A DNA stretch of 64,000 nucleotides. Source: an uncultured Nitrososphaeraceae archaeon. GTDB lineage: Archaea; Thermoproteota; Nitrososphaeria; Nitrososphaerales; Nitrososphaeraceae. Position numbers and translations under genes: made by a program. The notes below the pieces were generated by a model, which did not search any database, was not told the DNA's origin, and saw only the letters and a list, made by a program, of their open reading frames with translations. Location: positions 1 to 64,000 of the forward strand of contig CAVSMN010000008.1 of assembly GCA_963729045.1 (NCBI GenBank). Direction: 5' to 3'. Shown here in pieces: positions 1 to 64,000 of the stretch; within the stretch, counting starts at the first letter, position 1, and the number at the start of each line of letters is the position of its first letter.

Positions 1-361
1 CATATAAGAAAGAGGATCCTCCTCTTCGAAATAAGCAGAACACTATCAAGGATTAAAAAATTATCGAGTACCCAGTAGTGCTATTATTAAAACAGTAATT
101 TGTTTGATATTATATCATTCATGAAATTGAGTGAGTTACCAAATGTGACACGAAGTTAATTAAAAACATTTACTGACAACCTTTATATATAATTATTGTG
201 CTACATTGGTAATGCTTAACAAGATCACACTATTTCATAATAGTAACTCATCATTACAAGAATTCATCGAAATAAAAACCAGTTGATTACATGGTGTTGA
301 TAAAAGAAGATGACTCTTACAAAAGGTTGTTAATTAAATAATCCAGTTAAACGAATAGAAA

Positions 362-1530
362 ATGAATAAGAAGGTTGATGACGATTTGGTAAATAAAAAT
401 AGTATAACAACAGGTGAAAATAATATATATCTTTCACCAAATGTAGGTGGTCTACAGGATAATCAAATAACCTTTGTTAATTTTTCCAATAATTATTGTA
501 TATGCATGATTGATATAATTGATTCTACAAATAATACATATGATATATTAGAATCTAAAAAGATTAAGCAATACTACTCTGTATTTCTCAATACCATGAC
601 CTCAATAATAAGCCGTCATGGGGGTAAAGTAATTAAAAATGCTGGCGATAACTTGTTGTATTATTTTCCAAGTACAATGAATGAGAGTAATTATTTAGAT
701 TTTCAAGATGTAATTGAATGTGGATTATCGATGATTGATGCAAAGGAACAGTTGGATCTGTTGTTGAATTTAAATGGTTTGCCTCCTATTAATTATAGGA
801 TTAGTGCAAGTTATGGAAAAGTAGAACTAGCAATTGTAGCAAATTCTAGTAGCGGCGATATTTTTGGAACACCTGTAAATATATGTTCTAAAATAAATCA
901 TTTAGCTTCATCAAATCAAATGATAATTCATAGAGATCTTTATCAAATTATGAAAGAAATGCCGTATTTCGATGACTATGTATTTGAGGAATTAGATCGT
1001 AAAAAAAGTGTTAACGACTATTCAGAAAATAATAGAAATGTATATACAACTTATTCTGTTCGTCGATTTGAAGATATTAATAAACAAAAAGAAATAGAAA
1101 GCAAAATATCAGAATTGCATGCCGAACGTAAGCGTATTAATCAAAATAAAAATAACTCGTCTTTTAACATTTTGTTGATAGATGATGACAAAGACATTCT
1201 TTTTACATATACATCTATAATTAAAAGCCAAGGCTTTACAATAACCTCTTTTTCAAATCCATACAAAGCCCTTAATGACTTTTCCACAACGAATCCATAT
1301 TTATACGATTTAGTCATAATGGATATACGGATGCCGGGAATAAATGGTATTAAATTGTACTTAAATTTAAAATTATGAACCCCAATGTAAAGATACTTTT
1401 TGTGTCAGCCTTAGATGCTGTTGGTGAATTGTTAAGCTTATTTCCTGAAATTAGTGATTCAGATATCTTGAGAAAACCTGTAGAATCCCAACAATTATTA
1501 GACAAAATAAATACAGCAATAAGACAATAA
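362..1530 (+). CDS. Class III adenylate/guanylate cyclase domain fused to C-terminal receiver (REC) domain; frameshift near 1360
   Basis: Cyclase motifs CMIDIIDST, KVIKNAGD, DIFGTPVNICSKI; REC motifs ILLIDDD and DLVIMDIRMPG. The REC C-terminus (MNPNVKILFVSALD...RKPV) continues in another frame from 1375 to TAA at 1528-1530. Confidence 0.85.
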
Positions 1531-2009
1531 GAAATTAGTTAGAAGATATGGAATTGACTTTAGAAAAATTCGACATACTAGTCTTTTAAGTAGAATCTTG
1601 TTCCTAAGTAAGATAGGTATGTAATAGCAACTAAAATCAATAATTGTTAAACTGTTAAAGTATGATGAATTTCTTTGATATTTATAAACTTGGTTTCTAA
1701 AAGGAGATATTGGTAGATATCTGTTGTTCTTATCTAGTAAATTATCCGTTATAGATTGTGGAAAACCAGGGAAAGCTGAAGTTAGTTTTAACAAGCAGAC
1801 TTGATATTATTAGTCTGATAAGCTACTTAACATTTAACCATGGATTAGTAACCGCAAATTTACTAATATGATGAACATTGAACATGGAACATTGAACAGC
1901 CAGGCAAGAGAATAGAAGCCATTTCATGGGTATGTTATGTTGTGTTATGTTAAAAAAACAAATAAGAAAAAGAAAAAAGTGGGTGTTGAGGTTGGTAGTT
2001 AGTTTATGG

Positions 2010-2324
2010 TCACTGTAGGAGTATCTTCTTCGACTTCTGTTTCACCGGCAGTACAGGTGAAAGGTGTATTTGGGACCAAAGAGAGACCAAGAGAAGCTGT
2101 ATTGTACTATTAATGTTAGCTGATTGTTCTTGTGAAGCACTTACATCAACAGCACTGGTATCTGTACAGGTCTCAGGATTGCAGTTGTTTACTCCAACAC
2201 ATCCAAAGTCTTCAACATCTAACCATTCTGCATGCACTGACTGGATAGGAGCCATCGAACCTACTCCTACAACCATAGCGAGCGTTACAAACATTATTCC
2301 TAGATTTCTTATATTTAAATTCAT
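2010..2324 (-). CDS. Small secreted protein with signal peptide and Cys cluster
   Basis: Hydrophobic N-terminus ending VHA, then CVGVNNCNPETC; the 3' part may be frameshifted. Confidence 0.55.
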   Translation of the reverse strand: MNLNIRNLGIMFVTLAMVVGVGSMAPIQSVHAEWLDVEDFGCVGVNNCNPETCTDTSAVDVSASQEQSANINSTIQLLLVSLWSQIHLSPVLPVKQKSKKILLQ

Positions 2325-2456
2325 ATTAATTTTATATGATAAGAATTTAGTATATGTGAAATCAGTCTGTATTATCTGCTAATGTATATTGTAACTATTC
2401 ACAGGTATTAAATTCTAAAATCTGTTATAGTAATAAAAAAAAGATAAAAAAAGATT

Positions 2457-3163
2457 TTAGTTCTTTATTATATCGTCTCTATCTACAAAATTGATGTTAA
2501 TCACACATACCGATTTACCTAGAGGTTTGAGGGTAAATGGTATTACATCTTGCACATTAGTTCCAGGATTAAGTGTAAGAGACTTTTTACTGAATGCGTC
2601 TGTTCCTGTAAATTTAGCTGGAAGATTTGACATTACTGCTTTATCCTTGTTTATTACCACTTCGCCTGGAGATTGGAATGTTATAGATTCGACCCTCAGG
2701 TCGTCTCCACAGTCCTTAGGATTTGACACTAATTTAACAAAGTGGTTATGCCATCTTGTATCGGCAGCATTTGTTTAATCTTCACTATCTTTACCTTCAT
2801 CAGTCGTACTTACCATTATAGCGTTCAAACCTTGAGTAGTTAAAATACCATACCCGAAGGCACCGCGTTCTCCTTTAGTTGGAATATGTCCATGAGCTTG
2901 TAAAACGGCTTGTACATTACTTGTAGATTTTGCAATTACAGATTTATCAATTATTCTAAAATCCGGAGTACCTATTGCAGCAATAGAAGCTCCAGCTTTA
3001 TCATTAAGGGTTTCTTCAAACAGGCTATGTCCAGGAATATTTTCTATACCTGGCAACCCTGTAGATTGTGCGCTTGAGGGTTGAACTTGAATGTAAGATA
3101 GTAATCCAATAAATAGACTGCCTAAACTATTGTCATTATGAAGAGATTTGAATTTGATTTCAT
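2457..3163 (-). CDS. Secreted hypothetical protein, split by frameshifts or a stop
   Basis: ORFs 2775-3056 and 2457-2729 read as one protein; signal-peptide-like sequence upstream to an ATG near 3163. Confidence 0.5.
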
Positions 3164-3839
3164 CTTATTCACTATTTAAATTTATATGCATATATTTGGA
3201 ATTCTTCTTAAAAATCTACAACTCTAACATGAATTAACAAGATATACAAAAGTAATAGATCATTTATGATACTGTATTACTGTAAGGATGTTAGGTAAAA
3301 AAAATACAAGTAGATAACAATTGTAATGAAATCACAATTACAATTTGATTTACGCATACATTTAATAGAATAGAAAAAAATTGTTCTCGATTTCTAAATC
3401 ATAAGTTTATTAAATCAGAATTTTAAGAGTAGATCATATTATTTTGTTATTGCTCGATCTATAATATTATTTTTTTGTTATAAACCACCTTCAGGTTTTC
3501 TAGAAGCGTAATTAAGACTATATTGATTATTGGTGTGAAGACGTTTAGAATATCCAGTTAAACCAAAGATCTAGATGCAAATTATTAAATCGAAAATTAT
3601 GACGTTGTAATTCACTATAATAACATGGCAAATAATTTAAGATTAAAAGACTATCAATAGTGAATGATGTTCACTCTTACTGCTAGCTCAAGGTGAGATT
3701 AGGTTTTATAAGAAATTGAGAGATTCATAAGGCTATACCTGTTAAGCCAATGCTGATACCGAGAATACGACCTATAAAGTTATTATTCTATATTGTAAAT
3801 CATAGTTTTCAATAAATAAAATTTGATCTTTGATATGGT

Positions 3840-5557
3840 TCAGGCTCGATTTATTCCTGCGTTTGGTTCGGGTTCGGATTCTGGCATAGATCTTAATTCA
3901 ACAGGAATACTAAAGCTAAAAGTACTGCCAATTCCGTTCTGGTTGTTTGATGCCCAGATCTTACCTCTATGTGCTTCTATTATGTTTTTTGAAATGTATA
4001 GTCCTAAACCAGTTCCACTATCTGACCTTGAAATAAACTTTTCAAATAGATGATTCATTACTTCAGAATTAATTCCTTTACCCTTGTCACAGATACTTAC
4101 AATTACTTCTTTCCTGTCCTTTTTCATCAATACTGTTACAGTTATTTTTCCTTCTTCAGTAAACTTTCTTGCATTATTTAATAAATTTAATAACACCTGT
4201 GATATTCTAGCCTTATCTCCTTCTACCAAGATTGATTGATCAAGAACTTCTTTTGATTTAGTTTCATCGATGGAAATTACAATCAATGGATACATTTTCT
4301 TCTTTTTTTTCTGAATTTGTGGTAAAATCCTGGATGGTATTTTTAACAAGTTCCACAAAATCAAACCGCGAGGTATTCAGATTTAATATATGACTATCTA
4401 TTCTGGAGACGTCCAAAATATCGTTGGTTAGCTTTTGCAATTTCTTTGCGTTTCTATATATCACTTTAATGTCATTTTTCAATTCGGACTTATCGATCTC
4501 GCTAGTGTTATTCTGAAGGCTACGATTAATCAGATCAGAAAGTCCCAGAATGGGTTGAATTGGTGTACGTAGTTCATGGGCAGCTATATTAATAAAATCA
4601 TCCTTGAGTTTTTCGTTTTCCTGTAATTTTTTAAGATTTTCTTTGATTAATGAATTGGCCTTTTTTAGATTACATACTGTATTGCATGCTTGACATAATA
4701 AGTGCAATAATATTTACAAAATATCCTACGTCTTTAAGAACATGTGCCATATTGTGGGCAGTATCAAAAGACATAGCAGAAAAGGCCATGACGACCTGCG
4801 TAAATATATCAATTACAAGATACAAGGCAAGTCCTTTATACACAACATCTTTTTTTTGATAGAGTTTTTTCTTGTAAAAAAAGAACAATACCAAACAGAA
4901 TAGTATTAGAGGAGGAATCTCGTACGGCCTATGCACTGAATAATCATCTAAAACAGATGAGGGATAAACCAAAAAAAGTGAGCTTACAGCCGTTACTATT
5001 GCGATAATCCCCAAAATGGATATATAAAAAATTATACCATCTTTTTTTTCAGTAATGGCCTTTTTTTTCATTTCTTCTTGTGTATATGATGGTGATCTGA
5101 TATCAGACACTTGTTCTATTTCTTCTCTTTGAGATAGCGACGAATATTTTAAAATAGCAATTAGGAGCATCGCACCAAGGAAGAAACGTCCAGCAAACCA
5201 AGTTTGAGGAATAAAATACTTTATGAATAATATATTCTCTATTAAAGCAAAAGATACTATAACATGGAACAAATCAATTGAAACACTAATGAAAAATCCT
5301 ATACCAACAAAAAGACTAAATCGATCTCGTAGAACCCTATAGCGCAAAATGTAATAAAAGGATAGAGCCGAGCCTAGTATTACTGCAATCAATTCGATGT
5401 AAAAATGATGTATCTCTGAAGAAACCCATAAAGTAGGATCTAATGAGATAGCTAAGAACAGAGACAGCAGTAGAGATGGCAAAACTACTAGTTTAATTAG
5501 ACTTGATAAAATTGAATCCTGGGAGAAAATATGATTGAGATTTTTCAAAAACATCAT
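3840..5557 (-). CDS. Membrane sensor histidine kinase (MASE3-like TM sensor, HisKA, HATPase), two frameshifts
   Basis: Multi-TM N-terminus (HFYIELIAV...DLFHV...QTWFAGRF); H-box AAHELRTPIQP; N-box QVLLNLLNNARKF; G-boxes DKGKGI and GTGLGL, spread over three ORF pieces. Confidence 0.85.
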
Positions 5558-5694
5558 CTTTAAACAATAATCATAAAAAAATTGAAAATATTTGACAGGT
5601 TAGGAAAGTCTACTGGTCTATTTGTTATGAATTCAAGTCCTAATTTATTTTCAATACCAAAGACAGTAAAAATTAACGAATCCAATACTGTCAA

Positions 5695-6898
5695 TTACCA
5701 ACGATTGGCTTTGGATAACTTCTTTTTTATGATCGAGATAAACTGTTCACCGCTTAAAGGTTTTCTCACAATTTCAGTCATTTTTATTTCAGGCAATGCT
5801 TCCACGAACTCGCCAACCAGATCCAGAGCAGTTACAAAAAGAATATTCAAATATGGATCTATCGCTTTGAACCTGTAGAATAGCTTTATTCCGCTCACCT
5901 CAGGCATTCTTATATCCATAACCACCAAGTCATAATTATGTGAATTTTTTTTTGCCAAGTTTTCTAGAGCCTCAATAGGATTTGAATAAGAATGTACTTG
6001 ATATCCTTCCTTTTTTAACAGTGAATGATATGTGTATAGAATATCCTCGTCATCATCTATTAATAAGATATTGTACTGTTTGTTTTCTATTTGACTCAGG
6101 TCGCTTGATTTCATTTGAAGGGGCTTGATGCTTGAGTGTTTCACCTCGTTTGTTTGCGATTAATATTTTTCTATTGTCCATTATTGTGTAATAGGAAGTA
6201 ATATTTTTGCTACTCCCATCCAATGATAGTTTAATCTCAGATATTTCAAATTCTTTACTAAAAGTCGAATTGATTAATAAAGTATACAAGTTCTTTCCTA
6301 TTACTAATCCATTTGATTTAGACAAGCTGTTTATTTTGGCACATTCATTTACTACCGAGCCAAATAAGTCTACTTCCTTGTTATTAGACCCCAAGGCAAC
6401 TTCTACTAACCCATAATTCATACTAATTCTATAATTGATTGGAGGCAAGTCTTCTTCTGCCAGTTCTTGATTCAAAGGTTTGTTTGATTTAATCATTGAA
6501 GTGCTGCAATCAAAAACGTTTTGCAATGCCTGTTGATCATCAAGATTTGATGTTTTTGGAAAGTAAAAAAACAAATTATCTCCGCTATTTTTAATAATTT
6601 TTCCATGGTATTGAGTAAGTATGGTACTCATGGAATTCAAAAAAAGTGAATAATATTTTCTTAACTTTTTAGGGTCTTTTATTTTTGCAGTTTCTTGAGT
6701 GGAATTAATTATATCGATAAATCCTATACAATATTGTTGTGTGAAATTAATAAAATTTATTTGTTCTTGATTACTTTCTTTAGTCAAACTATTCGAATCT
6801 GAATTTGATCTTGGAATACCACCACTGGAACTATTGAAAGTATTTTCAGAGTTATCATACTTATTGTAATTAGATAGATTGTTTAGGTTATCTATCAT
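5695..6898 (-). CDS. Class III cyclase-REC fusion, frameshift near 6120-6150
   Basis: CIGFIDIINST, KIIKNSGD, DLFGSVVNECAKI in 6053-6898; REC (ILLIDDD, DIRMP, RKP) in 5695-6144; colinear with the intact paralog at 62336-63514. Confidence 0.85.
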
Positions 6899-7221
6899 GT
6901 TTATATGGATGATATGGATCAGGTACTATTTATGGTTGTTGTTTAATATTGCAAATATATACCAATATCATTCTATAAGGTTCGTTTTAGTGAAATACTT
7001 GAAATTTTGGTCACTGTGGTTCAATAGACTAATAACTATAGCTTATTAAAACAAGGTTTAAAAATATTGCTATTGTAAAACTATAATGCTAATGCTATTA
7101 GCTATTAGAAGTTAGATCGCAAAAATGAAGACAATGACATTATATCTTAAGGATTTGTGGATGTTGTGAGATTATGAAGACGTACCCTTTGGGTTGATGA
7201 TACACAATCCTGTCACCATAA

Positions 7222-7605
7222 TTATTTCATCATATCTGCAATTCTTTTTAATAATTCTTCGAGTTCAATCGGTTTTTGGATAAATAAATCTCTACTTAAT
7301 TCATGATAGTCTTTTTCTCGAAATTGTTGATAATATGCCTCGCTAGCAGTCAAAAAACACACTCTAATGTTATTGTCCATTTCCTTTATTTTCTTGTACA
7401 AATCAAAACCATCTATATATGGCATCTTAATATCAAGAAGTGCAATATCGTAGTAGTTTACCTTGAAATTTGACAAAGCTAACATAGAATCATTAAACGC
7501 ATCCACTTCAAATCCATGAATTTCTAGGATACGTTTAAAAGATAAGGTAATGTCATCCTCGTCATCTACTATAAGAATTTTTATTTTATTTTTTTTGATT
7601 TTCAT
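7222..7605 (-). CDS. Stand-alone response regulator receiver
   Basis: ILIVDDE, LLDIKMP, FLTA, QKP motifs. Confidence 0.9.
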   Translation of the reverse strand: MKIKKNKIKILIVDDEDDITLSFKRILEIHGFEVDAFNDSMLALSNFKVNYYDIALLDIKMPYIDGFDLYKKIKEMDNNIRVCFLTASEAYYQQFREKDYHELSRDLFIQKPIELEELLKRIADMMK

Positions 7606-7606
7606 C

Positions 7607-9340
7607 TCATATACTCACTCCAGAACTATTTTGAATCAGGTCGGTTTTAATTAATGGGATTCTAAAAGAGAAAGTTGCACCTTTCCCATCTTTATTATTT
7701 TCAGCCCACATACTTCCACCATGAGACTCAATAATATTCTTTGAAATGTACAACCCCAATCCAGTACCTTGAAACGATCTAGTGGAAAATTTACTAAAAA
7801 GATGAGGAAAGATTTCTTCCGAGATCCCACTTCCAGTGTCTTTAATGATTATTTCTGTGTATCCATACGCATGTGGACCATCTCCTTTTGATATCTTAAG
7901 AGTTATCCTGATCAATCCATCTTTTTCAATGAATTTTATAGCGTTATCGAGCAAATTTGAAATAACCTGAATAATTCTCTCCTTATCAGCATGAATAAGA
8001 GCATCGGGCCCTAAGATTTCATTCTGTAGAGTATAATGCAATTTTATATGCCTTTTAAAAGTAGGTTTTTTTAACTGTCTTGTGTAATCCTTTATGATGG
8101 TAGTTAATAAATCGTTTAAGATAAAATTCTCTTGATGTAATACAAGTTTGTTGCTTTCGATTTTAGTAACATCTAAGATATTTTTTATCAGAACGTTGAG
8201 TCTTTTAGCGTTCCTATAAATCGCTTCTATGGATTCATTTTTATTAACATCATATTTTAATAAATTTGCAAAAGTCAAAATGCTTTGTGTTGGAGTTCTT
8301 AGCTCATGAGCAGCTATATTAACAAACTCGTCTTTTGCTTTGTCAGCCAGTCGCAGTTTTTTTATGTATTCCTCTTTAAGATTATCTGCGTCTTTTAGTT
8401 TTTCATATAGCTCGGTTTGTTTCCACAATGTATCAAAAATGGTAACAAATGATATAACATTTGGTTGACTTGTAGAATATATTGCCGAGCCAACTGCGTC
8501 GGTAAATTTCTGCTTTGTGTCATTCTTTAATTCCACTATCAGCGAGTACTTTCCATCTACGACCAGTATATTTATCGGCGCATCAAAAGGCGATTCGATA
8601 CGTCTAACTTCAATTTTGTCCGTTTGACTTAGATTATCAATCTCATTTTCTGCATTACTAAATGATGGAGTAATTATTCTTATTTTTACATTTCTATTTG
8701 AAGCGTCTATCAAAGATTGCATTAATCCATCATTTTCCTCTCTCAGAAAAACAGTGGAAGTTGTAAGAATAAGCATTATTTCAGTAACACTGGATTTTAA
8801 AATATCAAAATAGATGCTCTTTATTTCGAATGGATTTTTAATGACATCTACAATTTCGGGAACGATGCCCTTCTCAATTTCGTCAATTTTCTCTATTGCA
8901 GAAATAGATTTATCCCATAGGTTCTCAAAAAAGAAATTATGTTGTTCTACCACTGCCGTTGAATTACTGTATACCACTTGAGACAATAATTGTAAATTTT
9001 TCATTGTCGCTGATGCGATATACTCATTTTCATTTACCGCAAAATTTCCTTTTAATCCAGGTAAATGATGTACTGCAGCTATCTTCAATAATTCTTTACA
9101 AAAAGCAATATTTTCTTTAGTTACCTCGGTAATAAACCTGCATTTTACATTTCTTTTCTTCAAGTCAAACATCCCTTTATTAAATACTTCTATGCCAATC
9201 GCGACGGAAGGCCAGTACTGGTCTGCACAAATTAACAGATTGTTTGTAGAATTATTTAAGACATTGAGGATTGTTTTGGTGGACTCTTCTAATCCTTCTG
9301 CAGTACCTATTCCCTCCATCTTATCTAAAAAGTTATGCAT
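7607..9340 (-). CDS. Soluble sensor histidine kinase
   Basis: AAHELRTP, QVISNLLDNAIKF, DTGSGI, GTGLGL; probable start at ATG 9340 or 9319 rather than the ORF-track start at 9640. Confidence 0.85.
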   Translation of the reverse strand: MHNFLDKMEGIGTAEGLEESTKTILNVLNNSTNNLLICADQYWPSVAIGIEVFNKGMFDLKKRNVKCRFITEVTKENIAFCKELLKIAAVHHLPGLKGNFAVNENEYIASATMKNLQLLSQVVYSNSTAVVEQHNFFFENLWDKSISAIEKIDEIEKGIVPEIVDVIKNPFEIKSIYFDILKSSVTEIMLILTTSTVFLREENDGLMQSLIDASNRNVKIRIITPSFSNAENEIDNLSQTDKIEVRRIESPFDAPINILVVDGKYSLIVELKNDTKQKFTDAVGSAIYSTSQPNVISFVTIFDTLWKQTELYEKLKDADNLKEEYIKKLRLADKAKDEFVNIAAHELRTPTQSILTFANLLKYDVNKNESIEAIYRNAKRLNVLIKNILDVTKIESNKLVLHQENFILNDLLTTIIKDYTRQLKKPTFKRHIKLHYTLQNEILGPDALIHADKERIIQVISNLLDNAIKFIEKDGLIRITLKISKGDGPHAYGYTEIIIKDTGSGISEEIFPHLFSKFSTRSFQGTGLGLYISKNIIESHGGSMWAENNKDGKGATFSFRIPLIKTDLIQNSSGVSI

Positions 9341-9891
9341 ACATATTAATTTTTTATATAAAATGGTATTAAATGGTTTAGATTGTTTTATATTGACAAC
9401 AATATAAAATGAAGATACCAAAGTAGATAAGGAAATATATACGAAAATTGTAACCCATCCTACCGCTACAATAATACATTTTGCACTTTGACCAATATCA
9501 TAATTATTTTCCTTCTTTAATTTAATTGCATTTGCGTTCCATGTATTTACATGCATTGTAATCATTAATAGATATGCGATTGCTGCTACAGTTAAAACCA
9601 TCTTATCCTTTATAGTATTCATTTTGGATTGACTGTTCAATATCTATCAATAACAAATATCAATTATCAAATAAAAGTGATACTACTAATGCTACACTGA
9701 TTTTATTAGGTTAACAAAACCAAAAAAGACACAAAACATAAAATGACAATACTTTTTGTTATATCTAAGTTAATCTAAACTTGGTTTTTAGATAGAGAAA
9801 AATTTGAAGTAATTTAGTTTGAAATTAATCGTAGTGATTTTCTTATATTAATGATGTTGCTTTAAGGGCTACAGGTAATTGAAAAAGAATA

Positions 9892-10377
9892 CTATTCCCA
9901 AGAAGTTCCCTTTAATTTTGCATATTTTAAATAAGCATTATTCTTATCTAGTCCTTCGGTATTGGCATTTGAAAGATTTGCTTCAACAAAAATAGTTTTG
10001 TACATATTACTTTCCCTAAAATCTGAATTCTGTAAATCAGACCACATAAAATTAGTATTGCTTAATTGGCTTTTAACAATATTAGAACCCTTTGCTGTAG
10101 CGTACATAACCAAAGCGTCAGACATATCAGAACCTTCAAAAGTAGTTTCGGACAAATTAGACTGTACGAAATTAGTGCCCACCACTATTGAATTTGTAAA
10201 ATTACATCCAGTAAAATTAACACCATTAAGATAAGCGTTAGAGATATCTTTATTTGAAAAATCAGTTCCTGTAAAGTCTAATTTTAGAGTGAGATTTTCT
10301 AAACGCCACTCATTAAATTCGTTTACTTTTTCCTCAAGGAGTAGTGTAAGGCCCTCATCTTGTTTGAGATCAGACAT
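9892..10377 (-). CDS. Pentapeptide repeat protein
   Basis: Repeated xxF/Lxx pentamers (TDFSN, VNFTG, CNFTN, TNFVQ, SNLSE, ANLSN). Confidence 0.9.
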   Translation of the reverse strand: MSDLKQDEGLTLLLEEKVNEFNEWRLENLTLKLDFTGTDFSNKDISNAYLNGVNFTGCNFTNSIVVGTNFVQSNLSETTFEGSDMSDALVMYATAKGSNIVKSQLSNTNFMWSDLQNSDFRESNMYKTIFVEANLSNANTEGLDKNNAYLKYAKLKGTSWE

Positions 10378-10525
10378 TTTATAGTACTATTTTTTCGAGA
10401 ATCAATATTAATTTGTCGATTTTTATAGTTACCAGCTCATCTACAGATATGAAATAACATCATATTTCCCTGTGGAATATAGATAGTCTTCTTTTTTATT
10501 GAATTTGAATCGGTAAACATCAAAA

Positions 10526-11002
10526 TTATCCACCGGTCAAACTAGTAAACTTGTTATTTCTTTTTACATGTGCGATATAATCGAGATTTGCTATTGCTAT
10601 CATAGCAGATTCTCTTACCTCCTCACTCTCATCATTTAGTGCTCGCTCAAGTGTTTTTCGTGATTGCTCGGATCCTATAACCCCTAATGCTACTGCGGCT
10701 TCATGTCTAACAAAAAAACTTGGGTCCTCTATCACAGCTTTTGATAGTACTTCTATTCCACTTGTGTGCCCTAATTGGCCTAGAGAAAAGGCCGCTTCGT
10801 GTCTTACAAGTTGGTCTGAATCATTTAATAGAACTCGTCCAATAGGTTCAATGGCTTTTTCTCCAGAAATATCTGCTAGTATGCATACGGCTCTAGTTCT
10901 TATTACATAATCCTTGTGGTCAACTAGATTCTTAAAATATGTCTCGTCTCTATTATCAAAGCGTTGTTCCATTTCCATTAACAAGTCCAATCTATTATCC
11001 AA
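10526..11002 (-). CDS. HEAT-repeat (PBS lyase-like) protein
   Basis: Repeated VRHEAAFSLG, VRHEAAVALG, VRESAMIA. Confidence 0.85.
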   Translation of the reverse strand: MDNRLDLLMEMEQRFDNRDETYFKNLVDHKDYVIRTRAVCILADISGEKAIEPIGRVLLNDSDQLVRHEAAFSLGQLGHTSGIEVLSKAVIEDPSFFVRHEAAVALGVIGSEQSRKTLERALNDESEEVRESAMIAIANLDYIAHVKRNNKFTSLTGG

Positions 11003-11189
11003 ATAGATTTAGACAAATTACAAGGATTTATAACGGTTTGTAAAATTCTCCCGCATGATAATTTACCATACATCTTTTTTTCCTAGCTTATTACATTGAC
11101 ATCCATATGCCTTTGTAAACCAAAAGGGATTCTAGAACATCAGAATAAATCTACAAATATAAAATGCATAATCCTATCCCTAAATAAAT

Positions 11190-11648
11190 ATGCGTGTAAG
11201 ATACTGGAGGCTCAGCCTAAATGATTTAAGAGATGGAACTTATCCTATTGACAACGTAAATCATTGGGAGATTAAATGTTTACAAGGAGACCATGAGCAT
11301 TTTGGTGTATTTTGGTATAGATACGGGACACCATTTGATAAGGAACCCGTTAATGGAATATGTTTCTACTACAACGAGATACCGATTGAAAAGGTTAAAG
11401 ATATTGCAAATTTTCTCAATTCAAAGTTTGGGGGTAAAGTAGCATATAGACAAACAAGGGGATTCTTGCAAGGATCTAAAGAATTTGCAGATAAACAATC
11501 TATAGCTCAACTCGCAGAAGAACTGAGTTCAAGATATAATGCACCTATTGAGATGACACTTGAATTTGAAAGAATAGATAAGGACCAACAAGAAAAAATA
11601 ATAACTTTGCCCGCTAGCAAGGGATTACCTATAGTTGGCCCTGATTAA
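11190..11648 (+). CDS. Hypothetical protein
   Basis: 152-aa ORF with normal protein composition; no recognised motif. Confidence 0.65.
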   Translation: MRVRYWRLSLNDLRDGTYPIDNVNHWEIKCLQGDHEHFGVFWYRYGTPFDKEPVNGICFYYNEIPIEKVKDIANFLNSKFGGKVAYRQTRGFLQGSKEFADKQSIAQLAEELSSRYNAPIEMTLEFERIDKDQQEKIITLPASKGLPIVGPD

Positions 11649-11739
11649 CATTTTTTCTTGTTCACAAAGACGATTGTAGCATTCGAATCAAGATACCTAT
11701 ATATTATTTGAATTTCACCGTTTAATTGGCCTTGTAACC

Positions 11740-12667
11740 ATGAGTAAAGAAAAAATATTTGTCGAAAAAAAATTGAGAGGTTCTGGAGGATATGCAATTG
11801 CAAAGGTTAGTGACGACGAACAAAAGAAAGCAAATTTGGGTGGTCCTGAACTTTTTTTGGCAGGCATAGGCAAGTTAGATAAAGACAGATTTAAAAAATA
11901 TTATTGCAACAAATGTGAAAAAGAATATCAAGGAGCGCCTAATCTTGAATTTGAAAACCCCAACGAAGATTTGGGTGAGAACATAATATTAAAAGAAAAA
12001 GGAGAATACAAATGCAAAAACTGTGATTACATTATAGCACAATATAGAAAATTTGATGAATCAAAAGATAATACTAATCTTGAATCAAAAAAAGAAGTAC
12101 AAGAAGGAGGGAGGAAGAGAAGTAGAGCAAGAGAAGGACAGACTTGATGAAGTAATAGAAACAGAAAATAGAAACGAGAGCAAGAGCAATACGAGTAATT
12201 CTATCAATCAAACTGAAAACAACAATGATGATAAAGCCATTTCAGATGTGAAATCCACGTATGTGCATATTGAAAAAATAATTGGGATGTCAACTTATGA
12301 TAATAATGCACACTTAATTGGCAAAGTACAAGAAATTGGTTTAAGAAAATTATTAGATGGAAATGTTGAATTTAGTTTCAAGATAAAAAATTCAAACAAT
12401 GAAATTAAAGAAATAGAATGGAACAAGATTTCTAAAATAGGAGACATAATTATTTTGGCAGATCAAAATTCACCTAACGAGAATAAATCAAGAGGTTCTG
12501 GAAGTATTCATAACGTTAGTAGTGGTAATAGTAATACAGACATCAATGGTTCCTCATCCACATCGTCAACAACAGCAAAATTAGATGGTAAAACGTGTAG
12601 AAATTGCAAATACAATAATGAAGCGGAATCCATTTTTTGTGAAGAATGTGGCAAAAAATTGGAATGA
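11740..12667 (+). CDS. Zn-ribbon / PRC-barrel / Zn-ribbon protein, frameshift near 12105
   Basis: CNKC...CKNC; PRC-like IIGMSTYDNNAHLIGKVQEI...IEWNKISKIGDIIIL; C-terminal CRNC...CEECG. Confidence 0.7.
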
Positions 12668-12681
12668 AATAATTTATTTAT

Positions 12682-14815
12682 TTATTTTTTTAATCCAATC
12701 CTCACATCCACTACCCGTGAACCACGTCCTTCTTCTAGGACCAGTAACGGATTAATATCAAATTCTTCGATTTCTGGAAAATCTATGATTAGCTGAGATA
12801 ATCTTAGCAAGCAATCAACTACGGATGGAATATCTGATGATTTTTCACCTCTAACACCTTTCAATAAAGAAATTGTTTTGATTGAATCCACCATTTCCCT
12901 GGCTTCTGATTCAGAAATAGGAGCCAGTCTGAAATTTACATCCTTCAAAATCTCAACGTAGATTCCCCCTAATCCAAACATCAACAGTGGCCCAAATAAT
13001 TTGTCTTGTTTTGCACCAAGGATTAATTCTTTGGAATTGGTCACCATTTCCTGAATCAACACGCCTTCAATTCTTGCGTTTGGATTATAATTTTTTACAC
13101 TAGACATGATAGAATTATACGCATTTCGAACATCATCGGTATTTTTTAAACCAACTTTTACACCACCCGATTCTGATTTGTGAATAATGTCTTTTGAAGA
13201 TATTTTCATGACAACAGGATAACCAATTTCTATTGCAGATTTAACAGCATCATCTTCATTATTTACTAGCATACTTTTTGGAACTGGAAATCCATATGCT
13301 TGAAGTACAGCATAGCCCTCATCTTCCAAAAGATTTGTTCTGCCCTGTTCGTAAACGTTAGATATAACATCCTTAACCTTCTCCTTATTAACTGAGAAAG
13401 ATGGTATAGATTCTTTTTTGCTGTTTAACCAATTACTAAACCTATACATCGAATCTAATGTTCTAATGGCAGGTTCTGAATACATAAAATGAGGTACTCC
13501 TCCTTCTGACAATATAGATTTGTTTTCAACACCCTCAGCCAAACCCATTAATGCAGCTAGCATTGTCTTTCCACTATTCTTTGATGTTCGAATTATTGTT
13601 TTGGCTAATTCATTATAATCTAAAGTCGCAGATGGGGTACACATTGTTACTACAGACCCAACATTAGAATTAGACAATACTTCAATCAATACTTTTTCAA
13701 ACCTATTGAAATCCGCATCGCCTACTATATCAACAGGATTTCGTGAGGATCCATGCGGCGGGATAACTTTAGATATACTTTCCCTCGAATTAGAAATATC
13801 TGCCATTTGTATGTTATATTTGGAACAAGAATCGGTGGAAATGATTGCAGGTCCACCCGCATTAGAAACAATTACTACCCCCATATTATTCATTGGTAAA
13901 GGTTGTTTTGAAAAAGCAGTCGCTAATTCAAATAATTCCTGCATTGTATCTACCCGAATCACACCAGCTTGCTTAAATACAGCATCGTATACTTCGTCTG
14001 AACCCATCAATGCACCTGTATGAGACATTGCGGCTCTGGCGCCTTCCGGAGTCCTACCAGCTTTTAAAACAATAATTGGTTTTCTTTTTTCCAAAGTAAT
14101 TCTTTTAGAAGTATTCATGAACCGTACGGCCATCATGAATATCCTCTAAATACATCACAATTACTTTGGTATAAGGATCATCTTCTAATAATTCAAGTAT
14201 ATCAGTTTCATTCATATCCACCTTGTTTCCCATGCTAATTACTTTGGAAAATCCTATTCCCTGAGCTATTGCATCCTCTACCGTAGCTGCGCAAATAGCT
14301 CCACTTTGAGAAACAAGAGCTATTTCACCATGTTTAGGAGTAATTTTCAAAAATGTTAAGTTCATAAGATTTTGATCGGTAAGACTCATTATTCCAAGAC
14401 AATTGGGCCCTATTATTCTAATTCCATATTTTTTACCAATATCTTGTACTTGTTGTTCCAATTTTGCACCAGTTTCATCAACTTCTTTAAAGCCTGCAGA
14501 AACAATTATGCAAGATTTTATATTTTTTTTTCCTATTTCTTCCATAACTGCAGGAACGATTCTATTTGGGGTGGCGACTACCGCAAGGTCAATGTTGTCA
14601 TCTACATCAAGTACGCTTTTGTAGGCTTTTATGCCAGATACCGATGAACTAGTTGGGGTAATCGGATATATTTTTCCCCTATAGCCGCTCAATATATTGG
14701 AAAAAATAGCTTTACCTACTCCAGGTTTTTCTGATGCTCCTATTACAGCAATAGAAGATGGTGAAAGGAAAATGTTCTTTAAATTTTCATTACTCAATAA
14801 AAAAAAGTATATCAT
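12682..14815 (-). CDS. ADP-forming acetate/acyl-CoA ligase (alpha-beta fusion), frameshift near 14127
   Basis: CoA-binding IAVIGAS, IIGPNCLG, SQSGA; phospho-His SHTGALMG; ATP-grasp GYPVVMKISS..HKSESGGV, DINPL. In Thaumarchaeota this family includes the 3HP/4HB-CoA synthetases. Confidence 0.9.
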
Positions 14816-14880
14816 CTGGTTATAAAAATATTAAAAAAATTTAGTTTTTATATTAAAGAAATATTTATCATCATAGCTAA

Positions 14881-16258
14881 ATGTCTTCAAACAAGTTGAC
14901 CATAGATATTGATACTCATGGACTGATAAGCGATCTTCAGAAATTGATAAAAATTCCGAGTGTTTCTGCAAGAAAGCAAAACTTGGAAGAGTGTGCCAAG
15001 GAGATCGTTGCAATGATGAAAAGAATAGGAATCAACGCAGAGTTGATATATTTATGATGATCAGAAAAATTCTGCACCTCCTCCACTAGTTTATGGAGAA
15101 GTCAAATCCAAATCAAATCCAAATGGGAAGACTTTATTATTTTATAATCATTACGACGTACAACCAGAAGAACCTAGGGATTTATGGGAATATGAACCGT
15201 TTGAAGGTAAAGTAGAAGGGAATTTGATTTATGGGAGGGGTGCTTCCGACGATAAGGGTGAACTTGTAACCAGATTAAAAGCAATAGAGTTTTTTCTAAA
15301 ACAAAGAGGCGATGTTCCAATGAATATAAAATTTCTAATTGAAGGAGAAGAGGAGATTGGAAGCAAGAATATATCAAAATATCTAAAAAAATACAATACA
15401 AAATTCAAGACCGATGTAGTTATTTGGGAATTTGGATATATCGATCAGGAACAAAAACCCATTATCAGTTTGGGGATGAAAGGTCTTTTATACGTAGAAT
15501 TGACGGCACAAGGTGCCTCTAGAGATGTTCATTCTAGTTTAGCTGTTTTGATAGAAAATCCTGCTTTGAGAATTGTCCAAGCATTATCAACATTGGTCGA
15601 TAGAGAGGGAAATATTTTGATAAAGGATTGGTTTAAAGAAGTCAAAGAATTATCTGAAGAGGAAAGTTTGATCATAGACAGCGAGCCATTTGATGAAGAA
15701 AGTTTTAAGAAAGAATACGGAATAAGCAAATTTATCAATAATATTAGCGGGAAAAGAGTAAAGAAAGCTTTGACCAGTGAACCAACATGTAACATAGCTG
15801 GATTAAATTCGGGATACTCAGGACCGGGTGCAAAAACCATAACGCCTTCAAAAGCAATGGTAAAGATTGACTTTCGTTTGGTTCCAAATATGGACCCTGG
15901 TCTTCAGTTTAAAAGGCTAGAGAAACATCTAGTAGAAAACGGATTTGAGGATATCAAAGTCACGCTTATTCATGGAGAAGCCGCTGGAAGAACTGCATTA
16001 GATAATCAATATGTAAAAATAATTGAAAAATCTGCAAATGAAATTTTTGGAGATTCAATAATATCAATTTCATCTGCAGGTACTGGACCTATGTATGATT
16101 TTATTGATTTACTTAAAGCTCCTTGCATTTCAATTGGTGGGACCTACATATTTTCAAGGATACATTCGCCCAACGAATTTGCCAAGATCGACCTTCTTGA
16201 AAAAACTACAAAGTGTATGATAAAAATCATTGACAATATTTCGACGACTGTAACATGA
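14881..16258 (+). CDS. M20/M25/M40 family metallopeptidase (ArgE/DapE-like), frameshift near 15052
   Basis: N-terminus from ATG 14881 (LIKIPSVS), then YNHYDVQP, GRGASDDKG, EGEEEIGS, IHSPNE. Confidence 0.9.
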
Positions 16259-16308
16259 TACATTTTTTTGGATTTTACTTATAAGGATGAAACAAGCTTT
16301 TACTAATA

Positions 16309-17187
16309 TTGGGTTTTGAAGATAAGATAGAGAAAGACTATCTAGCAGATTGGAAAGAGACAGTTATTGAGAAAGTGCAAGAAAATGATGACATAGTAAA
16401 GATAACTGAATATGTACTTCATATTGCTAGAATTATCGATTATCCCAACCTGAAAATATCAGAATACATGAACATGATAAATGAGATGGGAAAAGAGTTA
16501 ACCTCCCAAATAAAAAATACAAAAGGTATGAGACCAACCCACATTATTGAAAAATTGAATGATTTTTTCTTTGATGATAAAAAATTTCAACCAAATATTA
16601 GTGATTATTATAACCCTGTCAATAATTATTTAAACATAGTATTAGAAAAAAGGACAGGAATTCCAATAACGCTATCATTAATCTATATCCACCTTGCTAG
16701 TTATATGGATTTTAAACTCCATCCCGTCAATTTTCCATCTCACTTTTTAGTCAAATATATACTAGACGAAGATTCGGACGAATCTATAGTAATTGATCCA
16801 TTCAACAAGGGTCGAATCATGGATGACTACGTCTTACAAGATCTTTTGAACAAGGCATATCCTAGGTCTACCATTTCTTTGTCTAGCGATTTGATGAAGA
16901 AGACAAATTCGCTACAAATCATAATCAGGGTCTTGAATAATTTGAAAAATGGATACATGGAAGTAGATGATTTAGACAAAATAATGAAAATAAACGAAAT
17001 GATTCTCTCCTTGGATAGCACTAGTTCTGAAGCACTCAGAGACAAAGGTATAATCCTATATAGAAATAAGGAATATCAGCAAGCTTTAGAAATTCTTTAT
17101 AAATATATAGATTTGAATCCAGAAGCAATCGACATTGATAGAATATTGGATTTAGTAAAGCAAATTAGAAATATACTTACAAAGTAG
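16309..17187 (+). CDS. SirB1-like (transglutaminase-like core) protein with C-terminal TPR
   Basis: YYNPVNNYLNIVLEKRTGIPITLSLIY, VNFPSHFLV, IDPFNKG; TPR-like ALRDKGIILY. Confidence 0.8.
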   Translation: MGFEDKIEKDYLADWKETVIEKVQENDDIVKITEYVLHIARIIDYPNLKISEYMNMINEMGKELTSQIKNTKGMRPTHIIEKLNDFFFDDKKFQPNISDYYNPVNNYLNIVLEKRTGIPITLSLIYIHLASYMDFKLHPVNFPSHFLVKYILDEDSDESIVIDPFNKGRIMDDYVLQDLLNKAYPRSTISLSSDLMKKTNSLQIIIRVLNNLKNGYMEVDDLDKIMKINEMILSLDSTSSEALRDKGIILYRNKEYQQALEILYKYIDLNPEAIDIDRILDLVKQIRNILTK

Positions 17188-17720
17188 ATTTGAAATTATA
17201 ATTGATATTGAAGATATTCTTAGAATGGTTAAATAAGGTATTTTTGCCTAGTCGGAATCATGTGACGACTGACCATGAATTTTCATTTCTCCATGTCATC
17301 TAGTTGTTTGTTAAATTATTAATATATTAAAGTCACAATCAATCAATCAATCCATCATAAAACGATACAGTAATTTCGTATACATATAATATATAAAAGC
17401 TTTAATTGAACAGAAAAAGAATCTATCCGAATTGATTGTCAAAATTGACATTTGGTATTCGAATTTTAGGAATACTACAATAGATTTTTCTGACATCCGA
17501 TTTGTATCAATCAACACATCCAATCATAATTGAGAATAGATCCAACTAATGATTAATAGTAAGTGGTAAAGAAACTCAAGATGCTACAAATATGATAAAT
17601 TTCGGTTGTAATAATAGATAAACCATCAAAAAGGATCAAAATGGAAACTCTATCTTGCATGTTATGTCCAAATGTAATCTATCTACTAATTTGTAAGTAA
17701 TCTAGTCAAACACAATAAAT

Positions 17721-17876
17721 TTAGATATTTTTATTTATTTTGAGAAACAGATCTTTAGCATTTTTTCTGGCTTCTTCAGTAATTTCTTCGTTAAAAATTG
17801 TATTGCTCAAAGAATCAAGTATTACTTGCCACTCTTTTTCGGTTAATTGAATACCCTTTTTATCAATATTACCCAT
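17721..17876 (-). CDS. Small hypothetical protein (51 aa), below the ORF-track cut-off
   Basis: ATG at 17876 to TAA at 17721: MGNIDKKGIQLTEKEWQVILDSLSNTIFNEEITEEARKNAKDLFLKINKNI, helical amphipathic pattern. Confidence 0.55.
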   Translation of the reverse strand: MGNIDKKGIQLTEKEWQVILDSLSNTIFNEEITEEARKNAKDLFLKINKNI

Positions 17877-18071
17877 GGTAAAATTTTTCAGTTTTCTGTA
17901 ATAAAATCTTATTTGCTTCTAATAGGTTGGCTTGCAAGTCTTCGAAAATGAATTAAACAGGGCAGTAATAATAATAGTAGCATTAATAATGATAACTAAC
18001 TAGTTTATTGAATTAAAATTAAGAATTAAAAAGGTATCAATTTCTAACCACTGGCTTTCTCAGATCTATTC

Positions 18072-18611
18072 TCAGGTTCTTTTCGATATTATGTAGAAAC
18101 CATGAGCAGAAATAATCAAAGCGGCCAAAGACATCTTTGTAGCAAATACCAAGTTCCACGGGGTATTAGGATTAGGATAGGGCATAAATAAATCATCCAA
18201 TCTTAATTCACCATTAACTAAGTCAGCAGTGATTAATGCGTTCCATATTATAAAATTATAAAAGAATTCATAAATTGAAATTATTAGTATTGCAAGAACT
18301 ATCAATTGCAAAATGGATCTTATACTTTTTGGGACATTTTTTACCTTATCTTCTCCGAGTTTAGTAACGCAATACCACGCTACCACAGAAACGATCATAA
18401 GATAGGTTACCAATTTTGCTAGCCCCTTTACTGGAAATTCGGTATTAACCAATACCTCCCCTATTATGACCTTTCCAGTATTCAAATATTCATAAAGACT
18501 CACATATAATGAATAAAATGTAATTGCAGCCATAACAAATGCACATAAATAAAAAATGACGAGATAAAATCTCCTAGAAAGAAGTTCGTCTTTTTCTATG
18601 GTTAATTTCAT
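18072..18611 (-). CDS. Hypothetical membrane protein (about 4 TM)
   Basis: Four hydrophobic segments. Confidence 0.7.
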   Translation of the reverse strand: MKLTIEKDELLSRRFYLVIFYLCAFVMAAITFYSLYVSLYEYLNTGKVIIGEVLVNTEFPVKGLAKLVTYLMIVSVVAWYCVTKLGEDKVKNVPKSIRSILQLIVLAILIISIYEFFYNFIIWNALITADLVNGELRLDDLFMPYPNPNTPWNLVFATKMSLAALIISAHGFYIISKRT

Positions 18612-18701
18612 TTACATTAGAACCGATTTAATAACCATTATAAAAATAGTATTTTATAGAGAGAAAACCCCAGTTTAAACTAATTCGTATAGTATTCTTG
18701 A

Positions 18702-19820
18702 TCACTGTAGATTCTCAAATGTTTTTAGAATTTTGTTAATATCGGTTTCAGTTATCAGCGGGTGAACAGGCAATGATAACACATGATTCCAAGCCCAAAC
18801 AGTATTAGAGAGAAAAGTATCAGAGTTAAGATCATCAGAGTGATTATAATAAGGAGTCTTATGTATCGGTGGATCATAATATACAGTAGCACCAATTTCT
18901 TCCCCAATAAGATTATTTTTGATCAACTCTCGTTGAGAATTTTCCTTGAACCCAATAGTAAAGAGGTACCAGTTGAATTTCTTATTCTCAGGTTCATGAG
19001 GCAATGTGAGTAAGCCTTTTTGTTCAAATTTCTTCAATCCATCAAGCAATAATTCAGCATTTGTTTTTCTCATTTGTAGCATCTTGTCTAGCTTTCGCAT
19101 TTGAGCAATTCCGATGGCAGCACTTACTTCGGGTAACCTCAAGTTCAGACCAAATATCTCCGTATCATACCCATTTACCATACCATGGTTTCTTATCATT
19201 AGCAATTTTTCATACAGACTGTCATCGTTAGTAACAATTGCCCCCCCTTCGCCAGTCGTGAGCACTTTACTGGCATAAAAACTAAAACAACCTAAATTTC
19301 CCATTGTACCAGTTTGTTTTTGATCATACAAAGAACCTAATGATTGACATGAATCCTCTACAACTTGTAATGAATTATCTTTTGCAATAGAATTGATCTC
19401 ATCCATATCAGAGGGATGACCGTAAAGATGAACTGGAATAATTGCTTTTGTGTTGTTATTAATTTTTTTTCCAATATCTGAAACGTCTATTGTGTAGTCA
19501 TTTTTGTTTATATCGACAAAAACAGGCTTTGCTCCAGTAGCAATAACTGAATTGGCCGTAGCTACAAAAGTAAAGGATGGAAGAAGTACTTCGTCGCCTG
19601 GTTTAACTCCCAAAGACAACAAAGAGGCATGTATAGCAGATGTTCCCGAATTAACAGCTATTACATGCTTCACTTTGAGATACGATTTTAAGAGATTCTC
19701 AAATGCTTGAACCCGTTTTCCACCATTCTTAGCTGGAGAAGTCAATGCATTTTCATCAAGTACATTCATGACTTCTTGTTTAGCATCATCATCCAACCAC
19801 GGCTTATTTATCGGAATCAT
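18702..19820 (-). CDS. DegT/DnrJ/EryC1/StrS PLP aminotransferase
   Basis: VNSGTSA, PVHLYG, VEDSCQSLG, FSFYASKVLTTGEGG. Confidence 0.92.
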   Translation of the reverse strand: MIPINKPWLDDDAKQEVMNVLDENALTSPAKNGGKRVQAFENLLKSYLKVKHVIAVNSGTSAIHASLLSLGVKPGDEVLLPSFTFVATANSVIATGAKPVFVDINKNDYTIDVSDIGKKINNNTKAIIPVHLYGHPSDMDEINSIAKDNSLQVVEDSCQSLGSLYDQKQTGTMGNLGCFSFYASKVLTTGEGGAIVTNDDSLYEKLLMIRNHGMVNGYDTEIFGLNLRLPEVSAAIGIAQMRKLDKMLQMRKTNAELLLDGLKKFEQKGLLTLPHEPENKKFNWYLFTIGFKENSQRELIKNNLIGEEIGATVYYDPPIHKTPYYNHSDDLNSDTFLSNTVWAWNHVLSLPVHPLITETDINKILKTFENLQ

Positions 19821-20195
19821 TATTTGATAATTATTAGCTAACAGATATAAAAATCAGTAATAAACGGAATTAAATAATTAGAAATGTATCAGTTTTGTTT
19901 AGTTCAGTATGTTAAAGCTCATCAATAAATATTAAAAAGACAAATCAAAAACCTAATCAAATTGTGATTGTGATATTCAAATATCATAAAAATACAAACT
20001 TTTGTAATGAACTAACCATTTATCGGGCAATACATAAAGATTGTAAAACGTTAACACTAGATTTTTTATGCCATTTTGTGATTAAGCACAAACCATGGTA
20101 TTCGGCGTAGAGGCAGAGGCCGTAATTTCTCCTAAATGGGTGAGGATACAATGTGTGTTAAAATATAATAGAGGGCAATAATAATTAATTTTAGT

Positions 20196-20335
20196 GCAGA
20201 TGTGGCAGAGTGGTCATCCTAATGCAGAATTATTAGGACCATAGTAATGCGTCGGCCTTGAGTCAATAACAAGGTAGATTAAAAGAAAGCCGATTCGCCG
20301 TATGGCGATCAGGAGTTCAAATCTCCTCATCTGCG
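20196..20335 (+). tRNA. tRNA-Ser(TGA) with a D-loop intron (~20217-20243) and an anticodon-loop intron (~20263-20287)
   Basis: Acceptor GCAGATG/CATCTGC plus G discriminator; anticodon stem TCGGC/GCCGA with CT-TGA-G; long variable arm TCGCC-GTAT-GGCGA; T-arm AGGAG-TTCAAAT-CTCCT; BHB core TGGT/ACCA around the D-loop insert. Confidence 0.88.
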
Positions 20336-20605
20336 CTGAAAATTTTTAATTTTGATTCATATGGTCTGCTAAATCCTCTTCATTTTCCAATTAAGGATGA
20401 AAAAGCATACGGTCTAAAAATATATGGACCAAATCAAAAGAAAAATAAAAATAAAAATCAATGGTTATGAGTTGTGGGTCAACCAGATAGAGAGTAGTTA
20501 GCAGTTAGCATAGTTGCCGCGGATATAGAAACATAAAGTACTCTAATTTGCTATAGAATAATATTTTATATTGACTATAATGCAACTTATAGGTCATAAG
20601 ATAAG

Positions 20606-21718
20606 ATGATGAATAAGTATGTAGTCATAGTAATTGGAATTATAGTTGTAATAATAAGTGCATTAACAATACTAAATACTCCCTCAGATACAACGATCCT
20701 TTTACCTTCACCGTACGCAGAAGATAGCGCTTCTGCTGTCAAAGTTATAGCGGATGGTTTAGAGTTTCCCACAGGTGTAGCAGTTTTACCTGATAAAAGA
20801 ATCGTAATAACAGAACAAACAGGAAAGACATTAATTCTCAATAGTAACGGATCTCAGTTGAATAATTACGAAGTAAAGGATAATTATTTTGATGAAGGCG
20901 CAGGATTATTAGGATTGGCAATTCATCCTCAATTTGTTAATAATCATTATTTGTATCTGTATTATACTTATAAAAATAATGAAAATCAGACATTCAACAA
21001 GGTTATACGATTACAAGAAAAAAATAACTCACTTAGTGAAACAGGGACAATAATCGATCATATACCGGCTTCAAAACTCCATAATGGTGGAGTATTAAAG
21101 TTTGGACCGGATGGAAAATTGTACATAGGTGTTGGAGATACTACAAATTCAGAGTTATCTCAGAATTTATCTAGTTTGGCAGGAAAAATACTCCGTATAA
21201 ACGATGATGGAACCACACCCAATGACAACCCATTTCCTAACTCTTCAATTTATTCCTATGGACATAGAAATGTTGTAGGTATTACGTGGGACTTTAACAA
21301 TAATACAATGTATGCTAGTGAAGCTGGCAGGATTGGAAATGATGAAATTAACGTAATCAAAGCAGGTGAAAACTATGGCTGGCCAATAGAAGAGTGTGGT
21401 AATTTAGAAGAAAGTTTATTCATTAATGCAGAATTTTGTTTTACGCCTTCTATATATCCCTCTGGAATTTTGATAAGCAATTCTACGGAACTAGATTACT
21501 ATGGAAAATTAATTGTGGCTACTTTAAAAGGGGAACATTTGAGAAGTATTGATCCTATATCAAAAGATCAATCTTCAATATTAACTGGATATGGTAAAAT
21601 CAAAGATGTGGCAGAAGATAGCGATGGATCATTATATCTGATAACAAACAATAGAGACTTTTTTGATAACGGTGGTGGTGCCGTCGATAAATTGTTAAAA
21701 ATAGTTAAAAATGAGTAA
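20606..21718 (+). CDS. PQQ-dependent glucose/sorbosone dehydrogenase family, N-terminal anchor
   Basis: GLLGLAIHPQF, HNGGVLKFGPDGKLYIGVGD, GKILRIN, YSYGHRN, DEIN...NYGWP. Confidence 0.9.
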   Translation: MMNKYVVIVIGIIVVIISALTILNTPSDTTILLPSPYAEDSASAVKVIADGLEFPTGVAVLPDKRIVITEQTGKTLILNSNGSQLNNYEVKDNYFDEGAGLLGLAIHPQFVNNHYLYLYYTYKNNENQTFNKVIRLQEKNNSLSETGTIIDHIPASKLHNGGVLKFGPDGKLYIGVGDTTNSELSQNLSSLAGKILRINDDGTTPNDNPFPNSSIYSYGHRNVVGITWDFNNNTMYASEAGRIGNDEINVIKAGENYGWPIEECGNLEESLFINAEFCFTPSIYPSGILISNSTELDYYGKLIVATLKGEHLRSIDPISKDQSSILTGYGKIKDVAEDSDGSLYLITNNRDFFDNGGGAVDKLLKIVKNE

Positions 21719-21720
21719 AA

Positions 21721-23001
21721 ATGAGTAAAAATTTGGATAAGAAAAAATTTAGAGATATGACTCATGAAGAAAGACTTCAATTTATCAAAGTAAAAACAAG
21801 CTTGGATGATAACGAAATTGATTTGTTTAGAAATACATCAATATTTAAATTTAATAATATCGATGGGATGATAGAAAACGCTATTGGAATTTTTCCACTC
21901 CCTATCGGAATAGCAAACAATTTTGTCATCAACAATAAGGGGTATTTAGTTCCGATGGCAATAGAAGAACCATCTGTGATAGCTGCTGCAAGCAACGCCG
22001 CAAAGATAGCAAGTAAAGGTGGAGGTTTTACGGCTCACGCAGATGATTCTATCATGATAGGGCAAATTCAATTAATCCCAAATAGCTCATACGATCAAAC
22101 AAGAGTTCAAAATTTAATTGAGTTGATATCAAATAATAAGATTGAAATAATATCTCTAGCAAATACTAAAAGCAAATTTGCGAAATGTTTAGACATTAAA
22201 ATTAAACAAGTCAATGATGAAAGCATAAACAAACTCGGACTGATGATAATAATAGAAATCATGGTAGATACCAAAGATGCAATGGGTGCAAATGTTGTTA
22301 ATACTATGTGTGAAGCTATTGCACCCGAAATAGAAGCATTAACAGGATGTAAGGTAATACTAAAAATTTTATCTAATTATGCGACGCAACGCCTAGTAAA
22401 ATGTAGAGCTGTATTTCCGACAGAATTAATTGGTGGAGAAGAAATTCTTAAAAGGATTTTATTTGCTTATTCACTAGCGTTCACTGACGTCCATAGAGCC
22501 GTTACTCATAATAAAGGAATTATGAATGGGATTGATAGTGTAGCAATAGCGACTGGTCAGGATTTTAGAGCTATTGAGGCAGGATGTCATGCATATGCGT
22601 GCAGAGATGGACGATATAGATCTTTGACTAAATGGTATCAAAATTCTAAAGGAGATCTCGTGGGAGAAATAGAAATTCCAATGGCGGTGGGAATAATTGG
22701 AGGGATAACAAACACACATCCTATCGTTAAAGCGTGTTTGAAATTAATGAATATATCAAATTCGCAGGAATTAGCAACCATTATTGCTGCTTCAGGATTA
22801 GCTCAGAATTTCTCAGCAATAAGAGCTTTATCTAACGAAGGTATTCAGAAGGGACATATGAAACTGCACTCAAAAAATATTGCAATAATCGCAGGAGCTA
22901 CAAATGACAAAATAGAAACGGTCTCCAGAAAAATGGTTGAAGAGAGAAATGTATCGGTTTCAAGAGCCAAGGAAATTCTAGAATCATTAAAAGAAAATTA
23001 G
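21721..23001 (+). CDS. mvaA: Hydroxymethylglutaryl-CoA reductase, class II
   Basis: ENAIG, EEPSV, DAMGAN, THNKGIMNG, GQDFRAIEAG, GIQKGHMKLH. Confidence 0.92.
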   Translation: MSKNLDKKKFRDMTHEERLQFIKVKTSLDDNEIDLFRNTSIFKFNNIDGMIENAIGIFPLPIGIANNFVINNKGYLVPMAIEEPSVIAAASNAAKIASKGGGFTAHADDSIMIGQIQLIPNSSYDQTRVQNLIELISNNKIEIISLANTKSKFAKCLDIKIKQVNDESINKLGLMIIIEIMVDTKDAMGANVVNTMCEAIAPEIEALTGCKVILKILSNYATQRLVKCRAVFPTELIGGEEILKRILFAYSLAFTDVHRAVTHNKGIMNGIDSVAIATGQDFRAIEAGCHAYACRDGRYRSLTKWYQNSKGDLVGEIEIPMAVGIIGGITNTHPIVKACLKLMNISNSQELATIIAASGLAQNFSAIRALSNEGIQKGHMKLHSKNIAIIAGATNDKIETVSRKMVEERNVSVSRAKEILESLKEN

Positions 23002-23086
23002 CATTATGACTCGGTAGAATAAAAAATCGGATTAATAAAACAAATAAACAACGTAATAATTAGTATATTCGATATAGGTATCAAAT

Positions 23087-24082
23087 ATGGGTCTTATTAA
23101 ATTCGTGGTGCCCAAAGGCAGTATAGAAGAGGCTACTTTTAAAATGATAGAACAGGCATGGCAATGCAGTGTTAGCGGAAGGGGTAGAATATACAGGGTA
23201 AAGATTGCAGACCCAGACATAGAGGTCAAAATTCTAAGACCTCAGGAAATTCCTACGTACGTACAAGAGGGATTTCATGATGTTGGAATAACAGGCAAAG
23301 ACTGGATAAGGGAAACTAATGCTGATGTCAAAGTATTGTTAGATTTAGAATATGGCAAAGTTAAGCAGGTAATAGCTATTCCAGAATTTTTTGAGTTCAA
23401 CAATCTTGATGAGTTGATAGATAATTTTGCTCAGAACAAAAAGACTTTGAGATTTTCAACGGAATATCTAAAATCAGCATCCTCATACATAAAATCAAAG
23501 GAGAGTTATAAGAAACACTTTGGAGATCTGGAACCCACAATAGTAACTCCTTGGTCTAGGACAGGTAATAATAAAATGGTGGAAATTTTTCTATCATTTG
23601 GAGCAACAGAGGCAAAACCTCCAGAAGATGTCGATGCAGTTTTTGACATTACAGAAACAGGAACCACCCTTATTCAAAATAATTTAAAAATCATAGATCA
23701 AGTAATGGAATCTACAGCAGTACTCATAGCAAATAAAGATGCGCTAAAGGATCCTATAAAAAAGGAAAAAATAATAGACATGATTGTCTTATTGAGAGGA
23801 GTAGTAGAAGCAAGAAAAAAATTACATATTTTCGTTAATGTAGAAAAAGACAATCTTGAAGAATTATTACGTATTCTCCCATCATTGAAAGGTCCAACTA
23901 TTAGTAATTTAAGTAAAGAGGGATGGTATGGAGTAAATACCATAATAGACAAGAACGAGTTTATTAGACTTATACCAACTATCAGAAAAGTTGCTCAGGG
24001 GTTGGTAATTTTAGAACCAAGTCAAATATTATCAATGGATAAGATCATTCTAGATGATAAAGATGAAATAAAATTTGATTAA
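23087..24082 (+). CDS. hisG: ATP phosphoribosyltransferase
   Basis: PKGS, RPQEIP, DVGITGKD, GATE, DITETGTTL. Confidence 0.92.
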   Translation: MGLIKFVVPKGSIEEATFKMIEQAWQCSVSGRGRIYRVKIADPDIEVKILRPQEIPTYVQEGFHDVGITGKDWIRETNADVKVLLDLEYGKVKQVIAIPEFFEFNNLDELIDNFAQNKKTLRFSTEYLKSASSYIKSKESYKKHFGDLEPTIVTPWSRTGNNKMVEIFLSFGATEAKPPEDVDAVFDITETGTTLIQNNLKIIDQVMESTAVLIANKDALKDPIKKEKIIDMIVLLRGVVEARKKLHIFVNVEKDNLEELLRILPSLKGPTISNLSKEGWYGVNTIIDKNEFIRLIPTIRKVAQGLVILEPSQILSMDKIILDDKDEIKFD

Positions 24083-25368
24083 GATTATAAGAATTAAAGA
24101 ACCACGAGAACAAGCTAATGAATTAAGAGAAAGATCTTGGAATAAGGATCTTTCAATTCCAACAAAGAATGTTCTAAAAATCATCGATGACATACAAAGA
24201 AACGGAGATGAAGGATTGTTAAAATGTATTGAGAAATACGAAAACGTTAAGATTGATTCATTTGTTGTTAGTAAGTCTGAAATTAAAGAAGCCTATGAAA
24301 ACGTCTCAGCCAAGCAAATAAGAATAATAAAATACATGAAATCCAAGTTGGAGAAAAGTGAAAAAGCTGTAATCGATAATCTCAAGAATATTAAAATTGA
24401 TTCGGATGGAATCAAGATAAACAAAACAATAATGCCTATTTTCAGAGTAGGATGTTATATCCCAGGCGGGAAAGCTAGATATCCAAGTACCGATAGTAAT
24501 GTGTGCCATACCAGCAAAAGTTGCAGGGGTAAAACAAATCGTGGCTATTACACCACCCATGAAAAATGGAAAAGTGGACCCTTTGACTCTTGTTGCAGGG
24601 GACATCTGTGGTGTAGATGAGTTTTATAAGGTAGGTGGCGCGTACGGAATAGCAGCACTGGCTTATGGTACAAAGACTATAAAAAGAGTGGATAAAATAG
24701 TTGGACCAGGTGGTGTATATGCGTCTGTTGCAAAGTCAGTGGTATCAAAAGATGTATCAATAGACATGATAGCCGGTCCGACCGAATTACTAGTGTATGC
24801 TGACGAAAAGTCAAATCCACGGTATATTGCATTGGACTTGATCTCTCAGGCAGAACACAGCGAAGATACATTATGCGGGGTAGTAACGAAATCAAAAATG
24901 TTAGCCACAAAGATTTCTGAAGAATTAAGTAGAATAATTAAAGAAGATGAAATACCTAGAAGAGAATTTGTTGAAAAAAGTATAAATGATAATGGATTCA
25001 TAGCATTATGCGATAATAATGAAGAAATAACAGAATTCATTAATGAATTTGCACCTGAACACCTTGAAATATTTGCAATTAATGATAAAAAAATATTGAA
25101 GGAGATTTATAATGCAGGATTGATATTAATTGGCGAATACACTCCATCATCTGTAAGCGATTATTGTCTTGGCTCTAATCATGTACTTCCAACTTATAGA
25201 TTTGCAAAATCGAGGTCAGCACTATCTGTTTTAGATTTTATTAAACTAGTAAATGTGATAGAAATGAATAGGGATGCTTTAAAGAAAATCTCTCCAATCA
25301 TAAAAGAAATAACATCAACAGAAGGATTATTTAATCACTATGAAGCGGTAAATGGAAGGATAAAATAA
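24075..25368 (+). CDS. hisD: Histidinol dehydrogenase, frameshift near 24492
   Basis: VGCYIPGGKARYPST joins VMCAIPA after one extra base; GPG, DMIAGPTE, SQAEH, APEHL, GSNHVLPT. Confidence 0.92.
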
Positions 25369-26441
25369 TGGTGGATTGGTTAGATAAGGAACTTGCCCAC
25401 ATTAAATCACACAAACCTTATAAAAGGCCAGAAAAAATTCATGATTTCTATAAACTGGATTCAAATGAAAATTTAGTTTTAGAACGGAGATTTATAAAAG
25501 CAATTGCATCAAAATCTCTTCATGAAAGCGATTTTAGAGAATATCCATTAGAACAATTTGAAAAACTGTATATGAAATTAGCAGATTATACCAAACTAAG
25601 TACAAGAAATATTGGCATAGGTAGTGGGTCTGACCAAATAATGGATTTATTATTGTCAACAATAGGTAAAGGAAAAAAAGTCATAACAATAAACCCTACA
25701 TTTTCTTATTTTACAGACAGATGTAATCTGTATAAAATACCCACTAAATTAATAGATCTTTCCGCTATTGATAATTCCTTTGACTTGGAACTATTTATCA
25801 AGAAAGCGAGAGACTATGATATAATATACATAGCATCACCGAATAACCCTACTGGAAATCAATTTAAACTTGACGATATTTCAAGTATAATAGATATTTT
25901 AAAAGACAAGTTGATAATAATCGATGAAGCGTATGTGGAATTTGCTGAGTATAGTTTATCTGATATAGTAACAAAATATCGTAATGTTTTAATTATGAGA
26001 ACATTTTCAAAAGCTTTTGGTCTGGCTGGAGCCAGAATAGGATATATCTTGGCTAATGAAGAAATATCAGATGTTTTCAACCAATATATTCAATTACCAT
26101 ATCCATTAAGTAGTTTCTCCATGCAATTGGCAATTGAAGCACTTGAAAACATTCAGATTGTAAATAGAAGTATAGAAGCAATAAAGAGAGAAAGAACAAA
26201 AATGTTTGATAGGCTAAATAAATTAGACAAGATCAAAATATTTAAATCAGATTCTAACTTCTTTTTCTTTCAAACATTTAATCACTACAATAAAATCAAA
26301 AACCAATTATTAAATGAAAAAATACTAATAAAGAATTTTGGAGACCTTGGAAACTACAATGGAGCAATGAGAATCACGATAGGAAATACTGAGATGAATG
26401 ATAAAGTAATATCCGTAATTGAGAAGTCATTAGCGACATAG
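25368..26441 (+). CDS. hisC: Histidinol-phosphate aminotransferase
   Basis: KLDSNEN, SPNNPTG, IDEAY, RTFSKAFGLAGARIGY; follows hisD. Confidence 0.92.
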   Translation: MVDWLDKELAHIKSHKPYKRPEKIHDFYKLDSNENLVLERRFIKAIASKSLHESDFREYPLEQFEKLYMKLADYTKLSTRNIGIGSGSDQIMDLLLSTIGKGKKVITINPTFSYFTDRCNLYKIPTKLIDLSAIDNSFDLELFIKKARDYDIIYIASPNNPTGNQFKLDDISSIIDILKDKLIIIDEAYVEFAEYSLSDIVTKYRNVLIMRTFSKAFGLAGARIGYILANEEISDVFNQYIQLPYPLSSFSMQLAIEALENIQIVNRSIEAIKRERTKMFDRLNKLDKIKIFKSDSNFFFFQTFNHYNKIKNQLLNEKILIKNFGDLGNYNGAMRITIGNTEMNDKVISVIEKSLAT

Positions 26442-26494
26442 ACTATCTTTGGTTAATAAGTTATGAATAAAATTATACTGGCAATATCAGTTTT

Positions 26495-27259
26495 TCAAGT
26501 TATGTTATTCTCACGCGAATCATCACCAGTATTTTCGTCTGTATTATCAATCATCAATTTTTTTTGGGTATAGATACTTACTTCTTTGGGTACAGGAGTA
26601 TCCAAAATCTTTCGAATTTTTTCGGCACGCATGTTTCCAAGACCTGGTACCCTGGCAAGCTCTGCTATCGAAGCATTCAAAACATTTGTAGGAGAATGAA
26701 ATCTATCCAATAATCTTGTAGCTAATTTAGAACCTATTCCAGGTAAAGAGGTAAGAACATATAATTGTTGAAGAAGAAATGGATTTGACTTTTTTATCTT
26801 TTTAAGCAAAGGTCCATCGTTTTTGCTCCTAAATTGATTGGAAGCTAGTAAAACTAACAATTCAGCTGTATAAAATACAGAATCAGTATATAAAATTGGG
26901 ATTCGGAAATCAAGTGCTACTTTTATCAAAGTTTCGTATGCTACTCGTATCTTATCGATAATTAATTTAGAATCATTTTCAAAATGCTCTCTTGTATCAA
27001 GGTCTGTTAAATTTCCTTCTATAATAATCAATGGCTTAGTATAATGATTTATTAAATCTGAACATTGAATAAATATGCGACCGTCATAGACAGAATTTAT
27101 CAAATCATATACGGTTTTTCTTTCAATAACGGTCTCAGAGGAAACAATATAATCTCCAACTGCTAATTGTTTATAATCGACAAATACCCCACTAAGTTTA
27201 AGTAAATTAGGAACTCGACTATTTTTCTCTCGCTCATCTGCAACAATCCGAATAGCCAA
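26495..27259 (-). CDS. xpf: ERCC4/XPF structure-specific endonuclease with HhH
   Basis: VADERE, GDYIV...IERKT..D, LPGIG and VPGLG HhH motifs. Confidence 0.88.
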   Translation of the reverse strand: MAIRIVADEREKNSRVPNLLKLSGVFVDYKQLAVGDYIVSSETVIERKTVYDLINSVYDGRIFIQCSDLINHYTKPLIIIEGNLTDLDTREHFENDSKLIIDKIRVAYETLIKVALDFRIPILYTDSVFYTAELLVLLASNQFRSKNDGPLLKKIKKSNPFLLQQLYVLTSLPGIGSKLATRLLDRFHSPTNVLNASIAELARVPGLGNMRAEKIRKILDTPVPKEVSIYTQKKLMIDNTDENTGDDSRENNIT

Positions 27260-27310
27260 TGCAATAATAAAAAAGCATATTCTTAATTAACATTCATAAG
27301 AAAAAAGTTG

Positions 27311-27703
27311 TTATTGTGGAGGTTGATTAAATTTATTGGATTGTGATCCCCCTTGGGCCATATGCATCATTTGATTAATCTTATTTTCCACCTCTTTTAG
27401 ATTTTCCTTGACCCTAGATTCTTGTTTGCCTAAAACTATAGTCCTGGTATTTGAAAGCTCTTTCTTTTCTTCTAGTTCTTTTATTAAATTATCCCTATCA
27501 GATTTAACCATCAAAGGGCCTGCAAGCTTGTATACGACATCATCAGGAGTAGTTTTCTTTAACTCCTCCAAGGCCCTTTCTGTTTCAGATATTTCTAGTT
27601 CAACCTGTTGTTTTTGCATCATTATTGCTTGAAGGTTTTGCTGTAATTGTTGCAATCTTGCAAGTTGCTCTTTTAGCCATGGAGGAAGCTCTTGTTCACT
27701 CAT
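27311..27703 (-). CDS. pfdB: Prefoldin beta subunit
   Basis: Coiled coil with VYKLAGPLMVK hairpin; exosome superoperon position. Confidence 0.9.
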   Translation of the reverse strand: MSEQELPPWLKEQLARLQQLQQNLQAIMMQKQQVELEISETERALEELKKTTPDDVVYKLAGPLMVKSDRDNLIKELEEKKELSNTRTIVLGKQESRVKENLKEVENKINQMMHMAQGGSQSNKFNQPPQ

Positions 27704-27758
27704 TGTTAATACAAAGTAACTAAATATTCACTAAGATAAAAATTATTACACTATTATA

Positions 27759-28067
27759 TCATTTGTCAATATACAGTACAGAATATGCTAAATCTACTAG
27801 TCTCAAAAAAGATAGTAATGACGCACGGAATTTAGACATATTGTTACCGGATATTGACAATATAATATGGTTATTTTCTATAGAAACAGTAACATCAGTA
27901 TCAAAATCAGGAGTGGATTGAATATCGCCTCTTAATGCAACAAAAATAGAATTCAAGGGTTTTTTTAAATTATCACCGTCATCGTTATTTGATGGGAAAA
28001 ATCCCTTATTGTGGTTAATATGTTCTACATCAAAATAAATAAAAATTTTAGCCTTGAAGCTTTCCAA
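27759..28067 (-). CDS. KEOPS Pcc1-like protein
   Basis: Lies between L37Ae and prefoldin; C-terminal ILSISGNNMSKFRASLLSFLRLV pattern. Confidence 0.6.
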   Translation of the reverse strand: MESFKAKIFIYFDVEHINHNKGFFPSNNDDGDNLKKPLNSIFVALRGDIQSTPDFDTDVTVSIENNHIILSISGNNMSKFRASLLSFLRLVDLAYSVLYIDK

Positions 28068-28284
28068 GATTTACGTCATAGGCTCCTGCTGCGACTTTAT
28101 ATTCGCATTTATTGCATTGCCATATACCCATCGCTACTCTTTTAAATTTTAATGAAGTACAGCTCGGACATCGTCTTTTTTGTTTTAATGTCCTATAGAC
28201 CTTACCATATCTTTTTCGTACGGTAGCACCAAACTTAACACCCAAACCTTTTAGTGCTGTTGAACCCTTTTTTCTTTTAACCTT
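28048..28284 (-). CDS. rpl37ae: 50S ribosomal protein L37Ae
   Basis: GVKFGATVRKR, CPSC...GIWQCNKC..AAGAY; the frame extends upstream (VKRKKGSTALKG) but the start codon reads AAG. Confidence 0.9.
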   Translation of the reverse strand, partial: KVKRKKGSTALKGLGVKFGATVRKRYGKVYRTLKQKRRCPSCTSLKFKRVAMGIWQCNKCEYKVAAGAYDVNLGKLQG

Positions 28285-29099
28285 TAATTCAACTCCTTTA
28301 TTTTAGAGCGCATTTCCTCTCCTTTAATTCTTGCTATTTCAGAGAATTGGACAATCTGATTGACAGAAAATGGGCCCGTAAAGCCTTTTTGTACAGCGAC
28401 TATATTTCCATCGGATTGGGTTGTCATAGTTATGCGGGCATCCATGCAAGCTTCCTCTTCTGTTGTTGGATCCAACAAGACCGATTCTCCAATTCTAACT
28501 GCGGTAATAGATACCGGCATTGTAGTAATGGGTGGAGGCATAGTTTTACCAGTATCAACTACCTGTTCGTCTTTAATTTCATAGATCGGAAATTTACTTG
28601 TTAGAAGAGCAGCCACTACTGCATAAGAGGTAGCATCTAACAAATTACCATCGCTGTTTATTATACTACAGTCAACAAAAACAGTATAAACTATTTTTCC
28701 AGGAATCAAAACCAATTTATCTAAATCTAGCATTTGTGATTCGCGTATCCCTCTATCAACAACCCTTGATAATTCTATTGCGTCCTCGTCAGGAGGTCCA
28801 GGTTCAACATGGGGAGAGGCAGTAGGTAAAACTTCTGCAGACATAATCAATGCACCTTTATTTTCTAATCCTTCAAATGGTTCGCCTGTTTCAACTTTAA
28901 CACCTGCTATAACTTCGGTATTACCTAGCTTTACCTTTGCAGAACCAGAGGCTTTGTCTATTATTCCTACCTCAATTTCAAAATTTCTGTACGATTCAAA
29001 ATCGCGACCATCCAATCTTTTCCCTCTTGACAAAGCTTCTAGCATTTGTTGTTTTCGTAATTGTTCAACTATTACTGTAGAACGTTTAGAGGAGCTCAT
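28284..29099 (-). CDS. rrp42: Exosome complex subunit Rrp42
   Basis: [38 protein letters not shown]. Confidence 0.93.
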
Positions 29100-29842
29100 G
29101 CTTCTTCTTTCAACTCCATTTCATCACCAAAATACTTTTTCATTAGTGCTTCTTTTTGTATTTCGTATACCGACTTGCATCCAGTGATTGCTTTTTCCAA
29201 ACATTCACTAAATTGAGCTGTAGTTAACTTACCATCCAACTGCAGCAAAGTAACTTGTTCCAAATTGGGCAAATAAGCTACAGGCATATCTGCATCTCCT
29301 TCTTTATCTTCAAGATCATTAATATCTAGTACAATATTGTCTGATAACCGTCCAGCAGCACAAGCAGAAACTAAATCACGCATATTAATTCCAGCATCAG
29401 CTAATGCTACTGATGCCGCGTTGATGCCAGCACACCTAGATCCACCATCGGCTTGCAATACTTCAACGAAAACATCAATTACTGCTCGTGGATAGTCACT
29501 TAAAATTAAGGATGGTTCCAAAGATTCACGCATTACTTTAGATATCTCCACTTCTCGTCGAGAGGGAGCGGGATTCTTTCTGGTATCTGTGGAAAATGGA
29601 GACATGTGGTATCTACACCTAAGAACACACCTGTCTGGAAGAGCCATATGTTTTGGATGAACTTCACGTGGCCCGTAAACAGCGACAATTATTTTATTCT
29701 TTCCGAATTCTATATAAGCTGAACCGTCTGCATTTTTTACCACGCCCACGGTAATCTTAATTGACCGTAATTCATCTATCCCTCTGCCATCGGATCTTTT
29801 TCCGTTTTCATCCATTAAAGCTAACTCTTTCAAATTATACAC
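29096..29842 (-). CDS. rrp41: Exosome complex exonuclease Rrp41
   Basis: [39 protein letters not shown]. Confidence 0.95.
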
Positions 29843-29853
29843 ATCCTATTTGA

Positions 29854-30895
29854 TCACTCTTGTTTTTTTTCTTTTTGATCGCTATTGCTATCGTTGTTGG
29901 ATGACTTTTCAGAATTATCATTTCGATGTTTTTCCTTTGTACTGGAGCCAGATTTACTATTATTCGGTGTTGATGATTCATCGTTGGGTTGTGGTGGTTG
30001 TGGTTGTGTTGATGATTCATCGTTGGGTTGTGGTGGTTGTGGTGGTTGTGGTTGTGCTGATGATTCATCGTTGGGTTGTGGTGGTCATGTTGGTTGTGGT
30101 TGTGGTTGTGCTGATGATTCATCGTTGGGTTGTGGTGGTTGATGGTTGTGGTTGTGGTTGTGCTGATGATTCAGGACTGGAAGAAGCATTCATTGATTCT
30201 GGTTGTTCTGGATCAACAGGGTCTTGAACATTTAGTAAAGTCTTGACTCGTTGAGTAAGGTTGGTAGTATGAGACTCTTCCTCTACCATTTTAATAGCCT
30301 TTGCAGCCAAACTTAGACCATCTGGGTCTCTGCCTGTAACAACTACTATACCATTTTGACCGATTATCACTCTTGTTTGGGTAGCTTGTTCTATAGTTTG
30401 AATCATAGAACCACGTTTTCCAATTAATCGTGGAACTCGAGTAGGAGAAATTTTTATGAATTCACCGTAAGGGATCTTTCCTAAATCCTTATCTTGAACT
30501 GTAAGCATGGGATCTCTAGTTCTATCAAAAGATACAATCCTTGCAATAATTAAGTCGCCTATGCTTAGTTGTCGACCCATATCATCTTTGGCTGGTGAAA
30601 AATCTCGGCCAAATACATCTTGTGCGGGCAGGTGAGCGAAAAAGCATGCATTAATATCAACATCCCAAGATAAAGAAGATCGATCAATAATCTTCCCGAT
30701 TACTAAGTCGTTAACACGTGGTATATAAACACCCGATAAAGGTATAACTTTAACGCCATCTTTACCAGCTTCAGCAATTCCAACTCTGGTAGATACCAAA
30801 TAATTACCACTTTTAATAACATTCATCAAAGGTTTATAATTACCCTCAATAATTTTATCTCCAGGTATAACATATCTCCTCTTTATTTCTTGCAT
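29854..30895 (-). CDS. rrp4: Exosome RNA-binding subunit Rrp4 with long Gln/Pro repeat tail (frameshifted in the repeat)
   Basis: S1 domain (YIPRVNDLVIG) and KH domain (RLIGKRGSMI, GQNG); the tail frame reads (NDESS[A/T]QPQPPQP)n...SDQKEKKQE to TGA at 29854-29856. Confidence 0.88.
29971..30173. repeat. Coding tandem repeat, about 5 units of 39-57 bp
   Basis: Recurrent TGATGATTCATCGTTGGGTTGTGGTGG with variable (TTGTGG)n. Confidence 0.9.
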
Positions 30896-31002
30896 TTTAG
30901 ATATTGTCTACCTCCATTAACAAAATAGATGTAAAATGAAATGTTTTCATATTTCTATATCTAATTATCTAGAATTTGTTCTATAATATAATCTGTAAGT
31001 AG

Positions 31003-31689
31003 TTATTCCTTAACTTGTGCGGATCCTTTAGTCAATGAACCTATGCGTTCGAGAAAGTTCCCTTTCATACCGGCATTTATTTCTATATTTACTTTTAAAG
31101 AACCATCTGATAGCCATTCTTCAGAAGTTAGAACACCTGAGCTTTTAATATAATTATAACTGGTGGAAGAAAACGAGCTTGGTATAAGAATAACAAGCTG
31201 CAACATTTCAGATTTTAATGGAAGAATTTTTCTAAGCGAGTCAACTATAGATTTGACCTGGTCTTCGGCTTTCTTGAAAGGATCGATCGTGACTCTTACA
31301 TCCTCTAGTGCATTTTCTATTCGTTGAACAGGATGAGGAAGTTTTGTTTTAGGATCTACAAAATTTTTATTTATGTATTGAACAATCTGTTTTCGCTTGT
31401 CCTCTACCATTTTGCGCCTTTGATCTGTAGTAAGATTTAGCTCTCCTTTAAGTAATATTTGTTTAAGTATTTCATTAGAGTCACTAGTTTTGAAATGTTT
31501 ATTTAATTTATCAACGGCAACTCGAGATCCTTTATTTGCATCTGAATATATTTCGTCTGAGACTAATACTGAAGACAAATCGGTTCGTTTACCTAATTTA
31601 TATTCTAATGCAGGATCTGGCTTCACTAAAATTTCAAATTTATCATTTCCAATAGTTAATTTTACAACAGTAACTTTTGAATCAGCCAT
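31003..31689 (-). CDS. Ribosome maturation factor SBDS/SDO1
   Basis: KFEILV, IYSDANKG, GELNLTTDQRR, DPKTKLPHP. Confidence 0.92.
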   Translation of the reverse strand: MADSKVTVVKLTIGNDKFEILVKPDPALEYKLGKRTDLSSVLVSDEIYSDANKGSRVAVDKLNKHFKTSDSNEILKQILLKGELNLTTDQRRKMVEDKRKQIVQYINKNFVDPKTKLPHPVQRIENALEDVRVTIDPFKKAEDQVKSIVDSLRKILPLKSEMLQLVILIPSSFSSTSYNYIKSSGVLTSEEWLSDGSLKVNIEINAGMKGNFLERIGSLTKGSAQVKE

Positions 31690-31800
31690 ACAATAGAAAA
31701 TTAACTGTGATATATTAATATAATAATATGCTTGGTAGGTTGCAACATTCCTAATAGATTCATTACATTTTTAATATACGTAAGATTAAAATTATTTGAT

Positions 31801-32457
31801 TTGATCTCCATAGATTTAAAGGTTATTGAGAAACATGATGAAAGGATAACCATTAAATTTAATAACGTACCTCGTCAGTATGTAAATGCAATTAGACGAC
31901 TATCAATTAGCGAGGTGCCTACTTTTGCTATTGATGACGTAGTTATTCTAGAAAATTCATCAGTAATGCATGATGAAGCAGTTGCTCATAGGCTTGGTTT
32001 AATTCCACTAAGGACTGACTTGAAGAAATTTTCATTGCCCGAAGAATGCAGTTGTAAGAGTTCCTTGGGTTGTACGAATTGTAGAGTATTATTGCAACTT
32101 GATGCAGAAGCTAATGAAAAAACTAAAACAATTACTACTTCAGAGTTAATTTCAGAAGATGAATTTGTAAAACCTGTAAGTCAGGATATTCCCATCATAG
32201 TACTAGCTCCTGGTCAAAAATTAAAGTTTGAGGCATATGCGAGGCTGGGATTTGGCAGGGATCATGCAAAATGGCAGCCTGCTACAATAGCAGTAGTAAA
32301 ATATGGCGAAAATGAAAATGAAATTTTTTTGACTGTGGAATCTAATGGAGCATTAACTGCAGAGGAAATAATCATAGCAGCAATTGAGCAACTAAATAAA
32401 AGCATAAAAGACTTTGGCGAAACAGTTAACGCACTCCAGATACCAAACAACCTCTAG
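31801..32457 (+). CDS. rpoD: DNA-directed RNA polymerase subunit D (Rpo3)
   Basis: NAIRR..ISEVPTFAI, ENSSVMHDE.VAHRLGLIP, GRDHAKW; likely TTG start at 31801. Confidence 0.93.
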   Translation: MISIDLKVIEKHDERITIKFNNVPRQYVNAIRRLSISEVPTFAIDDVVILENSSVMHDEAVAHRLGLIPLRTDLKKFSLPEECSCKSSLGCTNCRVLLQLDAEANEKTKTITTSELISEDEFVKPVSQDIPIIVLAPGQKLKFEAYARLGFGRDHAKWQPATIAVVKYGENENEIFLTVESNGALTAEEIIIAAIEQLNKSIKDFGETVNALQIPNNL

Positions 32458-32505
32458 GTAAATTTATTTGGTACTTTATACTCTTTTTAATTGGAATAGC
32501 AAGTA

Positions 32506-32856
32506 ATGTTTAACGATACTTTAATAGATAATACAGTTTGGATTCTACGTAAAGCATTTAAAAGTAACAAGGCACAGATTTGGAAAGCATTAGAGAAAGA
32601 ATTTTCCAAATCTAGATCAAACAGGAGACAAGTTAACATCCAAAGATTGGATAAAATTACTAATAATGGGGATATAGTGGTAGTTCCAGGGAAGATTTTG
32701 GGCAATGGAACGCTGGGGCACAAATTAACAGTATATGCATATTCATTTTCAGAAACTGCCATAAATAAATTGAACACTGCAGGGGCAGAAGTTATTTCAT
32801 TGCAATCATTAATAAGTAAATATCCTGATGGTAAAGGTGTAAAAATAATTGGCTAA
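32506..32856 (+). CDS. rpl18e: 50S ribosomal protein L18e
   Basis: IWK, RRQVNI, VVVPGKILGNG, FSETA. Confidence 0.93.
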   Translation: MFNDTLIDNTVWILRKAFKSNKAQIWKALEKEFSKSRSNRRQVNIQRLDKITNNGDIVVVPGKILGNGTLGHKLTVYAYSFSETAINKLNTAGAEVISLQSLISKYPDGKGVKIIG

Positions 32857-33343
32857 GGAAACAAAGTTGGAGACAAAACCAGAAGAAGGTCAATCTCAAC
32901 AAAATAAGCTTATAGTAGTTGATGCAACAAATTGTATTTCAGGAAGGCTATGTTCGAAGGTATCAAAATTATTATTGCAGGGTAACAGAGTATCCGTAGT
33001 AAATGCTGAAAAAGTGATGGTATCCGGAAACAAATATGAAGTCATCGAGAGTTACAAGAAACGATTAGAAGTTGGATCAATTGTTAACCCAATTCATGGT
33101 CCGTTTCATCCAAGAAGACCAGACACCATAATTACAAAAATGATAAGAGGCATGGTCCCAAAAAGAAAGTCCAGTGGAATGCAATCTTTTAAAAGATTAA
33201 GGGTATATATGGGCGTACCAGATGAGTTAAAAAATTCAGCAATGATATCGTTTGAGGACGCAAAAATTACGAGACCCGAATCATTTTACATATCTATGAG
33301 TGACGTGGCAAAACAGATAGGTTGGAAAGGAGTAGTTCAATAA
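32849..33343 (+). CDS. rpl13: 50S ribosomal protein L13
   Basis: VDATNCISGRL, GPFHPRRPD, IRGMVP. Confidence 0.93.
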   Translation: MAKETKLETKPEEGQSQQNKLIVVDATNCISGRLCSKVSKLLLQGNRVSVVNAEKVMVSGNKYEVIESYKKRLEVGSIVNPIHGPFHPRRPDTIITKMIRGMVPKRKSSGMQSFKRLRVYMGVPDELKNSAMISFEDAKITRPESFYISMSDVAKQIGWKGVVQ

Positions 33344-33344
33344 T

Positions 33345-33788
33345 ATGAATAAAATAGATCTTTATCCGGGGCAAAGAAAGACATGTAGAGCCGTAGCTAC
33401 CATAGTAAAGGGAAATGGAAAAATTAGAATTAACAATATCCCTGTAGAAGTTATTCAACCAGAAGTAGCAAAGGAACTCATTTTAACACCTACTAATATA
33501 ATTGGTGAACTAAGGGAGAGAGTTGATGTTAATGTGCACGTCAATGGCGGCGGCTTTATGGGACAAGCGTTTGCCAGTGCAGTAGCAATTTCACGTGCAT
33601 TAACAGGAGAAACAAAAGGTGCAAAAGATCCAAGGGATCATCCATTTACAAGAAACGTCAGAGAAGAAATCAAGAAAAAGATAACAGAATTTGATAGACA
33701 TTTACTAGTAGGGGATCCAAGACAAACAGAGTCAAAGAAATATGGCGGCCCAGGGGCAAGACGAAGAAAACAGAAATCATACCGTTAA
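33345..33788 (+). CDS. rps9: 30S ribosomal protein S9
   Basis: GGGFMGQA, DPRQTESKKYGGPGARRRKQKSYR. Confidence 0.95.
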   Translation: MNKIDLYPGQRKTCRAVATIVKGNGKIRINNIPVEVIQPEVAKELILTPTNIIGELRERVDVNVHVNGGGFMGQAFASAVAISRALTGETKGAKDPRDHPFTRNVREEIKKKITEFDRHLLVGDPRQTESKKYGGPGARRRKQKSYR

Positions 33789-33847
33789 TTTTTTACTTTT
33801 GGCATATTTTTTGATATCTTAATTAATACAAAAAGATAGAATACAAT

Positions 33848-34138
33848 ATGTCACACAATGGCATAGATATAGATCAGTATATTCTGTTGATTATATATCC
33901 CAGTATAGCATTTTTTGCAATAGGCTTTATCACAAGAAAAATAGATTTAAGAAAGACCATCACCTATGTCTTGCAAGCCATAATCTGTTTTTGCTTTTCG
34001 ATTGGTTATTATATATTTATACCCTATGGCGGTGCTCAGGGTTTATCATTAATATTAGGACTATTTGGGATTTTATTAATATTTTTAGCAAGGAAAGAAA
34101 GAATTTCTCCAGTTACTACTACAGAAGAAGGGGAATGA
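33848..34138 (+). CDS. Small membrane protein
   Basis: Three hydrophobic segments. Confidence 0.65.
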   Translation: MSHNGIDIDQYILLIIYPSIAFFAIGFITRKIDLRKTITYVLQAIICFCFSIGYYIFIPYGGAQGLSLILGLFGILLIFLARKERISPVTTTEEGE

Positions 34139-34189
34139 AAGAGGAATGAATCTAAATTGTCAGTTTTTTAATTCTACAAGAACAGAAAA

Positions 34190-34969
34190 ATGCAATTAAC
34201 ATCCAGATTTAGAATAAAAAATATCAATAACATAATAGAATTTTTGAACGAGGTACATGTTGGAAGATTAGCAACAATTGACGTAAACGGATATCCTCAA
34301 ATAATTCCAATGAATTTTGTTCATACGGTTACAGATGTAAGCGGTAAAAATTTTAGCCTTGATTACGGGAAGCCAACATATCGAGAAGACGACGAGAGTG
34401 AAAATACATGCAATGATATCAAGATAGTAAACAATGTCTCTACCAAAAACCCGATTCTTTATGAACATGTAATTTATATGCATTCCCATCACAGGGGAGA
34501 GAAAATTGAGAACCTCCTGCGAAATCAAAAAGTAGGATTTGAGGTTGATAAGGAAATTTGTTTTTTACCTTCATACTATTTTCATCCTACCGATGCTTCT
34601 TTTGCGGACACATTGTATACAAGTATAGTAATAAAAGGAAAAGCATCTATTGTATCTGATAATCAAGAAAAAGCATTTGCAATGAACAAGATGATGCAAA
34701 AATATCAATCTGAAGGCAAGTATACGGAATTAAATCAAGATGCAAAATCCATTATACATCTAACAGTAATAAAAATTAAAGTTGATACAATTAACGGTAA
34801 ATATAAAATCGGACAAGAATGGTCCGATTCCTTTAGGAGGGACATAGCATATAAGATTATTCAGAGAGAGGGAATTACTAGAGCAAGAGAAATTTTAAAG
34901 GATTTGAAAATAATCATACTAAAAAATGGTGAATTGGAATTACCAATTTCGTTAAATCTGGAGATATAA
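34190..34969 (+). CDS. Pyridoxamine 5'-phosphate oxidase-like flavin-binding protein (NimA-like)
   Basis: VGRLAT..GYPQIIPMNF, IYMHS..GEKIENL..NQKVGFEVD, YTSIVIKG. Confidence 0.82.
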   Translation: MQLTSRFRIKNINNIIEFLNEVHVGRLATIDVNGYPQIIPMNFVHTVTDVSGKNFSLDYGKPTYREDDESENTCNDIKIVNNVSTKNPILYEHVIYMHSHHRGEKIENLLRNQKVGFEVDKEICFLPSYYFHPTDASFADTLYTSIVIKGKASIVSDNQEKAFAMNKMMQKYQSEGKYTELNQDAKSIIHLTVIKIKVDTINGKYKIGQEWSDSFRRDIAYKIIQREGITRAREILKDLKIIILKNGELELPISLNLEI

Positions 34970-35020
34970 TAGTGTCCTTAAAAAATACAATGGAATTTGC
35001 CATTAGTAATAACAGGTACG

Positions 35021-35452
35021 TTAATTTTTCATACCACAGATTTCGAAACTAAAAGCAATATACCCGATTATGGAGCTATCCTTTCGAATCGGGAAAAAAT
35101 TATCAGTATATTTAGGCATTAATTCTTGTTTTAAAGATAATGCATCTTCTTTTGATATATCCAATCTTAACATATCTTTACCAAAGAGTAAATCCCATAA
35201 ATCAATATCAAGAACTTCTTTTAATGCAATGAAAGAAATAATCCTGTTAGTATTTGCTTTGTCTACAACTATGAAATAGTTAAATTCATTCTCTTCAGAA
35301 AATGGATCAGGGGCGGTAAAACAATCTATATTGAAGTTACTAGTCAATCTTTTTCTCAATATGTGTGCAGAATAAGACATGATTGCTAGATCAGTAAGAG
35401 ACAACGCTTTTACAGTAGCTAGAGTAGGCCCTTGGATATTTAATGAAAGCAT
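35021..35452 (-). CDS. Hypothetical protein
   Basis: 143-aa ORF, no recognised motif. Confidence 0.6.
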   Translation of the reverse strand: MLSLNIQGPTLATVKALSLTDLAIMSYSAHILRKRLTSNFNIDCFTAPDPFSEENEFNYFIVVDKANTNRIISFIALKEVLDIDLWDLLFGKDMLRLDISKEDALSLKQELMPKYTDNFFPIRKDSSIIGYIAFSFEICGMKN

Positions 35453-35553
35453 ATCTTAGGTAATAATGTAGGGTATTAATTATTTATGGAGAAATAAAAA
35501 TTATTAACATAAGTTTAAAAATATAACACTTGCAAAGTGATGTAAGGTAAAAA

Positions 35554-35692
35554 GCCGGGGTACCGAAGCTAGGTAAGCAATCAAAAAATCCAGCCCTAAA
35601 AGGGGTCAGCCTCGAGATCTAATAAATGAGGAAGTAAAGGATAGATAGCTGATGTCCTTCCGGACTCGTGGGTTCGAGTCCCACTCCCGGCG
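35554..35692 (+). tRNA. tRNA-Ser(CGA) with a D-loop intron (35576-35600) and an anticodon-loop intron (~35617-35646)
   Basis: Acceptor GCCGGGG/TCCCGGC plus G; anticodon stem TCAGC/GCTGA with CT-CGA-G; variable arm GTCC-TTCC-GGAC; T-arm GTGGG-TTCGAGT-CCCAC; BHB TAGG-TA^A...CCTA-AA^A. Confidence 0.9.
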
Positions 35693-36045
35693 CCTTAGTC
35701 GTGGATTCATACGAAGATTTTATTAACTTAAAGAAGACAAATAAAATTGATAATTTGCAAAACTCGCAGATCAGTCACAGACATTTTCAATCAATGCAAG
35801 AGATGAAGCAATAAGAGAGATAATTGAAGAATCCTGAATAGGTACTTCGTATATCAGTCCTAAATCAAATCTATAATCAAAAACCGTTCCTTAATGTAAT
35901 TGATTGTGGTAGACTCATCCTCGACTAATGATATCTTAATCTTAGAATAAAATTAGACCACGTAGAAGATTACTCATTCATAAGTGCATGTGATCTTACT
36001 ACAGTTTTGATGTCCTTTCTAAATTTTCTCATATTAGTGTCACTA

Positions 36046-36330
36046 TTATATAGTATTTGTATCAATACTGTTGACTTTCAAAGCATTTATTTCAAAAAGA
36101 ATTGTTTTAGTGCTTGGTCTTGTGATATTAAAGAGTAATCTAACTAGTCGACTTGTTTTTACGCCTTGAGCGGGTCTCCAGGCTTCTGCTTCTTCCACAG
36201 AGCCAACTAATATTGATATGACAACAAACATTGTGGCGATTCCAATACCAACTACTACAGGGATAAATTGTGGGTGTGACCTTACATTCTCTAATACCAT
36301 TTTGATCCTGTTCATTGCTTTAATTACCAA
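36046..36330 (-). CDS. Small exported or membrane peptide
   Basis: Hydrophobic stretch ending in the AxA-type site EAEA|WR. Confidence 0.45.
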   Translation of the reverse strand: MVIKAMNRIKMVLENVRSHPQFIPVVVGIGIATMFVVISILVGSVEEAEAWRPAQGVKTSRLVRLLFNITRPSTKTILFEINALKVNSIDTNTI

Positions 36331-36365
36331 TATTGATCATGGATGAGATAATATGCTACCAACTT

Positions 36366-36852
36366 TTGAAAAAAAGTATTAATCTATGGCTTATCCATAG
36401 CAATTTTAGCTGGTTTAACATTTGTTATAGGTCAGATATTAGTCGAATATGGCAACAATGTATTAACTCAACAACAACAACAACAAAATAATCAAACATC
36501 AATACCACATAATGCAAAAGGACACGAGTCTCATCAAGTAATTATATTCCAAAATTCTAGTGATGGTTTAAAATATACAGGAATGGTTACGTTCAGTCTT
36601 TCAAAGCCTGCAGATGTTATTTCATTTGATGAGATTACGGACGGGCAGCCTACAAACGCAACCAAAAAGATTTGGGAAGTCGGAGACAAGAAATTTGTAC
36701 CCAGCACACTTTTAAAAAATGTAACTGAGGGATCTATAAGCTTTAATGGAAGCGGCATACAAGCACACAGTACTTCAGGAGATAGATATACCGGTTCCTT
36801 TACTCTCAATGATGCCCCTATTAGCAACAATAATAGTAGTGGGATTCAATAG
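36366..36852 (+). CDS. Secreted hypothetical protein (poly-Q linker, HNAKGHESH motif)
   Basis: The frame of ORF 36583-36852 extends upstream through a signal peptide (VLIYGLSIAILAGLTFVIG); the TTG start is offset by one extra A in an A7 run. Confidence 0.6.
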
Positions 36853-37268
36853 ACTTTATCGTAATAATACATAATAAATACTAAATAGGAAGCCGCCCGC
36901 TTAGGGCGGAGCTATCATCTTCCGCAGTCCATATCATATGAAGAACCAGTAATATATACTATATCAACCCTCGGATTGGTTTTTACTGCCTTAAAACAAT
37001 TTTGTCTTATAAATAAATTACAACATATATAGAATATATTTGGATAATTATAGATAATTTTGTGTCTCAAAGGACACATATTACTTTCTTTGAAAATTAA
37101 AATCAAATAGATAAATGAAAAGAATATATTATTTATTCTTCAATAATACCTAATGCAATTGGATTTAAAAGCGTCGAACTGATTCAAACTGAACTATGGA
37201 AATTTCAACGATCAAGGATTACTAATTGTAAACCAACGACTTTACCAAATGAGATAAAATAGGTTGGA

Positions 37269-37514
37269 CTATATTCTAACCCATGTCATCATGCATTTAA
37301 CCAAAAACCTGTGACAATGATTTTCATCTTTGCAATGGCAGAGGAGTGTAACGGTGTCATATTTTGATAATATGTCAGAGCGTTGGGACGGAGGTTGCTG
37401 TTGTTGATGTTGCTCTTCATGATTTGTATCGGAATTATTAGTCCTATCAAGCGAAGCCAAGTTATCTAAGGCCTTTAATGCTAAAGGATTGTTTAGTATT
37501 TCCAATATGTCCAT
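37269..37514 (-). pseudogene. Fragment ending in a DUF488-like C-terminal motif
   Basis: TVTLLCHCKDENHCHR; N-terminal part looks unrelated or decayed. Confidence 0.45.
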
Positions 37515-37849
37515 ACGAGAGTATTCATACTTCTTCTTACCCTCATGCTAATTGTGAAGGATGAGCATGAATGAGGGACTCCCATTACCTATGCTGTCCA
37601 ATAAGCGGATGAAGAGGTGTTATCATTTACGTTCGCAACTAGTGAAGGTGACATGGTAAATATTGTTGTAATTCAGGCGCCGCTCTTATCGGCGCCAAAG
37701 TCTATGGATAGGCCATCATGCTAATGGACGACTTGATGCAAAGTTAATGATAAGCAACAATCCTTTCAGACAGAAGAATAAACATGACCTTTCTGTTATT
37801 GACAGAATAGAGGAACGAATGCATTCTTTGTTGTCAGACATAAGAAGTA

Positions 37850-38131
37850 TCATTGTTCCTCTAATGGCTCCCTCGAATATTTTACCTTAAGAACCAACAT
37901 ACAAATATTTAATGATGCTCCAATGGAGTTGCCAATAACAATAACAATATCTGCTCTTCCAATTCCATAAATAACCCATAGAGAAAGACCAGCAATCAAG
38001 ACAAGAAGAAAACGAATCGATACATCCTCCGTATCTTTTGTGTTTAATGCTTTTTTAATCTGCGGGACCGTACTTGCAACTGTGAACACAGTGGCCAAAA
38101 GGCCGATGAATGTTATTAGAAGATCTACCAT
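37850..38131 (-). CDS. SemiSWEET / PQ-loop transporter
   Basis: 3 TM, VPQIKK..TKDTEDVS, LWVIYG, GN. Confidence 0.85.
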   Translation of the reverse strand: MVDLLITFIGLLATVFTVASTVPQIKKALNTKDTEDVSIRFLLVLIAGLSLWVIYGIGRADIVIVIGNSIGASLNICMLVLKVKYSREPLEEQ

Positions 38132-38376
38132 CTATTTTACGTTGTATAACTTATCTTTTATTGACTATAATATTTGCTATTTAACTTGAGTAACGCTACA
38201 CGGCATAAGCATCATATTAACGTTATATCGCCACAAAAGTGCGATTCAATTATCAATAGAACGTATCATAAAGGACAAATATTGTCTTGAAGCCCACCGA
38301 GAGAGCAAATCTTTAGACCTCGAATAATAAAATCCCATACACGACGCTTTTTAAAGTATCGTAAACATTCAAGATT

Positions 38377-38808
38377 GTGAGAGGATATCAAAAACTTACA
38401 ATAATAACAGCAGCATTAGGATTAGTAATCCCTTTTATCGGACTTTTCTTGTATTTTTTTATCAATAGTGTCATAGGAATTCCTATTCTAGGTCTATTTT
38501 TAGGAGGAGCTTTACTTGTTGCCATTGCAATCATAGCAATAAATATTGGTGCAATCGTAACAGCTTTTAAAGTTAAAAACACAAAGATTGTTGGTATAAC
38601 TTTAATCGCTTGCGGAATATTGCTATTTTTGGTTATCCAATTTTTTGCCATCCCAAGTCTAGTATTATATATAATAGCAGGAGTTCTTGCGTTGAGGGAA
38701 AAAAATTCAACAAATGTAAAGGCAACCTTTTCCTGTGAAACATGTGGACAAACTTTTGACTCAATACAGGATTTAAAGGAACATTCTAGCATCACACACT
38801 ATAAGTAA
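38377..38808 (+). CDS. Membrane protein with C-terminal C2H2 zinc finger
   Basis: Four hydrophobic segments, then FSCETCGQTFDSIQDLKEHSSITH. Confidence 0.75.
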   Translation: MRGYQKLTIITAALGLVIPFIGLFLYFFINSVIGIPILGLFLGGALLVAIAIIAINIGAIVTAFKVKNTKIVGITLIACGILLFLVIQFFAIPSLVLYIIAGVLALREKNSTNVKATFSCETCGQTFDSIQDLKEHSSITHYK

Positions 38809-38999
38809 TTACTAAACACTCTATTGCTATAGCCAATAGGAAGACTCTTCTATTATTGAAATTTCTCCTCTTAACAACACAATGTTTGGTATTCTTTGTT
38901 GTGATAACGGAATTGAAAAAGATAATAAGTATATAGATATTTACAAACAGAGTAAAAATTAATTGGTAAGAAGATAGATTGAATATTAATTACTAATAC

Positions 39000-39360
39000 T
39001 ATATTAAGTTTTGTCATTCTAAATGGCATGGTAAGAATATCTCTGTCTTTTATTACTGTTATTTCTAATGTTGCTGTAGGGTAAATATTATTTTGGTGTT
39101 GTTGTGACTAATACAATTTTTTGGTTTGGCTTTTCATTATGTATTATTTTAACAACATCTAGTATAGAAGGATTACGCAGATGAGTATCAAGTATTATGG
39201 CGTCATATGGACTATTCTTTTTCTTAATATCAAGAAAGCAGTCCAAGGTTTTTTCAGAACTGCTTGCTATTTCGATATTTATAAATAATAAAGATAAATA
39301 AGATTCAAAGCATTTAAATTAACTAGTTTTCAGATTCTGTAATCAAAATTTGTATTTTCT
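39000..39360 (-). pseudogene. Decayed response-regulator receiver
   Basis: Minus strand reads KIQILITESEN*...EIASSSEKTLDCFLDIKKKNSPYDAIILDTHLRNPSILDVVKI with stops; boundaries approximate. Confidence 0.55.
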
Positions 39361-40489
39361 CTAATTCTTTTTCTTCTGAAGATTGAGAATATTATATTTG
39401 TTTATTTTGAGGGGTTTTGACACGCATTATATATCAACTGGAATAGAATAATAGAGTCACCATAACTTATATCATCATGTTTTAATTAATTTTTAAAATT
39501 TTTAATCATTTAAGATGATTTACTAAAAAACCAAATCAGATAAAATATGGAAATGGATTTGTTTAAAGTTATATGGTTGACTTTAAGTAATGATTTTAAT
39601 GGTGATGTAGATATTCAATAATGCTTTATAACTTAGATAAGTTAAAAGAGGATTATGTAACTGTATGGTTTCTTTATTTAAATGTAGTTATTGTAATGAG
39701 ATGAAAAGTTTTACAGATAAAGATGTAACATTTAAAGAAAATATATGTATTTATTGCGGAAATGAGAAAAAGAAGAATAAGTTAGTAAAAAATAATTAAA
39801 AAAGTTAAGATATTAAGATGTAGGATAATTGTAGATATTAATGTATAGATATATTATACTATAATATAATTGATTTACTTTTATTATATTGAAACTACTG
39901 ATTTTGTTATTTAGATATATTGAGAAAGGTATCTTTATTCTTTTTTGAGATATATTTTACATTTGTTATCACTTATTTATTCATATATTTGAGAATTCTC
40001 TTTCCCATAAACTCATATCTTATTGATAGATAATAATAGCAGCAAATTTGTAGGCTCTATCTTTACTAAAAGCAGTAAACTTGACATAGATTAACTGTTT
40101 TAACTCTTCTTTTTTGAGAAACTAGTTTATGTTTTTTTCAAGTTCAGGTAGTTGTTGATTGTAGTAGATTTTTACTTTAGTTATAATTTCTTTGGTATGA
40201 AGAATTATTTAATATTTTTTTATGTAATAATAAAAAAAAATTATTGTAAATATAGCCTAGGAAGCACTAACAGTTTGTATCTTATACATGTATGAATTTA
40301 ACTGACTACTTATCAATAATAAATTGAATATAGAGAGAGATGGTTAAGTATTTTGTAAATGCTTGAGGATTATTAGCTTTAGCACAGAGTAAACAACTCA
40401 CAAAACACTAGATTGGATTATAAGGGTATGACTATTTATAGAAATTATTTTAAGTTTGATACACTTATTTTATAATAAAAAAAGAGTGG

Positions 40490-41700
40490 CTGAAGATTTT
40501 AAAATATTAATGGTTTGTAATTGTATATATCTTTATGCAGGGAGGTGTTGGTAGCTATATGTACAATTTGGTTAAATCATTGCATTTAAAAGGCTTAGAG
40601 GGCATAGTAGTATCTGGTTCAGCAGGTTCGGGAGAGCATAAGGGAATCTCACTTAATAATTACAATAATTGAGAACTATTATAGAAATTTATAAAAGAGA
40701 TTGAGTGGGATATAGTACATATATAACATGAGTTTGGATTATATGGTTTTTTTCTGAATATTTTACTCTCTTACAAAGCATAGATAGAACTTGATGAATT
40801 CTACAATAAATGTAAAACTCCTATAGTAACTACTTTTCATATATCCATGTATAGTAGACAATGGATAAGATTGATAAATATAAAAGAAAGAGGTAAAGAC
40901 AAAGATTTTCTAAGGCTTTATTCACTTTACAAAATATGGCGACACTTTATTAATTATTCTTCTATGCATAGGATTAACAAGTATTTTATGTCTAAGAGAG
41001 TTTTATGGATTAGTTCTCTCAAATTATATGAAAGAACTAATTATAGAAAGAAAATACTATATCATAAATAGTACAACACATTTTGATAGTGATACAAGAA
41101 GAAATGAAGAAAGAAAGAGATTGCATATTTCACAAAAAGGAAGATTTGTTTTAGATTAAGGATTTATCACTAATATTAAAGGATGGGATATAATAAGAAA
41201 AATAAAAATGTGTAGGGTTGGGAGATATGTAGTAAACTATTCAAAGAACTTTTATAACAACGAAAAAAATGGATTTTGAATTTCAAGATGATAAAAGAAT
41301 CAATTTAAATAAAAGGTATCTCTCAGAAGAAGAACTTTCATTATTGTTTTTTTTTTGTGACGCAGTTTTATTACCATACAAGGTATGCTCTGGTTCTGGC
41401 ATCATGTATGATGGAACAAGAGATGGAAAAACATTTGTGGGTTCGTATATGGAATTTTTTTAAGAGTATTTATCAATTAATTTTGACATTGTAACAAAGA
41501 TAAATATGAGGAGTTTTGAGCAAGTTTTCGTTCAAATGGATAGGAATTATCTTTTTTTTAAATATAGAATTGAAGAGTTTAGAAAAAACTTAATTTGGCA
41601 CAATATAGCAAAACAACATATCTCTATATACAAAATCATAACAAGAGTAGAATTGACAGAATCGCTTTTAGCTGTCGAAATAATTCGTAAAACTCAATAA
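40490..41700 (+). pseudogene. Decayed GT4-family glycosyltransferase
   Basis: KILMV...GGVGSYMYNLVKSL...DIVHI*HEFGLYG...CDAVLLPYKVCSGSGIMYD...WHNIAKQH; many stops and frameshifts. Confidence 0.75.
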
Positions 41701-41796
41701 GTGATATAAAAATAAAAATGGATTATATAATATTTCCATACTATTTTGTCATAGTGCATTTAGAACACGGTTTATTGCAAATGCAGGAATTTGAAA

Positions 41797-43613
41797 ATGA
41801 GTAGAAAAAATATACTTGTTCTTGGAATAAATGATGGACATGACGCTGGAGATGCTTTGGTTTAAAACGGGCAGGTAATAATTGCTGTCCATGAAGAGCA
41901 GATAAACAATGATAAAGGTTTCAGAGGAATACATGAAAAGGCTATTCCAAAGGTTTTTGACATTTCTCATACAAATCCATCAGATTTAAATTTGATTGCC
42001 TTGGCTAGTTACTATCCACCAGGAGGAGAAAATCTAAAAGCATTATCGACCAAGTCATTGATACGACTCAGCCCATTACTCCATTCGGATTCTTTTATCA
42101 AATTTTACTTAAGGTATATCAAAAACAAAAGGAACTTTGAAAAGTTTGAAAAAATTTTTAAAAGTTTAGGAATAAATCCTAACCAGATTGAAACAACAAT
42201 AATTGAACATCAACTTGCTCATGCTTCTGCTGCATATAGAAGTTCTCCATTTGGATATAGCAAAGAAGATATACTAATTGTCACTGCTGATGGTTCAGGC
42301 GACGGATTATCTTCATCTGTAAACATAGGTATTACGAATAAAACGGACAGCAGCGTGGTCCTACAAAAGGAAACTATAGGAGATATAAAAAGAATTGCTT
42401 CTTCATCCTATTACGATTCGATAGGCAATGCATTTTATACAGAAATAACAAAATATTTGGGACTAAAACCATGGGAACATGAAAGTAAGGTGATGGGTCT
42501 AGCACCATACGATAAACCAGAATACTGTATAGACAAAAAGAGGAAAATGATAAAAATAAATGCATCTCATAATCTAAGAATTAAAAACACCATAGGTCCC
42601 TTTGGATAGGAGGGTCTGCGATACAATGTAGATTAAGTAAATTATTGCAGAATCAAAGATTTGATAATGTTGTTGCTGCTGCACAACAACATCTCGAAGA
42701 GTTGATGAAAAAATGGGTTAGTAATGCTGTTAAAAAAACAGGTATCAGGAAAATTGTTTGTGCAGGTGGAATTTTTTTGAATGTAAAAATGAATATGATT
42801 CTAAGAAAGTTTTTGCAAAGTTTTTCCTCTAGCAATGATGAAAATGGAATGATTTTTGTATATCCTGCTCCTGACGATAGCGGGCTTCCAGTCAGATGTG
42901 ATATGGAAGGGTATTATCAGTATTGTAAAAGAGACGGAAAGGAACCATTAAGTGTTAAGGTTGAACATACCTACTATAGACATTCCAATAGCAACGATGA
43001 GATTAAAGACATAATAAAAAAATGCAATGAAAAAAGTAATAACTTTAATTCTAATGGTATCAATGGTAAGTTCAATTACGATTACTATGATGACATTGAT
43101 GGTATGGCGGGTGAACTTCTTTCAAAGGGTAAAGTTCTTGCTAGGTGTACAAGTGGTGGTGAATGGGGTCTCTGAGCTCTTGGAAATAGGTCTATTATTG
43201 CAGATCCTCAAGATAGTAATACGATACACAAAATTAACTTTGCTATCAAACAGAGGGATTTTTGGATGTCTTTTGCTCAGTCTATGCTGTATGAAAGAAG
43301 CTAGTATTAGATTGTTGATCTCTAATATGCACCATACATGATAATGGCATTTGATTTGACAGAAAAGGGACAGATACTCTTACCAGCTGCGATACCTCCA
43401 TATGATAAGACTTGTCGATCTCATAATATCAAAAAGCAATGCCATAGAGGCTATTACAAAATCATTAAAACATTAGAAAAAATAACAGGGATTGCATCTG
43501 TCTTAAATATTTCATTTAATCTACATGTATATCCTATTTTGGATTCCCCTGATGTAAAACTTTGGACTTTGGAGAACTCAAGGTTAGACGGACTTTTTTT
43601 GGATACTATTTAG
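41797..43613 (+). pseudogene. Decayed NodU/CmcH-family carbamoyltransferase
   Basis: LGINDGHDAG..LV*, EHQLAHASAAY, DGSGD, ESKVMGLAPY, AGGIFLNVKMN, EWGL*ALGNRSIIADP, LNISFNLH. Confidence 0.85.
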
Positions 43614-43944
43614 TCACCAATTCATAATATTTGTAAAGAATTGATAAATAAAGTCTTACTAGTCTCTATATCAAATGTATAAACATAAAATAAGAAAGTT
43701 GATGTTAATTTACTAAGTACTTTTCTGTCATTATAGATATAATCATCTCATTTAAAGATGAATTTGAGCAGAAAAACTATGGTTACAAACTTTCTGATGT
43801 AAATCTTAAATAGAATCAGATTAATGATTTTATTAGTTCTCTAATGTGTAAATTCCAGCAAGATCTCATATATATCAAGTAGTAAATAATCTGACATACT
43901 TTTATTGGTCGGATTTGATCTATCTCATCTTAGTGTGAGATAGT

Positions 43945-44226
43945 ATGAATTCATATTATAATGATGATGTGGATGCTGGCTATGTCAAATTCACTGATAA
44001 TAGAATAGTAAAAACAGAACCTATAAGCAAAAATATCTATGTTGATTTGGATAAAAACAACAAGCTAGTAGGAGTAGAGGTATTAGGTATGAAAAATAAT
44101 GTCAGACATAATGTCATGGGTAGACAGATAGAGAATAGTTTATCTAATTTAGAATCTGATAGATTCAAAGAATTTGCCATTGATGAATATATTATAGAAT
44201 TAAAGAATAAATTTGGAAAGTTTTAG
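43945..44226 (+). CDS. DUF2283-like protein
   Basis: YNDDVDAGYVKF...IYVDLDKNNKLVGVEVL. Confidence 0.7.
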   Translation: MNSYYNDDVDAGYVKFTDNRIVKTEPISKNIYVDLDKNNKLVGVEVLGMKNNVRHNVMGRQIENSLSNLESDRFKEFAIDEYIIELKNKFGKF

Positions 44227-44323
44227 TAAAACAGAACAGGATTAGATAGGAAATAATTTACTTATTCATTACCTCTCTAAATTACTACATGCTAATTTAT
44301 ATACGAAGAAATATCCTCAGAAT

Positions 44324-44777
44324 TTAAAAATAAAAATATGAAAAATTAACCTGTTCACTAGTGCTATTGGCTGTTCCTATGGTTGTTTGATTGAATGGGA
44401 CAGTGGTCTTATTCGCTATAACGGTGGTTGCGGGTCCAGTTTTTGGTACCATTGTCTTATTCTCTATATTAGATAGATTTCCAGTTTGAGAAGATATAGT
44501 CTGGTTTTGCAGTGGTTGTAATTGAGATTGATCTTTTACTGGCTCAGATGTTTGATTAACAGTTACTGTTGTTTGTTCTACTTGGACTGTAGTTTGATTT
44601 GCAATAACCGTTTGAGGACTAACAGAAATGCTTGCCATCGTCTGATTTTCAGGAATGACTACTGATGATGATTGGTTTTGGCTTGGATATTGATTTTGAG
44701 CAAGTTCTGGTTCGTCATTCACTACAGATGAAATTAATAATGGAACGAGAGATTAGGAATATGAATGTATTTCTCAT
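44324..44777 (-). CDS. Secreted Q/T/N-rich low-complexity protein (frameshifted or truncated)
   Basis: Many NQT/NKT sequons; signal-like start near 44777 is out of frame. Confidence 0.5.
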
Positions 44778-44905
44778 GGTTAGTTTGTGACAAACATTGC
44801 TTAAATACATAGCCAATACATAGTAATCCAGAAGAAACTATAAACTATAATCTATAATGAAATATTGAGAAAATAGAGAAAGCATGATTAATTTATCTTT
44901 CTCTT

Positions 44906-45540
44906 CTAATATTTTGACTGATGATCTTTTTGAGTTGATAATAATGTATCGTCGCTATCTCTTTCAATTCTCTCATATGCTGATACATTTCTTTTTCCTA
45001 TTTCTGCAAGATATTTTGATTGTTTCTTTGTGTTATCAACTACGTGTTTAAATACTTCAATATTAGAAAATGCCATATCATTAAAAATTCTACTCATTGC
45101 TATGGTATTTTCTGCATAATTATTTACTAATTTTGTAGTATATTTCTGGTATTCTTCTAAAGTAATCTTGGTTATCCAATAATTGGTTATTTACATTGTA
45201 TATATAAGGGGCAGATACTGATTGAAAAGAATCGATTGTTTGTTTTTGATATTCAAGATAACTTTCTGCAATATCTTTAGTAGCTTGAAGTGTTTGTTCT
45301 TGAACTTGATTAACAGTTTCAGTATAACGTGGAATCTGATTTCTTGCTTCTCTGATACTTTCATCTATATCTTTTTTTTGACTCATCAAAAGCTTGTTCA
45401 AGTGATTCGGTGTTTTGTTCTACAACTCTATTATATAATCTTTGATTATTTTGGTAAATATCTTGTTGATTATCGGATATTATTGTTAACTAAAGATGAA
45501 GTATGGTCATTAATTTCTTTTTTATCGTTTTTAGACATTT
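44906..45540 (-). pseudogene. Helical hypothetical protein broken into several ORFs
   Basis: Pieces 45120-45401 (IREARNQIPRYTETVNQVQEQT) and 44906-45097 read as one protein. Confidence 0.5.
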
Positions 45541-46266
45541 CGTATTAATTATTTAGTTTCTATACTATATAAATACAGGTATCAATTGGTTTTTAATACC
45601 AAGTAAGAACTTTATTCATCAGTAAACGAGTCATATTTATCAAATCTTAATATTAACTAGATTCATGACTACCACGGAACTTTATCCTCACGGATAGCAT
45701 AAATAATCAGATATAATGGATGAGGATAGTTCATAAAAAATAATATCCAAAAGTAGGAAAAGTTTTATTCAATAATTATTTAGAAACGATATATCTATTA
45801 CTAAACTCAAGGACTAGATCGTCTTTAACATTACTTACCTAAATAGATGATCTCAATAACAATTCTATAATCTTCGTCTTTAAGCAAAGTATGAAAAGTG
45901 AATGTGAAGAAAGGATATTATAAAATATTGCAGAATAGTCTTAACAAACTCTAATATTTATTATTTGTATTATCATATGTACATCAAATATTGACTATGC
46001 GAAACAACAGGTCAAATCAAATGTCATCAAATTCCGGATGTTACCAATAGTAGATCAATATTTGTTATTCATTCAAACTTTTTTGTTGACAGTATTTTAA
46101 ATCAAACTATTAAAAAGTAGTTTCTTTCTAATGTTAGATTAGTTTATGCTCCAATTTGTAGATAACCATATCAAGAAGGATTTTCCAATAGAATATCTAG
46201 ATATTTGTTATCTAATGGATTTTGTTTTAGACAAAGTTAAATAGCAATAGAAAAATAAAAATCGTA

Positions 46267-46641
46267 ATGTCTTCTTCTGCTCGTTCCATCATCGTAATTG
46301 ATGACGAGATAGAACTTGCATCTCTTTTTAAGACATTTTTAGAAAATGAGGGGTATGATGTTGTTTCTTTCACCGATCCTACATTGGCTCTAGAATATTT
46401 CAAGGAAACTTCTGATAAACATTCTTTGATAATAACTGACTTAAGAATGCCAGGTTTATGTGGAATCGATCTTGCAAAAAATATACGGAAAAGTAATAAT
46501 AATATCAAAATATTCCTGATGACCGCTTTTGAAACACACAGTTTACAAGATGATGAGGACTTTAAAACCGCAAGAATTGATAGACTAATTCAAAAACCCG
46601 TTCGTTTTTCTGATCTAAGGGAATGGATAAAAAATGCTTAA
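46267..46641 (+). CDS. Stand-alone response regulator receiver
   Basis: IVIDDE, IITDLRMPG, LMTAF, QKP. Confidence 0.9.
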   Translation: MSSSARSIIVIDDEIELASLFKTFLENEGYDVVSFTDPTLALEYFKETSDKHSLIITDLRMPGLCGIDLAKNIRKSNNNIKIFLMTAFETHSLQDDEDFKTARIDRLIQKPVRFSDLREWIKNA

Positions 46642-46729
46642 AAATTGATGATAGTTGGCTTTCTTAATCATTTTATACAGATTAATCGTAAAATATAATT
46701 AGTTTTGTAACATTTTATTAAAACACTTT

Positions 46730-47332
46730 TTATATCTTTATTGCGAACTCATGATGATCCAATAACTTTAGTTTTTGTTCTTCTGATAACTTATTAAAAT
46801 CTTTTTGATGATATAAACACACTCTCTTTAAATCTATATCATATTTTGAAGGCAAAGCCAACTCATAATTTACAAGATCCTCTTCACGATGTTTAAAAGG
46901 AAATGCGCCCGTATCAGTTAAAATCGAAACACCAGCCTTTCCCATTGTCTTGGCAGATTCTACTAAATTTTTATTGAAATTATTATCAGATTCTGGAGAA
47001 TCATGGTCTGAATATTTCTTTAATGAATCGACAATTATTAGTGATTTTTCTTCTTTTTCCCACTTTTCTATGTCTATTGATATCTCACCCTCCGATAGAG
47101 ACTTTCTGACAGAATCTTCAGTTTCATAAAATGGTGCTAGTTGAATAACTTCGTTTCTTTCCTCAACCCTTTTTTTTACATAATAAGAATAAAACTTTCT
47201 TAGTATATCCAAATTCGGATAAACAATTAACTTATGAGTCCAATCATTTGATTCTGATATAGTATCTGATGCATTTTCTAAATGCATTATTAATAATATC
47301 ATCCTCAAAGGACACTTCGTAATACCCACCAT
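46730..47332 (-). CDS. MEDS-like sensory domain protein
   Basis: HKLIVYPN, LVNYELAL, VCLYHQKDF...LLDHH pattern. Confidence 0.65.
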   Translation of the reverse strand: MVGITKCPLRMILLIMHLENASDTISESNDWTHKLIVYPNLDILRKFYSYYVKKRVEERNEVIQLAPFYETEDSVRKSLSEGEISIDIEKWEKEEKSLIIVDSLKKYSDHDSPESDNNFNKNLVESAKTMGKAGVSILTDTGAFPFKHREEDLVNYELALPSKYDIDLKRVCLYHQKDFNKLSEEQKLKLLDHHEFAIKI

Positions 47333-47657
47333 TGTTTATCGATAAAAGTTTAATACCTTGGGTTAATAACAGGTGGTCCCTCTCTTAACAAGTTAAGAAC
47401 AGTTACTATGACACGGCAAAATGCTGAGCCATAATAGGGACAGAAATGTTCAAAATGCAATTGTGATTTTGGCTCAAATGCAATAATGCCCTAATTCAAT
47501 AGACGCCAAAAGCATCTTGTGATGACCTATATTTTAAATTATAAAAGACAAAATTATAACTAGTGAATATAAACAAATTCCATTCTTTTCATACTAGCAA
47601 TTATCAAAAAGTTGATCATAGTTTATCTTTTAAAGATGAATTCATGATTTTACGGCA

Positions 47658-47676
47658 TGGGTTCGAGTCCCACTCC
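47658..47676 (+). repeat. 19-bp copy of tRNA-Ser(CGA) T-arm/3' sequence (att-like)
   Basis: TGGGTTCGAGTCCCACTCC is identical to 35669-35687. Confidence 0.8.
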
Positions 47677-47719
47677 AGGTTCACTTAGTATTTCAGACGA
47701 CTATCCATATTCCGAAGTA

Positions 47720-47832
47720 TAAACCCATGACTACCTGGCATGTAAACAAATCCCATCACCTCCTTAAATTAATAAGTTTATTAGTTGGATCCGCGATTAT
47801 ACGGTAAGGATTCGAGTCCCAAAACTTCATCT
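47720..47832 (+). repeat. Family A intergenic repeat (~110 bp), copy 1
   Basis: AAACCCATGACTACCTGGCATG..ACAAATCC....AAGGATTCGAGTCCCAAAACTTCATCT; aligns with 52001-52113. Confidence 0.75.
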
Positions 47833-47940
47833 ACTTAATTTTTCGGTGTATTTTTTGTGTTAATGATTTATTCATGTAGCTTTCTCTTTCAATTTAACAG
47901 ATAAATAATTTGTAATTTATTCATAGATGATAACGGCTTC

Positions 47941-48129
47941 ATGAAAATGGTAAAAGCAAATGACGTCCATATTGAAGTAGCGTCATTAGAAGATATAAAA
48001 GAAATATTTACCGGATACAAAAGTATTAAAAATATTTACCTGTACCAAAAACATGGTTATCATGAATTTAAAAGACTGTCCTTAGATGATTCGCCTGTAA
48101 TGATATTTTTGGAGAAAAATGTAAGCTAG
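47941..48129 (+). pseudogene. Internally deleted GNAT acetyltransferase fragment
   Basis: FTGYKSIKNIYLYQKHGY resembles a GNAT C-terminal motif; only 62 aa. Confidence 0.55.
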
Positions 48130-48131
48130 AA

Positions 48132-49643
48132 ATGAAAAAATCATCTTTTTCGTCTTGGAAGCTCCTTTTGATTTTGAGCTCTATCTCCATTTTGGTAATG
48201 TATGTAGAAACAATGTTATTACCTGCAATCCCAGACATCATTAGAGAGTTTAATATTTCTTATAGTATGTCCTCTTGGATATTTGCATCATTTGTAATAT
48301 CTGCATTGATTTCTACAACCATAGTGTCAAAGCTATCCGATTTGTACGGACGGAAACTTATTCTTTTGACAGTATTAGTAATTTATACAGTGGGAATTCT
48401 TGGTGGTTCTTTAGCTAATGATATTTTTTGGTTAATCTTTTTCCGTATAATACAAGGTATTGGGATGTCTGTATTTCCCCTAGTTTTTGCAATTATCCAA
48501 ATTGAAATTCCAAAAGACAAAATAGCTATAAGTCAAGGAACACTGGCATCTATGTTTGCTTTCGGAGGAGTATTAGGATTAATGATTGGGGGAAATATTA
48601 CACATAATTTTGGATGGCACATGACCTTCTTATCTATACTTCCGTTTACAATTATTGTAACCATCGTGATAAAGTATTTTGTCAAAATAAAAGATAAATC
48701 TCCCGTTGTGAAGGAAGCCAACAAATGGGAGTTATCTAATGATATTACAAATCTCAGCTCAAATCATAGGTATACAAAATCCCATAAAGTAGTTTCAAAT
48801 TTTGATATTAAAGGAACCATCACCCTTGCTGTTACTATCATATCATTTATTTCAGCACTAACATTGGTTCAATCAGAAAATAATGAAAGTGTGAAATCAG
48901 GTATATCAATTTCGACCTTATTGTTCGCATTGAGCGGTGTATCACTGTTTGTTTTCATATTGCTCGAACGAAAAGTATCTGTTCCTCTAATTAATCTTCA
49001 ATTGCTAAAATTAAAACCGATATTTCTAACAAACATCATCATACTTATCTGGGGAATAGCTACATTTACCATTTTTCAAACTATACCAGTGCTTGTGAGG
49101 ACTCCTCAGCCAATAGGTTTTGGGGGAAGTGCTTTAGATGTTGTCTACCTAACACTTCCATTTTCCATCATGTCATTGATATTTGGACCTACATCTGGTT
49201 TCATAATATCAAAAATTGGATCATTTAGGGTAATTATAGCAGGATCAATAATAGCAACGATTGGATTTGGCAGTATTTTATTACTTTATAATAACCTTGT
49301 ATGGACCGCGATAAGTCTCGCAATAATAGGTTCGGGATTATCTTTGTTAAATGTAGGTCAAATAAACATAAACACTGCTTCTACACCCATCAAATTCATA
49401 GGGATATCTTTTGGAGTAAATACATTATTTAGATTTATAGGCTCTGCTATAGGACCAGCTCTTGCAGGAATGTTAATGCAAATAAATCAAACACCTTTAA
49501 AAGTAGATGTTGCCACCAATATGACTAATTTTCCCTCATCTAATTCATTTATGCAAATATTTCTTTGTATGACGCTGTTGTGTATTATTTCCGTGATACT
49601 ATCTATTATGCTAAAAAAAGATGAATCTAAAGAAAGAGCTTAA
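48132..49643 (+). CDS. MFS transporter (DHA2/EmrB-like, 14 TM)
   Basis: KLSDLYGRK, FRIIQGIG, FDIKG, multiple TM helices. Confidence 0.9.
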   Translation: MKKSSFSSWKLLLILSSISILVMYVETMLLPAIPDIIREFNISYSMSSWIFASFVISALISTTIVSKLSDLYGRKLILLTVLVIYTVGILGGSLANDIFWLIFFRIIQGIGMSVFPLVFAIIQIEIPKDKIAISQGTLASMFAFGGVLGLMIGGNITHNFGWHMTFLSILPFTIIVTIVIKYFVKIKDKSPVVKEANKWELSNDITNLSSNHRYTKSHKVVSNFDIKGTITLAVTIISFISALTLVQSENNESVKSGISISTLLFALSGVSLFVFILLERKVSVPLINLQLLKLKPIFLTNIIILIWGIATFTIFQTIPVLVRTPQPIGFGGSALDVVYLTLPFSIMSLIFGPTSGFIISKIGSFRVIIAGSIIATIGFGSILLLYNNLVWTAISLAIIGSGLSLLNVGQININTASTPIKFIGISFGVNTLFRFIGSAIGPALAGMLMQINQTPLKVDVATNMTNFPSSNSFMQIFLCMTLLCIISVILSIMLKKDESKERA

Positions 49644-49748
49644 CAAAGAGGGTTGTCATAAGAGATGAACAATTCTAGGCGGAAAAATCAAGATTCACTG
49701 TTTCAAATGTATATGGAAGTAGCTAAATTAGCATATGGAAATCAATGG

Positions 49749-49857
49749 AAACCCGTGAAATCAAGAGACGAGTTCAAATTCCATTCCCTCCATTTGATGG
49801 GTTGTTTAACAGAAATAGATTCCCTGTTTTTATATCAGAGTTTCGAATTCCTCTCTT
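49749..49857 (+). repeat. Family A intergenic repeat, copy 2 (degenerate)
   Basis: Shares TAGATTCCCTGTTTTTATA (49816-49834) exactly with 52066-52084; also GAAACCCG...CAAATTCC and TTCGAATTCC. Confidence 0.65.
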
Positions 49858-50101
49858 GGTTACGAAGTTTTCCTAATTAATACGCAAATCCGCTTAAAGG
49901 CTACACTTTAAACCAAATATTACAATTGGGCGCCGCATTGGTTGCTGTTCTTTTTATGATCATCCATAAATTGAAACAAGTTAGTCAGGCTAGTGAGGTT
50001 ACAAGAAGGAGCATAGCGGGTTCAGACCCGAAACCTCGCATATTTAATGTGCTTAAAACATGCGAATTGTTGACAAAAACCTTATCTATGTATGATTTTA
50101 T

Positions 50102-51331
50102 TTGGAGTATAAAGGGTTACTCAATACGGACTTGCAATCACAAAAATACTCATTCATAGCTTTTGCTTCAGCTAGTATTATTTTTGTGTTGTTATTGATA
50201 TTAAACCCCTGTTCGCCCTTTCATGAGGCTTTTGCTGCACCGCCTGCGTTTGATCAAGTCTTAATTTATGATAAAAATATCAGCGATCAGAAAAACGACT
50301 GGGTTCAAACCTATGGTAATGATAGTGCTAATTTAAGGTCCGACCCTGCAGACCTACTGGCAGTGGATTATTTTAGTGATGGAAAAACTCTAGATACTAC
50401 ATTTTGGGTGAAATCAAATTCGGAAAATGCTTCTGTATACGATCAACCTTTCAAAAAGATTAGGTATGGTGTGCTTATTGCCATTGTTTCCTTGCCTCAA
50501 AATTCAGGATATAACGGAGCCAATTTCAACTATTATGTTGAAGCAGCTAATGGAAAATGGAGTGAATATCTTTACCAGTTATCATCAACAGGTACTTCTG
50601 CGCTTATAGAATCCAAGATAAACTATACTGAACCTTTCGATAATCCCAAAATAGGGCCAGGATATGTCAAACTGCTATTGAACCTGGATTCTATAAATTC
50701 CCCAAGCAATTACGGCTTATCTTTTTATACAGCAGAATCCTTCAAGTCAAGCGAAGTCAGGGATTTCACAAGCTGGGTTGCTGTTCCTCCACCTGTCATA
50801 GACATATTAACACATCCCGAGAGTATAGTCATAAGACAAGGAGAAAAGAAAATAGTACCGACTGAGATAGAGACACCCCTCTCTAGTAATGTTACTAGTA
50901 TAACTTTTGAACATGGCACTAATTTCAGCTCTAACGGCTTAAGTGTATCTGCCCAAAGAATCCAGCCCCCATTATTTGAGGTAGAGGTTTCTCCACAATC
51001 ACCAGTAGGTGTGTATACTGTACCTTTTGAGGCTTCAATGTTAGTACAAACAACATCGTCGACAGCGCCTATGTTTAATGAAACAGTAACTGGAATTGTG
51101 GACCCAGAGTTTCAAGTGTCCAAAAAGTATCCAACTACCGGCGATATAATAGGTAAAGGTAATTTAACAATAGAGGTACTACCGCCACTAACTGTTAATG
51201 AGGGATTTATGGCCTTTTGGAATACATACGGGACTGCAATAGTGATTCTCGGCAGTGGGGCAGCTGGAGTCTTTGCGACATTTTTTATTGATTATATGAA
51301 AAGTCTGAAAAGCAAAAGGAAACACAAATAG
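50102..51331 (+). CDS. Exported protein with C-terminal membrane anchor
   Basis: Signal peptide ending EAFA; beta-rich body; C-terminal TM followed by KSKRKHK. Confidence 0.75.
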   Translation: MEYKGLLNTDLQSQKYSFIAFASASIIFVLLLILNPCSPFHEAFAAPPAFDQVLIYDKNISDQKNDWVQTYGNDSANLRSDPADLLAVDYFSDGKTLDTTFWVKSNSENASVYDQPFKKIRYGVLIAIVSLPQNSGYNGANFNYYVEAANGKWSEYLYQLSSTGTSALIESKINYTEPFDNPKIGPGYVKLLLNLDSINSPSNYGLSFYTAESFKSSEVRDFTSWVAVPPPVIDILTHPESIVIRQGEKKIVPTEIETPLSSNVTSITFEHGTNFSSNGLSVSAQRIQPPLFEVEVSPQSPVGVYTVPFEASMLVQTTSSTAPMFNETVTGIVDPEFQVSKKYPTTGDIIGKGNLTIEVLPPLTVNEGFMAFWNTYGTAIVILGSGAAGVFATFFIDYMKSLKSKRKHK

Positions 51332-51382
51332 ACACAAATCCATTAGTAACCTAACTCGAGGGGACCATAATATCTGGATGAT

Positions 51383-51955
51383 TTGCTGAATGCAACCTTA
51401 TGTTTAAGGTCGATTGGAATAACCCTCTTTCCTTCCTTGGACAAGAATCTGAAGAGCCAAGTACATTATTTTGGATTTAATTTGTTTTCTGTTTTCTTTC
51501 GTGCTCCTGATGGTCACCTTACAGAATATTTGGACATGCTAAATGAAGAGCCAAAGCCCTTCTCTTGGGAATAGTAGTGTCTATGAATATTTATTTGATA
51601 AAAAATTTAAACCTGAAAATAGGTAAATCATTGATTTCAGGTTCATTTTTAGGAATTGTAACTAGCACTTGTGTTAGTTGTTCATCTATTGGGTTTATAA
51701 CCATTTCAACCTTCGGTGGAGCAGGTAGAGTGGCTACAGCGTTTCTTACAAATTATCAAATACCATTACGATTACTCTCCATCGGTATAATGATTGGTTC
51801 AGGTTTCCTTATTGGAATATATATCGTATCAAGAACTATAGGAATTCCTCAAATAGGGATAGAACGTGTTGGTCCATTCGATCTAATTACCAATTTATTT
51901 TAAGTGGGAATAGTCGCAAGTTCTTTGTATCTTATTAAGGTCAAAAGACAATGAA
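51383..51955 (+). pseudogene. Decayed membrane protein
   Basis: Fragments including STCVSCSSIG...LRLLS; interrupted frames. Confidence 0.45.
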
Positions 51956-52000
51956 CAACCTGTCAAAATTAAGGTTTATGATAGTTTATGATTATGATAT

Positions 52001-52113
52001 GAACCCACGACTACCTGACATGACAAATCCAATTCTTTCTCATTTCTAATCTAGCCTTCAATAATTAGATTCCCTGTTTTTATAGCAAGGCTTCGAGTCC
52101 CCCAACTTCGTCT
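52001..52113 (+). repeat. Family A intergenic repeat, copy 3
   Basis: GAACCCACGACTACCTGACATGACAAATCC...TAGATTCCCTGTTTTTATAGCAAGGCTTCGAGTCCCCCAACTTCGTCT. Confidence 0.75.
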
Positions 52114-52352
52114 GGTTTTGTATTGTTCAACTTATCAAGTTCTTGTTTCTTAAGAAAAAAATTTACTCTACTTAGGTATAACAGATCGAATGTAATTATC
52201 CCACTTTTTACATTGGATCGGACTTATATATCTAAGAATCATGTACCCTGTAGATATCGTATAGATATAAGATAGATAGTAAAAAAGAAGTTCATTTTTC
52301 TGCTAAAAAACTTGCAACTGATGAAATAGTTTGGTATACTATTTTCTAATAT

Positions 52353-52799
52353 ATGAGACTTGGATCAACTGTATTGGCTGTTGCTTTGGTACTATTTGGT
52401 CTCTTGGCTATATACAGTTTATCGATATCAGATTTGTTATCCAAGGTTAATTCCTTTGTTTATAACGATCATGAAAAACCCGAAATACACTACTATGCAG
52501 ATAGAATGTCTACCGCCCAGGAACCATTAGATAATACTCTGGTAGAAATCGTAAAGAGTTTTAAGAATTCTTCGGGATTTTACAAAATAAATGGAACTTT
52601 AGAAAATCAAGGTGCAATAATTCTTTCAGATATCCAAGTTATAAAATATTATAAAGTTCCTTCAGTGAATGATACTACTTTGATATGCTATGAGCAAAAT
52701 ATTGTAAATTGCCAGTACAAGTTAAATGATCCTCAGTTACCTTCCAAAGGTTTTTTCTTAATGATGCCGCCAGCACCACCAGAAATAAACATCAATTAG
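52353..52799 (+). CDS. Hypothetical exported protein
   Basis: N-terminal TM; INGTLENQG motif. Confidence 0.6.
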   Translation: MRLGSTVLAVALVLFGLLAIYSLSISDLLSKVNSFVYNDHEKPEIHYYADRMSTAQEPLDNTLVEIVKSFKNSSGFYKINGTLENQGAIILSDIQVIKYYKVPSVNDTTLICYEQNIVNCQYKLNDPQLPSKGFFLMMPPAPPEININ

Positions 52800-52892
52800 A
52801 CTTGATGACTTTATCATTTCATAAAAAAATGAGATCGTATGCTTTATAGATTAACATATCTATCTTAAAGTCTAATAAATATGCTAGATTAG

Positions 52893-53222
52893 TTGCCTAA
52901 TCCTCCTCATACACAATCACAATTCCTTTATCTAACGACTAAAGGATGGAAATCAGGAAAATTACATAAAATAGAAATTTGGTTTGTTGAGCAAAATAAG
53001 AAATATTATGTTTTATCAGAGTATAAAAAGAAAGTACACTGGGTTCAGAATATCCTTCACGATCCTACCATATCTTTTCATGTAGATAATCAATCATTCC
53101 ACGGTTATGGACGGGTAATTGAAGATGCTGTAGAGACAGATTTGATTAATAGAATTTCACAGATGATGGATAAGAAATACGGATGGAGCGATGGATTAAT
53201 AGTGGAATTATGTTCTTCATGA
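52893..53222 (+). CDS. Deazaflavin (F420)-dependent nitroreductase-like protein
   Basis: LYLTTKGWKSGKLH, HWVQNILHDP. Confidence 0.7.
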   Translation: MPNPPHTQSQFLYLTTKGWKSGKLHKIEIWFVEQNKKYYVLSEYKKKVHWVQNILHDPTISFHVDNQSFHGYGRVIEDAVETDLINRISQMMDKKYGWSDGLIVELCSS

Positions 53223-53451
53223 GTTAAATACAATATATACATATTGACATAATCTTTTTTCAACCATAGTTCAAAATATTTAGAATTTATTAACTAGAAC
53301 CAAAGTATTTGAATGGAGATTCTCATTAAGAACTTCGATCATGGTAACGAAAAAAATCTTTTCTTCTTTATTTTATCTAACAGAATATCTAGTATTCTTA
53401 ATGTAATTGCTATAAAAAGATTTATAATTTCATCAAGTCTAAGTCAGGCTA

Positions 53452-55160
53452 TTGTATATTGTTTCTAAAACGATACAATTCTTTTCAATCATTGTAATTT
53501 TGTCAGTTTCTTTGGTTTCTCTTTTCCCCCTGACAACTTCATACCTCGAAGGATCCGATTCATGGAATACAGGCTTTGCTTTTGCTCAACTTACTAATAA
53601 CAATATTATCCAGATTGTAAGCACTTCTACCTTTACAGATGACTTTGGTAATTTTCATGTTATAGGTGAGGTAAATAACACATCAATAGACCCCCAAACA
53701 AATATCATAATTACTGCACTTTTATCTGATACAAACAACAATGTTTTAGTTGGAAATCACTCTGCATTCTCGTCAATATCGAACTCTTAGACAAACCGAA
53801 CTATCTCCATTTGATATAGTAATACAGGATCCTCAGATATTAGGCAAGTTTAACTTTATGGAATTTTCTACTACTTCGCAACCTGCAATAGAGAAACCAG
53901 CAAACCTTGTATTAAATGGAACAAGTGCCTTTTTAGACAATATTGGAAACCCTCACATCACTGGTAATATAATCAACCAAGGACAGTCACCTGAACAATT
54001 CTTAAATCTAGTTGCAACATTCTATGATAATTCAAGTCTAGGAGTTGTAGGGACTCAAAGTTTTGGCCTAAATGTTGGCAACTTATCTCAAAATCAGATG
54101 ACACCATTTGATATCACTATCTTAGATAACAAGACAAAATCTCAAGGCAAGTTCTATTCCCTAAACATGGATTCTACTCAAAGTTCAATGAGCTTTTCCA
54201 ACCAATACAAAGTTTCTTTTTAATAATGATGGTTTTGGGGGTGAGAATGGTACAGATTCATTGATAGTGGTGGATTATTTGTCTACAACTCCCACTACCG
54301 TTTAAGTGATAATCAGGGGATAGTAAACGATGACACTGGCCAATCATACTCATGGATCTAGTAATGGTAATTCTGGTAGCATCGTCAGGAAATGACTTAG
54401 AAATAAGACATTGATGAGCAGAAACTTATAAGTCGGATATCAATGACCTATAATGACTTTGATGGTGACAATAGATGGCAGGAGGATTGTGAAGTCTATG
54501 AGGGTGATTTGATAATAAAGGACGTTTAGCAAGGTGAGTGAACATTAAATGTGTAAATATTCAGATGGAAACAATTGTGACGGTTGGAATCAACGACTTT
54601 TAAAGTAATTAAGAATCTTGATGAACTGATGGCACGGCAAGTCAGGACAGTGCAAGATACGGAAGATAATAACACACATTGATAATGACAACCAGGAAAA
54701 AGTGATGATTTGGACTGTGGAGACATCGGGGATACAAATATCCCAGTTGGCAGCGATGACCCGAATAATCTTGACGCTGATGGTGACGGGATAGGATGCG
54801 GAAAAATGCGAGTGATACCCAAACAATAATGATGAGAATATACAACAATGAAAACACAGCGATGAAAGTAATCCATGTACAGGATCGGAGAAGCTAATAG
54901 TATCGGATTCTACAAGTAATGGAGACAATGATGCAAATGATGACTGGAACGATCAGAAAATAGATGAAGTGACCTCAGTGAATACGAGCGACAAGTGAGG
55001 AACGGTGAGGACTAATGCTGACGGCAAAAGGATGTAAATGAAAGCGAGAACATAATGATAATGAAGGTATCGAAGACAGAATCACAATTCTGAGGAATCA
55101 GATAACAAGAAGCAATGATAGTGACGATGAACCAGAAAGTGAAGAAAACGACAATTAAAC
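53452..55160 (+). pseudogene. Secreted FxLYD-type domain protein with Excalibur-like Ca-binding repeats and acidic tail, heavily frameshifted
   Basis: HVIGEVNN, HITGNIIN..VATFYD; at ~54703-54803 DDLDCGDIGDTNIPVGSDDPNNLDADGDGIGC; a degraded second copy near 54440-54495; D/E/N-rich end. Confidence 0.6.
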
Positions 55161-55246
55161 TGGATAATAACCGAGTTTAAGGGATGCCCAAGGAATCCCA
55201 TCGTCATGGTCTATTAGTTATTGTATCCTCAGCAATGCAATCGATA

Positions 55247-55286
55247 ATTATAGTCAAATTTGAACCATATCCCCACGCGCCCAAAC
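55247..55286 (+). repeat. Family B intergenic repeat
   Basis: ATTATAGTCAAATTTGAACCATATCCCCACGCGCCCAAAC aligns with 59926-59965. Confidence 0.7.
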
Positions 55287-55456
55287 TCAGTGATCTCTGA
55301 AATGGTAAATATACAATGACTCGATTGGGTTCGCGTTACATTTGTGTCGGACAAATGAACTGTTAAATTTCTTTCTACTTGACTATTATTTTTTCAAAAT
55401 CAAATCTTTATTTGCTCCGGAAAATTATATTTAAATCAAGAATAACAATAGGATAT

Positions 55457-55846
55457 ATGGCTCTTTCTGAATCATTTGTAAACCAGCATGTGAAAAATTG
55501 GATTGATGGCTGGAATAACCACGATATAAAAACAGTATTATCTATGTATTCGGAAAATATTGAATTCTCTAGCCCTAAAGTCAAAGTTGTATTTCCAGAT
55601 CGCACCTCATCAAAAATATCTAACCAAAAAGAATTAGAGGAATATTGGTCAAAAGCCTTGAAAAATAACTTTCCTTCACTGAATTTTACGCCCAAAGAAG
55701 TATTGATACAAGAAAACAAGATTCTACTTGAATACTATGCAACATTGGATGGTAAACATAGAACATCTGTTATTGAGAAATTTGAATTTCAAGATGGATT
55801 GATTACAAAGTCCAGTGTATTTTATGGTTCTGAGGAAACTATTTGA
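55457..55846 (+). CDS. SnoaL-like / NTF2 family protein
   Basis: WIDGWNNHDIKTVLSMYSENIEFSSP...YWSKAL; ATG at 55457. Confidence 0.82.
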   Translation: MALSESFVNQHVKNWIDGWNNHDIKTVLSMYSENIEFSSPKVKVVFPDRTSSKISNQKELEEYWSKALKNNFPSLNFTPKEVLIQENKILLEYYATLDGKHRTSVIEKFEFQDGLITKSSVFYGSEETI

Positions 55847-55947
55847 TGGTGTAACAATACAATCAAATCCTAATATGTCTCAATTAGATGATTCACCACA
55901 AGCGTCAGGTTTAAAGTTAAAAAATAACTCAGCCTGACAATAGAATA

Positions 55948-56709
55948 TCAACTATCGATACTTCCTACCCTGAGGTTTAGATCCCATTTTACTAGTTTTA
56001 TTTCATCATCCTTTCCCCACAAATTCTTCAAATCTTCTTTGACTACACTCAATGGGTCGCATTTATTTTCCGCATAGAATCTTTTTACTGCTGACCACGT
56101 TTGCATGTAATCAAAAAGATTATTAAGATTCCAGTCTACTTTTATCTCAAATTTGGGAACCTCAATTTCCTTAAAAGGGAACGGTATTGTTTTGTATTCT
56201 TCTTTTACAAATTTGACTTCTTTTGGCCAATAGTTTCCGAGAATATCTCCGCCAACATTGAGTCTTTCACTTATTTTGTCAATTTCAGGGCTAATTTTTT
56301 GCATTCCATAGGCCCATACTGCTATTATTCCACTACTTCGGCTTACTCGTCTGGCTTCTCGATAAAACATCTCAAAGTCAAACCAGTGAACTGCCATCGC
56401 TACAGTGATTAGGTTAACAGAGTTGTTTTGGATATTGGGTTTCTCTGCAGGAAACACCTCATAGTTGATGTTGTCCCGATCAAATGCGTTATCAATTTGA
56501 TTCTTGCTTGCATCGCTTGCTATCACCTTTTTAAAGTATTTGCAAAGGCTTATGGCGGCCTGTCCGTTTCCTGTCGCACAATCCCAAGCCAGATCCTTAA
56601 CAGGAGTAATCTCATTTAGAAATTTAAAAAGATCCTCTGGATATTTTGGTCTAGCATAAGAATATTCTCTGGATTTTGAGGAAAAATGGTTGACAGTACC
56701 TGGTGTCAT
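55948..56709 (-). CDS. Class I SAM-dependent methyltransferase
   Basis: YSYARPKYP, AWDCATGNGQA, ITVAMAVHWFD. Confidence 0.9.
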   Translation of the reverse strand: MTPGTVNHFSSKSREYSYARPKYPEDLFKFLNEITPVKDLAWDCATGNGQAAISLCKYFKKVIASDASKNQIDNAFDRDNINYEVFPAEKPNIQNNSVNLITVAMAVHWFDFEMFYREARRVSRSSGIIAVWAYGMQKISPEIDKISERLNVGGDILGNYWPKEVKFVKEEYKTIPFPFKEIEVPKFEIKVDWNLNNLFDYMQTWSAVKRFYAENKCDPLSVVKEDLKNLWGKDDEIKLVKWDLNLRVGSIDS

Positions 56710-57073
56710 GCATTTAATTTATTTTATTTATCAAAAAACCTTTTTGTCTAGGATTGATCATTGTGAAATAGATTCCTTTGATATTTATCCTCCATAATTT
56801 TCAATAAATAACCGTCCGAATCGTCCAATCGTCCTATAATACTTGACACAGTAAAGAAATGAGCACAATTGTGCTAAATAACCGAATATTTGCAATTGAC
56901 GATACTATTGAGTTTCCAGATAACCGTCAATGATTTAATGGTGCCGGATTAGACAAGAGGCGCTCTGTATTGAAATTTGATGTATGTTGCTTTCTCTTAA
57001 ATCATTAGATCTTTGTAATGGTTGACTTTGATTTTGTTTACATATGAATGTACCGGCCATCACTTTTAACGTT

Positions 57074-57118
57074 GATTATATTCAACCTTGAATCACATCC
57101 CCACGGATGTATTTAGCA
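57074..57118 (+). repeat. Family B intergenic repeat
   Basis: GATTATATTCAACCTTGAATCACATCCCCACGGATGTATTTAGCA. Confidence 0.8.
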
Positions 57119-57134
57119 TTATGTGAAGAGAAAC

Positions 57135-57620
57135 TTAATCAAAAATGAATCTCCAGTTATAATTACTTTCTAACAAATGAACTATAACTGGATCAAACTG
57201 TATAGACTTTTTAAAATCCTCCATCGTGGATGTTCCTAGTTCTCTGAAAAAGTTTTCCAATCCTGCAGGAGTGTATGTTACAAGTAGTTTGCCCTGATCA
57301 TTTCCAATTTTTCTATAAGAATGACTTTTATCTTTTTCAAATCTTAACACCGTATCCTTATTTCCTTCTAGAGTTTCTTTTCCGTATCTAAAGGAAAAAT
57401 TGCCTTCAATCACGTGCATTACCAATGCTTCGTTTCCGTGCTTGTGTAAAGGTACTTCTGACTCTTCACCTGGAGGAAAGGTAATTTCAATTATCGAATA
57501 TTTATTTTGAGTCTGATTTCCAGATACAAGAATTTTATAAATTATTCCATTTAGAATATATTGTTCAATCGATTTGTAGTCTTGGGAAAAGACTTCATTA
57601 TCCTTTTCATCGCTCATCAT
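57135..57620 (-). CDS. Cupin domain protein
   Basis: PLHKH..E..HVIEG...HSY; TPAGLENFF. Confidence 0.85.
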   Translation of the reverse strand: MMSDEKDNEVFSQDYKSIEQYILNGIIYKILVSGNQTQNKYSIIEITFPPGEESEVPLHKHGNEALVMHVIEGNFSFRYGKETLEGNKDTVLRFEKDKSHSYRKIGNDQGKLLVTYTPAGLENFFRELGTSTMEDFKKSIQFDPVIVHLLESNYNWRFIFD

Positions 57621-57826
57621 TAATCATTACTTATTAGGGTAAATTTATTAATATTTAAATAATTTCCAAATCCTTGATTAACACCACTTAAATTATTAGA
57701 ATGTATGCATGCTACTGCTACAATTCAAATAATTTGTATGGGTGAAACTGACAGATTATTAAACAGGCCATAAAGTCTTATAAGAATTCAAGCACGATGA
57801 TTTATTTTTCAATGGATATAATACCC

Positions 57827-57872
57827 GATTATATTCAATCTTGAACCGTATCCCCACAGATGTATTCAAGCA
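57827..57872 (+). repeat. Family B intergenic repeat
   Basis: GATTATATTCAATCTTGAACCGTATCCCCACAGATGTATTCAAGCA. Confidence 0.8.
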
Positions 57873-58024
57873 AAGAAATTCAGAAATTGGCTAGAGTTCT
57901 ACTCTGTATTATTATTGACCATATATGATACATCTGATCTGATGTATTTCGTAGTTTTTGAGTTATTAATTTTTCCAATTATGGAGAGCACTTGTCGCAG
58001 CATAATGTACACTCATTATGTCCA

Positions 58025-59284
58025 TTATTTGACATAAAGAACACTTGTGGAATTAGGCTTTAATTGATCAATGGTAATTATTGTCTTGTCCTGCTCGTCA
58101 TAAACCACATCTTCTTTTACTAACTGTAGTACCTTGTCTACTTTAAAAGAGATTTCTTCAATCAACTCATTGCCTGATTTTATAGTTATCTTTTGACCTG
58201 TAATTGCAATATTAATTTTTTTTATCTTTCTTATTCGTTGGTATAAATCGAAGAAAGTTGTCTTCCATGAAAAGGGAATTTTATTGAACAGATGTAAAAT
58301 TTGATTCCACTGTTCAAACAAGTTTTTTCTAGTAATAGAATCATGATTCCAATCATAAAAATAATGATGATAGTGGTTTAGAATACCTAGAGGTGTTCTT
58401 TGAACCATGGAATAAGAGATGGTATTGGATATCCATTTTACAAATGTTTGTGAAGATTCTTGTTCTTTTTCTGCATTTTTATTGGAATTTGATATAGGAT
58501 TTATTTTTAGCCTTCTAGGGATATATAGCATTATTCCCTGACTATGCTTGTTATTATAGTAATCGACATTAGACATGATAAAGGGAATAATAAATCCCAC
58601 ATTGGCAAATTTTTTTAAAAGTTTACTTGCAAAATATTTTTTAAAATAACTGGGAACGTATGATGATCTAAAAAATCTATGGTAGTTTGATTGTCCATAG
58701 ATAGGAATCATGCCAAGACTTGATAGGAGATTTAGATTGTGCGTAGAAAAGTCATCAAATGGAGGAACAAACAAAACTGGATTAATATCAAAGGATTTTC
58801 TTATTATATCCCTTCCAATATTTACATAGGATTCAAAGCCTATCTTGTTGTTCTTTTCATAACCATCAGTATTTAGTGACCTGTAATAATGAGTAAATGT
58901 ATCTTTTATAGTTCTGTTTATATCTTCACTCTTTCCGTCAATCTGCTGACTAAACTCTCCTCGACCATCAATTAAATCATGAGTTACACCATGTTGAATA
59001 ATCTCAATCTTACTGTGTCTGATCTTTTCTTTTAAAAATGTGCATAATTCTTCATTGTTCTCAATGGAATGATGTTCTGGAGAGTTCCTGAAATCAGGTG
59101 GGACACAAGCATCATTAATTGTCTTTTGATAAGGTATCACAGATAGACTTACTTTGAATTGATTATTCCATGCGTTAGAATATATTGATTCGAGCATATT
59201 GCTTTTTGTAAAAAAATTAGTATCATCATCTCGAATTAAAATAGGAATTTTACCGTTGGGTCCTAGTAGTGGAGTAATCGTCAT
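58025..59284 (-). CDS. Polysaccharide deacetylase-like (DUF2334/CE4-type) protein
   Basis: LIRDDD, SLSVIP, EIIQHGVTH, GEF, FVPPFD. Confidence 0.75.
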   Translation of the reverse strand: MTITPLLGPNGKIPILIRDDDTNFFTKSNMLESIYSNAWNNQFKVSLSVIPYQKTINDACVPPDFRNSPEHHSIENNEELCTFLKEKIRHSKIEIIQHGVTHDLIDGRGEFSQQIDGKSEDINRTIKDTFTHYYRSLNTDGYEKNNKIGFESYVNIGRDIIRKSFDINPVLFVPPFDDFSTHNLNLLSSLGMIPIYGQSNYHRFFRSSYVPSYFKKYFASKLLKKFANVGFIIPFIMSNVDYYNNKHSQGIMLYIPRRLKINPISNSNKNAEKEQESSQTFVKWISNTISYSMVQRTPLGILNHYHHYFYDWNHDSITRKNLFEQWNQILHLFNKIPFSWKTTFFDLYQRIRKIKKINIAITGQKITIKSGNELIEEISFKVDKVLQLVKEDVVYDEQDKTIITIDQLKPNSTSVLYVK

Positions 59285-59512
59285 CTATTGCTAAAGAAAT
59301 CATTAATGCTTTTAAATCGTCCATTATCATCATACTCTAATGGACCATGTTTATATCAGATAATCATATCATATCATCAGTTTTTGAGGGCTATCTATTT
59401 TTACTTCCTACAAGTTGCTGAAATAAATTAAAAATGAATAGTTAAGGAAATGACATATCTCATAAATCAATATGTCTAGTATGCGATGTTAAATTAAGGA
59501 ATTTTTAAAAAA

Positions 59513-59788
59513 ATGAATTCTAATCATGTAAAGCGAATTGATTTCACTAAATCGGTAGAATATGATGATAAGGAGGATGTTTATTATGTGAAATCGGTTA
59601 CTTCAGGAGAGAGATATAAGGTTAATAAATTAAAGGATAATAACCATTGGTTTTGCACATGTAAAGGATATTTGTATTCGGCTGGAAACCCCAAGAAATG
59701 CAAACATACTCAAAGAATTAGAGTTATTGATCAGTTGTATAAAAAATATGCTGATAAGATTACAAACTTCGAATTAAAAGATAGATAA
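59513..59788 (+). CDS. Small SWIM zinc-finger protein
   Basis: YYVKSVTSGERYKV...WFCTCKGY...KCKH (CxC-xn-CxH). Confidence 0.8.
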   Translation: MNSNHVKRIDFTKSVEYDDKEDVYYVKSVTSGERYKVNKLKDNNHWFCTCKGYLYSAGNPKKCKHTQRIRVIDQLYKKYADKITNFELKDR

Positions 59789-59874
59789 TTGATCTTCATT
59801 AATGTGAACGTTATAGACGTCTATTAATTTTTTATATGGAGATTCTGCCTCGGTTACATAACTAAACCTTACAA

Positions 59875-60067
59875 AAGATCTATAGTTGATTCATGATTTA
59901 GATAGGTATTGTTTTTTTGCACAGGATTATAATCAACCTTGAACCGTATCCCCACGGGCCCGGACCTTGAAAGATCTATAGTTAATTCATGATTTAGATA
60001 GACATTGTTTTTTTGCACAGGATTATATTCAACCTTGAACCGTATCCCCACAGGGCCCGGACCTTGA
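59875..60067 (+). repeat. Two tandem ~96-bp units containing the family B core
   Basis: AAGATCTATAGTT...GCACAGGATTATA(A/T)TCAACCTTGAACCGTATCCCCAC(A)GGGCCCGGACCTTGA at 59875-59970 and 59971-60067. Confidence 0.92.
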
Positions 60068-60133
60068 TTAGTCAACCAGTTGAAAGAGTAGGAGGCTTTT
60101 TTTGTTGGAACCCACGTCAGAAAGACGTAGATC

Positions 60134-60154
60134 CGAGTCCCACTCCCGGCGCCT
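60134..60154 (+). repeat. attR-like perfect duplicate of the tRNA-Ser(CGA) 3' end
   Basis: 21/21 identity to 35675-35695. Confidence 0.9.
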
Positions 60155-60216
60155 AAAACAGGGAATCATACCATATTTTTATATAATTTGACGAATATCA
60201 TCAAGTTATTAGTAAA

Positions 60217-60479
60217 TTGTCAGATGTGGTCGATCAAATAACTTTAGGATTATCTAGACCTTATTTTCGTAACATCCTAAAGAAATTACGTGAAAACAAC
60301 CAAGAAAATGCATACACAATATGTAAACATATTCTAACTGAACAAGCCGAATTTAATATCAAGAATAGCACAAAGGAGGGAAAATTAGGATATTGGTACG
60401 GCTCTCAAACTTTTTTGACGATAGAAAAAGATACCAAGACATGATCAAAGAAGATATTTTTTTTATATTGATTGACTGA
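60217..60479 (+). pseudogene. Truncated N-terminus of a tyrosine recombinase/integrase
   Basis: ENAYTICKHILTEQAEFNIKNSTKEGK continues after a frameshift as IRILVRLSNFFDDRKRYQDMIKEDI, resembling the N-terminal domain of Nitrososphaera-type integrases as I recall them; lies 60 bp from the att repeat; no catalytic domain present. Confidence 0.6.
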
Positions 60480-60637
60480 TTGTGCCAATATTTGTCTATA
60501 TTATGAAATACTTACAGGTATAAAAATACTAAATTTCAAAAAGAAAGTTTGTTTATTCTCATATTGAAATGGTAACTTTTCGTTGGTCAACTTTAAAATG
60601 TATTTTTTTAGTTCGGTTTTCATTTGTTTTTATAAAA

Positions 60638-62319
60638 TTATTTTTTTAAAGGTAAACTAAAACTAAATGTAGCACCATTACCGTCCCTATTGTTTTCAGC
60701 CCAAATCTTTCCGCCATGAGCTTCTATTATGCTTTTTGATATATACAAACCCAAACCAGTTCCAATAAATGAATTTGAAACAAATTTTTTAAATAAATAT
60801 GGCATTATTTCCAGATCAATTCCTAATCCTGTATCTATTACGGCAATTACGACTTCGCTATTATTTTTTTTCTCCATTGTTACAGCTATCGATCCTTTTG
60901 TTGTAAACTTTATTGCATTATTTACAAGATTTGACAATACTTGAGTTATTCTATTTTTGTCTCCTTTTACAACTACGTGACCCTTTGGTGACATCTTTAA
61001 TTTACCATCGTCATTTTCTTTATTGTTAAAGTCATTTTTACATACAAATAATACATTTTCTTTCTTTTTTTCCATATCTATTGTACAATCATTTATTGTA
61101 TTTGATATGACGTCAAGAAGATCAAATTCTCCTATGTCAAGCTTCAATTCATTACTTTCAATTTTAGTTACATCTAGAATATCGTCGGTCAGTTTTTGTA
61201 ACCTTCTTGCATTTCTATATATGATTGACACACCACGTTCTATTTCTTTCATATCAACATGTTTTTTATTTTGAAAATCTCCATTAAGCATTCCTGAAAG
61301 CCCGATAATTGGTTGAATCGGTGTTCTCAATTCGTGAGCAGAAATGTTTAAGAATTGATCTTTCATCTTTTCTGCTTCTTTGACTTTTATATATTGATTT
61401 CGTATAAGAGCATTGCTTTTTTTTAAATTCTTGGTATAGTGTATACTAGATAAAGCAAGTGCTATGATGTTGACAAAATATCCCGCATCTTTAATCACAT
61501 GAGCTAGGTTATGCGCAGTATCAAAAGAAACGGCAGAAAAAGACATTATGATTTGAGCGAATATGTCAATTATGAGATAAATAAGAATACCTTTATAAAG
61601 AACGTCTTTTTTTAGGTAAAGTCGTTTTTTATAGAAAAAGAACAAAGCAAGGACAAACAATATCAGAGGTGGAATCTCATAGGGCCTATGAACGGAGTAA
61701 TCATCTAAAACAGAGGCAGGAAAGACCAAAAATAGTGAGCTCAAAGCAATACTAGATGCCAATACACCTAAAATTATTATATATAGAATGGAGTTGTCTA
61801 TTATATTTTTTTTAGATTTTTAGAGGGGTTGATCTTTTGATCAGTATCATACTGTTTATCAAGATTGACAAGGTCTTCTTCTTCTTCTTTAGATGTGTAT
61901 GAATATTTCACTACTGCAATTAAGAGCATAGCGCTGAGAAAAAATCTTCCTGCAAACCATGTTTGAGGAATGAAATACTTCAAGAAATCAATATTTTCAA
62001 TTAGTGTTATTGATACTATTACGTGTAACATATCAATTAATCCGCTAATTAGAAATCCGATACCAACAAAAAGGCTAAAATTGTCCTTTAAAACTCTTGC
62101 ACGCAGAATATAATAGAAAGCTAATGCTGAAACTAAAATAACTGCAAATAATTCAATATAAAAATGATGGATTTCTGATGCCACCCACAAAAAAGGATCA
62201 AAAGATATGATAGTTAGTATTATGAGAGGTATCATAGGTAAGAGCGTAAATTTGACTAATACTCTAAAGAATACTGAATTATTGTTATGGAATAAACTTT
62301 TATGAATCGTTATAAACAG
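60638..62319 (-). CDS. MASE3-like membrane histidine kinase, frameshift near 61800
   Basis: Paralog of 3840-5557; SAHELRTPIQP, QVLSNLVNNAIKF, DTGLGI, GTGLGL; start uncertain (frame open to ~62320, first ATG at 62235). Confidence 0.85.
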
Positions 62320-62335
62320 AACTTATTTCTATTGA

Positions 62336-63514
62336 TCAATCATTTATTATTGATTTTATTTTTAATATGAAATCTTCTGGTTCTATGGGCTTTCTAATGA
62401 TCTCTTTCATGTTTATTCCAGGAACCGACTCTATTAATTCGTGTACAACATCCAGTGCTGATATCAATAAAATTTTCGCATAGGGATTTATTGCTCTTAG
62501 TTTATGATAAAGCTGAATACCATTTATTCCAGGCATTCGAATGTCCATCAGAATCAAATTATAAAAGTAAGGGCTTTTCTCTGTAAAATGTGTAAAAGCT
62601 TCAATTGAATTTGAAAAAGCCTTGACTTTATAACCTTGTCTATTTAAAAGGGTAGTAAAGGTGTAAAGAATATCTTCTTCATCGTCTATTATTAGAATAT
62701 TGATAATGGTGTTAGCAATAGGTTTTGATAAATTATTTTTCTTTAGTGTATTTTGTATTTCTCTGTAGTCAAGTATAGTTTTATTCCTTTGAATTTCATC
62801 TAGTATACTTACAGAATACAAACAATCAAAATTTTTAACGGATTTGATGTTATTAAAGCCATTATTTTGTAGATTTACCTTATGTATAGCATAGTTGTTA
62901 ATGAATTGAGATTTACTAACTCTATAATATAGTTTTTCCCCAATCCACAATTCTTTTGAAGACACAAAATTATTCATTTTTGAACATTCATTAATAACTG
63001 ATCCAAACAAGTCAACTTCATTAGAATTATCAGACATTGCTATTTCCACCTCTCCATAATCCATACAGATTCTATAATTGATAGGCTGCAATTCATTCTC
63101 GCATAACTGACTATCTAGTATACTACTGGATGAAAGCATTCTCATTCCACATTCAAATACTTCATGAAAGGCCGGCTCGTTGGTTTCGTCACAAGTTTTG
63201 GGAAAATAGAAAAACAGACTATCCCCAATATTTTTAATAACCTTTCCATTGCAATTATTGATTACAGATGACATTGTATTAAGAAATAACGAATAATATT
63301 TTCTCAATTTAGGTGGACTAGATATTTTTGAGGTTTCATTAGTTGAATTAACAATATCAATAATGCCTATACAATATTGCTGAGTATAGTTAATGAATTT
63401 TATTTGATCATTATCATCTGTAAGATTAGCATTTGTAAGATTATCAGGTCTTGATCTAACATAATTATAGGCATCTTTATCATAATCTATACGATTAGAA
63501 CTTAATACTTCCAA
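62336..63514 (-). CDS. Class III cyclase-REC fusion (intact, 392 aa)
   Basis: CIGIIDIVNST, KVIKNIGD, DLFGSVINECSKM, then ILIIDDE, LMDIRMPG, ISAL, RKP. Confidence 0.9.
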   Translation of the reverse strand: MEVLSSNRIDYDKDAYNYVRSRPDNLTNANLTDDNDQIKFINYTQQYCIGIIDIVNSTNETSKISSPPKLRKYYSLFLNTMSSVINNCNGKVIKNIGDSLFFYFPKTCDETNEPAFHEVFECGMRMLSSSSILDSQLCENELQPINYRICMDYGEVEIAMSDNSNEVDLFGSVINECSKMNNFVSSKELWIGEKLYYRVSKSQFINNYAIHKVNLQNNGFNNIKSVKNFDCLYSVSILDEIQRNKTILDYREIQNTLKKNNLSKPIANTIINILIIDDEEDILYTFTTLLNRQGYKVKAFSNSIEAFTHFTEKSPYFYNLILMDIRMPGINGIQLYHKLRAINPYAKILLISALDVVHELIESVPGINMKEIIRKPIEPEDFILKIKSIIND

Positions 63515-63871
63515 TTATCTGCAAATCCTACTATATATCACACGGAACTGCTATATATTGTTACATATTGTTATTTGTTCACAATAACAAACTAAGGATT
63601 TGTAATTAAATTGTAGTAGTCTTGGGCTCCAGCAATACAATCTCACACAAACTGATATATTTTTTAACTTTAGTTTATCATGTATTTTCTAAAATTTTCG
63701 ATTATAAGTTGAAGTCATCGTTATTTCTACCCTGGCATTCCTGTATTCTAAGAATAATTTTGATTTAGTATCAATATATCTGAATTTGGATGGAGTGACC
63801 ATCATCATGTCCACTAAGAAGACCTAATTCTTGAATCATTCTTTCAAATTGTAAAATTTGAAGTATCGAAT

Positions 63872-63918
63872 TTGGAACCCCGTCTGAAAGCCGTAGATTC
63901 GAGTCCCAACTTCGTCTG
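63872..63918 (+). repeat. att-like junction repeat
   Basis: TTGGAACCC-CGTCTGAAAGCCGTAGATTCGAGTCCCA matches 60105-60142 (TTGGAACCCACGTCAGAAAGACGTAGATCCGAGTCCCA); the right side AACTTCGTCTG matches the family A end at 52104-52114. Confidence 0.8.
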
Positions 63919-64000
63919 TGTTTGTTATTTATCCATGGTTGTATTCAATCCCACATTGAACATGCCACTATATCCGCCATCGGACTTTGATACATTAAGC

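What the first reader, a model, noticed from the sequence alone, without database searches (positions are those of the whole stretch)
3840..6898. Cyclase-REC fusion encoded with a MASE3 membrane kinase: candidate phosphorelay-controlled cAMP system
Seen: an N-terminal class III cyclase with C-terminal receiver lies directly upstream of a multi-TM histidine kinase. The same pair recurs at 60638-63514, and a third cyclase-REC is at 362-1530. All three cyclases keep both metal-binding Asp (xDIxxST, GD), the Lys (IKNxGD) and Asp (DxFG) that specify ATP in class III adenylate cyclases, and the catalytic Asn, but have Lys where Arg is usual (NxCxK). The REC phospho-Asp (MDIRMP) is intact. Known: class III cyclases are uncommon in archaea, and bacterial REC-cyclases usually have REC first. 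Inference: the kinase senses a membrane signal and switches cNMP synthesis. I cannot check whether domain surveys have already listed this architecture.
Basis: partly seen in the sequence, partly recalled or inferred. Interest (0 to 1): 0.75.

Follow-up and report, generated by a model that had tools for sequence, protein, structure and literature searches.

The report
Archaeal cyclase-receiver gene beside membrane kinase
A soil ammonia-oxidising archaeon carries three copies of a gene that fuses a probable cAMP-making enzyme to a phosphorylation-controlled switch, two of them next to a membrane sensor kinase, which makes them untested candidates for how such archaea make cAMP.

Summary
The domains are real. 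Three paralogous genes (362-1530 +, 5695-6898 -, 62336-63514 -) encode an N-terminal class III cyclase domain and a C-terminal receiver (REC). Two are followed, 100-137 nt downstream on the same strand, by a MASE3-HisKA-HATPase_c kinase.

Copy A has one 1-nt frame break, kinase A two, kinase B one and copy C one. hisD, a CoA ligase and a carbamoyltransferase are split too, and orthologues elsewhere are intact, so sequence error is likelier than decay.

The window is about 94% identical to a Candidatus Nitrosocosmicus MAG. The cyclase belongs to a divergent clade with an almost invariant D-K-D-D-N-C-K signature. Metal, ATP-specifying and Asn residues are kept, and Lys replaces the usual Arg.

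The kinase pairing holds in 3 of 13 related loci, all Nitrosocosmicus.

Best reading: an ordinary two-component system with a cAMP-synthesis output, not a multi-step phosphorelay. It is a new variant of a known kind and biochemically untested.

The parts
62336..63514 (-). Cyclase-REC copy B, 392 aa, the only intact copy. The model shows a disordered N-terminus (1-37), a class III cyclase domain (about 40-237), a linker helix (240-262) and REC (272-391).
   Evidence: Single ORF. Pfam PF00211 34.9 bits and PF00072 71.9 bits. AlphaFold2 model pLDDT 80.9, pTM 0.78. Foldseek top hits are all class III cyclases, with target-normalised TM about 0.8.
60638..62235 (-). MASE3 histidine kinase B, in two frames: 61801..62235 (N half of MASE3) and 60638..61762 (rest of the membrane part, HisKA, HATPase_c). 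The frame changes near the A8 run at about 61805-61812. It starts 100 nt downstream of copy B.
   Evidence: The second frame continues the kinase-A-like sequence.
5695..6898 (-). Cyclase-REC copy A, about 400 aa if read through. Cyclase ORF 6053..6898 and REC ORF 5695..6144 lie in different frames. The window has one extra base near 6098 relative to L001.
   Evidence: The L001 orthologue (L001:2992-4194) is one 400-aa ORF.
3840..5557 (-). MASE3 histidine kinase A, about 571 aa if read through, in three frames: 4670..5557 (MASE3), 4264..4707 (HisKA with H-box HELRTP) and 3840..4364 (HATPase_c). The window has extra bases near 4673 and 4271 relative to L001. It starts 137 nt downstream of copy A.
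   Evidence: Intact 562-564-aa orthologues at L005:7378-9066 and L003:1869-3563 carry MASE3+HisKA+HATPase_c.
362..1530 (+). Cyclase-REC copy C, about 389 aa if read through. ORF 362..1378 ends inside REC; the rest of REC runs in another frame to the stop at about 1530. One base is missing near 1361 relative to L001. No kinase is directly adjacent.
   Evidence: The L001 orthologue (L001:7451-8617, minus strand) is one 388-aa ORF with both domains.
7222..9640 (-). Neighbouring second two-component pair on the same strand: kinase 7607..9640 (677 aa, PLD-like sensor part, HisKA, HATPase_c) and stand-alone REC 7222..7605. It lies 323 nt upstream of copy A. Any link to the cyclase system is uncertain.
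   Evidence: Pfam. Same arrangement in L001. The sister kinase L006:3649-5793, with its own REC, lies divergently beside another cyclase-REC.

Best explanation
The locus belongs to a Nitrosocosmicus-like ammonia-oxidising archaeon. It encodes two-component systems whose response regulator carries an enzymatic output, a class III nucleotidyl cyclase domain placed N-terminal to the receiver.

Shown: the domain identities, the class III fold, and family-wide conservation of both metal-binding Asp, the Lys/Asp pair that marks ATP-specific class III cyclases, the catalytic Asn, and the REC acidic pocket, phospho-Asp and Lys. Also shown: a membrane-embedded MASE3 kinase with an intact H-box lies immediately downstream in one Nitrosocosmicus subclade. 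By hydropathy it has about 7-8 hydrophobic segments and no large extracellular domain.

Inferred mechanism: the MASE3 kinase senses a membrane-associated cue, autophosphorylates on the HELRTP histidine and passes the phosphoryl group to Asp324 of the cyclase-REC protein. REC phosphorylation then changes how two cyclase domains pair, acting through the 240-262 helix and/or REC dimerisation. Class III cyclases form their active sites across a dimer interface, so this would change cAMP synthesis from ATP.

The family-wide Lys in place of the transition-state Arg keeps the positive charge and is taken as compatible with catalysis.

The frame breaks in four of the five genes are most likely sequence or assembly errors rather than gene decay.
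For: Domains and fold:
- Pfam matches are above cut-off.
- The AlphaFold2 model has pLDDT 80.9 and pTM 0.78.
- The Foldseek rows displayed among the top 50 ranks are all class III cyclases (Cya2, CyaB, CyaC, Rv1625c, Rv1900c, mammalian AC and sGC), with target-normalised TM 0.7-0.8 for single-domain targets.

Catalytic residues:
- They are invariant in 93 family members and in 20.
- The alignment to Cya2 and its engineered cyclase places K94 at the specificity position and K179 at the Arg position.
- D-K-D-D-N-C-K is complete in 104 of 150 aligned stretches from the 149 best 50%-identity cluster representatives. Lys sits at the Arg position in 136, Arg in 3, another residue in 3, and 8 are gapped.
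- All three window copies and 12 of 14 locus copies show the full signature. Four locus rows lack only the first Asp because my ORF call starts too late. L006 has Glu at the last position.

Pairing:
- Both MASE3 kinases in the window lie directly downstream of a cyclase-REC.
- The same order and strand, with 135-201 nt gaps, is found in L001, L003 and L005.
- The four paired cyclase-RECs sit on one side of the family tree, together with L001_C; support for that branch is 92/85.
- The adjacent kinases form one clade, 100/99.
- Five further cyclase-REC and MASE3-kinase hit pairs share source and contig length on contigs of 5-7 kb. This is suggestive only.

Frame breaks as errors:
- hisD, an ADP-forming CoA ligase and a carbamoyltransferase are also split in mid-domain.
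- The L001 orthologues of copies A and C are intact.
- L001 has its own frame breaks at other places, and its record title states coverage of about 5.
Against: - No activity has been measured for any member. The transition-state Arg is replaced by Lys throughout the clade, and I know of no kinetic data for that change (recall).
- Pfam scores for the cyclase domain are modest (34-44 bits). The best PDB sequence match is only E = 2e-4.
- 9 of 13 related loci have no MASE3 kinase in the held flanks. In L012 the nearby MASE3 kinase is on the other strand and has its own stand-alone REC.
- The MASE3 kinase family is several times larger than the cyclase-REC family, so most of these kinases serve other regulators.
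- Gaps of 100-200 nt leave co-transcription open.
- A second kinase type (7607..9640) also recurs beside cyclase-REC genes, so the true donor is not settled.
- The frame-breaking indels against L001 are not in homopolymer runs, so real mutations cannot be excluded without reads.
- No cNMP-binding protein or recognised phosphodiesterase was found among the 67 window ORFs scanned.
Confidence: 0.6

Rival explanations
1. The cyclase-like domain is not an adenylate cyclase. With Lys for Arg and an invariant Cys two residues earlier, it may make a different product (cGMP, a cyclic pyrimidine or another nucleotide derivative). Alternatively it may only bind nucleotide and serve as a dimerising or regulatory module of a response regulator.
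For: The Arg-to-Lys change and the invariant Cys177 define the whole clade. Similarity to characterised cyclases is weak: 13-18% identity in structural alignments and E = 2e-4 by sequence. Review PMC10249747 (passages) notes that pyrimidine cyclases closely resemble adenylate cyclases, and that archaeal proteins annotated as adenylate cyclases have proved to be something else (CYTH).
Against: Both metal-binding Asp, the Lys/Asp specificity pair and the Asn are under strong conservation across 93 members and across the 50%-identity cluster representatives. That is not expected of a non-catalytic domain. The Lys/Asp pair is the ATP signature; Lys at that position is what the engineered Cya2-derived adenylate cyclase 6fht carries. 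REC fusion and a kinase neighbour do not fit a phage-defence cyclase.
Confidence: 0.2
2. The neighbouring MASE3 kinase is not the cognate donor. The cyclase-REC proteins are phosphorylated by other kinases, for example the PLD-like-sensor kinase at 7607..9640 or unlinked ones. On this view the adjacency in Nitrosocosmicus is a lineage-specific accident of duplication.
For: 9 of 13 related loci lack a MASE3 kinase nearby, and four of them share a kinase-free housekeeping synteny. In L006 the neighbour is a different kinase, sister to the window's 7607..9640. MASE3 kinases are very numerous. The internal branching of the kinase clade is unresolved, so co-duplication with the cyclase-REC genes is not shown.
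Against: Response regulator followed by kinase on one strand is the usual layout of cognate pairs (established knowledge of two-component operons). The layout has been kept in two paralogous pairs only about 45% (regulator) and 57% (kinase) identical, and in three other genomes. Both MASE3 kinases in the window sit at exactly this position.
Confidence: 0.25
3. In this particular genome the system is decaying. The five frame breaks are real mutations, and copies A and C and both kinases are pseudogenes, leaving one orphan cyclase-REC.
For: Five 1-nt frame breaks fall in about 7 kb of these genes. Those that can be compared with L001 are not in homopolymer runs. The 2.4 kb of the adjacent kinase-REC pair 7222..9640 has none.
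Against: Unrelated housekeeping genes in the same window are broken in mid-domain: hisD, a CoA ligase and a carbamoyltransferase. An autotroph could hardly lose them. The closely related L001 has intact orthologues of A and C, and different breaks of its own. All catalytic residues are intact in the broken copies.
Confidence: 0.15

Closest known systems
Bacterial and eukaryotic class III adenylate cyclases regulated by receiver domains (cyanobacterial CyaC, Dictyostelium ACR)
   Same: A class III cyclase homology domain and a REC domain share one polypeptide, with phosphorylation presumed to control cAMP output. ACR is described with kinase and receiver domains plus a cyclase domain in PMC3009899 (abstract in the listing). 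The CyaC catalytic domain is among the structural matches (1wc1).
   Different: In those proteins the receiver(s) lie N-terminal to the cyclase (for CyaC this is recalled, not tested here). Here REC is C-terminal, joined by one helix, and nothing ordered precedes the cyclase. In all 7 REC-bearing proteins among 25 clade representatives sampled, the order is also cyclase then REC. The host is an archaeon, and the catalytic Arg is Lys.
Synechocystis Cya2 (PDB 2w01) and its engineered adenylate cyclase derivative (6fht)
   Same: Closest solved relative by sequence (E = 2e-4) and by fold (E = 1e-12, target-normalised TM 0.79-0.80). It is a homodimeric, single-domain, bacterial-type class III cyclase.
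   Different: About 17% identity. Cya2 is a guanylyl cyclase with Glu/Gly at the specificity positions where this family has Lys/Asp. Cya2 keeps the Arg that is Lys here.
MASE3-domain sensor histidine kinases (Pfam PF17159; NCBIfam NF047874 MASE3_PAS_HK)
   Same: The same membrane-embedded MASE3 module, followed by HisKA and HATPase_c. NF047874 is the best NCBIfam match of the intact orthologue (150 bits).
   Different: The score is far below that family's cut-off of 560, and there is no PAS domain. The family is archaeal and hugely expanded in Nitrososphaeraceae. My search for 'MASE3' together with 'archaea' found 0 papers.
Archaeal two-component systems as catalogued in the 2018 census (PMC5847659)
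   Same: Thaumarchaeal kinases and response regulators, mostly stand-alone REC. The neighbours 7222..7605 and 46267..46641 are of that kind.
   Different: The census main text contains no occurrence of 'cyclase' or 'MASE3'. The supplementary files that could be searched contain no Guanylate_cyc, CYCc, MASE3 or Nitrosocosmicus; file 4 could not be searched. This output type is therefore not listed there as far as I could see.

Membership tests
Class III nucleotidyl cyclase (cyclase homology domain, PF00211) | Sequence match to the family profile above its curated cut-off | tested here: met
   34.9, 44.2 and 34.1 bits for copies B, A and C against a cut-off of 21.9.
Class III nucleotidyl cyclase (cyclase homology domain, PF00211) | Class III catalytic fold | tested here: met
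   In the model, pLDDT is mostly 85-95 per 10-residue block over about 41-210, lower at 161-170 and beyond 210. The displayed PDB matches are all class III cyclases, with target-normalised TM about 0.7-0.82 for single-domain targets.
Class III nucleotidyl cyclase (cyclase homology domain, PF00211) | Two metal-binding Asp | tested here: met
   D53 is at least 90% conserved and D98 invariant in 93 sequences. Both are present in all three window copies. Their assignment as metal ligands rests on motif position (recalled), not on a ligand-bound model.
Class III nucleotidyl cyclase (cyclase homology domain, PF00211) | Substrate-specifying pair (Lys/Asp for ATP) | tested here: met
   K94 aligns with the Glu of Cya2 and the Lys of the engineered cyclase 6fht. 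D168 aligns with the second specificity position. Both are invariant.
Class III nucleotidyl cyclase (cyclase homology domain, PF00211) | Transition-state Asn and Arg | tested here: not met
   Asn175 is present and invariant. The Arg position is Lys179 in all 93 family members, and in 136 of the 142 non-gapped stretches from cluster representatives. It aligns to the Arg of Cya2.
Class III nucleotidyl cyclase (cyclase homology domain, PF00211) | Dimerisation to form the active site, and cyclic nucleotide synthesis | not testable with these tools
There is no biochemical assay.
Two-component response regulator (REC, PF00072) | Profile match and the acidic pocket, phospho-acceptor Asp, Ser/Thr and Lys | tested here: met
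   72-76 bits. D277, D324 (in MDIRMP) and K375 are invariant and D278 at least 90% conserved. Ser or Thr precedes the conserved A353 in the alignment blocks.
Two-component response regulator (REC, PF00072) | Phosphotransfer from a cognate histidine kinase | not testable with these tools
   Only gene adjacency is available: 2 pairs in the window and 3 of 13 loci.
MASE3 sensor histidine kinase | MASE3 + HisKA + HATPase_c with an H-box histidine | tested here: met
   HELRTP is seen in the translations. The intact orthologues show 6 distinct hydropathy peaks, plus 1-2 further hydrophobic segments judged by eye.
MASE3 sensor histidine kinase | Uninterrupted reading frame in this window | tested here: not met
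   Kinase A is in three frames and kinase B in two. This is probably sequence error.
Multi-step phosphorelay (His-Asp-His-Asp) | A hybrid kinase and/or an HPt protein | tested here: not met
   There is no HPt family and no REC fused to either MASE3 kinase among the 67 window ORFs scanned. ORFs shorter than 90 aa and frame-broken genes could hide one.

The most novel reading that the evidence does not exclude
The D-K-D-D-N-C-K clade of class III cyclases is widespread in Nitrososphaeraceae. It occurs as stand-alone, REC-fused, sensor-fused and giant proteins. The boldest reading not excluded is that this clade is the missing cAMP synthase of ammonia-oxidising archaea, and that it is switched by a receiver attached to the C-terminal side of the catalytic domain. 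That regulatory geometry differs from the N-terminal helical transducers of studied class III cyclases. The invariant Cys-x-Lys that replaces the canonical Arg would add a clade-specific catalytic or redox feature.
Probability: 0.35. Interest if true: 0.7.

Novelty: new variant of a known kind. Interest (0 to 1): 0.5.

Why it matters
A 2023 review (PMC10249747, passages read) states that cAMP is present in archaea, but that no archaeal protein that makes, degrades or binds it has been characterised. It also says the archaeal 'class IV cyclases' are not cyclases. The 2005 signalling census (PMC1183210, passages) found no class 3 cyclases in archaeal genomes apart from one uncultivated 'crenarchaeote' fragment.

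This family therefore gives a concrete, clonable candidate for archaeal cAMP synthesis, with a built-in handle (the REC Asp) for testing regulation. It occurs in soil ammonia oxidisers that matter for nitrification. It also offers a natural test of whether Lys can replace the transition-state Arg in class III cyclases.

Against that, the domain fusion itself is an expected type of response-regulator output, and the genes are already annotated as such in databases.

Tried and rejected
- Homopolymer slippage as the cause of the frame breaks. The breaks first seemed to sit at A-runs. The alignment with L001 puts the comparable indels at non-homopolymer sites, so I dropped that claim. Only kinase B's break lies at an A8 run, and it has no close reference.
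- An alternative genetic code or programmed frameshifting. Rejected, because most window genes read normally under table 11 and orthologues are single ORFs.
- tRNA and Rfam scans of the window found nothing.
- Alignment of the five regulator-kinase intergenic regions showed no shared motif beyond the close pair window A and L001. Operon status stays open. The promoter/terminator scan was not run because it models bacterial sigma-70 sites.
- NCBIfam has no specific family for the fusion; all matches are generic REC hits far below cut-off.
- The genome-contig scan was diluted by a generic REC pattern.
The organisms behind the dCache-HAMP, MEDS and giant forms therefore stay unknown.
- The 2004 FEBS Letters survey of class III cyclases in bacteria and archaebacteria is not held.
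Full report
**What is in the sequence**

Pfam assigns them as follows:
- 6053..6898: Guanylate_cyc, 44.2 bits against a cut-off of 21.9.
- 5695..6144: Response_reg, 75.9 bits.
- 4670..5557: MASE3, 39.7 bits against a cut-off of 31.
- 4264..4707: HisKA.
- 3840..4364: HATPase_c.

The second pair is 62336..63514 and the kinase below it. 62336..63514 is one 392-aa ORF carrying Guanylate_cyc at residues 45-204 and Response_reg at 273-386. The kinase is in two frames, 61801..62235 (first half of MASE3) and 60638..61762 (HisKA and HATPase_c).

The third cyclase-REC is 362..1378 on the plus strand. It stops after 64 of 111 REC profile positions, and the rest of REC continues in another frame to about 1530. 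So only one of the five genes is intact as given.

**Are the frame breaks real?**

Locus L001 comes from a Candidatus Nitrosocosmicus MAG. It is 94.1% identical to window 3798-9412 and 89.6% identical to 136-1549, in the same gene order. Against it the window has:
- single extra bases near 6098, 4673 and 4271;
- one missing base near 1361.

Each of these sits where the frame changes, and none is in a homopolymer run. L001 in turn has its own frame-breaking single-base differences at its positions 1830 and 4997. Its record title gives a coverage of about 5.

The L001 orthologues of copies A and C are single ORFs of 400 and 388 aa. L003 and L005 have single-ORF kinases of 564 and 562 aa.

Elsewhere in the window, three unrelated genes are also cut in mid-domain:
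- histidinol dehydrogenase: profile positions 12-124 in 24075..24620 and 127-410 in 24499..25368;
- an ADP-forming CoA ligase: the Succ_CoA_lig domain is cut at 70-72 of 138, between 14105..14815 and 12682..14136;
- a carbamoyltransferase: 41992..42609 and 42645..43175.

Frame breaks are thus window-wide. I read them as sequence or assembly errors. Without reads, real mutations cannot be ruled out.

**Organism and family**

The window carries archaeal housekeeping genes: exosome subunits, prefoldin, SBDS, RNA polymerase subunit D, and ribosomal proteins L18e, L13 and S9. GC content is about 0.31.

The intact protein has 427 relatives at E <= 0.001.
- Of the 120 listed, 114 carry both PF00211 and PF00072.
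- The names given are 'response regulator' or 'CheY-like chemotaxis protein / class 3 adenylate cyclase'.
- The sources are Thermoproteota, Nitrosopumilus sp. MAGs, and Ca. Nitrosocosmicus (arcticus, sp. T).
- Two MAGs are labelled as bacteria.

In the species-level genome collection, only 13 of the 78 loci returned cover the cyclase part, and all 13 are Nitrososphaerales or Thermoproteota.

**The cyclase domain**

The AlphaFold2 model (93-sequence alignment, pLDDT 80.9, pTM 0.78) shows four parts:
- a disordered N-terminus, residues 1-37;
- a compact domain, 40-237;
- one long helix, 240-262;
- a REC fold, 272-391.

The displayed Foldseek matches in the PDB are all class III cyclases: Cya2, CyaB, CyaC, Rv1625c, Rv1900c, rhodopsin-guanylyl cyclases, and mammalian AC and sGC. 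Target-normalised TM is about 0.7-0.82 for single-domain targets, and identity is 13-18%.

By sequence the best solved relative is Cya2 (2w01) at E = 2e-4. In that alignment:
- K94 lies at the position that is Glu in the guanylyl cyclase Cya2 and Lys in its engineered adenylate cyclase 6fht;
- N175 aligns with the Asn;
- K179 aligns with the Arg of the V-N-x-x-x-R motif.

In the 93-sequence alignment K94, D98, D168, N175, C177 and K179 are invariant, and D53 is at least 90% conserved.

A search of 1.84 billion cluster representatives with the cyclase part alone found 661 clusters at E <= 0.001, 351 at 1e-10 and 81 at 1e-30. Among 150 aligned stretches from the best 149 representatives:
- the full D-K-D-D-N-C-K signature is present in 104;
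- the last position is Lys in 136, Arg in 3, another residue in 3 and gapped in 8.

This is therefore a distinct, conserved clade in which Lys replaces the canonical Arg. It is not a decayed domain.

I sampled 25 representatives for architecture.
- 7 have cyclase followed by REC, one of them inside a 1746-aa protein.
- None has REC first.
- Others are stand-alone domains, dCache-HAMP or HAMP fusions (3), a MEDS fusion (1), or proteins of 1072-1584 aa with no other Pfam domain.

**The receiver and the kinase**

REC keeps D277, D324 (in MDIRMP) and K375 invariant, and D278 at 90% or more.

The kinases carry the HELRTP H-box and the usual ATP-lid motifs, seen in the translations. The intact orthologues show 6 distinct hydropathy peaks, and by eye 1-2 further hydrophobic segments, split by a hydrophilic loop of about 50 residues. 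There is no large extra-membrane domain.

The MASE3 part alone finds at least 1879 relatives. The named ones among the 120 listed are Nitrosocosmicus, Nitrososphaeraceae or Thermoproteota, with one MAG labelled bacterial, and a few are hybrid with REC. No paper in the library combines 'MASE3' and 'archaea'.

**Is the pairing conserved?**

In the window, both MASE3 kinases start 100 and 137 nt downstream of a cyclase-REC, on the same strand.

The 13 full-length loci divide as follows:
- L001, L003 and L005, all Nitrosocosmicus, have the same layout with gaps of 135-201 nt.
- L012 has a MASE3 kinase with its own REC, 2.6 kb upstream on the other strand.
- L006 has a different kinase plus REC placed divergently upstream, and a calcineurin-like phosphoesterase downstream.
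- L008, L009, L010 and L013 share a kinase-free neighbourhood. A Csl4-like exosome protein and an MptE-like protein are in all four, prephenate dehydratase in L010 and L013, and GMP synthase in L009 and L013.
- L002, L004, L007 and L011 show nothing related.

In the family tree the four paired proteins, together with the unpaired L001_C, form one side of a branch with 92/85 support. The adjacent kinases form a clade (100/99), but its inner branching is unresolved, so co-duplication is neither shown nor contradicted.

Five further cyclase-REC and MASE3-kinase hit pairs share source label and contig length on 5-7 kb contigs. This hints at more pairs, but I did not fetch those contigs.

The pairing is therefore real and recurrent within one Nitrosocosmicus subclade. 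It is not a property of the whole family.

**Mechanism**

The most likely reading is a plain two-component system. The MASE3 kinase senses something in or at the membrane and phosphorylates Asp324. The phosphorylated REC, through the linker helix or REC dimerisation, alters the pairing of two cyclase domains and hence cAMP synthesis from ATP. Only the parts list and the residue conservation are shown; every functional step is inferred.

No HPt domain or hybrid kinase was seen among the 67 window ORFs scanned, so 'phosphorelay' in the strict sense is unsupported. Those ORFs also include no cNMP-binding protein or known phosphodiesterase. The window is only 64 kb and partly frame-broken, so that says little.

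**Comparison with what is known**

- REC-regulated class III cyclases exist in bacteria and Dictyostelium (ACR: abstract in the listing). In the ones I recall, the receiver precedes the cyclase.
- The 2005 census (PMC1183210, passages) reported that archaeal genomes lack class 3 cyclases, apart from one full-size domain on a fragment of an uncultivated 'crenarchaeote'.
- The 2018 archaeal two-component census (PMC5847659) does not mention cyclase or MASE3 in its text, nor in the supplementary files that could be searched; file 4 could not be.
- Two comparative-genomics papers note class III cyclases (COG2114) in Thaumarchaeota, and 'extra copies' in Nitrosocosmicus together with kinases and regulators, without analysing them (PMC9289680 and PMC13577086, passages).
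- The 2023 review PMC10249747 says no archaeal cAMP-making, cAMP-degrading or cAMP-binding protein has been characterised.

My searches for a description of this fusion or pairing found none. Subscription journals and bioRxiv supplements were not searchable.

**Verdict**

It is a new variant of a known kind: a response regulator with a class III cyclase output, here archaeal, with reversed domain order and a Lys-for-Arg clade. Interest is moderate, because it gives a direct experimental handle on archaeal cAMP synthesis.

Noticed in passing
window 7222-9640 (-); L006:3240-5793: A second two-component pair lies directly upstream of cyclase-REC A: a kinase with a PLD-like sensor part plus a stand-alone REC. 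Its sister kinase, with its own REC, lies divergently beside another cyclase-REC in L006 (tree support 99/97). A second kinase type therefore recurs next to these genes.
   Followed up: partly
L006:7676-8599: A calcineurin-like metallophosphoesterase (Metallophos) lies directly downstream of the cyclase-REC. Some cyclic-nucleotide phosphodiesterases belong to this superfamily (recalled). It was seen in one locus only.
   Followed up: no
L008, L009, L010, L013 (cyclase-REC at about 5858-6898, 623-1666, 5938-7149, 6055-7095): A subgroup of cyclase-REC genes sits in a conserved kinase-free housekeeping neighbourhood. A Csl4-like ECR1_N protein and an MptE-like protein are in all four loci, prephenate dehydratase in L010 and L013, and GMP synthase in L009 and L013. 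This suggests an older, 'orphan' core copy.
   Followed up: partly
proteins P0165, P0169, P0188, P0191, P0194, P0202, P0205, P0216, P0223: The same cyclase clade forms the C-terminus of proteins of 1072-1746 aa. The five that were Pfam-scanned (P0165, P0188, P0202, P0216, P0223) show no other Pfam domain, except REC in P0188.
   Followed up: partly
window 24075-25368 (+), 12682-14815 (-), 41992-43341 (+): Histidinol dehydrogenase, an ADP-forming CoA ligase and a carbamoyltransferase are each split between frames in mid-domain. This points to window-wide single-base errors.
   Followed up: partly
window about 35450-42000: This stretch has few ORFs of 100 aa or more. GC falls to 0.27 and GC skew rises to 0.25 at 40-42 kb. 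It may be non-coding or heavily frame-broken.
   Followed up: no
window 59874-60067 and 29994-30173: There are two tandem repeats: 96 bp x 2.0 (94% matches), inside a small ORF 59869..60075 with a duplicated peptide, and 54 bp x 3.5 (92% matches), made of GTGGTT-like units.
   Followed up: no
window 46267-46641 (+): A further stand-alone receiver gene (124 aa) with no kinase beside it among the ORFs scanned.
   Followed up: no
hit tables: Five cyclase-REC hits and five MASE3-kinase hits share source label and contig length: 7129, 5917, 5002, 6258 and 5325 bp. This suggests further adjacent pairs on short metagenomic contigs.
   Followed up: no

Follow-up and report, generated by a model that had tools for sequence, protein, structure and literature searches.

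Probable accretion of integrative elements, and of cassettes without an integrase, by site-specific recombination behind a tRNA-Ser(CGA) gene in a Nitrososphaeraceae archaeon

How did a row of small gene modules, separated by recurring sites, come to stand behind a single tRNA gene? The question is raised by a 64,000-nt stretch of contig C8 from a soil ammonia-oxidising archaeon (the window), whose array illustrates how such archaea gather and reshuffle adaptive genes. The preliminary description of this DNA proposed repeated site-specific capture of cargo at one locus, in an integron-like layout. From the analyses below, we consider it likely that the array arose by site-specific accretion of integrative elements together with integrase-less cassettes at tRNA-Ser(CGA).

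The tRNA-Ser(CGA) gene lies at 35554-35694 (+ strand) and contains two putative introns, one in the D arm (35579-35602) and one after the anticodon (35618-35647). The unspliced gene was called in the window by neither ARAGORN nor Rfam; after removal of both putative introns, ARAGORN returned an 87-nt tRNA-Ser(cga). The T loop and 3' end of this gene (35673-35694) are the primary attachment site. The core, TTCGAGTCCC, begins at 35673 within the tRNA and, as had been reported, recurs downstream, with exact + strand copies at 47662, 47811, 52092 and 63898 and a one-mismatch + strand copy (TCCGAGTCCC) at 60132. Seven core matches were observed in the window versus 1.30 expected, and none of 100 shuffles reached seven; the remaining match, on the - strand at 54050 with one mismatch, falls within an ORF and is probably due to chance. 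The degenerate copy described near 49842 was likewise recovered (TTCGAATTCC), and it has its left arm in common with the site at 52092.

Across the 2.85-Mb assembly the exact 10-mer occurs eight times; six of these copies are on this contig, and those six are all on the + strand. A genome-wide site profile search (cut-off E<0.01) returned 18 hits, of which 13 were on contig C8, comprising the tRNA and 12 sites between 47.6 and 96.5 kb, all on the + strand. The other five were located on C16 (two), C5, C10 and the end of contig C9, the last of these duplicating the C8 site at 96.5 kb. The sites at about 73160, 77430, 90320 and 96510 and the C5 site were first detected by a profile built without them. 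Rather than being scattered genome-wide, 12 of the 17 non-tRNA hits lie on a single strand within 2% of the genome. The array behind the tRNA includes at least 12 same-strand sites of about 60 nt over 61 kb, reaching contig position 96.5 kb; it is a real array, about twice as long as first described.

Each site was found to consist of a hairpin-bearing left arm, the T-loop core and a right arm, with long arms spanning 50-300 nt. Three unrelated left-arm families (i, ii and iii) were distinguished, each possessing a hairpin of about 19 nt that ends 1-3 nt 5' of the core. Pairing was retained in 82-90% of cells per family, compared with 4-61% with slid partners, and compensatory changes were few (one or two sequences per pair). 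Two main kinds of right arm were noted, a copy of the tRNA 3' end and the AAAC-type arm AAACTTCGTCTGG, and some right arms run into a T run. The AAAC arm is a conserved, non-tRNA sequence. Among 74 sites, 27 right arms were tRNA-type, 27 were AAAC-type and 20 were classed as other; many sites are thus decayed, which we counted, like the scarcity of compensatory changes in the hairpins, against the accretion reading. All six pairings of left-arm family with the two main right arms were observed. In the alignments, homology begins at the core and adjoins unrelated left arms, placing the exchange points at a 10-23-nt core between unrelated arms. We found the 22-mer of core plus AAAC arm (up to 3 mismatches) in 18 of the 34 genomes of the genus, whereas the reversed control gave 0 hits. 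The exact 22-mer occurred in 15 stretches among 185,579 species genomes, each stretch bearing the title Ca. Nitrosocosmicus, Nitrososphaeraceae or Nitrososphaerales, and among the genomes searched this motif is restricted to the Ca. Nitrosocosmicus lineage.

The mosaic here comprises at least 12 modules of 0.14-13 kb each, and the median inter-site interval is 3.6 kb (47 intervals, nine arrays). Module 1 (35695-47661, 12.0 kb) is pseudogene-rich and low in G+C (0.25-0.28). By Pfam it contains a DUF488 fragment, a SemiSWEET/PQ-loop gene, a carbamoyltransferase in pieces (41992-43613) and DUF2283, along with a 0.8-kb multi-copy repeat, a response regulator and a 200-aa ORF; no integrase remains in it. 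Paralogous segments lie on C10:35-46 kb, and its first 70-130 nt or so match the post-tRNA flank of the relatives G004, G022 and G013. It is followed by a site at 47615-47685 (core 47662-47671) whose right arm, ACTCCAGG, is tRNA-like but decayed, and by a site at 47719-47849 (core 47811-47820) with a type-ii left arm, a distal box and an AAAC-type right arm; the two cores are separated by an empty module of 139 nt that holds arms alone. The MFS-transporter module (47821-49841; gene 48132-49643, Pfam MFS_1, 4e-47) leads to the degenerate site at 49790-49860 (core 49842-49851, type-iii left arm). At 96.1% identity, 47719-49793 matches G004:C5 8517-10592, a segment also flanked by two sites. The next module (49852-52091) carries a 409-aa and a 112-aa ORF, both without a Pfam match; the G041 array contains a stretch with 95.9% identity to 49824-51397, and 49884-51570 has a counterpart (94.5% identity) within a tRNA-Ser(GCU)-type array in G020. 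All of these sites, and both of these modules, are on the + strand.

Beyond them, the site at 52043-52134 (+; core 52092-52101, type-iii left arm, AAAC-type right arm) has 79 nt of right arm in common with the site at contig position 67479. It opens a composite 8-kb module (52102-60131) with a 148-aa ORF, an F420H2-quinone-reductase-like gene, SnoaL, a methyltransferase, a cupin and DUF2334 (the last three on the - strand) and a 91-aa ORF. The site at 60083-60170 (+; core 60132-60141, type-i left arm) repeats the tRNA 3' end at a displaced position: 60132-60153 is identical to 35673-35694 at 21 of 22 positions. The following module (60142-63897) includes an integrase remnant and, on the - strand, a histidine kinase, a MASE3 sensor and an adenylate/guanylate cyclase with a receiver. 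These Pfam assignments bear out the adaptive gene content listed earlier, from the MFS pump to the kinase and cyclase. The last site in the window (63847-63936, +; core 63898-63907, type-i left arm, AAAC-type right arm) opens a dioxygenase module of about 1 kb that extends beyond the window end, and homology to three other arrays starts at 63872, 63896 and 63898.

We then compared the locus with relatives, in which the orthologous tRNA-Ser(CGA) and its upstream flank are present. In G020 (92%), G002 (86%), G008 (84%) and G018 (71%), a match to C8:60126-60460 stands directly after the tRNA, the G018 match being shorter (60126-60428). Because these four have the post-60132 sequence directly after the tRNA, 35695-60131 (24.4 kb) reads as an insertion bounded by the 21/22-nt repeat of the tRNA 3' end; the position is occupied here and empty there. 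The same layout was found in all eight relatives with enough downstream sequence: one site each in G012 and G022, two each in G015 and G008, three in G020, five in G024, six in G007 and ten in 44 kb in G041. In G012, G015 and G024 the same right flank is reached 20, 30 and 46 kb after the tRNA, respectively. The tRNA is intact in every case examined (16 copies), and its 3' end variants (ACTCCC and ACCTCC) do not track flank relatedness. Although its flank is at 94%, G022 shares its variant with G015, G024 and G007 (flanks 71-79% identical); replacement of the tRNA 3' end by elements would be expected to give such a pattern.

Modules shared with relatives (dioxygenase, arsenic-type and MFS) start at the core beside unrelated left arms, and 1-2-kb modules are found again in differing contexts, with 86-99.6% identity. 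The complete genome G041 contains an internal duplicate (99.6% identity over 996 nt) that begins at the first core base, with no recognisable site at its far end. The expectation that breakpoints fall at the repeats mostly did not hold for right-hand module boundaries. Ten of 47 homology-block ends lie near cores (-110 to +50 nt) against about 1.4 (3%) expected (binomial 1.3e-6, the 47 distinct ends being not fully independent), and just 1 of 24 right-hand ends lies at a core. If circles simply integrated, both ends should lie at cores; the right-hand ends and the G041 duplicate count against the accretion reading, and no circular or excised form was observed. Taken with the enrichment, the module boundaries in relatives support the proposal of repeated site-specific capture at this locus.

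The integrase-like remnant noticed beside the best-conserved site proved to be the N-terminal part of a tyrosine integrase (60229-60461, +). It corresponds to residues 42-119 of the G012 integrase (tblastn E 4e-14), lies about 100 nt 3' of the core and is in a frame that reads the integrase N-terminus; Pfam alone missed it. Aside from this remnant, neither a Pfam six-frame search nor tblastn found an integrase on contig C8, and no member of the family was found in the assembly at E<=1e-3. It had been proposed to look for an intact integrase elsewhere, and in relatives (G022, G012, G013, G002 and G008) open frames of 431-509 aa directly follow the tRNA. Since no copy of the family was detected in this assembly (87% complete), activity of the array in this genome is unsupported and the array is probably static now. 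Within the genus recorded as Candidatus Nitrosocosmicus, to which the search for the family was confined, the N-terminal fragment is present in 31 of 34 genomes, and the post-tRNA integrase of relatives is about 430-515 aa long.

Of the 27 tRNA-type right arms, 12 have an integrase homologue in the 1.5 kb that follow, compared with 0 of 27 AAAC and 0 of 20 other arms. When whole modules were considered, 3 of 26 AAAC-type modules had an integrase hit, two of these at the next site and one past an undetected site. An intact 14.8-kb element in G012 runs from the tRNA through an integrase (491 aa, PF00589 2.6e-8) and a PrimPol/D5_N/DUF5906 replication protein to SIR2, AAA+S8, OLD-TOPRIM and Fic genes, and then to a type-i site with the tRNA 3' end.

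These observations suggest how accretion may have proceeded. The T loop and 3' end of tRNA-Ser(CGA) would serve as the chromosomal attachment site of the tyrosine integrase family, with strand exchange, presumably through circular intermediates, within or beside the T-loop core TTCGAG(T)CCC. Each integration would leave a hybrid site made of the incoming unit's left arm, the core and the right arm of whatever stood downstream, and repeated events could have produced the 63-kb mosaic from the tRNA (35.7 kb) to the conserved right flank (contig 99.2 kb). Putative Class I units would begin with a tRNA 3' end copy, followed by the integrase gene about 100 nt later, and would enter and rebuild the tRNA. 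Class II units would start with the AAAC arm and carry one to few accessory genes without an integrase; as they could not rebuild the tRNA, we infer that they entered at array-internal cores with the integrase acting in trans. The newest 24.4 kb (35695-60131) would have displaced the formerly tRNA-proximal integrase to 60.2 kb, where it decayed.

Ordinary tandem integration could instead account for everything if all modules entered the tRNA as integrase-bearing elements and the small ones are products of decay, with no cassettes moved in trans. Integrase remnants do follow internal sites (60132, G024 22423, G041 12552, G011 11477 and G004:C31 455), Module 1 is visibly decaying, and arrays of tyrosine-recombinase elements formed by re-use of one site are already described (PMC6563490). 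We regard this reading as unlikely, though it deserves serious weight: it does not fit the lack of an integrase near any AAAC arm, and an AAAC arm at the tRNA would ruin the acceptor stem, yet all 16 tRNA copies are intact. Independent decay would also not yield an identical 22-mer kept across genomes with 71-79% flanks, and the recurrence of small modules at high identity in different contexts points the same way. A further reading, improbable in our view, takes the repeats for a small dispersed element (MITE, terminator or tRNA-derived small-RNA gene) that plays no part in site-specific recombination and whose copies let homologous recombination shuffle the neighbouring genes. The left-arm hairpin, the T runs, the ragged right-hand block ends and arms long enough to support homologous exchange would suit it. 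However, the copies are restricted to arrays behind two tRNA-Ser genes in the tRNA orientation, the core coincides with the tRNA T loop, the tRNA 3' end reappears at the far boundary, exchange occurs at the short core between unrelated arms, integrase genes adjoin tRNA-type arms, and Rfam found no family in the window.

Acquisition of one large island, with internal repeats made by local duplication, has very little probability. The whole 24.4-kb block is absent from the four relatives with an empty position, but its modules occur separately, in other orders and in other arrays (the MFS and ars-type modules in reversed order in G004:C5; the dioxygenase module twice in G041 and also in G020:C1), and the left arms come from three unrelated families; this module-by-module distribution contradicts a single island. 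A true integron, with IntI, attI and promoterless attC-bounded cassettes, is scarcely credible. The integron-like layout noted in the preliminary description does fit, in that an integrase stands beside the primary site and small modules follow between structured sites. The integrase, however, is not IntI: it matches only the generic PF00589, has no other NCBIfam match and scores far under the cut-off of the archaeal XerA model (27 versus 220 bits). The sites have a fixed 10-nt tRNA T-loop core and a 19-nt hairpin, unlike 60-140-nt attC palindromes, and the integron reading is contradicted on these grounds. Array genes are on both strands, so they presumably have their own promoters, unlike integron cassettes. 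The archaeal integrons described by Ghaly et al. (2022, PMC9668308) share units that recur reordered but use IntI and attC rather than a tRNA gene as primary site, and the available portion of that paper mentions neither tRNA, Thaumarchaeota nor Nitrososphaeria.

By analogy, the closest systems to the accretion proposed here appear to be the Dehalococcoides ssrA islands and ICE/CIME accretion. In the former, the 3' end of a tRNA-like gene is repeated, in direct orientation, more than a dozen times in the 100 kb that follow it, islands insert in tandem at the T loop with the integration module adjoining attL, many islands lack that module and were proposed to be cis-mobilisable, and the region is the main location of strain-specific adaptive genes (McMurdie et al. 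2011, PMC3146451). Tandem units behind a tRNA-type gene, T-loop insertion and integrase-less units are thus common to both. The Dehalococcoides system, in contrast, is bacterial and uses a serine recombinase at tmRNA, whereas an archaeon, a tyrosine recombinase and two tRNA-Ser genes are involved here; its islands are larger, while many modules here are single-gene (1-3 kb), and what it repeats is in every case the 3' end of the gene itself, unlike the second, non-tRNA right arm and three hairpin-bearing left-arm families seen here. In ICESt1/CIME accretion (Pavlovic et al. 2004, as cited in PMC3146451), integrase-less units keep their attachment sites in tandem with integrase-bearing ones at one site, as here, and may be moved by a neighbour's integrase. 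By comparison, no conjugation genes were seen here, units are far more numerous per array and smaller, and their mobility is putative. Thaumarchaeal integrated elements use tyrosine integrases, integrate at the 3'-distal part of tRNA genes with a median att of 17 bp and carry primase-helicase genes (Krupovic et al. 2019, PMC6563490), a class that the G012 element fits. As available to us, that survey describes single or pairwise insertions and allows for arrays in general terms; it contains no multi-site cassette-scale array with defined arm families and does not mention Nitrosocosmicus.

The second repeat family reported earlier (family B) was also recovered, and its boxes, all on the + strand, subdivide the composite module. 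A divergent copy lies at 55247-55290 and further boxes at 57074-57113 and 57827-57866, and two more (59921-59965 and 60017-60062) lie within a 97-nt tandem duplication (59921-60062). The second of these two belongs to the long left arm of site 60132, as its distal part, and this box-to-core arrangement was also found on C16 and in G041, G022 and G004. Three more copies are present in the assembly, on C16, C18 and C1. The blocks 57827-59957 and 57127-57869 have counterparts in G004:C13 (94.1% identity) and G020:C1 (89.7% identity), respectively, and both end at B boxes.

The window forms the initial 64 kb of the 100.4-kb contig C8, within an assembly of 2.85 Mb, 22 contigs and approximately 33% G+C. 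No tRNA was called in the window by ARAGORN or by Rfam at gathering thresholds, and the tRNA at 35554-35694 was missed by ARAGORN even with the intron option. We found that this stretch can be read as a class-II tRNA with two interruptions; after removal of 35579-35602 and 35618-35647, ARAGORN reported an 87-nt tRNA-Ser(cga) whose variable arm is long and whose T arm is GTGGG-TTCGAGT-CCCAC. Of its two putative introns, one lies at a non-canonical D-arm position. Because ARAGORN returned a total of only 32 tRNAs for the whole genome, other multi-intron tRNAs were probably missed as well. Standard tRNA finders overlook two-intron tRNA genes, which hides the anchor of such islands.

The core motif TTCGAGTCCC corresponds to the T loop and stem of tRNA-Ser(CGA), and was found on the + strand at 47662, 47811, 52092 and 63898, with the variant TCCGAGTCCC at 60132. 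Allowing at most one mismatch, seven core matches were observed compared to 1.30 expected, a number reached in none of 100 shuffles, which bears out the preliminary description of a T-arm core recurring in the same orientation. The seventh match, on the - strand at 54050 and within an ORF, looks like a chance occurrence. The exact core 10-mer has eight copies genome-wide, six of them on C8 and every one of these on the + strand. Similarity among the copies extends past the core to define a site of approximately 60 nt. A first profile of this site recovered new members at approximately 73160, 77430, 90320 and 96510 of C8 and one on contig C5, and the site at C8 67479 was added by BLAST. With a profile built from all sites, 18 matches were obtained in the 2.85-Mb genome (E<0.01): the tRNA and 12 sites at 47.6-96.5 kb of C8, all on the + strand, two on the - strand of C16, one each on C5 and C10, and one at the end of C9 that is merely a duplicate of C8:96.5 kb. 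The repeats are clustered downstream of the tRNA and in its orientation, with 12 sites here compared to 5 elsewhere, rather than scattered across the genome, and the array extends beyond the end of the window. The second repeat family (family B), which had been placed in intergenic gaps, is likewise present, with boxes at 55247, 57074, 57827, 59921 and 60017. Site 60132 has a long left arm whose distal part is the box at 60017, and this box-to-core arrangement recurs on C16 and in three relatives. The solitary boxes coincide with the ends of the relative-shared blocks 57127-57869 and 57827-59957.

Each site consists of a left arm, the core and a right arm. The left arms fall into three unrelated families, namely (i) GGAACCCACGTCyGAAAGACGTAGA, (ii) GATGACTCCACGATTATACGGTATGGw and (iii) TTAGATTCCCTGTTTTTATGACAGGGC, and in every family an inverted repeat ends 1-3 nt ahead of the core. 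Pairing was present in 82%, 90% and 84% of the cells (18, 21 and 21 distinct copies, respectively), compared to 4-61% with slid partners; double-sided changes in these hairpins were few. Two kinds of right arm occur. The first copies the tRNA 3' end, either ACTCCCGGCGCC or ACCTCCGGCGCC, or the ACTCCCCGCGC of a second tRNA-Ser, and the second is the non-tRNA sequence AAACTTCGTCTGG (AAAC-type), after which comes one of several additional arm families. Every left-arm family was seen with both kinds of right arm, which makes six pairings in all. It was also noted that a repeat of approximately 180 nt occurs at 45906-46084, C8:67536-67714 and C9:149857-150034; it directly follows the AAAC-type right arm at 67479, as it follows such arms in the relatives G004, G044, G024 and G007, and may represent either a longer form of the right arm or a promoter region belonging to one cassette family.

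We compared the post-tRNA sequence from twelve relatives in the genus Candidatus Nitrosocosmicus, across which the 2.9 kb up to and including the tRNA shows 71-95% identity. Directly after the tRNA, four relatives (G020, G002, G008 and G018) match C8:60126-60460 (60126-60428 in G018) with 92, 86, 84 and 71% identity, and 35695-60131 is therefore a 24.4-kb insertion. Its bounds, the tRNA 3' end at 35673-35694 and the repeat at 60132-60153, are alike at 21 of 22 positions, as would be left by integration into the 3' part of the tRNA with a direct repeat at the far boundary; the same direct repeat was found in G012, G015, G020, G024, G007, G008 and G041. Occupied and empty forms of the locus are thus both represented in the genus, with breakpoints at the repeat and module starts at cores. 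Sites of the same type and orientation follow the tRNA in G012, G015, G020, G024, G007, G008, G022 and G041, the last with 10 sites within 44 kb. The right flank, C8:99154-100279, was found 20, 30 and 46 kb from the tRNA in G012, G015 and G024, and the variable region is therefore 63 kb in this genome compared to 20-46 kb in the three relatives where both flanks were seen. A 22-mer spanning the core and AAAC arm occurred in 18 of the 34 genus genomes (reversed control, 0). Among 185,579 species genomes, its exact sequence was found in 15 stretches, only in records titled Ca. Nitrosocosmicus, Nitrososphaeraceae or Nitrososphaerales, and the viral contigs held no exact match. In G012 a lone AAAC-type site was noted at a third locus, with no tRNA (ARAGORN) and no integrase within 10 kb on either side.

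Integrase genes adjoin the attachment site in relatives, where the tRNA is immediately followed by an open frame of 431-509 aa (G022, G012, G013, G002 and G008), and the N-terminal fragment is present in 31 of 34 genus genomes. The 14.8 kb between the tRNA and the first site of G012 carries a 491-aa integrase (PF00589) together with genes for a PrimPol/D5_N/DUF5906 replication protein, SIR2-like, AAA+subtilase, OLD-TOPRIM and Fic proteins, and is a textbook integrative element. In the genome under study no copy of this integrase was found at E<=1e-3. The sole trace is a remnant of approximately 78 residues at 60229-60461 (residues 42-119; tblastn with a relative's full-length protein, E 4e-14), which confirms the integrase-like remnant previously reported beside the best-conserved site and sits exactly where a displaced ancestral tRNA-proximal integrase should lie. 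On C8, no integrase was recovered by a six-frame Pfam search of the genome (PF00589/PF16795), by tblastn with the genome's own five integrase-like ORFs, or by Pfam on 53 stop-to-stop frames around three sites. Across all arrays examined, 12 of 27 tRNA-type right arms had an integrase homologue in the 1.5 kb downstream, compared to 0 of 27 AAAC-type and 0 of 20 decayed arms. When whole modules were scored, integrase matches were found in 13 of 27 tRNA-type and 3 of 26 AAAC-type modules, two of these three being located at the next site and one beyond an undetected site.

The module boundaries of relatives were found to coincide with the repeats. For shared blocks of at least 300 nt and at least 75% identity, 10 of the 47 distinct ends fell between -110 and +50 nt of a core compared to 3% expected. 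Only 1 of 24 right-hand block ends was at a core, and the rest lay 50-300 nt ahead of the next core or at no recognisable site. The dioxygenase module of approximately 1 kb that begins at 63898 has two copies in the G041 array and one in the array on contig C1 of G020. Next to a left arm of the same family its homology starts at 63872, and next to one of another family it starts at 63896 or 63898. In the complete genome of G041, the two copies are 99.6% identical over 996 nt; one stands next to a type-i and the other next to a type-iii left arm, and their identity sets in at the first core base. The arsenic-type module (MIP channel, low-molecular-weight phosphatase, methyltransferase and HxlR) starts at 67479 here, at the core behind a different left arm on contig C5 of G004, and just after the tRNA and a truncated integrase in G015. 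On the same G004 contig, a module lying between two sites has 96.1% identity to the MFS module (47719-49793); there it follows the arsenic-type module, in the opposite order to that seen here. The proximal hairpin arm thus seems to assort separately from both of the cargoes that flank it. Twenty public runs from 9 studies contain part of 47500-56500. On 44001-64000, contigs of 4 public runs contained joints ending at sites (60142>47821, 60133>52100, 52101>63910, 47757>60130, 47756>52066 and 47755>63881), in which the matching sides are just 29-41 nt and the arms are repeat families, so that true recombinants could not be told apart from related strains whose modules are ordered differently. 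No excised form was seen, and assembled contigs do not reveal circles.

A second array with the same site families was found on contig C1 of G020, after another tRNA-Ser (T loop TTCGAAT, 3' end ACTCCCCGCGC). In this genome, tRNA-Ser(GCT) lies at the end of a contig (C19:47418-47502), and its 3' end is carried by the - strand sites at 119866 and 124185 of C16 and by C5 at approximately 950, so a second array of the same kind is probably present here and split across contigs by the assembly. A related island may also exist at another locus, C10:35600-46200, which shares many segments at 70-91% identity with the first module after the tRNA (38.7-47.3 kb) and has one - strand site at 35619. Other tRNA genes (Thr, Arg, Lys and Ala) each have behind them an integrase gene or pseudogene from families other than this one (C15:72828-73803, C12:401058-402226, C14:114694-115815 and C11:165591-167014), among them an SSV-type integrase (PF16795) on C15 with an in-frame TGA, and these point to further integrated elements in the genome.

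Several known arrangements were weighed against this architecture. An SSV-type ('suicidal') element, in which the attachment site lies inside the integrase ORF and the gene is split on integration, was suspected from tblastn alignments whose start lay 2 nt inside the core. Stop codons interrupt the frame that runs through the core, however, and the conserved integrase N-terminus begins approximately 100 nt after the core and is not split; SSV-type integrases (PF16795) exist separately elsewhere in the genome. The same two findings, together with 1-nt indels among copies, led us to reject the left arms as coding sequence for the integrase N-terminus. The AAAC right arm was also considered as the 3' end of another tRNA, but no such tRNA is among this genome's exact-core copies, and by inspection the sequence cannot pair as an acceptor stem.

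The preliminary description had likened the layout to that of an integron. The resemblance in layout stands, whereas an integron identity does not, as none of three defining features was found. The G012 integrase is not an IntI, matching the generic PF00589 only, with XerA as its sole NCBIfam match (27.1 bits compared to a cut-off of 220). Integron attC sites are long imperfect palindromes conserved in structure and not in sequence, whereas the sites here, judged on their sequence and hairpin, combine a hairpin of just 19 nt and a conserved right arm with a 10-nt core that does not vary and is the same as the tRNA T loop. Integron cassettes are mostly promoterless and of one orientation under a common promoter, whereas the module ORFs here are on both strands. 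Among described systems, the tandem ssrA islands of Dehalococcoides (PMC3146451) and ICE/CIME accretion come closest. The consulted part of Krupovic et al. (PMC6563490) describes this element class in Thaumarchaeota, where arrays are said to be able to form, and contains no mention of Nitrosocosmicus. No description of this array in Nitrosocosmicus was found in the literature searched.

The data fit a mechanism in which a lineage-specific tyrosine integrase carries out site-specific recombination at the tRNA-Ser T loop. Units of two kinds would have built up in this way, elements that bring an integrase and restore the tRNA, and small units that lack an integrase and carry the AAAC arm. As an AAAC unit at the tRNA would break it, such units would presumably enter at internal cores, with the integrase supplied in trans. 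The array in this genome has lost its integrase and is probably static. We tentatively suggest, as a possibility held at less than even confidence, that Ca. Nitrosocosmicus has a genus-wide gene-cassette system, parallel in function to integrons and independently evolved, in which a dedicated tyrosine integrase at a tRNA-Ser landing pad exchanges a common pool of integrase-less 1-3 kb cassettes in trans between positions, both tRNA-Ser arrays and genomes. Each cassette would carry a site of approximately 60 nt (structure-conserved hairpin, T-loop core and AAACTTCGTCTGG box), and the system would supply soil ammonia oxidisers with transporters and with detoxification, redox and signalling genes. 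Soil ammonia-oxidising archaea are thought to adapt largely via accessory genes, and the route of acquisition is poorly known. The locus and its twin behind the second tRNA-Ser appear to be a main depot of strain-specific genes in the genus. Among the cargo are genes for efflux and arsenic-type detoxification, for dioxygenase, cupin and SnoaL enzymes, and for signalling of the two-component and cyclase types. A defined site offers a handle for finding such genes in metagenomes and delimiting transfer units, and for testing an archaeal recombinase that may move integrase-less cassettes.

Additional duplications and repeats were noted within and around the array. Beyond the window, the arsenic-type module is interrupted at C8:70219-71831 by a 1.6-kb repeat without an ORF of at least 80 aa, at precisely the point where homology to relatives stops (70225/70226); copies of this repeat at 94% identity are present on C7 and C12, and partial ones on C21 and C9. 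A second copy of that module, 87% identical to C8:67665-70208, lies at C11:174900-177433 with no detectable site ahead of it. The cupin gene is duplicated at 57127-57664 and C8:74537-75073 (88.7% identical), the first copy just after a family-B box and the second just after site 74499. A response-regulator gene and a 200-aa ORF at 46231-47308 have an inverted duplicate at C8:66203-67209 (76-78% identical), in which the 200-aa ORF is MEDS-like, and further copies on C17, C5 and C10. A 0.8-kb multi-copy repeat at 44838-45643 contains overlapping opposite-strand ORFs, of 93 and 108 aa; its copies on C10 and C20 show 90-91% identity and those on C12 and C3 approximately 73%. Within the low-G+C first module, a carbamoyltransferase gene at 41992-43613 is broken into three or four ORFs and is a pseudogene.
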